Below are positions 1-64,000 of a stretch of 64,000 nt of DNA, in pieces. Origin of the DNA: Cyanophora paradoxa CCMP329 (lineage: Eukaryota > Plantae > Glaucophyta); contig QPMI01000483.1 in NCBI GenBank assembly GCA_004431415.1, forward strand, positions 248,001-312,000. The letters run 5' to 3'. The translations under genes were made by a program, and so were the position numbers. The notes beneath the pieces were generated by a model that made no database searches, was not told where the DNA came from, and saw nothing but the letters and a program-made list of their open reading frames with translations. The number at the start of each line of letters is the position of its first letter. The first letter of the stretch is position 1.

Positions 1-1351
1 CTGCTTCATGAAGTCGTACGAGCCATAGCCCACAGCAAACAGGTCGTTGTACTCCGTGTTCCAGCATATGGAGGTAACCTGCTTCTTCTTGATCTTCTCG
101 TTGTAGAACTTCCAGAGGGGCAGCAATGTGCCTGGAAGAACCTTCAGCATTTAAGGCACACGCAAGACCAACCTCAGAGCGTACCCTCCCCCTCACGGTA
201 CGCGTCAGACGCGTCCTCCCAGTACTTGTAGTCCTGAGCAATGTCGTCGTAGGCGTTCTGATTGACCATGCGCTCCACAATCTTCAGTGCCTTGCTCATG
301 GCCGCGCTGTGGATCGGGTCTGTACTCTTCTCCGGCTTATCGACTACCACTGTCTCCTTTGAATCTTTAGGCGTGTGCTCCGCGCCATCCTCTGCAGCCA
401 CTTGCTTTGCCTACAGCAAACAAAAAGGGTGAGCAGAAAAGAAATCAAAACGCACGGAGCGACGAACCTTCACACGCTCCTTTGCCTCCTTCTTCTCCTC
501 CTGATCATGAATATAAGAGTCAAAGATTTCCCACTGCGTGCACAGGCCCGTGAAGTTGACGCTCGGGGGTGGATCCGTCGCCGTCCAGCGGTCCTGTTCG
601 AGTGCTCAGCAGCGCCGTGGAAGCCGACCAAGCTACCGAACCTTCATTGGATTGTTGAAGGTTTGTGAGGCGCGCTCGCTGAAGTTGAACTGGTTGCGCA
701 GGACCTTGCCACCCGGGCCTTCATCAGCAAGCTCGGCATCCTCAGACTGGCCCAGCACTTCCTTCACATGCGCAGCCTCCAGCTGCTTCTCCGTCTCCGC
801 CATTTGGCGCTTCGCCTCGTCCGTCTCTTTGTGGATCATGTAGCTGCGCCGTCCCTCGGGCCACGACGGCAAAACCTGAGCGGCACCTCGCGCACCCGTC
901 GAACGCGAAGTGCACAGCCGTGTGCTCAATCTGAGGGTCGATCTTGAACGCCCGATCCTTCACATTGAACCGAATCACGTTCTGCGGTGCTTGCGGGTCG
1001 TCTGCTTTCAGCATCTTCGTGACCTCCTCGTTCAGCTCCTTTTCCGTCAGCTGTAGCTGATCGGTGGGCTTGATGTACTCTTTCGGCTGCGCTCCCAGTC
1101 AGCCTGGGCCGGGCCTGGGCAGCCAGGGCGCTGACCGGCTCCCAGTCATAGCTCTGTCCTTCCTGCTGTTGCTCCTGCTGAGGAACGGGCGCAGATGCAA
1201 CGGGCTTGTCATCGGCGTCCTTTCCGCCCTTGCCGCCCTTGCCCGCGCCCTTGCTCGTCGCCGCCTGCGCGGTATGAGCTACGGCGTCCCACGCACGCAC
1301 GGGGGAGTCCGGAAACGACAACAGCGCTGATCGGACCTTCTTCGGCGGCAT
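1..1351 (-). CDS. DNAI1: Axonemal outer-arm dynein intermediate chain 1 (IC78/DNAI1), 5' part; continues beyond position 1
   Basis: Spliced reading: MPPKK...[20 protein letters not shown]...[74 protein letters not shown], matching hallmark DNAI1 motifs. Six short GT-AG introns lie in the window. Confidence 0.93.
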
Positions 1352-1530
1352 CTTTCCGGCTGGTGGCTGCTGGCGGCAGCCGCAGAAGTCGGGCGCCGAA
1401 ACAGGATACCGGTGTACCCCGGCAACGCCCTGCCCGTATCCCCCGGCGGCGCCAGGCAGCTTCGCGAGGTCCGTCGCTCTGTGTGCAGGACTGCAGCACA
1501 GGGCATAGGGTAGCAGCGCGAGGCCTCAGC
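1352..1530. promoter_or_regulatory. Probable bidirectional promoter/5'UTRs between DNAI1 and eIF3b
   Basis: Divergent ATGs at 1351 (-) and 1531 (+) are separated by only 179 bp. Confidence 0.6.
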
Positions 1531-4289
1531 ATGGCGGACATCGATGAGCAGCAGCTGCTCGATGAGGTGCAGCCGGAGGCGGGCTTCGATTCCATCATTG
1601 TAGTGGTGCGCGGGCCGTCGAAAATCGTTGGCGCTCGGCTGCTTGGTTCTCACGCGGGGCGCCGCGCTCTGATCGCGACAGGATGGCCTGCCGGTCGTCG
1701 ACCAGGACAAGTACGAGAAGCTCGTGAATGTCGTTCGCAAGGCGAGCGCACGCCATCGCAAACGCAGCTGGCATTCCCTGAGTCGCGCGTCGTGCCGCGT
1801 CGAGCAGATCTTCAGCCAGATTGGCGCGATCCGCGAGAATGGCCTGTACATGCCCAAGGACGCCAAGGGCGCAACTAAGGGGTGCGCGAGGATGCGAGCG
1901 CTTTGCCTGCGCCAGCTGCCGCCAACTGCGTTGGCAGTTTCGCGTTCATCGAGTTCTCCACGCCGGAGGAGGCAAGCATGGCCGTGCAGCAGACGAATGG
2001 CTACAAGCTGGACAAGAACCACATCTTCAAGGTCAATAGCTACAACGACCTGAACAAGTTTCTGTCCGTGCCCGATGAGTACACGCCGCCCCAACAGAAG
2101 CCCTACGAGCCCCGGGTGTGCGGGCGCGCTTTCACTGAGTCGCGATCTTCCTCTGAATGCCCCTATGCTCTGCAGGACAACCTGCGGTTCTGGCTGTCCG
2201 ATGGCCGCGGGCGGGATCAGTTTGTCATTCGCTACGCGGACGAGTGCGAGATTTTCTGGAACGACCCCACGCAAAAGCTGGAGCAGGTTTACTCGCGCCG
2301 GGTATGCTTCTTCTTCGGTTTCTTTTCCGTTTCCACGGCCGCGACCGAGCGGCCCTCGCAGTTCTGGACGGAGAGCTACGTGTCCTGGTCCCCGCTTGGC
2401 ACGTATCTCGCGACCTTCCACAGGCAAGGAATCGTACTGTGGGGCGGCCCCAGCTGGGCGAAGCAGATGCGCTTCAACCACCCTGGAGTGAAGCTCATCG
2501 ACTTCTCGCCGAAGGAGAACTACCTTGTCACGTGGAACAACCAGGAGCGCGACGACCCGAAGGATCCGCAGTCCATCATCATTTGGGAAATCCGGACAGG
2601 GCGGAAGCTGCGCGGCTTCCTCGGCGTCAAGGAGGGGACGTCCCCGAGCTGGCCGGTCTTCAAGTGGAGCCACGACGACAAGTACTTCGCCCGCCTCGGC
2701 GAGGACGGTGAGCGCTCAGGATCGATGCGGCGCCTGGGAGCGCCGGGGCTGACGACAGCTGCAGGCATCGCTGTGTACGAGGCGCCGTCGATGAAACTCC
2801 TCGACAAGAAGCTGAAGATGGATGGTGCGCCTCTCCGATTTCCACTCTCCCCGTTCGCTGTCTGATCGTCCTCGCAGGCGCCCGCGACTTCTGCTGGTCG
2901 CCGTCGGACAACATAATGGCGGCGTGGCAGCCCGAGTTCCAGAACTCGCCCGCCCGCGTCACCCTCATCGAACTGCCCTCAAAGCAGGAAATTCGACAGA
3001 AGAACCTTTTCAACGTCACGGACGTGCGCGCGCGCCGCCTTGCGCGCTCTTCCGGCCGCACCGCTCACCCGTGCGTTTCCACAACAGATCAAGATGCACT
3101 GGCAGAGCGACGGCGACTACTTGTGCGTCAAGGTCGACCGGCACACAAAGACTAAGAAGTCAACGTACACCAACTTCGAGTTCTTCCGCATGCGCGACAA
3201 GGACATCCCCATCGAGGTCGGGCTGCCCGCCCTCGCCCGCAGCTACGTGCAACGGCTGAACTCTGTGCCGGCGCAGGTCCTCGAGATCAAGGAGAACATT
3301 GTTGCGTTTTCGTGGGAGCCGAAAGGGATGCGCTTCGCGCTCATTCACGGCGAGGGCGCGCGCGCCGATGTTAGCTTCTACACCATGGAGAATCCGAAGG
3401 GCGGCAAAGTCAGGCTCCTCAGTGCGTCCCTTTCTAGCTCCAGTTTCCTTTGCTGCGGGGCTCACTTTCTCACGCGCGCAGAGACCCTCGACAAGAAGCC
3501 GGCAAATCATCTTTTCTGGTCCCCGCAGGGCGGCTACATCTGCCTTGCCGGCCTCAAGGCCCTGAACGGCGTGCTCGAGTTCTTCAACGTAAACGAGATG
3601 GTGCGTGTGCCGCCCCCGCCTCGTCCTGCCGCCTGCTTCCCCGCCGTGAACCCGCCCGCAGGAAACGATGGCGACCGAGGAGCACTTCATGGCGACAGAT
3701 GTCGAGTGGGACCCGACGGGGCGCTACTGCTGCACGTTCGTCAGCCACTGGCGGCATCAGGCGAGCGGCCGTTCTTGCTGCGCGCGGTCGGAACCGCTCT
3801 AACCGTGGAGATCCGCACCCACAGATGGAGAACGGCTTCATCATTTGGGGCTTTAACGGCAAGACAGTGCACAAGATCATGAAGGACAAGTTCTATCAGC
3901 TTCTGTGGCGGCCGCGCCCGCCCTCGCTCCTTTCGGCCGAGCAGGAGAAGGTGCCATGATCTCGTTTTATCGCTCAAACCCTGTCTTCGCGACTGACGAC
4001 TCCCGTTCCGCAGCTCATCCGTAAGAACCTGCACGATTACAGCAAGCGGTACGCCGCGGAGGACGAGGACGTGCGGAAGACGCAGGCGACGGACATCGCC
4101 AAGTTCCGCGACACCCTGCGGGATTCGTGGGAGACGTACGCGCGCCAGAAGGCCGTCGAGCTGGCAGAGGAGCGTGAGCTCAGGAGGCAGATCCGTGGCG
4201 GGGCCCTCTCGGACGACGAGGGCGACTACGAGATCGTCGAGACGGTCGAGGAGATTGCTGACGTGACCGAGGAGATCCTGCTCGCGTAG
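1531..4289 (+). CDS. EIF3B: Eukaryotic translation initiation factor 3 subunit B (PRT1), 13 introns
   Basis: RRM (IIVVDGLPVV...[14 protein letters not shown]...[14 protein letters not shown]) followed by a beta-propeller ([63 protein letters not shown]). Stop TAG ends at 4289. Introns 1742-1807 and 3761-3824 are GC-AG. Confidence 0.96.
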
Positions 4290-4399
4290 ACTGCCTAGCG
4301 CTAGCGGCAGCCTCGCGTGCTGTCTCCCTAGCATCTACGTTCACTTCTTTGAATCGCGAGGGCAGCAGGATTTATGCTCGATCCTGTTCGAGCCTTCAA

Positions 4400-4895
4400 G
4401 TGCTGGAGATGCATTTGAAGGGCCCGGGGGATGCGCAGGGCATGCATATGCCGCAGCGCTTTACGTCCGTCAACGGAACTTGGAACCGGAATTAATGCTA
4501 ATGCAAACGACTTCGATAATATGAATCTAAGCGGGCGCCGGTCATATGCATCGCCGAATCGGCCGCGGATCGATCGCGAGTCGCCGCCGACGCCGCTCGC
4601 GCGAGCCTCGCGATCGGATCAGCCGGCGCCGCGCCGGAGACGGAACTTTAATTAACGCCGTGACGTTACCAAGTTACTTGGAACCGAAACGCGCGCTAAT
4701 GCAGCAGTCTGCCAGCAGATCTAGATGTAGACTCTGAGAAACCATATGCGCGCATCATGGCATGTAGTACGATGATTTGAAGCGGGCGCGAGGCTCGGAA
4801 ACGTCGCCGAGCTCGAGTCGATCGATATCGCGCCGGCGCCGGCGACGTCGACGCGTACGTCGACTGGTACCGTCCGACGGTCAGACGTCCGACTT
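4400..4895. repeat. Palindrome-saturated intergenic spacer
   Basis: Chains of overlapping perfect 6-14 bp palindromes, e.g. 4808-4889 CGAGCTCG/TCGATCGA/CGATATCG/CGCCGGCGCCGGCG/CGACGTCG/ACGCGT/CGTACG/GTCGAC/GGTACC. Also GCTCGCGCGAGC, TTAATTAA and ATGCGCGCAT. Confidence 0.85.
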
Positions 4896-5299
4896 GAAAT
4901 CAAATTTGAAGGGGGCGGGTCGTGGGGGGGTACAGATCCTTCGAAGAGACAACAAGTGCCAGCGTGGCTTGACTTAGGTGCATATCACAACTACGCCCGC
5001 TTCTTCGGGGACACCATCAGCGCTCTGCTTTTGCGCTTGAGCCTCCCTACAGTGCTCGCCTTTGCGGCTTCGGAGCACCATCAAAAGCGAAGCCGGCAGG
5101 CCGCAGTGATCAACAAGAGCTGAGCAGATAGCTCCAGCGTGCTTGGACAGAAGAGTCTGGGCCCCTTCGGAGTCAGCGAAGCCACGTACGAGGAGTGGTG
5201 TCTCGACTATAGCTCGACACGTCGGCCCAGGCCAGCTTTCGGCCGAGCTGCAGCGCAAGCGCATGGCATAGCGCTGTAGTGGAAGGAACTTTTTTCGCC

Positions 5300-5362
5300 A
5301 TGAGCCGGGCAGCTGTGCTCGCGGTCCTCCTTCTCATCGCTGTGGTGGGAGGGGCCGCGGCC
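5300..5362 (+). other. Signal peptide of the giant protein
   Basis: MSR, a hydrophobic core AAVLAVLLLIAVV, and a GAAA|Q cleavage-like site. Confidence 0.8.
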
Positions 5363-8300
5363 CAGCTGACCCCGGCAGCCGGTGAGCTGCTCTTGCGCTT
5401 TGTCTTTCCCATCGCTGACGATCGTGCACCGCGTCCCGTAGACTGCTGCTCCGGTAGCTGTCCGGCGGGAAAGTATTTCGCGAACTGTACAGCAGGAAGT
5501 GGAGGAGTATGTATAGATTGTCCGGCTGGAAGCTAGTGCGCTTCAATCGTTCTTTCTTGTTCCCTCTCGTTCGTTCTTGCTCCCGTCCGTGCATGACGCT
5601 CGATTCTATCCACGCAGTTGCCCAGTTGGCTCGACAACTTTCAAGCTCTGTCCGATTGGAACCTTTTTGAACACCACAGGACAGTCTGCATTGTCAGCAT
5701 GCGCGGTGAATTCACCTCTGCTCGCCTTCCCCCGTCTTGCTGCTCATTCGGAACCCGACAGGCGTGCCCAGCTGGCACTTACGCGACGGCCTCTGGCGCG
5801 ACGTCCTGCACGCCGTGCCCTGCAGGGTCTTTCTGCGCGGGCGCAACATCTTCGCCCGTCGTCTGCAATGCAGGTACGCCAGGTTCTCGCACGTATGCCC
5901 GCGTGCCGATCCTCGTTCTGCAGGGTATTACGCACAAGCCGGCAGCGGTGTTTGCACAGTATGCCCCACAGGCTCGTATAGCCTTGCGGGCTCCAGCTCG
6001 TGCACGAACTGCCCGGCTGGGCTGGTCCGCTTGTTCCCGCCTCGGCTTCTCGGCACCCTTTTGACGTCCTTTCACAGGCGTGTCCTCAACCGGATCAGGC
6101 ACCGATTGCGTGTGCACGGGGCACATTCAGCTTGGGATCCGCGTCGGACTGCACGCTCTGCCCTGCCGGTTTGCCTCGCTGTCCTGTGCTGCTCTCTGCC
6201 GTCGTGTTGAGGCGTGCTCGCAGGCTTTGCGTGCCCTTACACCTTCAATGCGACCATGATCTCCTGTGCGAACGGAACGTACTCCGTTCGCGGGCAGTCT
6301 GACTGCGCGATCTGCCCCGCTGGCTTCGAGTGTCCCAGCACGACCACTGCAATCCAGCGCGCATGCTCCGCCGGCACTTTTTCGACTGGCGGCCAGGTCA
6401 GTGTTGTGCCCTTGGTGGCGCTTCTCTCTTTTGACGCTTAAGTTTCTTTCCGCGCAGGGGGCTTGCACGTCGTGTCCGGCTGGTTACGCTTGCCCGCGCA
6501 CAGACGGGCTCGCCAACGCTCAGTGCCTTCTTGGATCTTTCTCGGAAGGGTGCGCTGTTCTTCCTGAACTTGCTGAGGTTTTTGCCTGACCAGGGGCTTC
6601 ACGTAGCGGCGCGACCATCTGTCAGACCTGCCCGGCGGGCTACGCGTGTCCCTCCACGAGTTCAGGACAGAAGATTGCGTGCAATCCGGGCACGTACTCT
6701 GTCGGCAACAGCTCTGTCTGCGTGAGCTGCCCACCCGGATTCTACTGCCCCGACACAACGAAGGCCATCGCCATCCCCTGCGCAACGGGCACCTTCTCGA
6801 TAGGCGGTCAGGCCGCTTGCACTCCATGCCCCGCCGGCCAGCGCTGCGATTCTGCTTTCAACGCCACCGGCGGTGTCTGCCCCGCCGGCACATACGCGCT
6901 CAGCGGCCAGGGCACTTGCGTTGCTTGTCCGGCGGGCTCGTATTGCCAGTCGTCATCGTGCGCGCTCCATCTTCCGTTACTCTGACGTCCGAAAGCTAAT
7001 TTACCCGCTTGTAACAGGACGGCGCCAGCGGCCTGCGCTGCTGGGTACTACAGCCTGGCCTCGGCGACCGCCTGCACGCCCTGTCCTGCCGGCTCGTACT
7101 GTGCCATCACCACTGCGGCTCCGGTCGCTTGTGTCGAGGGCAGCTACTGTCCGCCGATGAGGTCCGTTCTAGGCAGGGGCGCCTGCAATCGGCCGCGGAG
7201 CTCCTCTCACCGGAATTCGCGCGCAGCACGGCCCCCGTGAGCTGCCCGGTCGGCTTTTACAGCCTCAAGGGTTCCTCAAACTGCACGGCGTGCCCCGCTG
7301 GCTTCCAGTGCGCGAACCCGGCGGTGGCCCCCGTGGCGTGCCCGGCGGGCCAGTGGAGCCCTGGCGCGACGACCACGTGCTCGTCGTGCCAGCCCGGTTT
7401 CTACTGTACATCCGGATCCCCGTCCGCTACGCAGTACGCCTGCCCCACGGTAGGGCCGCCTCACTCTTCTTCCCCTTCGGCTCCTTGCGTTTAGGGCTGA
7501 GCGTCGATTCCAGGGCACGTTCTGTCTCGCGGGCTCGCCGTCTCCGTCCGCTTGCCCTCGGGGCTACGCCTGCGAAAGCACGTCGTCGGCACAGCTGACG
7601 ATTTGTCCGGCCGGCACGTTCTCGACAGGCAACCAGACGTCGTGCACCACTTGTCCAGCTGGCAGCGCGTGCCCGCTCCCCGACGGTTCCGCCAACGCGC
7701 TGTGCCCCCTCGGGACCTTCGCCCTTCCGTGCGGCACTTTTGGTGGCTTCGCACCTTTTTGATTCACTGAGCCCTGTCTCAGGGGTTCGACTGCGTGTCA
7801 GGCGTGCCCCGCAGGCTACGCCTGCCCGGACAGGACGAGCTCGGCGATGACGGCTTGCCAGGAGGGCTGGTACGCGAGCGCGAATCAGACCGTCTGCACA
7901 AAATGCCCGTCTGGCTTCGCCTGCCCCTACACTACAAGTGCGACGCAAAACCCGTGCTCCCCGGGGTCGTACTCTGCTGGTGGCCAGGTGCGACGAATTC
8001 TGTCTTCTCGTGCTCGCCTCCATTCCAACCGCCCGCAGGCCACCTGCACTCTCTGCCCCCCCGGCTCGTACTGCTCGTCGACCTCAGTGGCGGCCCCAGT
8101 TCTGTGTGCGGGCGGCTCGTATTCCCTTGGTGGGCAAACCGCTTGCACGCCGTGCCCTGCGGGCTACAGCTGCCTCGACGCACGGTTCGCTTTTTCGCCC
8201 ATTTTTTTAATTCGGAACGGCAAACCGACATACTTCCAGGAGCCCGCCCGTGAAGTGCGCTCCCGGTACATACAGCTTCTTTGCTGCGGCAGCAGGGAAC

Positions 8301-11300
8301 TGTTCCGTGTGTCCCGAGGGCTACGCTTGCCCAGACCCAGCGATTCAGCCGTCCATCTGTCCCGCTGGCACGTGGGCCCCCGCGGGCTCCACCGCCTGCC
8401 AGAAGTGCACACCTGGCTACACCTGCGCGTCCGCGGGATCCAGCACTGGCGCTCCCGGAACCGGCTCCTGCCCTCAGGGCAGCTACTGCCCCGAGGGCGC
8501 GACTGTGCCTGTTCCCTGCCCGGCCGGCACCTACGGCATCCGACCCGGCGCCACGAGCTTGGTGGACGGCTGCGGCACCTGCCCTCCACAAAAGTACTGC
8601 CCGCAAGGCACGGCGGATCCGTCGGCGTTTCCCTGCCCCCAGGGCTACTACTGCCCAGCGGCTACCACCTTCTCCACGCAGTACCCTTGCCCTGGCGGCA
8701 CGTACAACGATCAGGTGAACCGCACTTCTGACGCCGACTGTAAGCTTTGCCCGGCCGGCTCGTACTGCCCAACTGGTAGCGCGAACGCGAACAGCCTCTG
8801 TCCGGCTGGCTACTATTGCCCTGCTGGCACCGCCGATTACACTTCCCGTCCGTGTCCCGCTGGCACGTACAACTCGAACCCTCGCGCGACGGACAGCTCT
8901 GCGTGCCTTCTCTGCACACCTGGCCGGTACTGCCCGACCGCCAGCGTGCAGCCGACGCTTTGTCCAGCGGGAAGTTTCAACCCCGACGCTGGCGCGGGCT
9001 CGATCGTTAACTGCCGCGCCTGCTTTGCTGGCAAGGCCTGCCCAATCGCCGGCCTTGCCGCACCTCAGGTGGAGTGTGCGGTTGGCCACTACTGCCCGAC
9101 GGGTACCGTCACGTCAAACCAGTATCCATGTCTGCCCGGCACGTACACAGATCTTACGAATCTGACGAAGTCGGAGGACTGGTCCGCCTTTTCTCTATCG
9201 TCGTGTTCGCCTCCGTCGGCTCTGACGTGCCGGCCGCAGTTCGACTTGCCCTGAGCGACGGGCTTGTGACTGGGGCACTGGCGGGTCAGCGAATGTGCCC
9301 AAGCAATGCGCGCAGGGCCACTACTGTCCGGCGGGGACGGCGCTTCCGACTCAGTTCCCTTGCCTTCCCGGCACGTACACGAACCTGACGACCCTCGCCA
9401 CGCAAGACGAGTGCACGATTTGCGACGTCGGCACGTACTGCGTTGGCGGCCAGTCCAAGCCAACGGCTGCCTGCCCCATGGGCTACTATTGCCCCTTCGG
9501 CACGTCCCGCGCGGAGCAGTTCCCCTGCCCGAAGGGCACGTACAACGATGAGGTACTCTTTTCTTTACGCACTGCTGTTTCATGCTCGCGCCCTTACCTT
9601 GAGTATCGTGCAGCTTGGAGCGCAGCGTATCGATCAGTGCCAGCCGTGCCCAGCTGGCCGTTTCTGCCCTGAGGGAACGTCTTACCCAATTCCCTGCCCC
9701 TCTGGGAGCTACACCAGCGGGAACAGCACTGAGGCTGCTGCGACGACCAATTCGAGCACGTTCCCTCAGTGCACGACGTGCCCGGCCGGCAACTACTGCC
9801 CAACCGGCAGCCTTCTACCGGTCCCCTGCGGTCGCGGCATGTTCTCTGATGTTGGCGCGGGCTTCTGCTCAGTCTGCCAGGCCGGCCGCCACTGCTCCAG
9901 CAACACGACCTCCCTTCTGCAGATGCTCGAGAACGTCTGCGAGGCGGGCACGTACTGCCCGCCTGGCCAGGCCAAGGTTCCCGAGTTTACCAACGAACCT
10001 TGTTGGCGAGGATACTATTGCGATGCGGGGATACCGTACCCGACGAAGTGCCCGCCTGGAAGTTACAACCCCGTGCTCGGTGGCAACTCGTCGTCGGCCT
10101 GCCTCAGCTGTCCTCCTGGCTCCTATTGCCTCGAGGCGTCAGTCAACATCACTGGTCCTTGTGACCCTGGTTTCTTCTGTCCAGTCCGATCCTCGGGCCC
10201 GCAGCAAGTGCCCTGCCCCGGCCGCACGTACCGCAACCTGCCCGGTGCGGACAGCCAGGACGCCTGCGCCATCTGCCCCTCGGGGTACTACTGCCCAGTC
10301 GCGTCCTACAAGCCCCTCAACTGTACCGCCGGCTACTACTGCCCCGTCGGCACTGAAATCCCGGAGCCATGCCCCATCGGCACGTATGGCAATTCCACGG
10401 GCCTACGCGCGGTCGGTGACTGCACACTCTGCCCCGGCGGCTTCTACTGCGACGGTCTCGGCCAGACGTCGCCGCGCGCCCAATGCGGTGAGCGGTCAAC
10501 TCTCCCCGCGCTACGCCCTTCTCTGATGCGCGATTCGCACGCAGAGCCCGGTTACTACTGCACCCTAAGTGCGTACACTTCGGCGCCTCCGAATGGGCCG
10601 ACGGGTGGCATTTGCCCTGCCGGTTATTACTGTCCTGTTGGCACTACCAACCCGATTGCTTGGTGAGCTTTTGATTTATTCAATAGCTCGTTCTGTCCCT
10701 CACTGGCTCCACAGCAAACCTGGAACATACAACAATGTTACAGGCTGGAAGGCGGAGTGCCCAAGTTGCCCGCCGGGCAAGTACTGCCAAGGCTACAACA
10801 ACACATACCCGACGGGCGAATGTTTCGAGGGCTTTTACTGCACGGGCGGCGCAGAGTACGGCGACCAGTATGCAACTCAGCCCGGCTACTTTTCTTCGAA
10901 AGGTGCCTTCCAGCAGAACCCGTGCCAGCCTGGCACGTATCAGTACAACACGCGCATGAGCACGTGCTACACCTGCCCGCCGGGCTTCTACTGCCCCACG
11001 ACAGCGATGACGAACGCGACCAACTGCCCCAAAGGCGCTTACTGTACTGGTGGCACCGTCAACCCGCTTCTTTGCCCCCGCGGCACCGTCAACGATAAAG
11101 AGAGCGCTCAGAACTCATCCGCTTGCATTGACTGTCCGCCCGGCTCTTACTGCGCGACTGACGGTGCGCCACCTTTTTCATTCGTGTGCATTGCATTAAA
11201 TAGCAATCAAGTCTGATCGTTCTTCATCATTTTAAAGGTCTCGCGGCACCGACGGGACCTTGCGCGGCTGGGTACAAGTGTAAGCGGGAAGCAGCTGGCT

Positions 11301-14300
11301 TGAGCGGTGCTCGCGACCCCACTCCGTTAGCAACTTCTGGATACGGAGGTCCCTGCGATCCGGGCTACTACTGCGAGCTGGGAACCGGCGACCCCATTCC
11401 TTGCCCTCAGGGACAGTACTACGCCAACTTAGGTAACCCCGGCTCAAACGGAGTCAATGGGACGAAATGCCTGTTGTGCCCGCCCGGCTACTACTGCCCG
11501 GACCTGGCCATGAAAGACGGAAACGGTGCGTTTCTACGAGATTACCTAGATGTGCCCCTCGTCGTCGCTTATAACCTCGGCAGTGTACGAGTGCCCGCGC
11601 GGCTCCTACTGTCCCGAAGGCTCGACATATCCAACAGTTTGGTACGCCCAAGTTCAGCTTTCATCCCCCGCGCGGGTCTCACATGCGAGCGCAGCCCCGC
11701 TGGCACCATCCAAAACATCACGCGCGCCTCAGGCCTCGTGCAGTGTCTCAGCTGTCCGGCCGGCCAGTATTGCCCGGCCCCGAACCAGACTGCCCCGGCC
11801 GGCCCCTGCCAGGCAGGATTCTACTGTACTGGCGGAGCGGTTACTCCTCAGCAGAACGGCGTGCCCCCCGGCTATTACACGCTCGCGGGCGCCTCGCAGC
11901 CGGCGCCTTGCCCTCCGGGCTCGTACAACCCCAGCCCCAACCAGGCAAGCTGCACGCCGTGCACGGAAGGCAACTACTGCCCGGATCTGAACACCCCGTC
12001 CATGATTACGTGCACAGTCGGCCATTACTGCCCAGCGCAGAGCGTGCGGCCCATTCCTTGCCCCGCCGGCACCTACAGCGCTCGACCCGGTCTCGGCAAC
12101 ATCACCCAGTGCATCCAGTGCACGCCGGGCTACTATTGCGGCACCGTCGGCCTGACTACTGTTTCCGGCGGCTGTCTTCCCGGCTTCTACTGCGTCGGCG
12201 GCTCGCCTGCACCGAACCCTGTCGCCTTGTCGTGTGCGTACATGTCGTCGATTCGTTTTTCTTCATCCCACGCATGGCTCTGATCATGCGTTCTCGCAGC
12301 TGGCGGCCGTTGCCCTCGCGGATACTACTGCCCCGCCAACACGTCAGCCCCATTGTCCTGCCCGCTCGGGACTTACTTCCCTGGCGAGGGCAACATGGAC
12401 GTCTCTGGTTGCCTGCAATGCGCCCCGGGCTACTACTGCAGTGACGTCGCGCTCGCGGCTCCCATCGGGCGGTGCCCGGCCGGCCACTATTGTCCGCTCG
12501 GCACCTCCTACCCCGTTCCTTGCCCGAACGGCACGTACAACGCGCTCACCGGCGCGAGCGGCCTCGGCTCTTGTCTCTTGGCCCAGGGCGGCACGTACTC
12601 CGCTGGTGTTGGCAACACCCAAGTCACGGGCAACTGCTCGGCTGGCTACTACTGCCCCACTGGCTCCGTCTCCTCGACGCAGATCGACTGTCCGAAGGGC
12701 TCGTATTGCCCCCCGGCATCTGCGGCACCTATCTCCTGCGAGCCCGGCACCTACGCGCCGACGACAAGCCAAGCCACGTGTACAGTCTGTCCAGCAGGAA
12801 CATACTGTCCTGGAAGCAACACGGACACTCCGACTGATTGCACGGCTGGCAACTTCTGCCCCGCCAACAGCATTCAACCTTCGCCTTGGTATGCGCTTGA
12901 GCTGTCTTTTGTCCTAGAAAGTGTTTGAGTTTCCCCCTCCGCAGCCCGATAGGGACATATTCGAACTCTACGCGCCTACTGGCCGCGTCTTACTGCACAA
13001 ATTGCGAGCCGGGCATGTACTGCGACCGGCCCTCCCTGACCGCCCCCACCGGACCGTGCTTCCCTGGCTTCTACTGCTTCGGAGGAGCCACGACCGGCAA
13101 CCAAACGGATTGTCCGGCCGGCGGCTACTGTCCTGCGGGATCGACTCAGGCACAGCCGTGCCCGATGGGCACATTCCGTACCGGCATCCGCGGACAGTCT
13201 GAATCGGACTGCACGACGTGTACCGCCGGCAAGTACTGCAATGACACGGGCCTCAGGGCGCCCGCCGGTGACTGCATGCCTGGGTACTACTGCCCATCTG
13301 GATCGCGCACGCCAACGGCATGCCCTCCGGGCTCGTACAACCCGCAATCGTCGACGTCCGATATCAACAACTGCATGTCGTGTCCACCCGGAAAGTACTG
13401 CGCGGGCCCCGGCAACGCGAACTACACAGGCCTCTGCGCGGCGGGCTACTACTGTCCCGGCAACCAGACGACAGCGACGCCGGCGGACTTGCAGTGCCAG
13501 CCCGGCCAGTACTCGAATCCGGGCGCCTTCTCGTGCTCGATCTGCTCTTCTGGATTCTACAATCCGGCCCCGGCTCAGGGCGCCTGTCTGCCTTGCATCG
13601 CTGGGTTCTCTTGCCCTGCAGGGTGCGTTCTATATTGCTTCGTGCCATGTTCCCATTGTTTAACAGTTTGGCAGGAGCACGAACATCACTGCATGCCCGG
13701 CTGGTACATATTGCCCTGCGCAGGCGGCTTCACCGACGAAGTGCGACCCTGGCTACTATGGCACGACTGCAACAGCCACCAGCGTCTCTGAGGGCTGCAT
13801 GCGCTGCGATCTCGGCAAGTACTGCGCTGGCTCGGGCCTTACGGCACCCACCGGTGCTTGTCTCGAGGGGTACTACTGCCTTACTGGCTCGGACACTTCG
13901 ACGCCCCAGAACAGGACGGTCGACGCGCTCTTTGTCGGCGACAAGTGTCCAGCGGGCTACTATTGCACGAACGGGACCACGCAAATCCAGCCCTGCCCCG
14001 CCGGCACGTTCTCCAACGCAAGGGGTTTGATCAATGTGGAGGCCTGCACGCCCTGCACTGAAGGCTTCTACTGCAACAACCCCGGCCAGACGACCGTCAA
14101 CGCCACTTGCCCCGCTGGCCATTACTGCCCGACAGGCTCTTCCAACCCGCGTGCCTGCCCGGCCGGCACATACAACAACCTCACGCAGCAGGCCGCCCTT
14201 AGCAACTGCATTCCTGCGCCAGCTGGCAACTACATTGATTCCCCTGGCAGAACCACTCCGGGCCTGCCGTGCAACGTAGGGTATTACTGTCCGGCGGGCT

Positions 14301-17300
14301 CGTCTTCCACTTCTCTGAACCTCTGCCCCGCCGGCACGGCCTGCCCCGCCGGGTCTCCAATCTTCCAGAACTGCCAGCCGGGCACGTATCAGCCGTCGCC
14401 CGGCCAGTCATCTTGTCAGCCGTGTCCTGCCGGCACGTACTGCCCCGGCGTCAGCTCCACAAACACGACGCTCTGCGAGCCCGGTCGTTACTGCCCTGAG
14501 CAATCCAGCACGCCGTCGCTCTGCCAGGCCGGCACGTACAATCCCGTGGCAGGCACGCAGAGCGCGGCGGCTTGCCGTCAGTGTGACGCTGGCTTCTTCT
14601 GCGCGTCGGCGGGCCTTGTTTCTCCGACTGGGCCGTGCCAGAAGGGCTACTACTGCAACGGTACCCTCGGCTCACCTACGGCAACGCCAACCAACAGCTC
14701 GTATGGCGGAATCTGCCCGAAGGGCTTCTACTGCCCCGGCAACTCCACCGCGTCCACAACGGACTGCACGGGCGCTGGTACCATTTCTCCAAGCGCATGC
14801 CCCATCGGCACGTACTACAACGGCACGGGCCTTACGGACGTCACCGGGTGCACTCCTTGCGATGCCGGCTACTACTGCAGTTCGGTCGGCCTGGCAGTGC
14901 CGACTGGCCTATGCCCCGCAGGAACTTATTGTCCGCGGAGCTCGGCGTACGCGACTGACTGCCCTGCCGGTTCATACAACCCCAAAAACGGTTCGGGCTC
15001 GTTCGCCGAGTGCCTTCAGTGCCCACCGGGACAATACTGTGCGGCGGATCGTCTCACGGCTCCGAGTGGCTATTGCCAAGAAGGCTATTACTGCGCCGGC
15101 AACAGCTCTACGTCGACTCAGTTCATCACGCCGCCCGGCGCTTACTCGCCTGCAGGCGCGGCTGCTCCCATCAGCTGCCCGCCGGGCTCGTACAACGATC
15201 TCCCGGCTCAGCCTGTTTGTAAGGTTGTCCAATCTGGTTACTACTCGCCTGCGACCGGCAGCACAAACCAGACCATCTGCCCGACCGGCCACTATTGCCC
15301 CGAAAACAGTACGTGGCCGAACCCTTGCCCCGCTGGAATGTACAACAGTCGCATTGGAGGTCGCACGTCGTCGGACTGCACGCTCTGCGATCCCGGCACG
15401 TTCTGCGGTACGACGGGCCTGTCGGGGCCTTCTGGGCCTTGCCTTGCGGGCTACTTCTGCGGGCGTGGTGCTGTTGTCAACAACCCGCGCGAGGCGCCGG
15501 CGAATGTAAACGACATTTGTCCTGCTGGACATTACTGCCCTGGCAACGCAACCGCCTCTGCGGGCTCGTCGGTTTGTGGTGGCGTCGGCACTTCGCAGCC
15601 GATCGCGTGCCCGCCTGGCACATACTTCGACGACTTGGGCAACACGAACGTGACTGGATGCAAGCCGTGCTCGCCTGGAATGCTCTGCCGCAACTCGGGG
15701 ACGGTGACTCCCACGGAAGTCTGCCCGCGCGGCAACTACTGCCCGGCTGGATCCTCTCTACCCATTGCCTGCCCGATTGGCACGTTCTTGAACGTCACTG
15801 GGGCGAGCAATGTTGGTGAGCCTTAAACTGCAGGCGTTCTCTCGCATGTTCTGACGGCGAGGCAGGTCAATGCGTGAAGTGCTCGCCTGGCTATTACTGC
15901 GCGGGCTCGGGCCTCAATCTTCCCACCAACCTCTGCTGGCCCGGATTTTACTGTCGCGGCAACGCGTCATCGCCCCAGGACGCCATCACGCCCAGTGGTA
16001 CATATACGTCGTACGGCGCCTTCGCGCCCATTCCTTGCCGTACGTGGCTTCTCCCGCTCGTGTCATTGTGACCCGTATGCAGTTATTAACTTGGTTCACA
16101 GCGGCTGGTACCTGGCAAGATCAGCAGGGTACTGGCGGGTGCAAGGGCTGCCCCGCAGGCTCGTATTGTCCTGGCAGCGGCAACACCGGCTACCTCCCGT
16201 GCCCGCTTGGCCGATACTGCCCGGAGAACACTAGTGTTCCTCTTTTCTGCCCTGCAGGCACGTACAGTACAACGACGTCTCTGCAGTCGGCTTCTGAGTG
16301 CAAGGCCTGCGACCCGGGCACGTTCTGCGGCTACACTGGTCTCACAACGCCGACGGGCCCGTGCGCGCCTGGCTACTACTGTCTCAGCGGCTCAATTACA
16401 TCAACCCCCGTAAATGCGAGCTACGGAAACCTTTGCCCAGCTGGCAAGTACTGCCCTGGCACGAACAGTACCGCGAGCACCGCTGTCGGAACTTTCCAGC
16501 CCATCGACTGTCCACTGGGAACGTATTATCCGTCCACTGGTCTTGCGAGCAGCGCTGGATGCCTTCCTTGCGTAGCTGGAATGGTGTGCAACGTCACCGG
16601 AATAGTAACGCCATTCTACCAGTGCCCCGCTGGCTCGTACTGCCCAGCAGGAACCATCACTCCCACACCGTGCCCGGCTGGAACGTACAGTCCAAACCTC
16701 GGATTACGCGGTAAGCGTGTCGCGATCTGCTCTTTCCGAATGCACTTCAAGCTCACTGACTTGCCCGCTTGCAGATGTTGCCCAGTGCATCGGCTCGCCT
16801 CCTGGTTATTACACGAGTGGCGTCGGAAACACAGTGCCCACGGGTCTCTGCAGCGCTGGATACTATTGCACGGGCAATGCATCGACCCCGACGCAGTTCG
16901 CTGCACCTCCCGGCACGTTCACTTCAGACGGAGCATCCGCACCAACACTCTGCTCGGAGGCAACATACCAGCCCCTCCCTGGAAAGGCGTCGTGCGACAT
17001 CGCGGTCGCTGGTTACTACGCTCCTGCTTTCGGGAACACAAACCTCACGGTTTGCATTGTCGGTCATTACTGCCCGGCCAACAGCTCTGCGCCGACGCCT
17101 TGTCCGGCCGGCACCTACAACGCTCTCACTGGCATGGCCAGCCTGGCCTCGTGCAAGCAGTGCGACCCCGGCTTCTACTGCGGCTCGACTGGTCTGTCGC
17201 AGCCTTCGGGCCCGTGCCAGAAGGGCTACTACTGCAACGGCCCGCTTGGCTCGCCAACGGCGACGCCGACGAACAGCTCGTACGGCGGCATCTGTCCAGC

Positions 17301-20300
17301 CGGCAAGTATTGCCCCGGCAATTCAACAAATTCCACGACGGACTGCACAGGCGCTGGCACGATCGTGCCGTTCAACTGCCCAGCGGGCACGTACTACAAC
17401 AGCACGGGCCTGACGGACGTCACGGGCTGCACGGACTGCGACGCCGGCTCGTTCTGTAACGCGACGGGTCTGGTACTGCCTGTCGGGACCTGCCCAGCGG
17501 GCGCGTACTGTCCTAGAAAGACCGTCAACCCGATTCCTTGCCCTGCCGGAACGTTCAGTTCTGCAACGGCTCTCACATCAGTCTTCTTCTGTCAGCCATG
17601 TCCTGCAGGCAAGTATTGCGGTTCAGACGGGTTGACGGCACCATCCGGTGACTGTTTGCCTGGATATTTCTGCACGGGCAACAGCTCGACGTCGATGCAG
17701 TTTGAGACTCCGCGAGGCACATTCACGCTGTCTGGCGCATCAGAACCTTCTCTGTGCTCTCCGGCAACGTACAACGGCCTTCCCGGCCGTTCTACTTGTG
17801 TCTTCTCGGATCCTGGATACTACGCGTCTGCAACGGGCAACACCAACCAGACAATATGCCCAGATGGACACTACTGCCCAGGCAATAGCTCCGCTCCGAC
17901 GCCTTGTCCAGTTGGAACGTACAATGCTCTCACTGGAATGGCGAGCCTGGCGTCGTGCAAGCAGTGCGACGCCGGCTTCTACTGCGGCTCGACTGGTCTG
18001 TCGCAGTCGACTGGCCCGTGCCAGAAGGGCTACTACTGCAACGGCCCGCTTGGCTCGCCAACGGCGACGCCGACGAACAGCTCGTACGGCGGGATCTGCC
18101 CGCAGGGCTTCTACTGCCCCGGCAACTCGACGACGTCGACGACGGACTGCACGGGCGCTGGCACGATCGTGCCGTTCGCCTGCCCGCTGGGCACGTACTA
18201 CAACAGCACGGGCCTGACGGACGTCACGGGCTGCACGGACTGCGACGCCGGCTCGTTCTGTAACGCGACGGGCCTGGTGCTGCCGGTGGCGAAGTGCCCT
18301 GCAGGCACCTACTGCCCGCAGAAGACGGTGAACCCGATCAACTGCCCGGCGGGCACGTACAGCGCGGCGACGGGCGTCACGTCGATCGCAGGCTGCATGT
18401 CTTGCCCTGCCGGCAAGTACTGTGGGGCGGACGGCCTCACGGCGCCGACGGGCAACTGCACGGCTGGGTTCTTCTGCACGGGCAACAGCACGTCGGCCAC
18501 CCAGTTCGATACGCCGGCAGGCACGTTCACGCTGTCTGGCGCGTCGGAGCCTTCCCTGTGCCCGCCGGCAACGTACAACAGCCTGTCACGCCGGTCGTCC
18601 TGCGTCCCCGCGGATGCGGGCTACTACGCTGCAGCGACCGGCAACACCAACCAGACCATCTGCCCAGACGGACACTACTGCCCGGCCAACAGCTTCGCCC
18701 CGACGGCTTGCCCGGCCGGCACCTACAACCCCGCGACGGGCATGTCGAGCCTGGCGTCGTGCAAGCAGTGCGACGCCGGCTTCTACTGCGGCTCGACTGG
18801 TCTGTCGCAGCCGACGGGCCCGTGCCAGAAGGGCTACTACTGCAACGGCCCGCTTGGCTCGCCGACGGCGACGCCGACGAACAGCTCGTACGGCGGGATC
18901 TGCCCGCAGGGCTTCTACTGCCCCGGCAACTCGACGACGTCGACGACGGACTGCACGGGCGCTGGCACGATCGTGCCGTTCGCCTGCCCGCTGGGCACGT
19001 TCTACAACAGCACGGGCCTGACGGACGTCACGGGCTGCACGGACTGCGACGCCGGCTCGTTCTGTAACGCGACGGGCCTGGTGCTGCCGGTGGCGAAGTG
19101 CCCTGCAGGCACCTACTGCCCGCAGAAGACGGTGAACCCGATCAACTGCCCGGCGGGCACGTACAGCGCGGCGACGGGCGTCACGTCGATCGCAGGCTGC
19201 ATGTCTTGCCCTGCCGGCAAGTACTGTGGGGCGGACGGCCTCACGGCGCCGACGGGCAACTGCACGGCTGGGTTCTTCTGCACGGGCAACAGCACGTCGG
19301 CCACCCAGTTCGATACGCCGGCAGGCACGTTCACGCTGTCTGGCGCGTCGGAGCCTTCCCTGTGCCCGCCGGCAACGTACAACAGCCTGTCACGCCGGTC
19401 GTCCTGCGTCCCCGCGGATGCGGGCTACTACGCTGCAGCGACCGGCAACACCAACCAGACCATCTGCCCAGACGGACACTACTGCCCGGCCAACAGCTTC
19501 GCCCCGACGGCTTGCCCGGCCGGCACCTACAACCCCGCGACGGGCATGTCGAGCCTGGCGTCGTGCAAGCAGTGCGACGCCGGCTTCTACTGCGGCTCGA
19601 CTGGTCTGTCGCAGCCGACGGGCCCGTGCCAGAAGGGCTACTACTGCAACGGCCCGCTTGGCTCGCCGACGGCGACGCCGACGAACAGCTCGTACGGCGG
19701 GATCTGCCCGAAGGGCTTCTACTGCCCGGCAACTCGACGACGTCGACGGCGGACTGCACGGGCGCTGGCACGATCGTGCCGTTCGCCTGCCCGCTGGGCA
19801 CGTTCTACAACAGCACGGGCCTGACGGACGTCACGGGCTGCACGGACTGCGACGCCGGCTCGTTCTGTAACGCGACGGGCCTGGTGCTGCCGGTGGCGAA
19901 GTGCCCTGCAGGCACCTACTGCCCGCAGAAGACGGTGAACCCGATCAACTGCCCGGCGGGCACGTACAGCGCGGCGACGGGCGTCACCTCCGTTGGCGGG
20001 TGCCTCGCTTGCCCGCCCGGGCGTTACTGCGCCGCGGATGGTATCGTTGTGCCCACAGGGAACTGCACGGCTGGGTACTTCTGCACGGGCAACAGCACGT
20101 CGGCCACCCAGTTCCCAGCGCCGGCCGGCACGTTCACGCTCTCCGGCGCGTCACAGCCGACTGTGTGCCCGCAGGCCACGTATCAGCCTTTGCCGGCCCA
20201 GTCTTCTTGCATCCCGACGGATGCAGGCTTCTTTGCGGCTTCGACGGGCAACATCAACCAAACTGTTTGCACGGCCGGCAACTACTGCCCGGCGAACAGC

Positions 20301-23300
20301 GCGTGGCCCACCCCGTGCCCTGAAGGGACATACAGCGCGCAGAAGGGTGGCCGCTCGGCCGCGGACTGCACGCTCTGCGATCCCGGCACGTTCTGCGGCA
20401 CGACGGGCCTCTCGGCGCCATCGGGACCGTGCCTCCCAGGCTACTACTGCACACGCGGCGCCAAGGTCAACAATCCGACGGACCCTGCAAACGGTAACGA
20501 CCTCTGCACAACGGGCCACTACTGCCCTGGCAACGCAACCGCTTCTGCGGGCTCGTCGATCTGCGGTGGCGTTGGCACCTCGCAGCCGGTCGCGTGCCCG
20601 CCCGGCACGTTCTATGACTTGCGAGGCAACACGAACGTGACTGGATGCAAGCCTTGCTCGCCTGGCATGCTCTGTCCGAACTCGGGGACGGTGACTCCCA
20701 CGGAAGTCTGCCCGCGTGGCAAGTACTGCCCGGCTGGATCTTCTTCATCGATCGCCTGCCCGATCGGGACGTTCTTGAACGTCACTGGGGCGAGCAATAT
20801 TGGTGAGCTGAGCCTTGAATCTGCAAGCGTTCTTTGCATGTTCTGACGGCGAGGCAGGTCAATGCGTGAAGTGCTCGCCTGGCTTTTACTGTGCGTACGA
20901 TGGTCAATCCTTGCCCACTGGACCCTGCACGCCGGGATATTACTGCCGTGTTGGCGCGTCGTCGGCTCAGGACGCAATCACTCCCAACGGCACATTCACA
21001 CTCGCGGGCGCCTTTGCGCCCTCTCCATGCGGTATGTATTTTACTTCTCGCCATTTTCCCCGAATTTACCATTTGCTTTTGCAGCTGCTGGCACTTGGCA
21101 AGACCAGCAAGGCACCTCAGGCTGCAAGGGTTGCCCGGCTGGTGCTTACTGCCCTGGCAGCGGCAACATTGGCTACATCCCGTGCCCGGCTGGCCGGTAC
21201 TGCCCGGACAACACCAGTGTGCCTCTCCTCTGCCCTGTCGGCACATACAGTGACACAACCTCGCTCAAGTCTGTATCGGAGTGCAAGGCCTGCGACCCCG
21301 GCACGTACTGCGGTTCTCTGGGCCTCACGACGCCAACTGGCCCGTGTGCGCCCGGGTACTACTGCACATCTGGATCAATCACGGCGACTCCGGTCAATGC
21401 GAGCTATGGCAACATCTGCCCGGCCGGCAAGTACTGCCCTGGCGCTGCGAGCGGATCAGCAACGTGCGGCGCCATCGGCACCTCGGCGCCGATCGACTGC
21501 CCGCTCGGCACCTACTATCCGTTCCTTGGGCTTACGAACGTTACCGGCTGCATCAGCTGCGACGCTGGCAAGGTTTGTAATACCTCAGCGCTGGTCACTC
21601 CCGTCTACAGCTGCCCAGCCGGCGCGTACTGTCCCGGTGGCACGATTACGCCAGTCCTGTGTCCGTCTGGCAGTTACAATGCCTTGCTTGGGGCTAAAGG
21701 TGAGGTTGATGTTTTTCTTTCTGAGAAATTACTCTCGCTTACGTGGCCTCCTTGCTCTCGCAAGGTCTTGGTGAATGCCTGGGCTCGCCTCCTGGTTATT
21801 ACACGAGTGGTGTGGGTAATACTGCACCGACTGGCCTCTGCAGCGCTGGCTACTATTGCACAGGCAACAGCACAACATCTATGCAGTACACAGCTCCAGC
21901 TGGTACTTTCACACTGACGGGCGCTTCCGCACCTACTCTGTGCCCGCCAGCAGCATACCAGCCGTCTACAGCTCGAACTTCGTGCCTTCCTGCGGATGCG
22001 GGCTACTACGCCGCAGCGACCGGCAACACCAACCAGACCATCTGCCCGTCGGGCAGCTACTGCCCGGCCAACAGTTCTGCACCGACGGATTGCCCGGCCG
22101 GCACCTACAACCCCGCGACGGGCATGTCGAGCCTGGCGTCGTGCAAGCAGTGCGACGCCGGCTTCTACTGCGGCTCGACTGGTCTGTCGCAGCCGACGGG
22201 CCCGTGCCAGAAGGGCTACTACTGCAACGGCCCGCTTGGCTCGCGGACGGCGACGCCGACAAACAGCTCGTACGGCGGGATCTGCCCGAAGGGCTTCTAC
22301 TGCCCCGGCAACTCGACGACGTCGACGACGGACTGCACGGGCGCTGGCACGATCGTGCCGTTCGCCTGCCCGCTGGGCACGTTCTACAACAGCACGGGCC
22401 TGACGGACGTCACGGGCTGCACGGACTGCGACGCCGGCTCGTTCTGTAACGCGACGGGCCTGGTGCTGCCGGTGGCGAAGTGCCCTGCAGGCACCTACTG
22501 CCCGCAGAAGACGGTGAACCCGATCAACTGCCCGGCGGGCACGTACAGCGCGGCGACGGGCGTCACGTCGATCGCAGGCTGCATGTCTTGCCCTGCCGGC
22601 AAGTACTGTGGGGCGGACGGCCTCACGGCGCCGACGGGCAACTGCACGGCTGGGTTCTTCTGCACGGGCAACAGCACGTCGGCCACCCAGTTCGATACGC
22701 CGGCAGGCACGTTCACGCTGTCTGGCGCGTCGGAGCCTTCCCTGTGCCCGCCGGCAACGTACAACAGCCTGTCACGCCGGTCGTCCTGCGTCCCCGCGGA
22801 TGCGGGCTACTACGCTGCAGCGACCGGCAACACCAACCAGACCATCTGCCCAGACGGACACTACTGCCCGGCCAACAGCTTCGCCCCGACGGCTTGCCCG
22901 GCCGGCACCTACAACCCCGCGACGGGCATGTCGAGCCTGGCGTCGTGCAAGCAGTGCGACGCCGGCTTCTACTGCGGCTCGACTGGTCTGTCGCAGCCGA
23001 CGGGCCCGTGCCAGAAGGGCTACTACTGCAACGGCCCGCTTGGCTCGCCGACGGCGACGCCGACGAACAGCTCGTACGGCGGGATCTGCCCGCAGGGCTT
23101 CTACTGCCCCGGCAACTCGACGACGTCGACGGCGGACTGCACGGGCGCTGGCACGATCGTGCCGTTCGCCTGCCCGCTGGGCACGTTCTACAACAGCACG
23201 GGCCTGACGGACGTCACGGGCTGCACGGACTGCGACGCCGGCTCGTTCTGTAACGCGACGGGCCTGGTGCTGCCGGTGGCGAAGTGCCCTGCAGGCACCT

Positions 23301-26300
23301 ACTGCCCGCAGAAGACGGTGAACCCGATCAACTGCCCGGCGGGCACGTACAGCGCGGCGACGGGCGTCACGTCGATCGCAGGCTGCATGTCTTGCCCTGC
23401 CGGCAAGTACTGTGGGGCGGACGGCCTCACGGCGCCGACGGGCAACTGCACGGCTGGGTTCTTCTGCACGGGCAACAGCACGTCGGCCACCCAGTTCGAT
23501 ACGCCGGCAGGCACGTTCACGCTGTCTGGCGCGTCGGAGCCTTCCCTGTGCCCGCCGGCAACGTACAACAGCCTGTCACGCCGGTCGTCCTGCGTCCCCG
23601 CGGATGCGGGCTACTACGCTGCAGCGACCGGCAACACCAACCAGACCATCTGCCCAGACGGACACTACTGCCCGGCCAACAGCTTCGCCCCGACGGCTTG
23701 CCCGGCCGGCACCTACAACCCCGCGACGGGCATGTCGAGCCTGGCGTCGTGCAAGCAGTGCGACGCCGGCTTCTACTGCGGCTCGACTGGTCTGTCGCAG
23801 CCGACGGGCCCGTGCCAGAAGGGCTACTACTGCAACGGCCCGCTTGGCTCGCCGACGGCGACGCCGACGAACAGCTCGTACGGCGGGATCTGCCCGAAGG
23901 GCTTCTACTGCCCCGGCAACTCGACGACGTCGACGACGGACTGCACGGGCGCTGGCACGATTGTGCCGTTCGCCTGTCCGCTGGGCACGTTCTACAACAG
24001 CACGGGCCTGACGGACGTCACGGGCTGCACGGACTGCGACGCCGGCTCGTTCTGTAACGCGACGGGCCTGGTGCTGCCGGTGGCGAAGTGCCCTGCAGGC
24101 ACCTACTGCCCGCAGAAGACGGTGAACCCGATCAACTGCCCGGCGGGCACGTACAGCGCGGCGACGGGCGTCACGTCGATCGCAGGCTGCATGTCTTGCC
24201 CTGCCGGCAAGTACTGTGGGGCGGACGGCCTCACGGCGCCGACGGGCAACTGCACGGCTGGGTTCTTCTGCACGGGCAACAGCACGTCGGCCACCCAGTT
24301 CGATACGCCGGCAGGCACGTTCACGCTGTCTGGCGCGTCGGAGCCTTCCCTGTGCCCGCCGGCAACGTACAACAGCCTGTCACGCCGGTCGTCCTGCGTC
24401 CCCGCGGATGCGGGCTACTACGCTGCAGCGACCGGCAACACCAACCAGACCATCTGCCCAGACGGACACTACTGCCCGGCCAACAGCTTCGCCCCGACGG
24501 CTTGCCCGGCCGGCACCTACAACCCCGCGACGGGCATGTCGAGCCTGGCGTCGTGCAAGCAGTGCGACGCCGGCTTCTACTGCGGCTCGACTGGTCTGTC
24601 GCAGCCGACGGGCCCGTGCCAGAAGGGCTACTACTGCAACGGCCCGCTTGGCTCGCCGACGGCGACGCCGACGAACAGCTCGTACGGCGGGATCTGCCCG
24701 AAGGGCTTCTACTGCCCCGGCAACTCGACGACGTCGACGGCGGACTGCACGGGCGCTGGCACGATCGTGCCGTTCGCCTGCCCGCTGGGCACGTTCTACA
24801 ACAGCACGGGCCTGACGGACGTCACGGGCTGCACGGACTGCGACGCCGGCTCGTTCTGTAACGCGACGGGCCTGGTGCTGCCGGTGGCGAAGTGCCCTGC
24901 AGGCACCTACTGCCCGCAGAAGACGGTGAACCCGATCAACTGCCCGGCGGGCACGTACAGCGCGGCGACGGGCGTCACTTCCGTTGGCGGGTGCCTCGCT
25001 TGCCCGCCCGGGCGTTACTGCGCCGCGGATGGTATCGTTGTGCCCACAGGGAACTGCACGGCTGGGTACTTCTGCACGGGCAACAGCACGTCGGCCACCC
25101 AGTTCCCAGCGCCGGCCGGCACGTTCACGCTCTCCGGCGCGTCACAGCCGACTGTGTGCCCGCAGGCCACGTATCAGCCTTTGCCGGCCCAGTCTTCTTG
25201 CATCCCGACGGATGCAGGCTTCTTTGCGGCTTCGACGGGCAACGTCAACCAAACTGTTTGCACGGCCGGCAACTACTGCCCGGCGAACAGCGCGTGGCCC
25301 ACCCCGTGCCCTGAAGGGACATACAGCGCGCAGAAGGGTGGCCGCTCGGCCGCGGACTGCACGCTCTGCGATCCCGGCACGTTCTGCGGCACGACGGGCC
25401 TCTCGGCGCCATCGGGACCGTGCCTCCCAGGCTACTACTGCACACGCGGCGCCAAGGTCAACAATCCGACGGACCCTGCAAACGGCAACGACCTCTGCAC
25501 AACGGGCCACTACTGCCCTGGCAACGCAACCGCTTCTGCGGGCTCGTCGATCTGCGGTGGCGTTGGCACCTCGCAGCCGGTCGCGTGCCCGCCCGGCACG
25601 TTCAATGACTTGCGAGGCAATACGGCGCAGTCCGGCTGCAAGCCTTGCCTTGCTGGTTATATTTGCTCGGCTTCCGGTCTTTCTTGGCCGAACGAGCCTT
25701 GCCCGCGCGGCAGCTACTGCCCGTCAGGCCTCTCAGTCGCGACTACTTGCCCCATCGGCACTTTCGTCAACGTTACCGGTTCGAGCAGCGTTGGGCAGTG
25801 CGTGAGGTGCTCGCCTGGATACTACTGCGCGACTCCCGGATCACCTCTTCCAACTGGGCTCTGCGCACCTGGCTACTATTGCCGCGGCGGGGCGTCGTCC
25901 TCTCAGGACGCCATCACGCCAAATGGCACTTACACTCTCGCTGGCGCCTTCGCTCCTGTCCCTTGTGGTGCGTGCAGCGATTGGCCTCGTGCTCGTGTAC
26001 CAGCGTTTCTCCTCACGTTTTCGCAGCTCCTGGCACTTGGCAAGACCAGCAAGGCACCTCAGGCTGCAAGGGCTGCCCGGCTGGTGCTTACTGCCCTGGC
26101 AGCGGTACCATTGAATACAAGCCTTGCCCGGCTGGCCGGTACTGCCCGGACAACACCAGCGTGCCTCTCCTCTGCCCTGTCGGCACATACAGTGACACAA
26201 CCTCGCTCAAGTCTGTATCGGAGTGCAAGGCCTGCGACCCCGGCACGTACTGCGGTTCTCTGGGCCTCACGACGCCAACTGGCCCGTGTGCGCCCGGGTA

Positions 26301-29300
26301 CTACTGCACATCTGGATCAATCACGGCGACTCCGGTCAATGCGAGCTATGGCAACATCTGCCCGGCCGGCAAGTACTGCCCTGGCGCTGCGAGCGGATCA
26401 GCAACGTGCGGCGCCATCGGCACCTCGGCGCCGATCGACTGCCCGCTCGGCACCTACTATCCGTTCCTTGGGCTTACGAACGTTACCGGCTGCATCAGCT
26501 GCGACGCGGGCATGGTCTGCAATGTCACTGGCCTCGTTCGGCCTGTGTACAACTGCCCTGTGGGTTACTACTGCCCATCTGGTACCATCACGCCCATTGC
26601 ATGTCCCGCTGGTTATTTCAACAACCAGACGAACGCGAAGGGTGCGCATTCTTCGGCTCATCGCTTCCCAGATGTTCTTTCTGATGATTTCGGGCAGCTC
26701 TGGGCCAGTGCCTGCCAGCTCCTCCAGGCTACTACAGTTCTGGTGTCGGCAACGCGAACCCGACTGGCCAGTGCGATGCCGGCTGGTATTGTGTCAACGC
26801 ATCGAGCACGCGGCAACAGTTTGTTGCAGAGCTGGGATACTACGCCCCGCAGGGCTCCGGCCAGCAGTACGCTTGCCTGCCCGGCACCTACCAAAACTCC
26901 ACGGCGCAGTCGACGTGCCTCACCTGCCCGGCGGGCTCATACTGCAACCGCTACGCCACCATCTCGCCGACGACTTGCCCGGCGGGCTTCTACTGCCCAG
27001 CTGGCTTGGCCACGTACCTCGAGTGCCCGCTCGGCTCGTACAGCAACAAGACGAGCAACAAGAACGTGACGGACTGCACGCCTTGCGATATCGGCATGTA
27101 CTGCGCCGGCACAGCTCTCACGGCGCCGTCCGGCCCGTGCACAGCCGGCTTCTACTGCCTCTTCGGCTCATCTGTACCGAACGGCACCGTCGGCTGGCCT
27201 CTTGCGCTCACTCTGATGGGCCAGAGCTCGTGGGGAGGCGTCTGCCCGAAGGGCATGTACTGCCCTGGTTCGGCGAACTCGGCACTGTCGCTGCCGGGCA
27301 GCGGCCAGCCGACGCCGTGTGAGCAGGGCTTCTACGCCGATACGAACATGAACGTCGGCTCGGCGGGCTGCAAGCCGTGCCCGACGGGTCGGTTCTGTAA
27401 CGCCACCGGCATGGTCGCTCCGGGCTCTACCTGCGAACCCGGGAGCTTCTGCGTGTGGGGCGCCCGCGTGTCGAACCCTCCGGCAAACGACGGCGTCGGC
27501 TCGTACGGCATCTTTGCCCTCAACGCCAACGGCAGCGGCCCGTGCCCTGTCGGTTATTTCTGCCCGAACGGCACCTACGCCTACATTTGCCCGGCTGGCT
27601 GGTACCAGAACCGCACGGCGCAGTCGTCGTGCATGCCGTGCCCGGCGGGCTTTGTCTGCTCTGCCGGCACCGTGCAGCCCATCCCGTGCCCCGTCGGATC
27701 GTATTGTGAGGCGTACACGACGCCCACCAACATCACCGCCTGCCCGGCTGGCAGGTACAACAATCGCACGGCTGTTGCATCCGTCCTAGGCTGCACGACC
27801 TGCGACGGCGGCATGTACTGTGCGACTGCGAACCTCACTGCCCCGACCGGCCCATGCTCCCCCGGGTACTACTGCCCGCCAGGCTCCGTCACTGCGACCG
27901 AAAACCTCTGCCCCGTTGGCAATTACTGCCCCGGCGGCCCGTGCCCAGGCATCGGCTCATCCGCGCCCATCCCCTGCCCTGTTGGCACCTTCAGCGGCAC
28001 CACCGGCAACCAGAACGTGTCCCATTGCCTGCCCTGCTCTGCTGGGCGCTACTGCGCCGGTACTGGCAACGAGTACCCGACGGGCAGCTGCAATGCCGGC
28101 TACTACTGCGCCAGCGGCGCTCCGAGCGCGACGCCGACCGACAACTCGCCATCCTACGGTCCGTGCCCGGTGGGCCACTTCTGCCCGTCTCCGGGCGGCA
28201 TCAGCCAGCCGCAGCAGTGCCCGGAGGGCACCTTCATGAACGCGACGGGTGCATCGACGTGCTACTCGTGCCCGCAGCGCTACTGGTGCCCGACGCGCGC
28301 CATGACTGCGCCGCTGGCTTGCCCGGCGGGCCGCTTCTGCGCGGGCGGCTCGAACTCGACCCCGCCCACCTGCCCGGCCGGCTCGTTCAGCAACCAGACG
28401 CTGCTCCGTGCTGCGTCAGAGTGCACGGCCTGCCCTGCCTCCTACTACTGCGACGGCACGACGCCCACAGCCCCGACCGGCCTCTGCGAGGCTGGGTACT
28501 TCTGTCGCTGCGGCGCGCCGAACCGCTTTGGTACCAACTCGACCTGCAACCCGGCCTCGCTGCCCGAGCCTGTGGGCCTTGGCCTCGGCGGCCTCTGCCC
28601 GCGCGGCAGCTACTGCGTCACCGGCACCAACATCCCCACGAAGTGCCCGTCGGGCTTCTGGACTTCGGAATCGGGCAACCGCAACATTTCCGGCTGCGTG
28701 CCGTGCCCGCGCGGGCTGTACTGCACGGACTCAGGCGCGCTCTCGTTCAACGAGAACAACAAGTGCTCGGCTGGCTACGTCTGCACGGGTGGCTCCGACA
28801 CTTCGACGCCCGTCAGTCTTCCTGCAGGCACTATCGACGGCACGGGCGGCTACCAGTGCGCGGCCGGCTACTTCTGCGAAGAGGGCGCTCTCCAGCAGCA
28901 GCCTTGCCCGCCGGCGACCTACAACCCAGTGCCCGGTGCTGGCTCGTGCCAGCCGTGCCGCGCCGGCACGTATTGCGACCAGTCGGGAATGACTAACGGC
29001 ACCGTCTGCCCAGTTGGCTTCTATTGCTCGCCCGGCCTCGCGCAGCCTCTCGTTTGCCCGCCAGGCACGTACGGCACGCGCACCGGCGCCCGCAACTACA
29101 CCGAGTGCCAGCTTTGCGACCAGGGCTACTACTGCTCGTCCACGCCGCGCACCTCGCCACAGGGCCGCTGCGATCCTGGCTACAACTGCGCCCACGGCGC
29201 CACTGTCCCGAACCCCGGCACGCTTGATGCTCTGGGCAACGGGCCGTGCCCGGCCGGCAGCTACTGTCCGAACGGCTGGAAGAACGACAACCGGTCGCGC

Positions 29301-32300
29301 GTCCTGTGCGACCCCGGCATGTACCGCGACGACCTGTTCGGCAAGGAGGCCGATGACTGCAAGCCCTGCTACGGCGGGAAGTACTGCAAGACTGCGGGGC
29401 TCGCCCAGCCAACCGCCAACTGCTCGGCCGGCTACTACTGCAAGGCCCTCGCCATCGACGAGATGCCCGGCGAGGACAACCTCGCCCTCTACGGCCCGTG
29501 CCCGCCTGGAAGCTACTGCCCCGAGGGCGAGCGCAACGCGCCCATCGGGTGTCCCCGTGGGTCCTTCCAGGCCAAGGCGGCCCAGCCGACGTGCGACATC
29601 TGCCCGGCCGGCTACTACTGCCTCGAGAACGCGACCGCCCCGATCGTACGCTGCGCCGTCCGCCCCTGCGCTCGTTTGATCGCTGACCCCGCCTCAGAGC
29701 TGCTGGGGCGGTTACTATTGCCCGGAGGGCTCATCGGAAGCGCCGATTTGGTGTCCCTCTGGCACGTACGGCGAGAAGCCAAACCTGAAGGCGGCCTCGG
29801 AGTGCACGCCTTGCCCGCCTGGCAAGTACTGCGCGAACGGCAACATCACCGGCGACTGCGCCGCTGGCTGTGCGTTGCGCGCCGCGCTCCTCTCTTAGGC
29901 CTAGCTGACCATGCGTGGTTCCCATTCGCAGTCCTCTGCCTCTCCAGCGCGGCCGTCCCGAACCCGCGCGACCAGCCTTGCCCGGCCGGCTCGTACTGCC
30001 CGCTCGGAACGCCCATCAAGTACCCGTGCCCGGCCGGCACGTACACGTTCGCGACCACGACGGGCGCGGCCTCGGAGGCGGACTGCCTGCAGTGCCCGCC
30101 GACGATGTATTGCCCGCCTGGCACCGGTGACGGCAACAGCACGGCGACCGCGCCGCTGGCCTGCCCGCCTGGCCACTACTGCGAGGGCTCCAACACGCCC
30201 GTCAACTACAACAGCTCGCGCAACTTCCTGCAGTGCGGCGCCAAGCCGCCGACGCCGTGCCCGAACGGCAAGTACTCCAGCGCGACGTCCAACTCGCGCC
30301 TCAGCGACTGCAAGGACTGCCGCGCTGGCTACATGTGCAACCAGACCGGCATGGTCGACGACACCATCTTCCCGTGCCCGCCTGGCTACTACTGCCCGGC
30401 TGGCACTGTCAACCCCAAGCCCTGCCGCGCCGGCACGTACCGCACGCTCCAGTTCGGCCTCACGCAGGACTCGTGCTCGGACTGCAATTCCACCTTCTAC
30501 TGCCCGGAGGGCGCCCCGCGCCTTATCGTCTGCCCGGCCGGCAACTACTGTCCGGCAATCTCGTCAGCTCCCACGCCGTGCCCGGCGGGCTCCTATTGCC
30601 CAGAGAAGGTCGCCGCACCCATCGACTGCGAGGCTGGCTTCTACTGCCCGTCCCAGTCGCCGGCAATGATCCCGTGCCCGGAGGGCGCCTACTGCGAGGC
30701 GAAGTCCCCGTGGCCGCAGTACTGCCCGAAGGGCACCCGCTTCAAGCAGGGCCCCGCCAACACGCGCTCGTCGTTCGAGGTGGCGTGCGAGTCGTGCCCG
30801 GCGGGCACCTACAACGACGTGGAGGGCAGCCTGACGTGCTCGGAGTGCGCGGCCGGATACTACTGCGTGCCGGCGTCGTCAGGCCCGCACAAGATCCACG
30901 GCGCCATCTCCCCGAGGCCCGAGTGGACCGCCAACGCGACGAACGCGGCCGACCTCGAGGCGGAGTACGGCGGCGGCCCGTGCCCCGAGGGCCACTACTG
31001 CCCGCAGGGCACCAAGCGCCCGATGGAGTTCCCGTGCCCAACCGGCACCTTCAACGGCAACATGCGCATGAAGGCGCTCAACGACTGCCTGCCGTGCCCT
31101 GAGAACAACTACCAGCATCAGGAGGGCCAGGCCGCTTGTCTGCCTTGCGGCTCCAGCTCGATTTCGACGGGCGGGGCCAGCACTTGCACGTGCTTGGGCC
31201 AGAACCGCGCCTTCCAGGTCAACGACAAGTCCTGCATCTGCAGGCCCGGCTTCGAGTTCTTCGACCAGAACCTGCAGCGCGCCGACGGCGACAGCACCAT
31301 CAACTGCGTGCCGATGCTCTACAGCCAGTGCTCGAACAGCCAGACTCGACTCTCGTCCGGTCTTTGCGGCTCCGATGAGTCCTGCGCCGCCGGCTGCCCG
31401 AGCGGCAAGGGCAAGCTTCGTGCGTCCCTGCCCCCCCCCCCCCCCCCCCCCCCCTTTTTTTTGCCGCTGCGCGTGTGCCCCGTCTCATCGCATCCCCCGC
31501 GCAGTCGCCAGCACCGGTGTGTGCGAGTGCGAGAACCTGCCATCGGTTGCGAGCATCTGCGGCGTCACGACCGGCGGGTCCTGCACGGTCAAGACCGAGC
31601 TCCGCGACGGTAACATCGAGATTACCGAGAACGGTGTCACCACCAAGATCCCGCTGCTCGACAGTGCGCCCCGGCCCGCGCCCCACGCCCCGCGCCGTCA
31701 CTGACGGACCCTCGACAGAGCGCTTCGGCGACCTCTCGAGCCTCTCGGGCGTCTCGGTGTCGGTCGTCGTGGCGGGCCAGAACGGGCTCTCGGGCGTCGT
31801 CTCGCCGACCGCGGACGCCGTCAAGGACGCCCTGCAGAAGAAGAACGGCAAGCGCCGCTCGCTGCTGCAGTCCTTGACGACGACGGCCGTCCCGAACCCG
31901 ACGATCTGCCTCCTCGAGGGCGACGTCCTCGCGTTCGACGTCTCGGCCGGCTCCTACCCCAAGTACGAGAAGGACAACCTGCTGAACAACAACCCCGACT
32001 TCGACTTCTCGCTGTTCCGCCAGCTCGAGTCGGCGATGGCGGGGGAGGAGAGCAGCCGGCCGGCGACCTTCGTCTTCCGCTTTTCGAACGCGGGCATCTA
32101 CGTCTTCCACGACTCGAAGAAGACGACGCAGACGATGATCGTGCGCGTCATGGGCTCCGACCAGAAGTGCGAGCTCTCGGCGGAGGGCCTCGAGGGCCCC
32201 ATCCGCACGACGACGGCGGCGGAGCTGACGAAGCTCGGCATCACCAAGAGCGACAACCTCGTCTTCCAGCCGAACTGGAACGTCATCGGCGGCCTCCTCT

Positions 32301-35300
32301 GCGCCTGCTTCCTCCTCGTCGCCCTCCTGCTGGGCGCCATCTACTACTTCGGGCGCAAGGGCTGGGGCCACGGCGCTGCCGCCAAGCCGCGGTACCGCCG
32401 CCTGGGCCAGAAGCACAACTTTGAGGCGTACGCGTCGAAGGGCTCGACGGTCACGAAGCAGATGAAGACGAAGAAGGTGATCGACCAGGACGGCAAGGAG
32501 GTCGAGGGCGTCATGTTCGACCCCAAGTCGTACGCGGACGACTTCTGGGACTTCGAGCAGCAGGTCGACCTCGAGAACTTCAACGTGAAGACGCTCTACG
32601 AGAAGCTGGACGACCAGACGATCCACGTGGCGACGGAGCTCGCCAAGCAGAACGTGGCCGTCAAGGACTTCTTCGACAAGCTCGTCGAGCAGACGGAGCA
32701 GCTCAAGAAGATGCTCGCCAACAAGTTCGGCATCAACCCCGACGAGCTCGGCATCGCCCCGACGAGCGATATGTTCGGGATGGACACGGGCCTCGGCCTC
32801 GAGTCGGGCGTCCCGCCCTTGGACGTCGGCGCGCTCGTCACCAAGGAGGACATCGCGGACCACGCGGAGATCGCGCAGCGCGAGCTCGAGGAGCAGCACG
32901 AGCGCGAGATGAAGCAGCTGGCGGCCGCGCAGGACGTCCAGAAGCAGGCGGAGATGACGCGCCTCGACCTCGAGAAGGAGGAGCGCATCGACGACGCGTG
33001 CCGCGCGATCGACAAGCGGACCGCGGAGGAGAAGGCGCTCCTGGAGGAGAAGCTGCGCAACGAGAGCGACCCGGTGAAGCGGCGCGAGATCCAGGCAGCC
33101 ATCGCGAACCTGCTGGAGCAGGCGGAGGCGGAGAAGCGGGCCGTGCGGCGCGAGATCGAGCAGGACCAGGCGCTCAAGCGGCAGGCGGCGCTCGCCAAGG
33201 TGGCGCGCAAGGCGGCGGTCGAGGCGGAGGCGAAGCGGCTGGAGCAGGAGGCCCAACAGGAGGCGATCGAGCGGCGGAAGGACATGGCGCTGGAGCTCGC
33301 CGCCCTCAAGGAGCGGCAGGCGAAGGAGCGGGGCGACCTGGAGGCCAACGTGCGCGTCGACAGCGACGCGGCGCTCAACGACCTCCTCCGCCGCCTGCAG
33401 GCCAAGCGCGGCGACGCGATGGCCCTCCTCAACGCCCGCGTCGAGCGCGACCTCCAGAACGCGAAGACGGACGAGGAGAAGGCGGCCATCCGCGCCCGCT
33501 ACAAGGCGGACGCGGAGCAGCTCAACGCCGAGCTCGCCTCGGAGGAGGCGCGCCAGCGCGCGAACATCGCGGCGGACGCGCAGAAGCGGCTGTACAACCA
33601 GCAGAAGCGCCACGACCTCGAGCTCAAGAAGAAGCTGCTCGAGCAGCAGGCCGTCGAGGAGGAGCTGAAGCTGAACACGGCGCACGCCAAGGACGACGGC
33701 GCCCTGATGATCGCCCAGGCGGAGGAGAAGGACGGCCTGGACCGCCAGATGGACGACGAGCTCGAGCACAAGATCCGCGACCTCAACGACGACTGCGAGA
33801 AGCAGATCGACGCCGAGGCGAAGCGGCTCGCGGAGGCGCGCGACGCCGAGCTGAGCGCCCCGGGCCTGACCGACGAGGAGCGCGCCGCCATCGACGCCCG
33901 CTACGACGCCATGCAGAACGACATGATCGCGCGCCTCAACGCCGAGCGCGACGAGGCGGAGAAGAAGCTGCGGGCGGAGCACGAGCGCGAGAAGGCGAAG
34001 CGCATGGCGGCGATGAAGACGCTGCAGGAGGCCGTCGTGCGCGCCAAGCAGGCGGAGCACGAGGCGGACCGCGAGGCGATGCGCGAGGCGGCGGCGGCGC
34101 GCGCGGCGGCGCTTGAGCTGCAGGCGAAGCAGGAGTCGGCGCTGGCGCAGCTCGAGGCGGAGCTGGACGCGGCGGCGGAGCGCGAGATTGCGGCGGCGCT
34201 GGCGGCGCAGAAGGCGAAGGACGAGGCGCTGCTGGCGGAGCGCAAGGCGGCGCTCGCGAAGGAGCTTGCGAACCCGAACCTCTCGGACGAGGAGCGGCAG
34301 CGCATCATCCGCGAGTTCGAGGGCAACCAGGACCGCCTGATGCGCTCCATGGACCTCGAGCGGGCGCGCCAGGAGCAGGCCCTGCGCGACAAGCTCGCGG
34401 CGCGCAAGAACAAGCTCCTGCTCGGCCAGCAGAAGAAGAACGACGCCGAGGCGAAGAAGGAGGCGGCGGCGCTCAAGGAGAAGGAGGACCAGGCGCGCCT
34501 GGCGGCGCAGCAGGCGCACGACGCGGCCGGGCTCCAGATCGGCCAGATCCGGGAGCTGATGGGGGAGGAGGAGAAGTCGCGGGACGAGGCGAAGGCGGCC
34601 CTCGCGGACGTCGAGGCGGCCCTGGACGCGAAGCTCGAGGACCAGAAGCGGGAGGCCTGGAACCGGGCGATGAACCAGCTCATGGACCCGAACCTGACGG
34701 ACGGCGAGCGCGCCAAGATCCTCAAGAAGTACGCCGACGAGTGCGCGGCGCTCGAGGCGGCGATGGCGGCGGAGAAGGCGCGGCAGCAGGAGGCGCTCCA
34801 GCGCCGCCTCGCCGAGCGCAAGGCCAAGCGCGACGCCGACCTGCGCCGCAAGCAGGAGCTCGAGGCGGCGGCCCTCGAGAAGGACCAGAACGCCGCGCGC
34901 GCCCGCACGGCCGCGGAGGACGCGGCGGCGGCGGCGGCGGCGGCGCTGGAGCTGGAGCAGATGAAGGCCCGCAACGCGCTCGAGGCGCAGCTCGACAAGG
35001 AGGGCGACGCGGAGGCGGCCCGCCTGGCGTCGCAGCTCGACGCGAGCCGCGACAAGGCCCTCGAGGAGCTCCGCAAGCGCCGCGACGCCGAGCTCGCCGG
35101 CGCCAAGACGGACGAGGAGCGCGCCCGCATCCTCGCCAAGTACGAGCAGGACTCGGCGGCGCTGGCGGCGGCCCTCGAGCTCGAGAAGCAGCGGCAGCAG
35201 CAGGCGCTCCGCGACAAGCTGGCGGCCCGCAAGGCCAAGAAGATGGCCGACCTGCAGGCCCAGCAGGACGCGGAGAAGGACCGGCTGGCAAAGGAGGCCG

Positions 35301-38300
35301 CGGCGAAGAAGGCGGAGGCGGAGCTGCACGCGCAGAACGAGGCCGACAAGCTGGCGCTCAAGCAGAAGCAGGCGGCGGAGCTGCAGCAGGCCGAGGCCGA
35401 CTTCCAGATGGAGCTCGACGGCTCGCTGCAGTCGGCGGCGGCCGACGCGGACCGCGAGCTCGCGTGGAAGCGGCAGGAGCTCGAGCTCGCCAAGTCGGCG
35501 GAGCTCGCCAACGCGAAGACGGACGACGAGCGGGAGCGCATCCTGGCCAAGTACCGCGAGGAGCAGGCCAAGCTCGAGGCGGCGATGGAGCTCGAGAAGC
35601 AGCGGCAGGCGCAGCAGCTGCGCGACCGCCTCGCGGCCCGCAAGGCCAAGAAGATGGCCGACCTCAAGGCCGTCCAGGGCGCCGAGTCGAAGCTGAAGGA
35701 CTCGGAGGCGGCGGCGGCCGAGGCGGCGGCGCGCCTGGCGCGCGAGGCGGAGGCGGCCAAGGCCAAGGCGGAGCGGGAGCACGAGGCGCAGCTCATGGCG
35801 GTCGAGACGGAGCTCGAGAAGCAGGCGCGCGAGGAGGAGGCGCGCATCGCGGAGACGATCCGGGAGCGGGGCGAGGACGCCCTCGCGAACCGCAAGGCGC
35901 AGCTCGACGCCGAGCTCGCCGGCGCCAAGACCGACGAGGAGCGCGCCCGCATCCTGGCGCGCTACCAGGCCGACGCGGCGGCCCTGCAGGCGGCCCTCGA
36001 CCTGGACAAGGCCCGCCAGGAGCAGGCGCTCCGCGACAAGCTCGCCGCGCGCCGCGCCAAGAAGCTCGCCGACGAGAAGGGCCGGTTCGAGGGCGACCTC
36101 GACCGCGCGAAGGAGGCGGCGGAGCTGGCGGCCAAGGAGGCGGCGCTGCGGGCGCAGCAGGAGCAGGAGCGGCTGGCGGCGGAGCTGGCGCAGAAGCGCG
36201 ACCTCGCCTCGGCGGACGAGGCCATGCAGCGCGAGTACGAGGCCAAGCTGGCGAGCGCCGAGGCGGACGCGCGCGCGCGCCTCGAGGCGGAGGCGACGGA
36301 GCTGCGCCGCAAGCTGGAGATGGCCCTCGCCGGCGCCACGAGCGACGAGGAGAAGCGCCGCATCCTCGCCGAGTACGAGAAGCAGCAGGCCGGCCTGGCG
36401 CGCACCCTCGAGTCGGAGAAGGACCGCCAGAACCGCCTCCTGCAGGAGCGCCTCGCCAAGCGCAAGGCGGCCAAGATGGCCGAGCTCCAGGCGAAGCAGG
36501 CGGCCGAGGCGGAGGCGCTGCGGCAGCAGCAGGCGGCCGAGGCCAAGATCCTGCAGCAGGAGCGCGAGGCGGCGGCGAAGCTCGCCGAGCTCGAGAAGAA
36601 GCAGTCGCAGGAGCTGCAGCAGCTGCAGAAGAAGTCGGACGCGGAGGAGATCCAGCAGCTGACTGCCAAGATGCAGGAGCTCGACTCGGCGGAGGACGCG
36701 GCGCTGGCGCGGCTCGACGAGCAGCGCGACGCGGCGCTCGCGGCGGCGACCACCGACGCCGAGCGCGCGCGCATCCTGCGCCAGTACGAGGAGGACCGCG
36801 ACAACCTCCTCAAGTCCATGGACCTCGAGCGCCAGCGGCAGGAGCAGGCGCTGCGCGACAAGCTCGCCGCCCGCCGCGCCCGCCGCGTCGGCGACCTCAA
36901 GATGAAGCAGGGGGCCGACCTGGCCTCGGCGGACGCGCAGGAGCAGGGCCGCCTGGCGGCCCTCAAGGCCGACGTCGACCAGAAGGCGGAGCTGGCGGCG
37001 CTGCAGGCCCAGCAGAAGGCGGAGCTGGCGGCCATCGCGGCCGAGTTCGAGCAGGAGAAGGTCCGCCTCGCCGCCGACATGGAGGACGCGATGCGGCGCC
37101 GCGGCGACGAGGAGCGCGCCGCGCTCGCCAAGCTGCGCGCCGCCGAGCTGGCCGGCGCCTCGAGCGACGCCGAGCGCAAGGCGATCATGGACAAGTACGA
37201 GAAGGAGCAGCGGGCGCTCGACGCGGCGCTCGGCGCCGACCGCAAGCGCCAGGAGGAGGACCTGCAGGCCAAGCTGCTCGCCCGCAAGGCCAAGCGCGAG
37301 GCGGAGCTCAAGCGCAAGCAGGAGGAGGAGCGCGTGCTCAAGGAGAAGGAGCTCGCCCTCGAGAAGGCGTCGGCGGAGGCGGCGGCGGCGGCGGCCAAGG
37401 AGGCGGCGGCGGCGCAGCAGCGGCTGGTGACCGACATGGTCAAGGCGGAGGACGCGCTCGAGGCGGAGATGGCCGGGGAGGAGAAGCAGGCGATGGCGGC
37501 CCTCGACCAGCAGCGCGCCCAGGAGGAGGCCGAGCTCAAGCGCAAGCGCGACGCCGACCTCGCCAACGCCCGCAGCGACGAGGAGCGCGCCCGCATCCTC
37601 GCGCAGTACGAGCGCGACTCGTCGGCCCTCAAGCACGCCACGGACGCCGAGAAGCTGCGGCAGCAGTCGGCCCTGGCCCAGAAGCTGGCGGCCCGCCGCG
37701 CGGCCAAGGAGGCGGAGATGCAGAAGCGGCTCGAGGTGGAGCAGCGCAAGGCGTCGGCCGAGAAGGAGCAGGAGGCGATGGGGGCGCGCCTCAAGGCCGA
37801 GGCGGAGCTCGCCGAGGCCGTCCGCAAGCTCGAGCAGGAGAAGGAGCTCATGGAGCAGGCGGCCGCCGCCGAGCGCGAGGCGGAGGCGGCGGCCGCCGAG
37901 GCCTCGATCGCCGCCGGCGAGGCGCTCGCGCGCGAGAAGCGCGTCCTCGCTGAGAAGCTGACGGCCGAGCTCAACGCCGACCCGAACATGACGGCGACGG
38001 AGCGGGCGCGGATCCTGTCCAAGTACCAGGAGCAGGCGAGCGCCCTCGAGTCGGCGATGTCGGCGGACAAGGCGCGGCAGATGAACGACCTCCAGGCGAA
38101 GCTCGCGGCGCGCAAGGCGAAGCGCGAGGCGGAGCTCAAGGCCAAGCACGAGGCGGAGGCCAAGCTGAAGGCGGTGGAGGAGGAGGCGAAGCGGAAGGAG
38201 ATGGAGGTCAAGGCCGTGGCCGAGGCGCAGCTGGCGGACCTCAAGGGCAAGCAGATCGAGGAGCAGCTCAAGGCGGAGGAGGACCTCGAGGCGCAGATGT

Positions 38301-41300
38301 ACATGCAGATGGCCAAGGCCATGGCGGACATCGGCCGCAAGGAGAACGCGGAGCTCTCGGACCTGAAGAAGCGCCGCGACGCCGACCTCGCCAACGCGCA
38401 CACGGACGACGAGCGCAAGCGGATCATGGAGGCCTTCGAGCGGGACGCGGCCGGCCTGCGCACGGCGATGAGCATGGAGAAGGCGCGCCAGGAGGCCGAC
38501 CTCCAGCGGCGCCTCGCCGCCCGCCGCGGGCACCTCCACGAGGAGCTCGAGGCGAAGCACAACGCGGAGACGACCGCCAAGGAGGCGGACGCGGCGATCA
38601 AGGCGCAGGATGTCGCCGCGCGCGGCGCCCTCGAGGAGGCCAAGCTGCAGGCCGAGATCCAGCAGAAGGAGGCGCTCATGGCGCTCGAGCAGCAGCTCGA
38701 GCAGGAGCGCGCCGAGCGGGCGGCGGCGATCGAGCGGGCGGTGGCGGAGCAGCTGGCGGAGGAGAAGAAGCTGCTCGCGGCGATGATGGCGAAGGAGCTC
38801 TCGGCGAACCAGAACATGACGGAGGGCGAGCGGCAGAAGATCATGGCCCGCTACGAGGAGGAGGCCAAGAAGATGGAGGCGGCGCTCGGCTCCGAGAAGC
38901 AGCGGCAGGAGAGCGCCCTCCAGGCGCGCCTCGCCATGCGCAAGAAGAAGAAGGAGGAGCAGCTCAAGGCGGAGAAGGAGGCCGAGCTGAAGCGCAAGGC
39001 CGTCGAGGAGCAGCTCCGCCTGGAGGAGGCCCGCGCGGCCGCCGAGGCGGAGCGCGCGGCGGCGCAGATCAAGGTGCAGGAGGCGGCGGCGGTGGCGGCG
39101 ATCGAGCGCGAGGCCGAGGCGGCCGAGGCGGCGGAGATGGCCTCCATCGAGAGCGCGTTCGCGGCGAAGGAGCGGCAGGCGGAGGAGGACCTCGCCGTGC
39201 GCCGCGAGATGGAGCTCCGCGCCGCCAAGACGGACGAGGAGCGCGAGCGCATCCTCTCCCAGTACGAGACCGACCGCTCCGCGGCCCAGAAGCAGCTCGC
39301 CGTCGAGAAGCTCCGCCAGCAGCAGGAGCTGCAGGCCAAGCTCGCGGCGCGCACGGCGGCCCGCGAGAACGACGCCCGCCGCAAGCTCGAGGCGCAGCAG
39401 AAGGTCTCCGAGATCGATCGCAAGAAGAAGGAGGAGGAGGCGCGCATCCGGGCGCAGCACGAGCTGGAGCTGGCGGAGATGAAGCTCGAGCAGGAGCAGG
39501 AGAAGCGGGAGGCGGACGACGACCTCGAGAAGGAGGAGGAGCGGCGGCTCGCCGAGCTGGAGAAGCAGCGGCAGGCGGCGGCGGCGGAGAAGCGGCGGCA
39601 GATCCAGATGGAGGTCGAGCGCATGTCGAACCTCTCGGACGCGGAGCGGGCCAAGATCCTCGCCTCGTACGAGCGCGACCTGGCGGGCCTGCAGAGCTCG
39701 ATGCAGGCGGAGCAGCTGCGGCAGCAGGACGCCCTCCAGCGCCGCCTCGCGGAGCGCAAGACGAAGAAGGCGGCGGAGATGGCGCGCAAGCAGGCGGAGG
39801 AGATGGAGGCGAAGCGGGCCTCGCAGGCGGCCGAGGAGGAGGCGGCCCGCAAGAAGCTCGCCATCGAGCGCGAGGCGGCGCTCCTGGCGCTCCAGCACGA
39901 GCAGGAGCGGGCGCAGCTCAACGAGTCCATCGACAAGCAGAAGGACAGCGCCATCCAGCTCCTCGAGGAGCAGAAGAAGAAGATGATGACCGAGAAGCGC
40001 GAGGAGATGAAGCGGCAGCTCGCCTCGATGGGCACCATCACGCCGGAGCAGGCGGCGCAGATCATGCGCATGCACGAGGACGCGCTGACGGGCCTGGAGC
40101 GGACGCTGGAGCTGGAGAAGTCGAAGCAGGTTCAGAGCCTGAGCGACACGCTGGCGACGGAGAAGGCGCGCCTCGAGCAGGAGTTCGTCCGCAAGCAGGA
40201 GGCGGAGCTTCGCCAGAAGCAGCTCGAGCTCGAGAAGGCCGAGGCCGAGGAGCGCGCCCGCCTCGAGAGCGAGCGCATCAAGGCCGAGATGCTGCGCCAG
40301 CAGGAGGAGGAGCGGCAGGCCCTCGCCGCCGCCCTCGAGCGCGAGGCCGAGGCCAAGCTCGCTGAGGCCAAGGCCAAGGCGGAGGAGGAGGCGCGCGCCA
40401 AGCTGGCGGAGCAGCAGGCGAAGCTGCAGGAGGAGCTGCAGCGGCAGGACCTGACCGCGGAGGAGAAGTCGCGCATCTTCCAGGCGCACGAGGAGGAGGT
40501 GCAGAAGATGGCGGCGGCCCTCGTCTCGGAGCAGCGCCGCCAGGAGGGCGACCTCCAGGCCAAGCTCGCCGCCCGCAAGGCCAAGCGCGAGGCCGAGCTC
40601 AAGCGCAAGCAGGAGGAGGAGGCCAAGCGCATCTCCCTCGAGCAGCAGGAGCGCGAGTCGCAGCTCAGGCTGCAGGCGGAGGCGGCGACGGAGAAGGCGC
40701 GGCTGGAGGTGCAGCAGCTGGCGGAGAAGGCGCGGATGGAGCGGGAGCTGGCGGAGGCGATGCTCAAGGAGCAGCAGGAGCTCGCCCGCAAGCAGGCGGA
40801 GGAGCTCGCCCGCAAGGTCGACGACGCCGAGCGCGCCCTCGCCACCGAGGCCCGCCCCGCCCCGCCCCGCCCCGCCCCGCGCGCCCTCGCTCCGCGGCCG
40901 CCGCTGATCGCCTCGCGCGCAGAAACTCAAGACGGCCCAGCGCGCCGTGGCGGAGAAGTTCCGGAACATGCGGCAGAAGCTGGCGACGGACCAGAAGGTG
41001 AAGCACGAGGCCGAGACCGCCATCCGCGAGGAGGAGAAGCGCCGCCTCGAGGAGGAGGTCCGCCCGCCTCCGCGCCCGGGCCGGGGCCCCCGCTCACGGC
41101 GCGTGCGGCGTAGATGCGTGCGGAGATCGAGCGGCAGAAGGCCGAGGTCGAGCTCCGCCTCAAGCACGAGCTCGAGCGCCAGCGCGTCGAGCAGGAGATG
41201 GAGCGCGAGCACGAGAAGAAGGTGCGAAGCGGCCCCCGCGGGGCGCCTCGGGCGGGGGCGCCCGCCGCTGACGCCCGGCGCCGCGCAGCTGATCGAGCTC

Positions 41301-44300
41301 GAGCGGGAGCGGGCGCGGAAGCTGGAGGAGGAGAAGATGAAGATGGAGCGGGAGCTGAAGCTGAAGACGACGGACGAGGAGAAGCAGAAGATCATCCGCG
41401 ACCACGACGAGGCCGTCGCGCGCCTCATGGAGGCCATGCAGGAGGACAAGAGCCGCCAGGAGGGCGACCTCAAGCGCAAGCTCGAGGAGCGCAAGAAGAA
41501 GCGCGCCGCCCTGCAGGCCATCAAGGCCGACGAGGAGCGCAAGAAGCTGCAGGCGGAGGAGGAGACGCGCCGCGAGAAGGAGCGCATCGTCGCCTCGCTG
41601 CCCGTCCCCGCCGCCGTCCCCATCATCTCCACCCAGCGCGAGTCGCTCGCGCGCAAGGACTCGGCCTCGTCGTTCCGGCAGGCGCCAGTGCCGGCGACGC
41701 CGATGCAGCAGCGCGAGGCGGCCGGCATGGTGCCGCACGCGGCGCCCATCCCGATGCACCCCGAGCTCAAGAAGCTGCTCGAGGGCCCCGAGCTGGCGCG
41801 CCTCATCGGCCAGCTGCTCGCCAACGCCGGCGTCCTGCTCCAGGGCGCCGGCGCCTCGCCCATGTCGCACCTCGCCCCCGTCGACCCGCTCGACCTCTCG
41901 GCCGTCGGCGCCGGCTTCCGCGCGCCGAGCGTGCTGCTGACGCCGGTGCGGCGGGCGAGCCAGCTCTTCTCGGAGGAGGGGATGCCGTCGGCGCGCCTCG
42001 GCATGCCGCGCGCCGAGCTGCAGGGCCTCCACCAGAAGGAGACCTCGGAGCTGCGCGACAAGATCGCCAAGGCCGAGCAGCGCACGCTCACCGAGCTCCG
42101 CGGCCGCCTGGAGACGCACAAGCGGCAGGTCCTCGACGAGGCGGCGCGCGAGCACCGCGCCGCCGCCGCCGCCGCCGCCCGCTCCGGCTCCAAGGACGAG
42201 CAGGCGCGGCTGGCCGCCAAGCAGGCCGCCGAGATGAAGAAGGTCCAGGCGCTGCTGCAGGAGCTGCAGGAGCGCGAGGAGCGGGCCGTCGGCGAGAAGC
42301 TCAAGCGGCGCGCGGAGGCCAAGGCCAAGGAGATGAAGCGGCGGCACGAGCTGGAGCTGGAGCAGAACGCCCTCCGGGAGGAGGCGCAGCGGCTCCAGAA
42401 GGCGACCTCGGAGCAGCTGGCGACGGCGCAGGACCCGGTGCAGCGCCGCCGCATCGAGGACGACGAGGAGAAGAAGGTCATGGCGCTGCGGCGCAAGGAG
42501 GAGGACCTCGCGCAGGCGCTGCTGACGGTGGCGGTGGAGGCGGCCCCCGTGGAGGAGATGCCGGTGGGCGAGGCGCGGGCGCCGACGGCGGAGGAGATGG
42601 CGCTGCGGGCGGAGATCGAGCGGCTGCGCGAGGAGCTGGCGCGCACGCGCGAGGCGAGCTTCGCCAAGGTCGAGGACGACGTGCGGCGCGAGGAGGCCGA
42701 CGAGTCGCGCCTCATCGACGAGGCCCAGAAGGCCAAGAAGAACGCCCGCGAGACCGAGATCAAGTCCCGCATGGAGAGCGACCTCCAGGTCCGCCCCCGC
42801 CCCCTCCTCCCGCGCCCCGCGCCCCGCGCTGACGCGTCCCCGCGCGCGGCAGGCGAACCGGAACGAGAAGGAGAAGCAGAAGATCATGGACATGTACAAG
42901 CAGGAGCTGGAGGCGTCGGCGCGCACGCAGGAGCTGGAGAAGGCGCGGCAGCTCGAGGCCCTGCACCAGAAGCTCGAGGCGAAGAAGATGCGGCGCGTCG
43001 CCGAGCAGCAGAAGTCCGAGTCGGAGCGCGTGCAGCGCGCGATCAGCGCCAAGGAGCGCGAGCGGGAGCAGCTCGAGGTGAAGCGCGCCAAGGAGGCCGA
43101 GGCGCGCGCCATCAACGAGACGATCGCGTCCGCCAAGGACGAGACGGCGGCGGCGGAGGCGGTCGAGGGCATCCTCTACCGGCGCCACCAGTCGGAGAGT
43201 CAGGAGATGGCGGCGCGGCACGTGGCGGAGGTGGCCCGCGGCCTGCGCGAGGCGCTGGCGGCGCTGGAGGCGCAGCACGCGGAGGAGGCGGCGGCGCTGG
43301 TGGCGCGCCACGCGGAGGAGGTCGGGCGCGCCGACCGCGAGTCGGTGGACGCGGTGGTCGCGCGGCAGCAGCGCGAGCTGGACGAGCTGCGGCGGCGCCA
43401 CGGGGACCAGCTGCGCGTCACCGAGGAGAAGGCGGTGGCGAGCCTGCAGGCCAAGCACTCGCAGGAGGCCCTCGTCCTGCAGGAGCGCCAGCTGCGCGAG
43501 ATCGCCGACGCGTGCTTCGACGCGACGGCGCGCTCGGCGACGCAGCACCAGGCCGTGCTCCTGCGCGAGCGCGGCCTGCGCGCCCAGGCCATGGCCCGCG
43601 AGCTCGAGGAGTTCCGCGTCCGCCTCGAGAGCCAGACCATCGAGACCCAGAACGCGCGCCCGCCCCCGCCCCGCCCCGCCCCGCCCCGCCCCGCGCTGAC
43701 GGCCCGCGCAGCGGCTCAACGCGGAGAAGGAGCGGCTGCAGGAGGAGTACAAGAAGCGGCAGAAGGAGATGGAGACGGAGCTCGAGCGGGAGCGGGAGCA
43801 GCTGGAGCGGGAGCTCGACGAGCAGCGCGCCAAGCGGGCGCCGGCGGCCGGTGCGGCGGCCGGCGAGTCGGGCGAGCCGCTGGACGAGGCGGCGATGAAG
43901 GAGCGCATCCTGGAGGAGGGCCGCCGCGAGCAGCAGATGCTCGCCCAGCAGAAGGAGAGCGAGAAGGAGCGCCAGGCCCGCAAGCTCCGCGAGAAGCTCG
44001 AGGCGAAGAAGCGGGAGCAGCTGAGCAACCTCGACAACGCGATGCGGCAGTCGATGCACCGCCTGGACGAGGTGGAGAAGGACAAGCTCAAGGAGGTGGC
44101 CGAGCAGGCCAAGGCTGACGACGAGGTCAAGGCCCGCGTCGACGAGTCGGGCAAGACCGACTCCGCCAAGCTCAAGCGCATCGCCTCGGCCGTCATGCTC
44201 AAGCGGCGCGCCTCGATGAGCAGTTCCACGCTCGGCCCGCTCGTCGACGAGGCGAACGCGTCGGGCGCCCCGCCGCCGGTCTCGGCGGCGCAGTTCGCGC

Positions 44301-45300
44301 AGATGCTGGAGGCGAGCCCGCTGTACGCCAAGCTGCGGAACATCGAGGAGCTGCTGAGCAAGACGGCCCAGTTCGCGGCGGCGAGCCAGTCGGGCGAGGT
44401 CTTCCAGGACCCCGAGGACGCCAAGGTCGGCGACTTCGGCCAGCTCCAGCCCGTGCGCCCCCGGCCCCGCCCCCCGCCCCCCGCCCCCGCCCCCCGCGCG
44501 CGGCTGACCTCGCCCGCCTTTGCAGACGGACGTGAAGGAGCTGACGGCGAACGACGCGGCGTGCTACAACTTCGGCGCGTACGTCGCCGACGTGCTGGGC
44601 CGCAAGGAGGGCGCCCCCGCCGTCTCCCTCCTCCTCGCCAAGCGCCTCCCGACCAACAACTACCCGCGCAACGGTGCGCCGCGCCGCCTCCCCCCCGGCC
44701 CCACCCGGACCGCCGCTGACCCCTCGCCGGCGCAGCGTTCCGGAACAGCTTCTACTGGGACGAGCAGCAGCGGACGCTCTTCCTGCGGACGGACCGCCTG
44801 AAGAGCACGGGCGACTTCCTGCTGCTGCTGGTGCACACGATGGCGCACATCCGCACGGGCCAGATGGAGGACGACACGAACCCCGCCTTCCTCGCCGAGT
44901 TCTACTCCTCCCTCAAGAGTGCGTGCCCCGCCCCCGCGCGCCCCGCGGCGGCCCCCGCGGCCCCGCTGACGCCGGCGGCGCAGCGGTCTGCAACGAGCTG
45001 TACGTGGCGCACCAGGCGTCGCGGGGCGGGCGGCGGGGCGCGCCGTTCGCGTCGGGCTCGAAGCTGCTGTCGGACGCGGAGCGGGCGACGAAGGAGATCG
45101 TCGAGTCGCACCTCGCCGAGGGCGCCGCCCTCGAGTCCACCGTCCAGTCCGAGGTCCGCCCCCGCCCCGCCCGCCCCCCCAGAGGTCGGCCGCTCACCTC
45201 GGGCGCCGCAGGAGCTCCGCCAGAAGAAGGCGCTCGAGGCCCGCCTGCAGAGCCGCGCCGTCAAGCGCGGGCAGAGCCAGGCCGGCCCCGCGCCCCAGTA
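5300..45300 (+). CDS. Giant (~12,000 aa, estimated) type-I membrane protein: signal peptide, GCC2/GCC3 (ephrin-receptor-like) Cys-rich repeats, single TM, long helical-repeat cytoplasmic tail
   Basis: ATG at 5300 (MSRAAVLAVLLLIAVVGGAAA). About 45 short introns can be removed to give a continuous frame through CPAGxYC repeats, a TM helix (32282-32350) and an E/K/R/A-rich tail to TAG at 45298-45300. One 1-nt deletion at ~19726 breaks the frame in this assembly. Juxtamembrane (PNPTICL...YPKYEKDNLLNNNPDFDFSLFRQL) and C-terminal (LPTNNYPRNAFRNSFYW) motifs resemble, from memory, poorly characterised giant 'CAST multi-domain/GCC2-GCC3' proteins of other flagellated eukaryotes. Confidence 0.85.
17100..19987 (+). 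repeat. Coding tandem repeat array 1, 804-bp (268-aa) unit
   Basis: The same sequence recurs at 18294, 19098 and 19901 (the last offset is 803 because of the 1-nt deletion). The first copy (~17100-17940) is more diverged. Confidence 0.92.
21991..24978 (+). repeat. Coding tandem repeat array 2, 804-bp (268-aa) unit, near-identical copies
   Basis: The unit recurs at 22480, 23284, 24088 and 24892 with only a few SNPs, and is near-identical to array 1. Together the arrays form a ~5-kb higher-order duplication (19901 vs 24892). Confidence 0.93.
31431..31462 (+). repeat. Intronic C24-T8 homopolymer
   Basis: 24 C followed by 8 T, inside the intron at 31420-31504. Confidence 0.9.
32282..32350 (+). 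other. Transmembrane helix of the giant protein
   Basis: VIGGLLCACFLLVALLLGAIYYF followed by the basic segment GRKGWG...KPRYRR (positive-inside rule). Confidence 0.88.
33060..42980 (+). repeat. About 21 helical protein repeats of ~137 aa in the cytoplasmic tail
   Basis: The motif (A/N)x(T/S)DEER(A/E)RIL..YE.....L...LE.EK.RQ.Q.L..KLAARKAKK recurs with exact 411-nt spacing at 35099, 35510 and 35921, and similar spacing elsewhere. It is diverged at DNA level. Confidence 0.85.
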
Positions 45301-46131
45301 GGAGCTGCGGCACCCAGGACTCTCCGAGTGATTTCTCGTGAAGGAGAACCAAACCAAGAACCGTAGATAGGAACAATACTTGCTCCCAAGATTTTTTCGG
45401 GGGCGACAATCAAACCAATCCTGACAGCCATTTGGCTCATCCTGCAGACGTTGTTATGTTCTTCGTAGTGTAGCAACTCTTGTCACACACCTGTATAGAC
45501 TCAATTTGAACCAGAGCATCATGTCTTTCCCGTCGGCCTGCGCACAGACACAACCGCGCCCGTGTGGCCGCACCTTTGAATAAATACGAGAACAGTGCTA
45601 GACTCGCGACCCACCCTCCCACATCTCTCCGAGCCTCATGATCAGGCCTAGGGCCTCCGCGGCGGCCTGCAGCTGGCCATGAGCTCGGAGCAGAAATAAA
45701 TTGTGGTGATCTGAATTGAATTTCGGATTTTCCGAGTTCGTATTGCCAGGCTAGATAGCTGTGAAGGTGGTGAATCAGGGGTACAGGTGGACTGAGCAGA
45801 CAGGGGTACAGGGCTACAGGGACTTTGTGAAATAAACTTGGATCGTTGTTTTCAGAAAACTGGCTGGTCCAAACCAAACCAGCTTCGGGATGTCGAAGCT
45901 GAAGGCATCAATGGAGCTCCTGGCAAGAGCTGAGGCGTACGCCAACTCTCGGTTCTCGGCTACGGCTCAGCAATTGGGAGTCCATGATCATGATCATGAG
46001 GCGCATGCGCAAAGGTCTGCAACATCATGATCAGTCTAGGGCTGGCTCATCATGGCATGATTATCATCATAGTACTAGCAGACCGCACCCGGCCCTGTGC
46101 AAGTGCAGCAAGTGCGGGCCGCGCGCGGAGG

Positions 46132-47757
46132 TGCAAGGGGGGGTACTTGTACACATTGCAGGGTACTTGGAAAGGGGGAGGGGTAGGGGGGGGGGGGGGG
46201 GGGGCGAGTGGGGGCAGAGAAGCAAGGCTGGCGGCCGGGCCGGGCGGGACGGGCGTTGTGGCGAGGCTGGCGGGTGGGGTGGCGAGGCGGATGGGTGGGG
46301 TGGCGACGCAGGCGAAGGCCGGGCACCAGGCGGGCGGGCAGGGGAGGGCGGCGGCGGGCGGGAAAGCGGGCGGAGCGGCAGGTGGCGCCGGGCCCCGCGC
46401 ATAGCCTGCGCATGCGCAAGGAGCGAGGCGTCAGCTCGCCCCGGACAGCGGGCGTGCGGGGGCGGGGCCTGGCCGCCGGGCCCAGCGGGGGCGGGTCAGG
46501 TGCGCAGCAGCAGCAGCGGGGCGAACCTGGAGTCGACGAAGCTGAAGCAGCCGGCAGGGCGGCGGGCTAGGAAGCGGGCGGAGCGGCGGGTGGCGCCGGG
46601 CCCCGCGCATAGCTATAGCCTGCGCATGCGCAGAATTCGAACCGAGGCGTCAGCTCGCCCCGGACAGCGGGCGTGCGGGGGCGGGGCCTGGCCGCCGGGC
46701 CCAGCGGGGGCGGGTCAGGTGCGCAGCAGCAGCAGCGGGGCGAACCTGGAGTCGACGAAGCTGAAGCAGCCGGCAGGGCGGCGGGCTAGGAAGCGGGCGG
46801 AGCGGCGGGTGGCGCCGGGCCCCGCGCATAGCTATAGCCTGCGCATGCGCAGAATTCGAACCGAGGCGTCAGCTCGCCCCGGACAGAGGGCGTGCGGGGG
46901 CGGGGCCTGGCCGCCGGGCCCAGCGGGGGCGGGTCAGGTGCGCAGCAGCAGCGGCGGAGCGAACCTGGAGTCGACGACGGCGCACGCCCGATAGCGCGCG
47001 AGCTCGCCTTCCGGATGGGATCTAGAAGATGCGCAAGACGAGTTGCTCAACGACATGGCAAGATCTGCACCCGAGCGGCCTTGTCAGAGCCGTCGGCGAG
47101 CTCGAGTGTGCATTCCCAGCTCGGGATTGCCGGGAGGCGCGCGAGCTCACCTAGGCCTTCCATCTGGCAAGAGTGTGGCATGTTTGAAGAGATCGCATTC
47201 GCGGAGCTCGGATCTGCAGCTGCGGACGGCGGGCGCGGGGCACTCGCGGGCGTCGCGGGCGCCTTCTTCCTGCACTCTCGCACTCTCGTCCGGATCCGGC
47301 CGAGTGCATTTGCCGCCCGGATGGCAGCTCTGTCGGCTAGCTTGCCGGCTTAAAGCACGGGTACTGCAACACGATATCGCCTCCATTCCCCCTGCTCGAG
47401 TCTCGATGCGCCTCCAACTCTCAGGAGCGGCGCCCGGTACAGCAGGTACTTGAGGCGGTCTAGCGCGCCGCACGCCGCTTCTTGAGCCCGGGCATGTATG
47501 ACAAAGTTTGTAGAGCGCATCGAGAGCAATCAGGAGCACGTGGTCCGGCGCATATAGCAATAGCAGGTGAGGCGCGACCTCGACATGTTTGCGCAGCCCC
47601 GCCTCTGCATTTTTTTCCGCCGCTCGCAGCGGCTACGATGCGATCACACCTATACGAGAGCGCATGCAAAGAATCGCATCTTACAAAAAATGTTAACACA
47701 GAAAGTACGCCGCACCAACTCACCAGGGGAGCAAGGGAGGGGGTACCCCCCCTTGCA
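46132..47757. mobile_element. Candidate non-autonomous element bounded by a perfect 15-bp inverted repeat
   Basis: TGCAAGGGGGGGTAC at 46132-46146 and GTACCCCCCCTTGCA at 47743-47757. It encloses a G19 run and the 219-bp tandem repeat. No TSD or transposase is seen. Confidence 0.35.
46362..46977. repeat. G-rich 219-bp tandem repeat, ~2.8 copies
   Basis: CGAGGCGTCAGCTC recurs at 46424, 46643 and 46862. The unit contains the 14-bp palindrome CTGCGCATGCGCAG. Confidence 0.92.
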
Positions 47758-47943
47758 ATGATCAGCTGCGGAGGCTTCAGGATTTGAATTTGGCTTCAAG
47801 GCTAGCCAATCATTCATGATTGAATTGCAAGTCCAACGGTCGTCCTGATTCATGATCATGATCATGAGGCTCTGACTTTGTGAGACGTCGACTGAGACCC
47901 TGAAAAAAGAGCCACTGACTTGCCGCGCGCGTCAGTTGGGTCC

Positions 47944-50241
47944 GGGGAAGGGAATTTAATCATGTGAACGGGACTGTTGCACTGCAGTGGCTTGGCATTC
48001 ACAGCGCGCACAAGACTCGCACAAAATGGGCGGGGGGGCTGCAGTTTGGCAGCCCCGTGCGGGACTGCACTGTCACTGCACGGCCTTGGTCTTCTTTCCG
48101 CCCTTGGTGTCCTTGGACTTGGCGGCCTTGGGGGCCGCCGGCTTCTTGGTCTTCTTGCCCTTGGAGACGCCGGCGCCCAGGAGGCGCGCGGCCTTGGTGC
48201 CGAGGAGGCGGGGCGCAGCGAGGGCCATGAGGCCCTTCATGCCGGTGGCCTTCTTTGGGGCGGAGGCCGACTTCACGACCGGCGCCTCGGCGGCGTCGAG
48301 CTCGGGCGCTGCCCCCTCCTCGTCCGAGGAGACCTCGATGGGGTCGTCCCTAGGCCTGAGGGCAGAGCGGGTAAGGAGGGGAGGAGGGGTAAGGAGGAGG
48401 GGTGGAGGTCGGTGGCACCTGTGCTCTCAGCACCGCTTCCGTACCGATGCACAGGCTTTCTGGCTCTCTTGCCAGGAACAACATGCAGTGCTGCCCCGTG
48501 CCTCTCAGAGTGCTCCATCTCGATAGCAAGAGTGCGCCGAAGACGCCTTTCTCGCCTGTCCTTCGCCGTAGGCTTGGCTTTGGACTTTTCAGGGGCACTA
48601 TCAGAGGCATCAGGTGCATGTGCGTGCATTGGCTCGTGTTCAGGGAGATCGGGATCAGGGGATTCGGGATCAAGGGATTCAGGGTTTTCAGGGACAAGGG
48701 AATCACGATGGTCATGATTCACAGAACTCTGAGATGCACAAAAGCCGTTCTGGCTATGCGCTTCATCAGAGACTGTGTTCTCGCCTGCAAAATTGGAGTG
48801 AGCAGCATGCTTTGGCAAAGATTACTAATCGGTGCTCACCTCTGCCATCATCATTCGCCTGCCCAGACTCTTCTTGTGCAAAGGAAAGTATAGGAATGAG
48901 ATGTGTGGCAGCGCAGGCTAGAGAGCTGTGCACTGGCCTGGCTTACCTGCACTGGCTGTGCCTCGCTTCTTGCAAGTCTTGAAATGCGCGTGTACGCGCG
49001 ATGGTTTGTAGCCGACGTAGTGCTCGCCGCAGTAGTCGCAGCCCCAGACGTTCGCACCGACCGCCGCTTGCAGCTGCTTGTCCGTGCAGCGATTGCAGCC
49101 GCGCCGCGATCGCGAGGCGAGGTTGTGACTGCCAGCAGGCGGAATCGATCCCGCAGCAGCCGGCTGCCCGTGCTCTGCGATTGAGCGCTGTGAGCTCGCA
49201 TCGCAAGTCGAGCACTTGGTGCGCCTCGCGGACCGACGTGTACAGGCGCCGAGGCGGCGGTCGCGGCTTCCGCGCGCGCAGCGATGCTCTGCAGCTCCGG
49301 CTCATCTGCGACAGCGTATACACGTAGCGAAAAGGTAAGTTTCGAACGCTTCGAAAGCATAATGACCGCGTACCACGTAAGCGGTTCTTTTCACAGGATG
49401 CAGTTGCAATTGCGTGGTGTGCCACCACCTTCGCCGGGCCGAAGCGCACGAAGTGGGCAGCGCAGAGGTCACAGCCCCACACGTCTTTGCTGCCGGTGGC
49501 TTTGCTCTTCTGCTGACAGTCCCCGCACTCAGGCCGCTCGCTGAACGCGTGGGCGCCAGCTGCCCGGGTTTTCACGGCTGCGCTGCTTGCCGCCGGATGT
49601 CTACATCGCAGCACATGACTGTAAAGCGCGTCCCTCGTGCAGAAGTGCTGGCCGCAGTGCAGGCACTTGCCGCCGTACTTCTGCCTAGATCCGCCGCAGC
49701 CTGACTGACTGCAGGGCTTGCTGGCCGGCTCGATATCGACTCCGATGGCGATGCCCGGCGGTGGCTTCGCGCCGCCGCTGCCGCTCGGGCGGCCGGAGCG
49801 TGGGAGGCTCATTGCAGCGAGCGCGGGTCCGCCGCGGGAGATCGTGCGGGTACCGCAAAAAGACTTTCCGCAGGGTAAGTTCGCACTCTCCAATGCGATT
49901 GGCTAGCACGCGCGGCGTCCTCCTACGCGACCGCGCTCGCGCCCGGCCTCGCTCTTGCAGTACGGAATGTCGGGCATAATGCAAGCATTGACCTCGAACT
50001 GGTCCGGCCCGTATATCTGCTCCATGTGCCTCGCTGGACCCCTTTTTGTCCCGGGTGTTGGTGCCTGTTCCTGGATCACCCTTTGGTCGGACGGGACCGG
50101 GAGACACGGTTTCGGGGTCCCCTGGGGATGGGCTTTCAGCGTGTACCGCGCGGCCCGGGTTTTGCGGAGGTCGGGAAAATGGGATTTGGGGTAGGGTTGG
50201 GCCCGAGGGACAGGGACAGGGGAAGTGATTTTCCCTTCCCC
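47944..50241. mobile_element. Candidate element with imperfect terminal inverted repeats carrying an orphan gene
   Basis: GGGGAAGGGAA(TTT)AATCA at 47944-47962 and its reverse complement TGATTTTCCCTTCCCC at 50226-50241. Palindrome-rich spacers flank both sides. No TSD is evident. Confidence 0.35.
48073..49812 (-). CDS. Orphan protein: N-terminal Cys/His zinc-finger-like motifs, acidic PE/PD repeats, Lys-rich basic C-terminal tail; exon structure uncertain
   Basis: MSLPRSG...CSQSGC...CLHCGQHFCTRDALYSHVLRC...CGDC...CDLCAAH; PENPESLDPESPDPDLPE encoded by 15-nt repeats; terminal exon DDPIEVSSDEE...KGKKTKKPAAPKAAKSKDTKGGKKTKAVQ* with coding-like codon bias. The middle portion could not be spliced confidently and may be degenerate. 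Confidence 0.5.
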
Positions 50242-50244
50242 AAT

Positions 50245-50445
50245 AATTCATGATTCATGGTTAAACCCGCGACCCAGGCCAGTACCACCGGTACCGTGAC
50301 ACGCGAGCTTTCAAGGCATCTTGGAGCTACCGTAGTACAGATCTAGAGACTTCCGAAGTGCTGAGACTTGATCATGAGCTCCTCTCTCTCTCTCATGCCG
50401 GCCATATGCATATGCATAAGCATCGTGCAATGCAGGCCCTAGGGC
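50245..50445. repeat. Palindrome-saturated intergenic spacer
   Basis: CGGTACCG, AGATCT/TCTAGA, TGATCA/TCATGA/GAGCTC, GCCGGC, TATGCATATGCATA and CCCTAGGG all occur within 200 bp. Confidence 0.8.
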
Positions 50446-50540
50446 GGTTTCTTTCGTCTTTCGTTTCTCGTCCAATTTCCCATTGTGACTCAATTGCGAT
50501 CAGAAGTGGAACGAAGTCGCTTGAGAGGGGCGGAGCGGCC

Positions 50541-53500
50541 TCACTCCGCGTCGCCGCGGGCGCCGGGGCCGTAGAAGGCGTCCGCCGCGATGCCCGCCCG
50601 CGCCGCCTGCCGTCGGGCCGCCCCTAAGCGCCCCGCCAGGCCCGGGGCGCGGCCCGGGGCGGGGCGGGGCGGCCGGGGCGCGCCTTGGGGCCGGAGGAGA
50701 GGGCAAAGTCAGCGGGGTCGAGGGCGCGCCCCGCCGCCGCGCTCGCCTCGAGCCACGCCGCCCGCACCACCGCCGCGCTCAGCCGCATCACCTGCACCCG
50801 CGCCCCGCCCCTCAGCAGGGCGAGCGGGCGGGAGGGAGGAGAGGGGGCGCCTCGGGGCGACGCGGGGGCGTCGGTGGCGACGTGCGTGGTGTGGGCGTCC
50901 GGGGCGGAGACGAGGGTGCCCCCGCGCTCCTCCACGAGCGCCTCCAGCGCCGCCGCGCGGGCCCCCGCCTGCACGCCCACCAGCGCGACCTGCATCCCCG
51001 GAAGATCTGCGCCGCCCGCGCCGGCCTCGAGGCCTGCGCCGGGGCCCGCGCCGGGGCCGGCGCCGCGGGGGCCGCCGGGGGCGGGCGCTCGTCCCCCTCC
51101 TCGGTCCTCTGGCTGTCGTCGGAGGCCCAGCCGGGGTCCGAGTCGCCGTCGCTCGGGCGCCTCGGGGCCGCAGGGGCCGGCGGCGGGCGCCTCTCCTCCT
51201 CCTCCGTCTTCTGGCTGTCGTCGGACGCCCACCCGGGGTCCTCGTCCCTGCGCGCACCGCCCTCGGCCGGCCGGCTGGAATCGTCTTTGGAGGGAGGCGG
51301 GGCGGCACCCGTCGCTGGGGCGCGGGGAGGCGGCCGGCGAGCCGCGGGCCGCCCTCGCGGGTGCCGGTGCCGGCCTCGAGCTCGAGGCGGGCCCCGCCGA
51401 GGCGGAGCCCGAGGCGCCGGCCCGCCTCCGCCTCCGCTGCGGCCGGCGCCGCCGCCGCCGCGCTTGAAGTAGTAGACGTACCTGCTCGCCGCCTCGGGGC
51501 CAGCGCGGCGGCGGGGCGAGACGGGGAGGGGCACAGGCCGCACGTCGGACCCGCCGGAGGCACCTCCGGATGGTGCGCTCGATGGCGTACCAGTCCGTCC
51601 CCTTCACGCCGTACCCCAGCCTGCCAGCAGGGGCGGGGCGGCGGCCGGGGATCGGCGGCGGCGCGGGAGAGGGGGCGGGGCGGCGGGGGCACCGGGGCAT
51701 GTGGACGGAGCAGCCGGCGCGCTCCGCAAAGGCGGCGACGCGGCGCAGGCCCTCCGCCAGCGCCTCCGCCTGCCCCCGCCTCAGCGGCGCGCAGGGGCGG
51801 CCGGGCGAGGCGGGGCGAGGGGCACGTTGATGGCGGAGACGGCGCCGCCCTTGCCGCGCTTCTGCGCGACGACCAGGCAGATCTGCCGCTGCCGGCCTGC
51901 GCCGGCGCCGGGTCGGGTCGGGGCGAGGGGCGGGGCCGGCTGCGGCGGCGGGGCGAGTACCCCCGAGGTGTCGACGGGGGGGAGAAGGTGGGCGTCCCCC
52001 AGGGCGAGGTCCCCGTGCTCCGCCGCCCGCGCGTACGCCTGGCCCCGCCGGCCAGGTCAGAGAGGCCGCCGAGGCGGCCCCCCCGCCCGCCGCGCACGTC
52101 CTCGACCGGGGGGTACAGGCGGCTGAGGGCCCCGAAGAAGCCGCCCCGCGTCCTGCGCGTGCCCCGAGCCGAGCTGAGGGGCGCCGATGCTGCGCGGGCG
52201 GGGCGGGGCGGGGCGGGGCGGGCGGGCCAGCGGCCGGAGGTGTCGACGCAGTGGAGGACGACGGCGCCGGCGGCCGCGGGGCCCTGCGGCTCGCTCGCGT
52301 CCCCCGTCGCGAAGTGCAGCGCCCCTCCCCGCCCTGCGCCCCGCCCGCCCCGTCGTCAGGGCAAGGGCCGTGCGGAGAAGCGCGGGGCCGCGCGCCTCCG
52401 CCTCCTCGTCGTCCTCCGCGTCCTCCTCGACGACGCTGCCCCTGTCCCGGGGTCAGCGCCGGCGGGGTGGGGGCCTGGGCGGGGCGGGGCGCGCGTCGGG
52501 GAGGGGAGGTTGAGGCTGGTGTAGCCGGCCTCGGCCCACTCGGCCTCGCGCCGCTCGCGCCGCCGCCGCTCATCGGCCTCGCGCTTCGCCCGCTTCGCCT
52601 CCCGCGCCGCCGCCGCCGCCTCGGGGTCCGCCTCCCGCCGCCTCCGCGCCCCGGCCCCGCCCTCCCGCCGCCGCCGCGCCCGCGCCCTCGGCGGCGCCCC
52701 GGCGAGGAGCGCTGCGAGCGCCGCCCCGTCCTCCGCCCCGTAGTCCTTCCCCTCGTACACGTACAGGCTGCCGCCCACCGCCGGCGCCGGTCAGACTGAG
52801 GGGCGCATCGCGGGGCGGCGGGCGGGGCGGGCGGAGGCGCGCCTCTCGGGCCCGTCGGCGTCGGCGGCCTCGTCCTCCTCGTCCGCGGCGGGGGCGGGGG
52901 CGGCGGGGGCCGGGGAGGCGGCCGGGCCGCGCCGGAGGGCCGCCTCGACGGCCTCGTCGGAGAGGAGGGCGGGGGCGGCGCCGTCCACGCTGTCAGGGTC
53001 GGCGAGCATGCGGCGGAGGCCGAACTTGATGGCCTCCATGAGGCGGGCGGGGGCGACCTCGTCGGCCCCCGCCCCGCCGCCCCCGCCCCCGCCCTCCTCG
53101 TCGGGCTCGCCGGGGGCGGGGGCGCGGCGGGCGACGACGTCGCGGGTTAGGCGGAGCTTGCGGAGGGCGCGCTGCAGCATCACCTCCTCCACCGTGTCAG
53201 CCGCCACCAGCCGCCTGTCCGCCCCGCCCGTCGGCCCCGCTCGGCCCGGGCGGGGCGGGGCGGGGCGGGCGGGGCGGACAGGACGGCGACGTCGCGGGTC
53301 TGGCCGAGGCGGTGCACCCGCGCCATTGCCTGCGCGTCCGCCTGCGCGCGCGTCGCCGCCCCGTCGGCCCCCGCGTTCCCCGGCGGGGAGGGCGCGGCGC
53401 GCCTGCGGGTTCCAGTCGCAGTCGCAGAAGATGACCGTGTCGGCCTCGACTGGCGCGGCTGCCGGTCAGGGGCGCGGCGAGGGGGCGCGGGGCGGGCGGC

Positions 53501-55873
53501 GGAGGGTACCGAGGTTGAGGCCGAGGCCGCCGGCGCGGGTGGAGAGGAGGAAGCAGAAGGTCTCCTCGTCCTGCGGCCCGCCGTGAGCGCGGAGAGGGGA
53601 AGGGAGGAGGAGGGGCGGGCGCCGGGCGGCGGGGCGGACCTGGCGGAACTTCTGGACGGCGGCGTAGCGCTCCTCGCCACGCACCGACCCGTCCAGCCGG
53701 AGGTACGAGTCTGCCGGGATGTTCGCTTTCGGCGGGAGGCAGGCGGCGGCAGCGCACGGCCGCGGTACGAGAGGTAGTCCTGCAGGACTGCGGCCGGGGA
53801 GGGGCGGCGGTCACGCGAGGCTCCGGCTGCGCTCTACGCGCGCACAACGCCGGCGCACCGTCGAGCATGCGGGTGAGCTGCGAGAAGAGGAGGACGCGGT
53901 GTCTCCCGGCCTTCGCGCGCGGGCGGGCGGGCGGCGTCAGCTGCAAGTTGGGGCGGGGGAGGAAGGGGCGGGGGCGGGGCGCCTTGAGGGCGGGGAGGAG
54001 GCGGTCGAGGGCGAGGAGCTTGCCCGAGGCCTCCACCAGGTGCTCCCCCTCCTCGAACTGGCCCATCCCGTCCTTCGCCCAGCGCCCCGGCGGGGGCGAG
54101 GGCGGGCGGCGGGGGCGGGGGCACCGGCTCGGGCTCGACGCCGTCGAAGAGGTAGGGGTGGGCGCAGCACTTGCGCAGCGACATGACCACGTTCCGCAGC
54201 GCCCCCGCCCCCGCCCCGCGCGCGTCAGCCCCGCCGGCCGCCCCCGCCAGCCCCGCCGCGTTCCGCCGCAGGATAGAGCGGTACCACTGCCGCTGCGGGG
54301 CGCCGGAGGCGGCTCAAGAGGAGCCGCAGGGGCCGAGCAGGGCGGGGCGGGGCGGGCGGGCGCCTGGAGGGGCGTCATGGGGACGGCGAGCACCGACTCC
54401 GTGACCGTCGGCAGGTGCAGCGCCACCTGCCCGCCCGCCCGTCGCGCCGCCTCAGCGGCCGCCGAGGCGGCGCGGGCAGCGCCGCGGCACGCACGTCGGC
54501 CTTAGTCCGCCTGCCGCCGGCACGGTTCAGCGGAGGGAAAGGGAGGGCGGGGGGCGGCGGGGGCACCGGAGGAAGTAGGGGCGCATGAGCTCGTGGAGCT
54601 CGGCGATGCGCTGGGGGTCGGCGGAGGCGCGGGCGGCGGCGCGGGCGGCCGTCGCGGCGCCCTCGCGGCCAAAGCGGAGGCAGAAGGCCTCCTCGCCGTC
54701 GGCGGGGAAGGCGGCGGGGTCGACGAAGTGGAGGAGGGCGAAGAGCTCGCGCAGGTTGTTCTGCACCGGCGTCCCCGTCAGCAGCGCCGCGAACGGCAGC
54801 CTGTACGCCCCCCGCAGCGTCCGGTAGAGCACCCCTGCGCCGCCCCGCCCCGCGCCCCGTCACCCGCCGCGCCGGGACGGGCCGCCGGCCCCGGGGCACC
54901 GCTGCGGTTCTTCAGGCGGTGGGCCTCTGCGGGAAGGTGAGCGGGGGCACGGGGCGCGGGGGGCGGGGCGGGGGCGGGGCGGGCCGTCGACGATGGCGGC
55001 GCGGAACTGGAAGCGGGCGAGGAACTCGGCGTCGGACGCCTGCCGCCCCCGCGTCGCCCCGCGGCCCCGCGCCGCGGCTCGCGATCGGGCGCACCGCCAG
55101 CTCGTACGTCGTCAGCAGCACGTCGAAGGGCAGCTCGGGCTGCGCGGCCCCGCCTCAGATCCCGGGCGAGGCGCGCGCGGCCGCGAGGCCCGGCTCTCGC
55201 GCACGTCGCTCTGCTTGGATTTCGGCTGTTTCACGATGCCCTCGACGACGTCCTGCCGCAGCTCCTCCCGCGCGGCGGCGTTCCCGGCGTACACGAGCGC
55301 GCTCAGGTCCTCGAAGCGAGCGATCTCCTGCTTCCAGTTATCCATCAAGCTGAGCGGGCAGAGGACGACTGCAAAGATGCGTCAAACTTAGCGCGTGAAG
55401 CTGGTACGCGCACTCGAAAGCGCACGGTATGGCCCGCGGACGCCCCGCCCGCTCTTGAGCTGCGACAGGAACGATAGCGCTTGTATCGTTTTGCTGCGCG
55501 AGCGAGTCAGGCGTACGCGTGCGGCGTGAGCACGGTCAGAGCGCTGGCACCCGAGCCCCATCTCGTCCTGCGCGGCGTCAGAGAGCTGCAGGCACAGACA
55601 CTCGCATCAAGAGTACGATTACACGCACTCCAAGAATGCATGAACGCGAGGCGGTGTACACATCCAGCAGCCAGCGTACGCCGTCCTCCTGATGTGAAGC
55701 GTTAGCTGCGGTCCCCGCACACGCCCCGCGCACGCGCCTGGTATTCATAAAGACGAGGCGGCATCGGTATCAGCCGTGGTGCAGCGCCTTGCCGCCGGTC
55801 AGCGCCGACTCAGCGAACCAAGACGGGTACCAGGACGTAACACTGACTGGCTCGCGAAGCCGACACGAGGCAT
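50541..55873 (-). CDS. CHD1L: CHD1L/ALC1-type SNF2 chromatin remodeller with macrodomain and C-terminal BRCT-like domain; start codon uncertain
   Basis: SNF2 motifs [82 protein letters not shown] and [22 protein letters not shown]1 linker [10 protein letters not shown]. Macrodomain [10 protein letters not shown]...[24 protein letters not shown]...YVYYF. BRCT-like IFRG...GG...THV...WLEAS. Stop TGA at 50541-50543. Confidence 0.9.
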
Positions 55874-56071
55874 CGAAACTGTAATCTTAGCTAAGCAGAG
55901 CAGCGCGCTTGCACCGAGACCGTCCGCGCCGGAGTCGAGTTTCCGTCTGAGTTCAAACAGCGCGAGGCAGCCGAGGCAGCGCGACCGCCTCCGTTTCGAC
56001 CGACGGACAGCACAGCTAAAGCTTCTTCGCGGCTGGCCGCTTAGATCGCAGCCGGGGCGGCTTCAGGCGAG

Positions 56072-56549
56072 ATGACAAATGGTAAGCGATGCTCGTTCCG
56101 GCCCACGCAAGCTCCCCGCCTCGTTAGCTTTCCAAGGGAAAGATTGCCGCGCACTGTGACTGCGCGCGCGGCGCCCTGGACCATTGCAGCTCATCCGACC
56201 CTCTTGCGCAGTTTACAGCTTTCATGGGGCTATTGCGGCGACCTTGCTCCTCATTTGCGCGTGCGCCTACATCAGGCGAGTACCGCGGCTACGAAACTTC
56301 TTGCTTAGCGAGCGCCGTGGCTTCTGGGGCGCGTTTTACAAAGGTGAATTTCGAACAGTGCCTGCTTGGCTTGAAGCCTTTCCGCTTCTCCTGCCGCTTT
56401 TGATACCGACGAGCAGGTGCTGTCATAGGAGTAAGGCTGCATTGGCTCGTTTCTCTACTTTGTGCGTGTGGCTGCTGTTATTTTGATGGTTCGAGGCTGA
56501 CCTTGAGACAGGTGTATTCACAGGCTTCTACACCCTCTTCATCAAGTAG
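56072..56549 (+). CDS. TMEM167B: Protein kish-B (TMEM167B), 4 exons
   Basis: Spliced product [74 protein letters not shown] matches the kish-B pattern end to end. Confidence 0.92.
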
Positions 56550-56719
56550 ATAGGAGCCAAATCGAGCAATCATAAGTGTCAGTTTTTCAGAGTTTAAAGT
56601 ACTGCTTTGGAGCATTCTGGCCTGGAGCACCGGTACCTGCAGGAAGCCAGAGCTTCAGAATCTTTCTCCTGATATTCCTCACTGGATCCTCTGATAGCTC
56701 TTAAAAGCTTGCTGCAAGC

Positions 56720-56945
56720 TGATGATCATGTGCACGCGCATGCTTCATAATCTAGACCATCGATACCACCACCTTGTATAGTATAGCTAGGCCTAGGCCT
56801 CCCTAAAACTTGCCGAATACGTAAATCGATCTTTTGCACGTACTAATAGATCAATATAGCTTATTGCGCTAGCTTAAAGCTTTATTTTCCAAGCTATATT
56901 TTGAAGGCGTCGATCATGTATACATAAGAGCGCGCGCTCGAGCGA
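56720..56945. repeat. Palindrome-saturated intergenic spacer
   Basis: AGGCCTAGGCCT, TAAAGCTTTA, ATGTATACAT, GAGCGCGCGCTC, CGCTCGAGCG, TCTAGA, ATCGAT (twice), TACGTA, GTGCAC and GCATGC. Confidence 0.85.
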
Positions 56946-57093
56946 TGTCGCATCGGCGACAATTTCAACTGAACTTGAAGAGGACTACGTCGGCTTCACC
57001 CCCCCCCTGTTTTCTCCCGCAGGGGGAAGAAACCAGGGGTGCAGTGTATACGGGGACGACGGGCGTGGCGCGGGCGGCCTTCGAAGAGCAGCA

Positions 57094-57888
57094 ATGGACG
57101 TCCCCATGGTAATCTCCTGAACACGCTGCTCGAATGGCGCGCGGCTGAGCAGACACAGGTAAAATGCGTCCTCATCCTGGACGCCGAAGGCCGGAGGATA
57201 TGTACGAAGTACTATACAGACGACTTGCCGACGACAGCGCAGCAGCTCGCATTCGAAAAGGTCCGGCCCACAGCTACGATGAACTAGCCAGTGGGGCTTA
57301 TCGGGCGGCGGCGCAGAGTCTGTTCAGCAAGACCCATCGGATCAATGCCCGCTCGGAAGGTCTAGCTCCGCCTCCCACGCCCCGGCGCGCCGCGCCCGCT
57401 GACCTGCTTTCCGCACAGCGGAGATCATCATGTTCGAAAAGGACATCTTCGTGTACAGATTCTCGACCGATGTGCACTTCTACGTTGGCGGCAGCCAGCA
57501 GGAGAACGAGCTCATCCTGGTCAGCGTGCTCACTGCGCTCTACGACACAGTGTCTACCATCCTCAGGTGCAGCGCTCGCTGAGAAGCGCCCAGCATCGGA
57601 GCTAAAGATCGCTCAGGAATCAAGTCGATAAGCGCACGATGCTCGACAACATGGAGGCCGTATTCCTCACACTCGATGAGATCATCGATGGAGGGTCAGT
57701 GCTTGCCTGCTCTTTACCGCGGCCCTTCTAAACCGCTCGGCAGGATTGTGCTAGAGACCGATCCCTCGGTGATTGCAAGCCGGGTGCAGATGAAGGGCGC
57801 GGAGACCGACGTGCCACTCAGTGAACAATCCCTGGCACAAGTACTAGCGACAGCCAAGGAGCATATGGCCAGGAACCTGTTGAAGTGA
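57094..57888 (+). CDS. COPZ1: Coatomer subunit zeta
   Basis: MDVPMVKCVLILDAEGRRICTKYY...QLAFEKSLFSKT...ENELILVSVL...LDEIIDGGIVLETDP...DVPLSEQSLAQVLATAKEHMARNLLK*, with five GT-AG introns. Confidence 0.95.
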
Positions 57889-58049
57889 GCTAGATTGGAC
57901 CTTTCTATTAATGCAGATGTATGTAGTTATTGGCACCAGCACTCGGCCACACTGCCCAGGGCACAGCACACAGTCTAGCCGCTGTGCTTGCACCAAAAGA
58001 TGAATGCCCCCTGTTCTACAAACAAACTACGAATACACTATACCAATAT

Positions 58050-60017
58050 CTACGACGACATCTGAGCTGAGCCCGACTGGGCTTTGTCTGCCTGAGCCTT
58101 GTCCGCCTGGGCTTTGTAGTAGTTGGCTGACTGCTCGAAGTACAGATTAGGATGATTGATCTGCACCGTGTCCTGTCATCAGAAGAAATTCGAAGCGAGG
58201 AAACACTGATTAAAGTACCGCCTGAATGTCGGCTCCAGATCCTGGATGGAGGTGCTCGAAGCATTTTGTGCAAGCAATCTGAAAGACCCGAGTTGGTGCC
58301 AGCGGGCCGATCCGGAGCAAGGGAGATCACACCTGATAGTGCTGCCCCTTTGCAAGATCCACAACCTCCTGGATGCCCTGGACAGGAACTTTCCTGTTTG
58401 CAAGCAGTGCCCTGAGCCTGCCCTCATCGAAATGCTTGTATGGGCAGCCATGGTGGTCTGCTGCTCCGGGCTGGTCCATAATGATTTTGAGGCAGCTGGA
58501 GTAGTCCGATCAGGACTGCCAGCTGGAGGCGAGCAATGCCATGCACCTCTTCGGAGTGTAGTCCGTCCTCTTCCCCTCACGTCCGTAGTTATGCCTGATG
58601 TTGTATGCGTGCTCCTTGTCGAACTTGTCCACAGGCATGATCTTCGAAAACTCGGAGCGCCAGAATGCAAGGGAGTCCTCCAGACTCAGCCCACATCCCT
58701 GGAAGACAAGTCAGTCTACACAATGAAAATAAAGGATAGTCAGAAAGATATGACCTTCAAGAAAAGGCCAAGTTGCATGCGGCCACCATGCTTGAGGTGG
58801 TGGTTCTCCCGTAGCTTCTTGTGAAGATTGAGCATACAAAGAGGGAAAGAGCGCTCTGCATGCTAAGCAGCCCATCAGTGAACGCCGCGAGGACGAAACC
58901 TATTCAACCACAAACCATTTCCAGAGTCTGCAGGTTGAACTCTTTTTTGTGGGCTCCGCCACTGATGTAGCTGTTGGCAGAAGAATCTTGCAAAGCTGCA
59001 AACTGTTTCTCGAGCCGGGTGTCGATCCACTCATTACGACGAGCACCCAGAAGGGTCAATTCCTTGGACAGTTTGGCTCTGTAATGAAGCAGAACAAGGG
59101 AGACCAGATCCTTGTGAAGGACGTATGCAAAGCCGCTCCGAAGGAAAACTCTTCGCTGGCTGACGAGTTCGAGCGCTTCCTCGAAAGGAACCTGCAATAG
59201 CGATTGAGACCATGCAAAGAAAGTGAGAGATGATCGCACTTTGTAGAAGACTCGCTTCTCTGCGGAGGGGTTGTCGTACTCGAGATTCTCGCGGAGAGCC
59301 TCGTATTCGTCGCTCGAAATCTGCAGAATATGAGGTAGTTTGTTAGCTGCCTCGGTATGCGGTAATTCCAGGGCGAGGGGTAGCAGCTCACGGAGGGGAA
59401 CTTGAAGCCGTGCTCATCCAAGAAAGCCTGGAAGGAGTCGGGTCTTGCCTTTTCCTGATTGAGGCGGTGCCTGTCGCGTGGGTTGTCATGAGAATGTTCA
59501 AGAATAAAGGTCAAATGCTGCGTGCCTCAGCAGGTCGCTCTCATGCTTCAAGAACCACCGACGGTTGTCCTCGCTGCGCGTTTTCTGTTCAGACATATGC
59601 AGCGCACGAAGCGCTTGCCGGAAAGCGGACCTGCCGCAGTATGCAAGCCGGAGGATAAAGTGCGACAGGCGATCGGTGCGCTGCTGCCGTTCGCGTTCGT
59701 CGTCCTTTGCGCCCACTTTCAGCGGGATGTTCTTGTCGATAAGCGCCTGCAGCCGCTTGTCGTCATCCTCCTCCCGCCCACCTCGCAGCTGCCTCGCCTC
59801 GCACTCGCGCAGAACTGCGCGAGCATGTCAGCGAGCGCTCGTCTGTCGACCGCCGAGCGCGGAGTTCACCTGCAAGCCGGTCAAGCGCAAGGCGCTCGAA
59901 CTCCTCTAAAGACATGTCATCTTCAGTTGGCATATCGCTGTACATGGACAGCATCGACTGAGCCCGTCCCCTGCTGCCAACATCGCTCGTGCGCTGTCGT
60001 TTGCTGATGACCTCCAT
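58050..60017 (-). CDS. PRIM2: DNA primase large subunit (p58)
   Basis: [69 protein letters not shown]...[23 protein letters not shown]...HGCPY and HPNLYF (Fe-S domain motifs). Stop at 58050-58052. Confidence 0.95.
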
Positions 60018-60319
60018 CGACTGCAACTCCGGAGGCGTTCTGCCCGGGGCGCGACTGCTAGACGGCTGCGCTCAAGACTGCCCCGGGCGAGCTGCCTGCC
60101 ACCTCGATTTGAACGATGGCGGGAGCTCCAACGCCGTACCCCCTCGTTGGGCCGAAGTGGGCCGCGAGAAGCCGCTTGCGCCCAGTAGCCTCCGGGATCC
60201 AGACTAGATTTGCAGCGGCCTCAAGATCGCATGCCCGCACATTGAGCGCGGAGCGAGGTGGTGGTATTTGAACTTCAGCGCGCAGCCGCTCCACCGAAAC
60301 AGGCCGGGCGCTCGGGAGC
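60018..60319. promoter_or_regulatory. Probable bidirectional promoter between PRIM2 and GCP6
   Basis: Divergent ATGs are separated by 302 bp. Confidence 0.55.
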
Positions 60320-63300
60320 ATGGCGTCCGCGCCGATCGTCGGGACGCTGGACGCGCTGGCGCTGAGGTTTCTGCCGAAGACGTATGTGCAGGAGAACCGC
60401 GGCGCCGTGCGGACGATGCTGTATGCGCCGCTGCTGGAGTTCGGGCCGGGCCGCTCGGTGCGTGCGGCGTGAAGCTCACGCGCTGTAGCTATGCTCACTC
60501 GAGCGCTGTGTAGGGCGCTCCGGCCGCAGTGGATGGGGCGCGCGTCTCGTACATGGTCGCCTCCGCTGCTTTCCGCCTTCGCACCCACGGAGCCCAGGAA
60601 GATGCTGATGCACTTGAAGAGCTGAGCGCACGGCTGAGAAGGTGCGCTGCTGTTGAGCGAAGAGCGCGTCCGTCGTCTCACCGTTCGTGTGTTCGTGCAG
60701 TGCTCATTTTCCGCGGCTGCTTCCTGCTAACGAGGCCGATGACGTCCTCTTCCTTCTCCTCTCGCTTGCCAGGGAGCCTGTGCCGCGCTCCGAGGAGAGC
60801 CTCGTTAGGGGCGTCGGGCGAGCGCTCCAAAATCGAAGTGCGTCTTCTGATTTCCCTGCTGCTCTGGATACATGGCGAGCGTGCTGGTCAGGAGCAGCGG
60901 GAACCCCCGACGACGATAAACCAAGAGAATTCAGTGTCTCTGCGTGTGTCGATGACGAGATGGGCTCCACTGGTCTCCCTGGAGCAAGCTACCCCTCACC
61001 CATTGGTCTGGGTTCCCGGAAAACAGGTCTGGCTTCCGACCTCAGCAATCCGATGAATCTAAGCGGCAACAGGAAAATCTCGAATGATAAGAGGAGTGCA
61101 GCCGCTGCCTCATCTCCCAGAACCAGAAGATGAACTCGCGACTCCGCCTCTCATGTTCGATAGTCGGAGCTCAAAGCTCCAAGATTTCGGGCTCGAGCTT
61201 GCATCTCCTCGTCTTGAGTCTTTATCCCAGACAAAGGAGAAAGCTTTGACTGAAAAGCGGTTGCCTGGTCTGACTGAACGGAATGATGATGCACAGTCAA
61301 CCACAGAGTCAAGATCCAAGACTAGTGATGTGAGGAAAACCAGTGACAAGCCGCTTGAGCATGCTGACCGGCCAGCAGAGACCGGCGCATCCGCGGTGGG
61401 AGGAACTTTTGAGCAACTTCCATCTGGCTTCAGACTTGCCAGGGGCCCCTGAAAGTCCTGTTTACATATCTGATGCACCATCCGAAGCCTTCGATGCGCT
61501 TTATCGCCTGTATGCCACTTCCTTTGTTTTACGCTTGGCTCAACTATTAACATGCATTGCTACAGGCACACGAAAAGCTCAGAAGGTCCTAATCCATTTG
61601 TGATCTCTGAGCAAACAGTTATTCAGGTGTGCGCTTTAGTGTGTGCTCTGCGATCATTGTGCCTATATTTGCTGCAGGCTACAATCAACGTATTGCTGGG
61701 TGTTGTGTCGCCTCTCTTTGCGTGGAACGAGACCAAGTACTGTTACGAGCCACATTGCCAAGTTAGGACTCCAACAACCACACCGGCGTCTCTCTCAAGC
61801 ATGCTGGAGGAGTTCAGTCAAGCTGGCTCCTGGGTGAAGAGGCTTGACACACACTCAGACACTCTTCTGAAATCCACCATGCTGTTCGTTTTTTTGACAT
61901 AGTATTCAATTCACGATCATCATTTGAGCTTCCCTGCAGGGGTCGAGTTTCTCAGGCGTTCGCCCAGGCAATTTTGTCGTTTCTAAGACATTTTCGATCA
62001 TCGGTACTCAGCATCCAAGAGCCAGTCCGCCAAAGACGGAGAGAAGAGTTGGACGACGAGTGCTGGTCTTCATGGCTTGACGACGAACTTTCTCCTGTGC
62101 CGTCTGCTCCACATTCAGAACCCAGTTCAACCGATCTGTCTCTTCTAGAATTGTACTCGCACTCAAGGTCGCTTCGGGATCAGCTGGCTACCGTTGCTAC
62201 TCTGTGCCAGTGCACTCGTGAGGTGATCATTTCGCAAATGCCATGCCCTGTTGCTTACCTGACTGACCGAGGTTGCCAGGAATGGACACCCAAGGATGTC
62301 GACAACTTTCCGTCAGGTGGGACATTGTTGGAGCACCTCTTCACATCATCTGCTGTGTGTCTTCTTTGCAACACTGAATCTAGTTTTGCACTAACTTGAT
62401 GCACTTTCCAGGCACTGATAGGGCCATCCGAGCGCCTTGTGTCAAGCATACTACAGAAGTCTTTGCACCCTTATCTTGACATCTTGAATATTTGGCTCTC
62501 CGAGGGAGCATGTGAAGACCCTTTTCAAGATTTCTTCATCATACATGCATGGCGCAATCGACCAGACGAAGGGCACAGACATCCGGACTTCTGGGACTCC
62601 TCATTTCAGGCATGCTTACAATTTGGTCAAAGCGTGTGCCTCGCGTTTGTTTCTAATTTCTTGTGCATCAGCTTGAGCGGTCTCGTCTGCCCAATTTCTT
62701 GCAAGGTGTTGCAGCAGAGATTCTAAGTTGTGGAAAGGCTCTTCGAATTCTTATGCTTCAGAATCGACCTCCTTTAAAATCCAGGCCTCCATTGTCGAAG
62801 GAACCTGCAGCATCGAAGGCGAAGTCAAGAGACAGCAAGCACTTCAATCGCCATCAAGCTTCTGTCGAGTCAGTTAAGTTGGGGAGGCCACGTCATCCAG
62901 TGTCGTTGAAAACAGACATGCCTTCGAAGCTGGAAGCTGTGCAAGAAGAGAAAGCAACGTTTCAAGTGCAGCAGAGTCAACCGTTGCCCGTGAGGACACA
63001 TCAGACATCCGTGCAAGCAAGCATCTCAGTCGAGGAGGAGCAAAAGAAGCATGACCCAGCAATTGTAGAGCTTGTGAAGTCGCAGGTCTGCATCCAGCTG
63101 GCACTCGCCTGTTTTTGGCTCACTCTTCAACAGATCATTTCCGAGTATTCAGAGAAGATCAATAAACTCGAGATGAGGGCTCGGAAAGCGAGATGGAGAA
63201 AGAACAGGATTGAGCACAAGCCACGTCTGAAAGAACTGTTGCACAGGGAGCATGAAGTCTTGAAGGTGAGGAATATGTTGCACTCTGCTATTATGCCATG

Positions 63301-64000
63301 ATTTTAATTATCGACCTTGCTGTTTTCGCAGGCTGAGCTGCAGGGCGAGCTTAGACAGGCTGAGCAAGCTGGGCAAGCAGCAGCCATTTCCAATTTACTG
63401 GCAGTGCTGGGCTTGCTTGACGATCAGCCAATCCCCGAAAGTGACAGGACGGATGTCAATCCTGGTGATGTTTCTGCAGTATCAGGTCTTTCTACAGAGG
63501 AGGAGGATGCTCAGGCGGAGCAGTCTCCTGACGCAACCACTTCATCTCAACATGCAGTTTTGGATGCCCCACATGCTGGAGAGGATGTTGGTATGCCAGC
63601 TACCTCGAATTCTTCAGATGTGGAGAAACGAGGCACACAACCCCTCCATGTGCATTCAGCAGATGATGAACGAGAAAGACAAACTGTTCATGTCGAAGAA
63701 GCAACAGACAATGTTGTTCCAGTGATGGCAACAAATGAAGAAGCTCAGCAAGACGATCACATAGATGCAGAGTCCGTCAGCGTTGAATCACACTCGTCTT
63801 TTGGAGACAACGACTTGCGAGACGCGGACCAAGTTGATGATGCTGTTCGAACACAAGAAGACTCAGCTGTTTCTTCTGTGAAGCCAGAACCAGCGAGCGC
63901 CATGGGAGTGGTTTGCCTGATCCCTGCAAAATCCATCGCATTTTCTGCGCCTCTAAGAATGTTCAATTCATGCAGGAAGACACAGCATACTCTCTCACGG
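60320..64000 (+). CDS. TUBGCP6: Gamma-tubulin complex component, GCP6-like, 5' part; continues beyond the window
   Basis: GRIP1 motifs ISEQTVIQATINVLLGVVSPLF, QAFAQAILSFL, LSLLELY, FPSGGTLLEHL, HPYLDILNIWLSEGACEDPFQDFFI and LPNFLQGVAAEILSCGKALRIL. These are followed by a coiled coil (EYSEKINKLEMRARKARWRKNR) and a long acidic insertion typical of GCP6. Confidence 0.85.

What the first reader, a model, noticed from the sequence alone, without database searches (positions are those of the whole stretch)
5300..45300. One 40-kb gene encoding a ~12,000-aa single-pass receptor or tether
Seen: what the ORF track shows as dozens of fragments joins through ~45 short introns into one protein. It has a signal peptide, ~8,000 aa of Cys repeats densely studded with N-x-S/T sequons, a juxtamembrane domain, one TM and a ~4,000-aa helical tail. 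Established: GCC2/GCC3-type repeats occur in alveolate CRMP proteins that control secretory-organelle discharge and in algal surface proteins. Inference: a giant surface filament coupled to an intracellular rod, possibly a flagellar or cell-surface mechanosensor or an extrusome trigger. Automated pipelines would likely split it.
Basis: partly seen in the sequence, partly recalled or inferred. Interest (0 to 1): 0.8.

Follow-up and report, generated by a model that had tools for sequence, protein, structure and literature searches.

The report
Giant single-pass membrane tether gene
The 40-kb stretch is one real gene for a protein of about 12,000 amino acids that crosses the membrane once, and it belongs to an unnamed family of giant proteins found from protists to fish and mammals whose function nobody has studied.

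Summary
A stop-free + strand model runs from ATG 5300 to TAG 45301, with about 44-47 exons and about 12,150 aa. It has a signal peptide and an 8,000-aa Cys-rich ectodomain with 772 Cys. The ectodomain has 162 N-x-S/T sequons against 68±7 in shuffles. There is one TM helix and a 4,100-aa tail.

Spliced RNA contigs from three studies join the ectodomain, TM and tail across 26.5 to about 34.9 kb. A DNA run keeps the introns. Three 7,000-7,500-aa proteins (two from Fabomonas and Chromosphaera, one unlabelled) are collinear with the window from 5.76 to 44.92 kb.

The juxtamembrane region finds 738 relatives, including jakobid, diplonemid, euglenid, metamonad, crinoid, fish, frog and mustelid proteins. 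None is characterised. Pfam names only the Ephrin_rec_like repeats.

Predicted folds:
- The juxtamembrane domain is cupredoxin-like, without copper ligands.
- The C-terminal domain is Wss1/SprT-like zincin, with HxxxH and no catalytic Glu.
- The tail holds 18 tandem helical repeats of about 137 aa.

It is not a CRMP, which has nine TM helices. I read it as a structural transmembrane tether or spacer. That function is inferred, not shown. The organism (Cyanophora paradoxa) comes from an earlier scan note and was only partly checked.

The parts
5300..5362 (+). Start codon and signal peptide (aa 1-21, hydrophobic core, Ala-Ala-Ala before the likely cleavage site)
   Evidence: one of only two hydrophobic segments in the model (Kyte-Doolittle maximum 2.46). 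The upstream + strand gene (eIF3b-like) ends near 4.29 kb.
5300..31419 (+). Ectodomain exons: about 8,000 aa of Cys-rich Ephrin_rec_like (GCC2_GCC3-type) repeats with 772 Cys and 162 N-x-S/T sequons. About 35-40 exons. Intron borders before 26.5 kb are ab initio.
   Evidence: Pfam PF07699 scores 23-37 bits on several exons. tblastn hits of about 150 homologues cover 5.5-31.4 kb.
7225..11165 (+). Best-conserved distal (N-terminal) part of the ectodomain, 39-55% identical to the collinear Fabomonas, Chromosphaera and unlabelled (P0007) proteins
   Evidence: collinear high-scoring pairs, for example P0001 residues 1418-1744 against 9635-10660 at 52% identity.
17000..24900 (+). Recently expanded block: 804-bp (268-aa) tandem units that are 98-100% identical, and a duplication at 4,990-bp offset. 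Three units of about 5 kb (from 15.8, 20.8 and 25.8 kb) share intron positions.
26642..26697 (+). Intron, confirmed by RNA (56 nt)
   Evidence: the joint 26640>26697 is present in X1, X4 and X8 and absent from the DNA run X12.
29646..29697 (+). Intron, confirmed by RNA (52 nt)
29870..29931 (+). Intron, confirmed by RNA (62 nt)
31420..31504 (+). Intron (85 nt) that holds a C27/T8 homopolymer run. The RNA contigs fit it, but the joint itself is masked as a repeat.
   Evidence: The X1 and X4 records have exactly 3 letters between the pieces that end at 31416 and start at 31505.
31664..31718 (+). Intron, confirmed by RNA (55 nt). It joins the last ectodomain exon to the giant exon.
   Evidence: present in X1, X4 and X8.
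31719..40849 (+). Giant exon (about 9.1 kb) encoding the juxtamembrane domain, TM helix and most of the tail. Its 3' end is either 40816 (GT donor) or 40849 (GC donor).
31850..32278 (+). Juxtamembrane cupredoxin-like domain with a conserved Cys pair and no copper ligands
   Evidence: 738 homologues, best E 6e-61; mean pLDDT 78, and 89-96 for the blocks covering residues 61-150; plastocyanin, E 3e-4, TM-score 0.62 by target length; pseudoazurin Z 9.0, plastocyanin Z 8.4; column conservation.
32279..32353 (+). The single transmembrane helix, preceded by a conserved Pro-Asp/Asn-Trp
32585..32728 (+). Conserved membrane-proximal cytosolic helix (about 48 residues), recognisable from this alga to the ferret protein
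   Evidence: helix 289-336, pLDDT about 90.
33299..40681 (+). 18 tandem helical repeats of about 137 aa (period 134-140). Each has a short break before a TDEER-type motif. Pro plus Gly make up 1.7%.
40923..44452 (+). Distal tail: five exons holding further coiled coil and a less regular linker, weakly conserved with orthologues
   Evidence: P0001 residues 6057-7159 against 41301-44455.
44526..45153 (+). C-terminal globular domain in three exons (44526-44673, 44736-44918, 44984-45153): a zincin-like pseudo-protease
   Evidence: found in 63 homologues, always after the juxtamembrane domain and near the C-terminus. The protein-to-window matches change exon at intron 44674-44735, as in Fabomonas protein P0001, where residue 7206 maps before it and 7207 after it. 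Fold of orthologue P0001: Wss1 Z 9.2.
44837..44851 (+). His-x-x-x-His motif (His-Thr-Met-Ala-His) at the place of the zincin HExxH. The catalytic Glu is missing.
   Evidence: the first His is invariant, the second is at least 90% conserved, and none of the homologues shown in the alignment printed has Glu after the first His.
45212..45301 (+). Last exon and TAG stop (45299-45301)

Best explanation
Window 5300-45301 (+) is a single gene of a high-GC, intron-rich alga. An earlier scan note says the alga is Cyanophora paradoxa.

The gene encodes a type I membrane glycoprotein of about 12,150 aa. It is the longest member seen here of an unnamed, probably LECA-age family of giant proteins. The family's fixed core, from outside to inside, is:
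- a copper-less cupredoxin-like juxtamembrane domain;
- one TM helix;
- a conserved membrane-proximal helix;
- a helical rod of very variable length;
- a C-terminal zincin-like domain that has lost the catalytic Glu.

Most protist members, and this one, carry in front of that core thousands of residues of disulfide-knotted Ephrin_rec_like repeats.

How it most likely works (inferred, roughly 0.35 on its own): it is a passive structural tether or spacer. The glycosylated Cys-repeat filament projects from the cell surface, with a conserved distal part that could bind a partner. The helical tail reaches deep into the cortex. If it were one straight helix, about 3,700 residues would span up to about 0.5 µm. 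The pseudo-zincin end domain docks the tail on an intracellular partner. There is no sign of enzymatic signalling.
For: One gene:
- Spliced RNA contigs from three studies bridge 26.5 to about 34.9 kb, across the ectodomain, juxtamembrane domain, TM and tail. A DNA run keeps the introns.
- Three proteins of 7,076-7,499 aa are collinear from 5.76 to 44.92 kb. Two are labelled Fabomonas and Chromosphaera; the third (P0007) has no organism label.
- There are only two hydrophobic segments, the signal peptide and the TM.
- The coding score is far above that of the control strands and regions.
- The upstream gene ends at 4.29 kb.

Family:
- 738 hits at E<=1e-3 and 390 at E<=1e-10.
- Named members come from Fabomonas, Chromosphaera, Andalucia, Diplonema, Entosiphon, Kipferlia, Barthelona, Anneissia, Anguilla, Huso/Acipenser, Ascaphus, teleost si:dkey-103g5.4 and Mustela.
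- 63 proteins have both domains, always in the same order, with 150-3,900 aa between them.

Folds:
- Cupredoxin.
- Zincin.

Tail:
- 18 repeats of about 137 aa, with almost no Pro or Gly and amphipathic periodicity of 3.6-3.8.

No kinase, phosphatase, channel or other catalytic Pfam domain was found in the long open frames I scanned, which cover most of the gene from about 8.2 kb on.
Against: - RNA continuity was checked only for 26.5-34.9 kb. 5.3-26.5 kb and 35-45.3 kb rest on homology and an ab initio model.
- Internal promoters or alternative ends are not excluded.
- The 98-100% identical 804-bp repeats could be miscounted in the assembly.
- The C-terminal fold was predicted on the Fabomonas orthologue, not on this protein. 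Its three exons could not be joined for the tools.
- The tether function is architecture-based only. There is no localisation, no partner and no phenotype in any member.
- Fish and frog members have almost no ectodomain, so the extracellular filament is not essential to the family's core job.
- His-His-Asp might still bind a metal, so some chemistry cannot be ruled out.
Confidence: 0.85

Rival explanations
1. Two or more adjacent genes, or an assembly-inflated locus. For example, a secreted Cys-rich protein gene lies next to a separate membrane or coiled-coil gene, or the tandem units are an assembly artefact, so the 12,000-aa protein does not exist as such.
For: RNA was laid only on 26.5-32.5 kb. 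The ab initio chainer finds some stop-free path on control DNA too. The 804-bp units are 98-100% identical. No protein of this organism covering the region is in the libraries.
Against: The most likely split point, ectodomain against TM and tail, is bridged by single spliced contigs in two studies and by shorter ones in a third. Orthologues with the same end-to-end order exist in at least two other supergroups. An ectodomain without an anchor, or a TM protein without a signal peptide, would each be odd. The controls score 5-75 times lower.
Confidence: 0.07
2. A CRMP-like trigger of secretory-organelle (mucocyst or extrusome) discharge.
For: It shares the Ephrin_rec_like repeat type with CRMPs (PMC9815656 lists ERC domains). 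Cyanophora has mucocysts and alveoli (PMC6704402).
Against: CRMPs are defined by a nine-TM core with two EGF-like domains. This protein has one TM. The family occurs in vertebrates, a crinoid and many protists without extrusomes. CRMPs have no cupredoxin-like or zincin-like domain on record.
Confidence: 0.04
3. A flagellar or surface-coat protein. The ectodomain forms or anchors one of the two kinds of flagellar hairs, or a glycocalyx filament used for adhesion or gliding, and the tail runs along the axoneme or microtubular roots.
For: Cyanophora flagella carry two kinds of mastigonemes of unknown composition (PMC6704402). To my knowledge (not tested here), most of the named protist hosts are flagellates. 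The ectodomain is heavily glycosylated and Cys-rich, like known hair and surface proteins.
Against: There is no localisation or proteomic evidence. Fish and frog members have very short ectodomains. A 4,100-aa cytosolic rod is hard to fit between the flagellar membrane and the axoneme unless it lies lengthwise. This rival is a special case of the tether reading, not an alternative to the gene model.
Confidence: 0.15

Closest known systems
Unnamed giant orthologues: Fabomonas tropica EP00163_P011852 (7,499 aa), Chromosphaera perkinsii Nk52_evm8s371 (7,076 aa), Diplonema papillatum KAJ9462458.1, Andalucia godoyi ANDGO_08315, Kipferlia bialata GIQ81354.1, Barthelona KAL0230077.1
   Same: The order of parts is the same from end to end: Cys-repeat ectodomain, juxtamembrane domain (33-42% identity over roughly 200-330 aa), TM, conserved helix, helical tail with related repeats, and C-terminal HxxxH domain.
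   Different: This protein is about 1.6 times longer. It has extra near-identical 268-aa units in the ectodomain and 18 regular 137-aa tail repeats. The database names of the relatives ('Reticulocyte-binding protein 2 homolog a', 'Cytadherence high molecular weight protein 2') appear to come from coiled-coil similarity, not from function.
Animal members: teleost si:dkey-103g5.4, Ascaphus LOC142497073, Anneissia LOC117121631, Mustela 'SCO-spondin isoform X2' (XP_044928344.1)
   Same: They share the juxtamembrane cupredoxin-like domain, the TM and the membrane-proximal helix (BLASTP E 1e-21 to the ferret protein). The fish, frog and crinoid proteins also have the C-terminal domain.
   Different: Fish and frog proteins have almost no Cys-repeat ectodomain and tails of 700-1,500 aa. 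In the ferret protein I found Ephrin_rec_like repeats and the juxtamembrane domain but no C-terminal domain. Pfam finds only Ephrin_rec_like in it, so the name 'SCO-spondin' looks like a mislabel. That real SCO-spondin is a different, secreted protein is from my own knowledge, not tested here.
Apicomplexan and ciliate CRMPs (cysteine repeat modular proteins)
   Same: Large proteins with Ephrin-receptor-like Cys repeats outside the cell.
   Different: CRMPs have a nine-TM core plus two EGF-like domains and act in rhoptry discharge (PMC9815656, PMC9670195). This protein has one TM, a giant cytosolic rod, and different juxtamembrane and C-terminal domains.
Wss1/SprT (SPRTN) proteases and archaeal minigluzincins (selecase, jannalysin, abylysin)
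   Same: The predicted fold of the family's C-terminal domain: a helix, a three-stranded sheet, the active-site helix and a following helix. VIA-align gives Z 9.2 to Wss1 (rmsd 3.2 Å, 106 residues) and Z 8.3 to abylysin. Foldseek probability is 0.99.
   Different: HxxxH replaces HExxH in every homologue shown in the alignment. There is no sequence match to any Pfam or PDB entry. The domain sits at the end of a membrane-anchored rod, not in a DNA-repair protein.
Cupredoxins (plastocyanin, pseudoazurin)
   Same: The predicted fold of the juxtamembrane domain: pseudoazurin Z 9.0 (rmsd 2.6 Å, 96 residues), plastocyanin Z 8.4, Foldseek E 3e-4.
   Different: No His/Cys/His/Met copper site is conserved. 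Instead there is a conserved Cys pair (residues 63 and 150 of the query) and a Tyr-Pro-x-Tyr motif.

Membership tests
Unnamed pan-eukaryotic giant-protein family (juxtamembrane cupredoxin-like domain / TM / helical rod / C-terminal HxxxH domain) | Significant sequence homology of the juxtamembrane, TM and proximal-helix region | tested here: met
   best E 5.9e-61 at 42% identity, with 390 proteins at E<=1e-10.
Unnamed pan-eukaryotic giant-protein family (juxtamembrane cupredoxin-like domain / TM / helical rod / C-terminal HxxxH domain) | C-terminal HxxxH domain present, after the juxtamembrane domain and close to the C-terminus | tested here: met
   exons 44526-45153 match the C-terminal domain of about 50 homologues (up to 57% identity over 61 aa). 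About 80 aa follow the domain before the stop.
Unnamed pan-eukaryotic giant-protein family (juxtamembrane cupredoxin-like domain / TM / helical rod / C-terminal HxxxH domain) | End-to-end collinearity with full-length members | tested here: met
   chains of 18-22 high-scoring pairs from 5.76 to 44.92 kb with P0001, P0004 and P0007.
Pfam PF07699 Ephrin_rec_like (former GCC2_GCC3) repeat proteins | Score at or above the gathering cut-off of 23.1 bits | tested here: met
   37.2, 32.2, 26.5, 24.4 and 23.1 bits on separate exons. The repeats are divergent, and most copies fall below the cut-off.
CRMP (cysteine repeat modular proteins) | Conserved core of nine transmembrane helices with two EGF-like domains (PMC9815656) | tested here: not met
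   only one internal hydrophobic segment. No EGF hit in Pfam.
Zincin metallopeptidases (Wss1/SprT, minigluzincins) | Zincin fold | tested here: met
   on the Fabomonas orthologue's domain (pLDDT 89), not on this protein's spliced domain.
Zincin metallopeptidases (Wss1/SprT, minigluzincins) | HExxH with the catalytic Glu | tested here: not met
   His-Thr-Met-Ala-His here. None of the homologues shown in the printed alignment has Glu at that place.
Zincin metallopeptidases (Wss1/SprT, minigluzincins) | Third metal ligand and bound zinc | not testable with these tools
   A nearly invariant Asp lies 9 residues after the second His. Whether it binds a metal needs experiment.
Type 1 copper cupredoxins | Cupredoxin beta-sandwich fold | tested here: met
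Type 1 copper cupredoxins | His, Cys, His, Met copper ligands | tested here: not met
   no conserved Cys or His in the C-terminal loop. The two conserved Cys lie at residues 63 and 150 and more likely form a disulfide.
Flagellar membrane or hair glycoproteins (FMG-1B, mastigoneme proteins) | Sequence homology or flagellar localisation | not tested

The most novel reading that the evidence does not exclude
This is the largest known member of a protein family that dates back to the last eukaryotic common ancestor and has never been named. The family acts as a transmembrane 'ruler'. A cupredoxin-like domain sits on the outer face. A helical rod, whose length evolves freely from 150 to about 3,900 aa, sets the distance between the plasma membrane and a cortical or cytoskeletal structure. 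A dead zincin domain has been re-used as the docking module. In protists the same protein also builds a surface filament hundreds of nanometres long.
Probability: 0.3. Interest if true: 0.8.

Novelty: new variant of a known kind. Interest (0 to 1): 0.68.

Why it matters
If the model is right, this is one of the largest proteins of any alga. It also gives a clean, RNA-supported entry point to a family present in at least four eukaryotic supergroups and in vertebrates.

In everything I could search, that family has no name and no paper. Its two core domains have no Pfam family, and no relative has a solved structure.

The report gives the family a testable anatomy: a copper-less cupredoxin, one TM, a rod of variable length and a Glu-less zincin. 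It also points to tractable organisms for a first functional test, zebrafish (si:dkey-103g5.4) and Diplonema papillatum. Finally, it corrects misleading database names such as 'SCO-spondin' and 'reticulocyte-binding protein'.

Tried and rejected
- Tandem Repeats Finder found nothing because the periods (804 bp, 411 bp) are near or above its limit or the copies too diverged. I measured the repeats by script instead.
- Adding splice-site weight matrices to the exon chainer over-predicted tiny exons and was dropped. No parameter set recovered all five RNA-confirmed introns; the best got four of five. So intron borders before 26.5 kb are approximate.
- The word-indexed protein search found only 2 hits with the single sequence and 1 hit with the profile. 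The exhaustive HMMER search was needed. The third word search was not spent.
- Pfam found nothing for the tail, the juxtamembrane domain or the C-terminal domain, in this protein or in orthologues.
- PDB sequence searches with both profiles found nothing meaningful.
- Atlas feature searches gave only unnamed clusters.
- Literature searches for the family, for gene and locus identifiers of six members, and for the zebrafish gene name returned nothing relevant.
- Earlier scan notes hold nothing on this gene.
- CRMP membership was rejected.
- I considered that the C-rich tail introns might be copies of one mobile 'introner'. The alignment shows only low-complexity (CCCCG)n similarity.
- No complex prediction was run, because no specific binding pair is claimed.

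Full report
**What is there**

The window is GC-rich (0.60-0.74 across the locus). On the + strand, dozens of open frames with 6-12% Cys run from 5.2 to 31.6 kb. They are followed by a 3,244-codon open frame with almost no Cys (31379-41110) and further open frames to 45.3 kb.

The big frame reads as follows:
- a beta-rich domain;
- one hydrophobic helix;
- a short conserved stretch;
- about 2,800 residues rich in Ala, Glu, Leu, Arg, Lys and Gln.

The last frames encode more coiled coil and a globular-looking end.

**Gene model**

I wrote a dynamic-programming exon chainer. It scores codon log-odds, requires GT-AG introns and forbids in-frame stops, including in split codons.

From ATG 5300 to TAG 45301 it gives one continuous model:
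- 41-47 exons and 11,737-12,231 aa, depending on the parameters;
- a complete path even when every intron is capped at 130 nt;
- 12,150 aa in the curated version.

A stop-free path can also be forced through control DNA, but at far lower quality. The forward strand scores 9,757 with 52 introns. The reverse strand of the same span scores 1,994 with 185 introns. A neighbouring 10 kb scores 129. So path existence alone is no evidence, but the score and the intron count are.

The joined translation was used only inside scripts, for counting. All searches used single exons by reference, or database proteins.

**Counts**

- Signal peptide: aa 1-21.
- Ectodomain: 8,024 aa with 772 Cys. The commonest Cys spacings are 6, 3, 12, 10 and 17. 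There are about 180-210 C-P-x-G-x-Y-type motifs.
- Sequons: 162 N-x-S/T against 67.9±6.9 in shuffles.
- The only other hydrophobic segment is the TM helix at aa 8,025-8,049.
- Tail: about 4,100 aa.

**RNA**

Seventeen runs of the same organism hold the stretch. I laid X1, X4, X8 and X12 on 26500-32499.

- X12 is unspliced, so it is DNA.
- X1 (an 8,163-nt contig), X4 (8,611 nt) and X8 come from three studies. They skip 26641/2-26696/7, 29646-29697, 29870-29931 and 31664-31718, all GT..AG.
- They leave exactly three letters between 31416 and 31505. That fits intron 31420-31504, whose C/T homopolymer run is masked.
- The X1 and X4 contigs continue about 2.45 kb beyond 32499.

So the Cys-rich ectodomain, the juxtamembrane domain, the TM and the first 850 or so residues of the tail lie on one spliced RNA contig.

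Two of my ab initio introns in this tile had a wrong border. That sets the error rate to expect elsewhere.

**Relatives**

An exhaustive HMMER search used the 356 residues around the membrane (31721-32788). It found 738 proteins at E<=1e-3 and 390 at E<=1e-10. Many are giants of 4,000-7,800 aa.

Names, where any exist, place them as follows:
- Fabomonas (ancyromonad);
- Chromosphaera (ichthyosporean);
- Andalucia (jakobid);
- Diplonema and Entosiphon (euglenozoans);
- Kipferlia and Barthelona (metamonads);
- a crinoid;
- eel, sturgeon and teleosts (si:dkey-103g5.4);
- a frog;
- mustelids (mislabelled 'SCO-spondin').

None carries a functional name that means anything.

Three full-length proteins are collinear with the window from 5.76 to 44.92 kb:
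- The distal ectodomain at 7.2-11.2 kb is the best-conserved part, at 39-55% identity.
- The middle aligns as generic repeats, at about 30%.
- The membrane-proximal 29.7-31.4 kb, the juxtamembrane region, parts of the tail and the C-terminal domain follow in order.

Sixty-three homologues have both the juxtamembrane and the C-terminal domain. The order is always the same. The C-terminal domain lies within 0-340 aa of the end. Between the two domains lie 150-3,900 aa.

This independent evidence covers the parts of the gene that I could not check with RNA.

**Domains**

Pfam recognises only PF07699 (Ephrin_rec_like, the former GCC2_GCC3). The scores sit at or just above its cut-off on several exons. 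Pfam finds nothing in the tail, the juxtamembrane domain or the C-terminal domain, here or in orthologues. PDB sequence searches are empty.

Juxtamembrane domain:
- AlphaFold2 was run on a 42-sequence alignment (A1). Mean pLDDT is 78, and 89-96 for the blocks covering residues 61-150 of the beta domain.
- Its best structural matches are all cupredoxins. Plastocyanin gives E 3e-4 and TM-score 0.62. Pseudoazurin gives Z 9.0 and plastocyanin Z 8.4.
- The copper ligands are not conserved. A Cys pair and a Tyr-Pro-x-Tyr motif are.

C-terminal domain:
- It was modelled on the Fabomonas orthologue, because this protein's domain is split over three exons. pLDDT is 89.
- It has a zincin fold. Wss1 gives Z 9.2 and abylysin Z 8.3. 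Selecase, jannalysin, SPRTN, M48 and M78 also match.
- The motif is His-x-x-x-His with an invariant first His. None of the homologues shown in the alignment has Glu after it.
- I read this as a pseudo-protease, with possible residual metal binding through a conserved Asp.

**Tail**

A profile built from the tail itself finds 18 consecutive repeats with a period of 134-140 aa. They contain almost no Pro or Gly. Their hydrophobic periodicity is 3.6-3.8 residues. Similar repeats, with other periods and copy numbers, occur in the tails of many homologues, though compositional bias may inflate that count.

**Context**

- The upstream + strand gene is eIF3b-like and ends near 4.29 kb.
- The organism name, Cyanophora paradoxa, comes from an earlier agent's note.
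- I checked only that the window's GC content and intron sizes of about 50-85 nt fit the published genome. The paper reports 67.6% GC and a mean intron of 86 bp (PMC6704402).
- That paper also describes alveoli, mucocysts and two kinds of flagellar hairs. I use these only as background for the rivals.

**Interpretation**

Shown:
- It is one gene, at least across the critical junction.
- The architecture is as described.
- It belongs to an uncharacterised family spread across eukaryotes.
- It is not a CRMP, whose core has nine TM helices (PMC9815656).

Inferred:
- The protein is a passive transmembrane tether or spacer.
- No catalytic or signalling domain was found in the open frames I scanned.
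- Both long parts are built like rods.
- The rod length is the most variable feature of the family.
- The conserved parts are the two ends of the cytosolic rod, the domain just outside the membrane and, in protists, the distal ectodomain.

Where the protein sits and what it binds is unknown.

**Limits**

- Only one 6-kb tile could be laid with reads.
- Both fold jobs went to the two unnamed domains.
- Taxon labels were obtained for about 30 of the 738 hits.
- The repeat copy number at 17-25 kb depends on the assembly.
- At 40.8 kb two in-frame donors are possible, GT at 40817 or GC at 40850.

Noticed in passing
window 31637-42772 (- strand): A 3,711-codon open frame lies antisense to the coiled-coil exon. 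The sense strand is purine-rich (AT skew up to 0.5), so its reverse complement has no stops. It is most likely a by-product of composition. It bears on the 'bidirectional ORFs' reported for this genome (PMC6704402).
   Followed up: partly
window 17000-24900: The 804-bp tandem units are 98-100% identical, and a duplication at 4,990-bp offset is 100% identical over 18.2-19.7 kb against 23.2-24.7 kb. This is either a very recent in-gene expansion or a possible assembly miscount. Of three 5-kb units, the third lacks the first intron that the other two share.
   Followed up: partly
window 31420-31504: This intron contains a run of about 27 C followed by 8 T. Both RNA and DNA short-read contigs break or are masked there.
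   Followed up: no
window 40817-40922: There are two in-frame donor choices for one acceptor: GT at 40817, or GC at 40850 followed by the C-rich sequence typical of the neighbouring introns. This is either a possible GC-AG intron or alternative donors that differ by 11 codons.
   Followed up: partly
window 40850-45211 (tail introns): The eight or nine introns of the tail are (CCCCG)n-rich and end with a CTGAC-type branch site and GCAG. They resemble each other by composition only, not as copies of one element.
   Followed up: yes
window 1882-4289 (+): The upstream neighbour is eIF3 subunit b-like (RRM_1 plus eIF2A domains) and ends about 1 kb before the giant gene's ATG.
   Followed up: partly
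window 50000-55000: This stretch has 73-81% GC and 640-aa open frames on both strands (50590-52524 + and 50624-52573 -). Neither has a Pfam match.
   Followed up: no
P0155 (Mustela putorius furo XP_044928344.1) and cluster members: The mustelid proteins labelled 'SCO-spondin' belong to this family. They have Ephrin_rec_like repeats, the cupredoxin-like juxtamembrane domain and one TM. One 218-aa cluster member is labelled PTPN18 isoform X2, which hints at a neighbouring-gene fusion in that annotation.
   Followed up: partly
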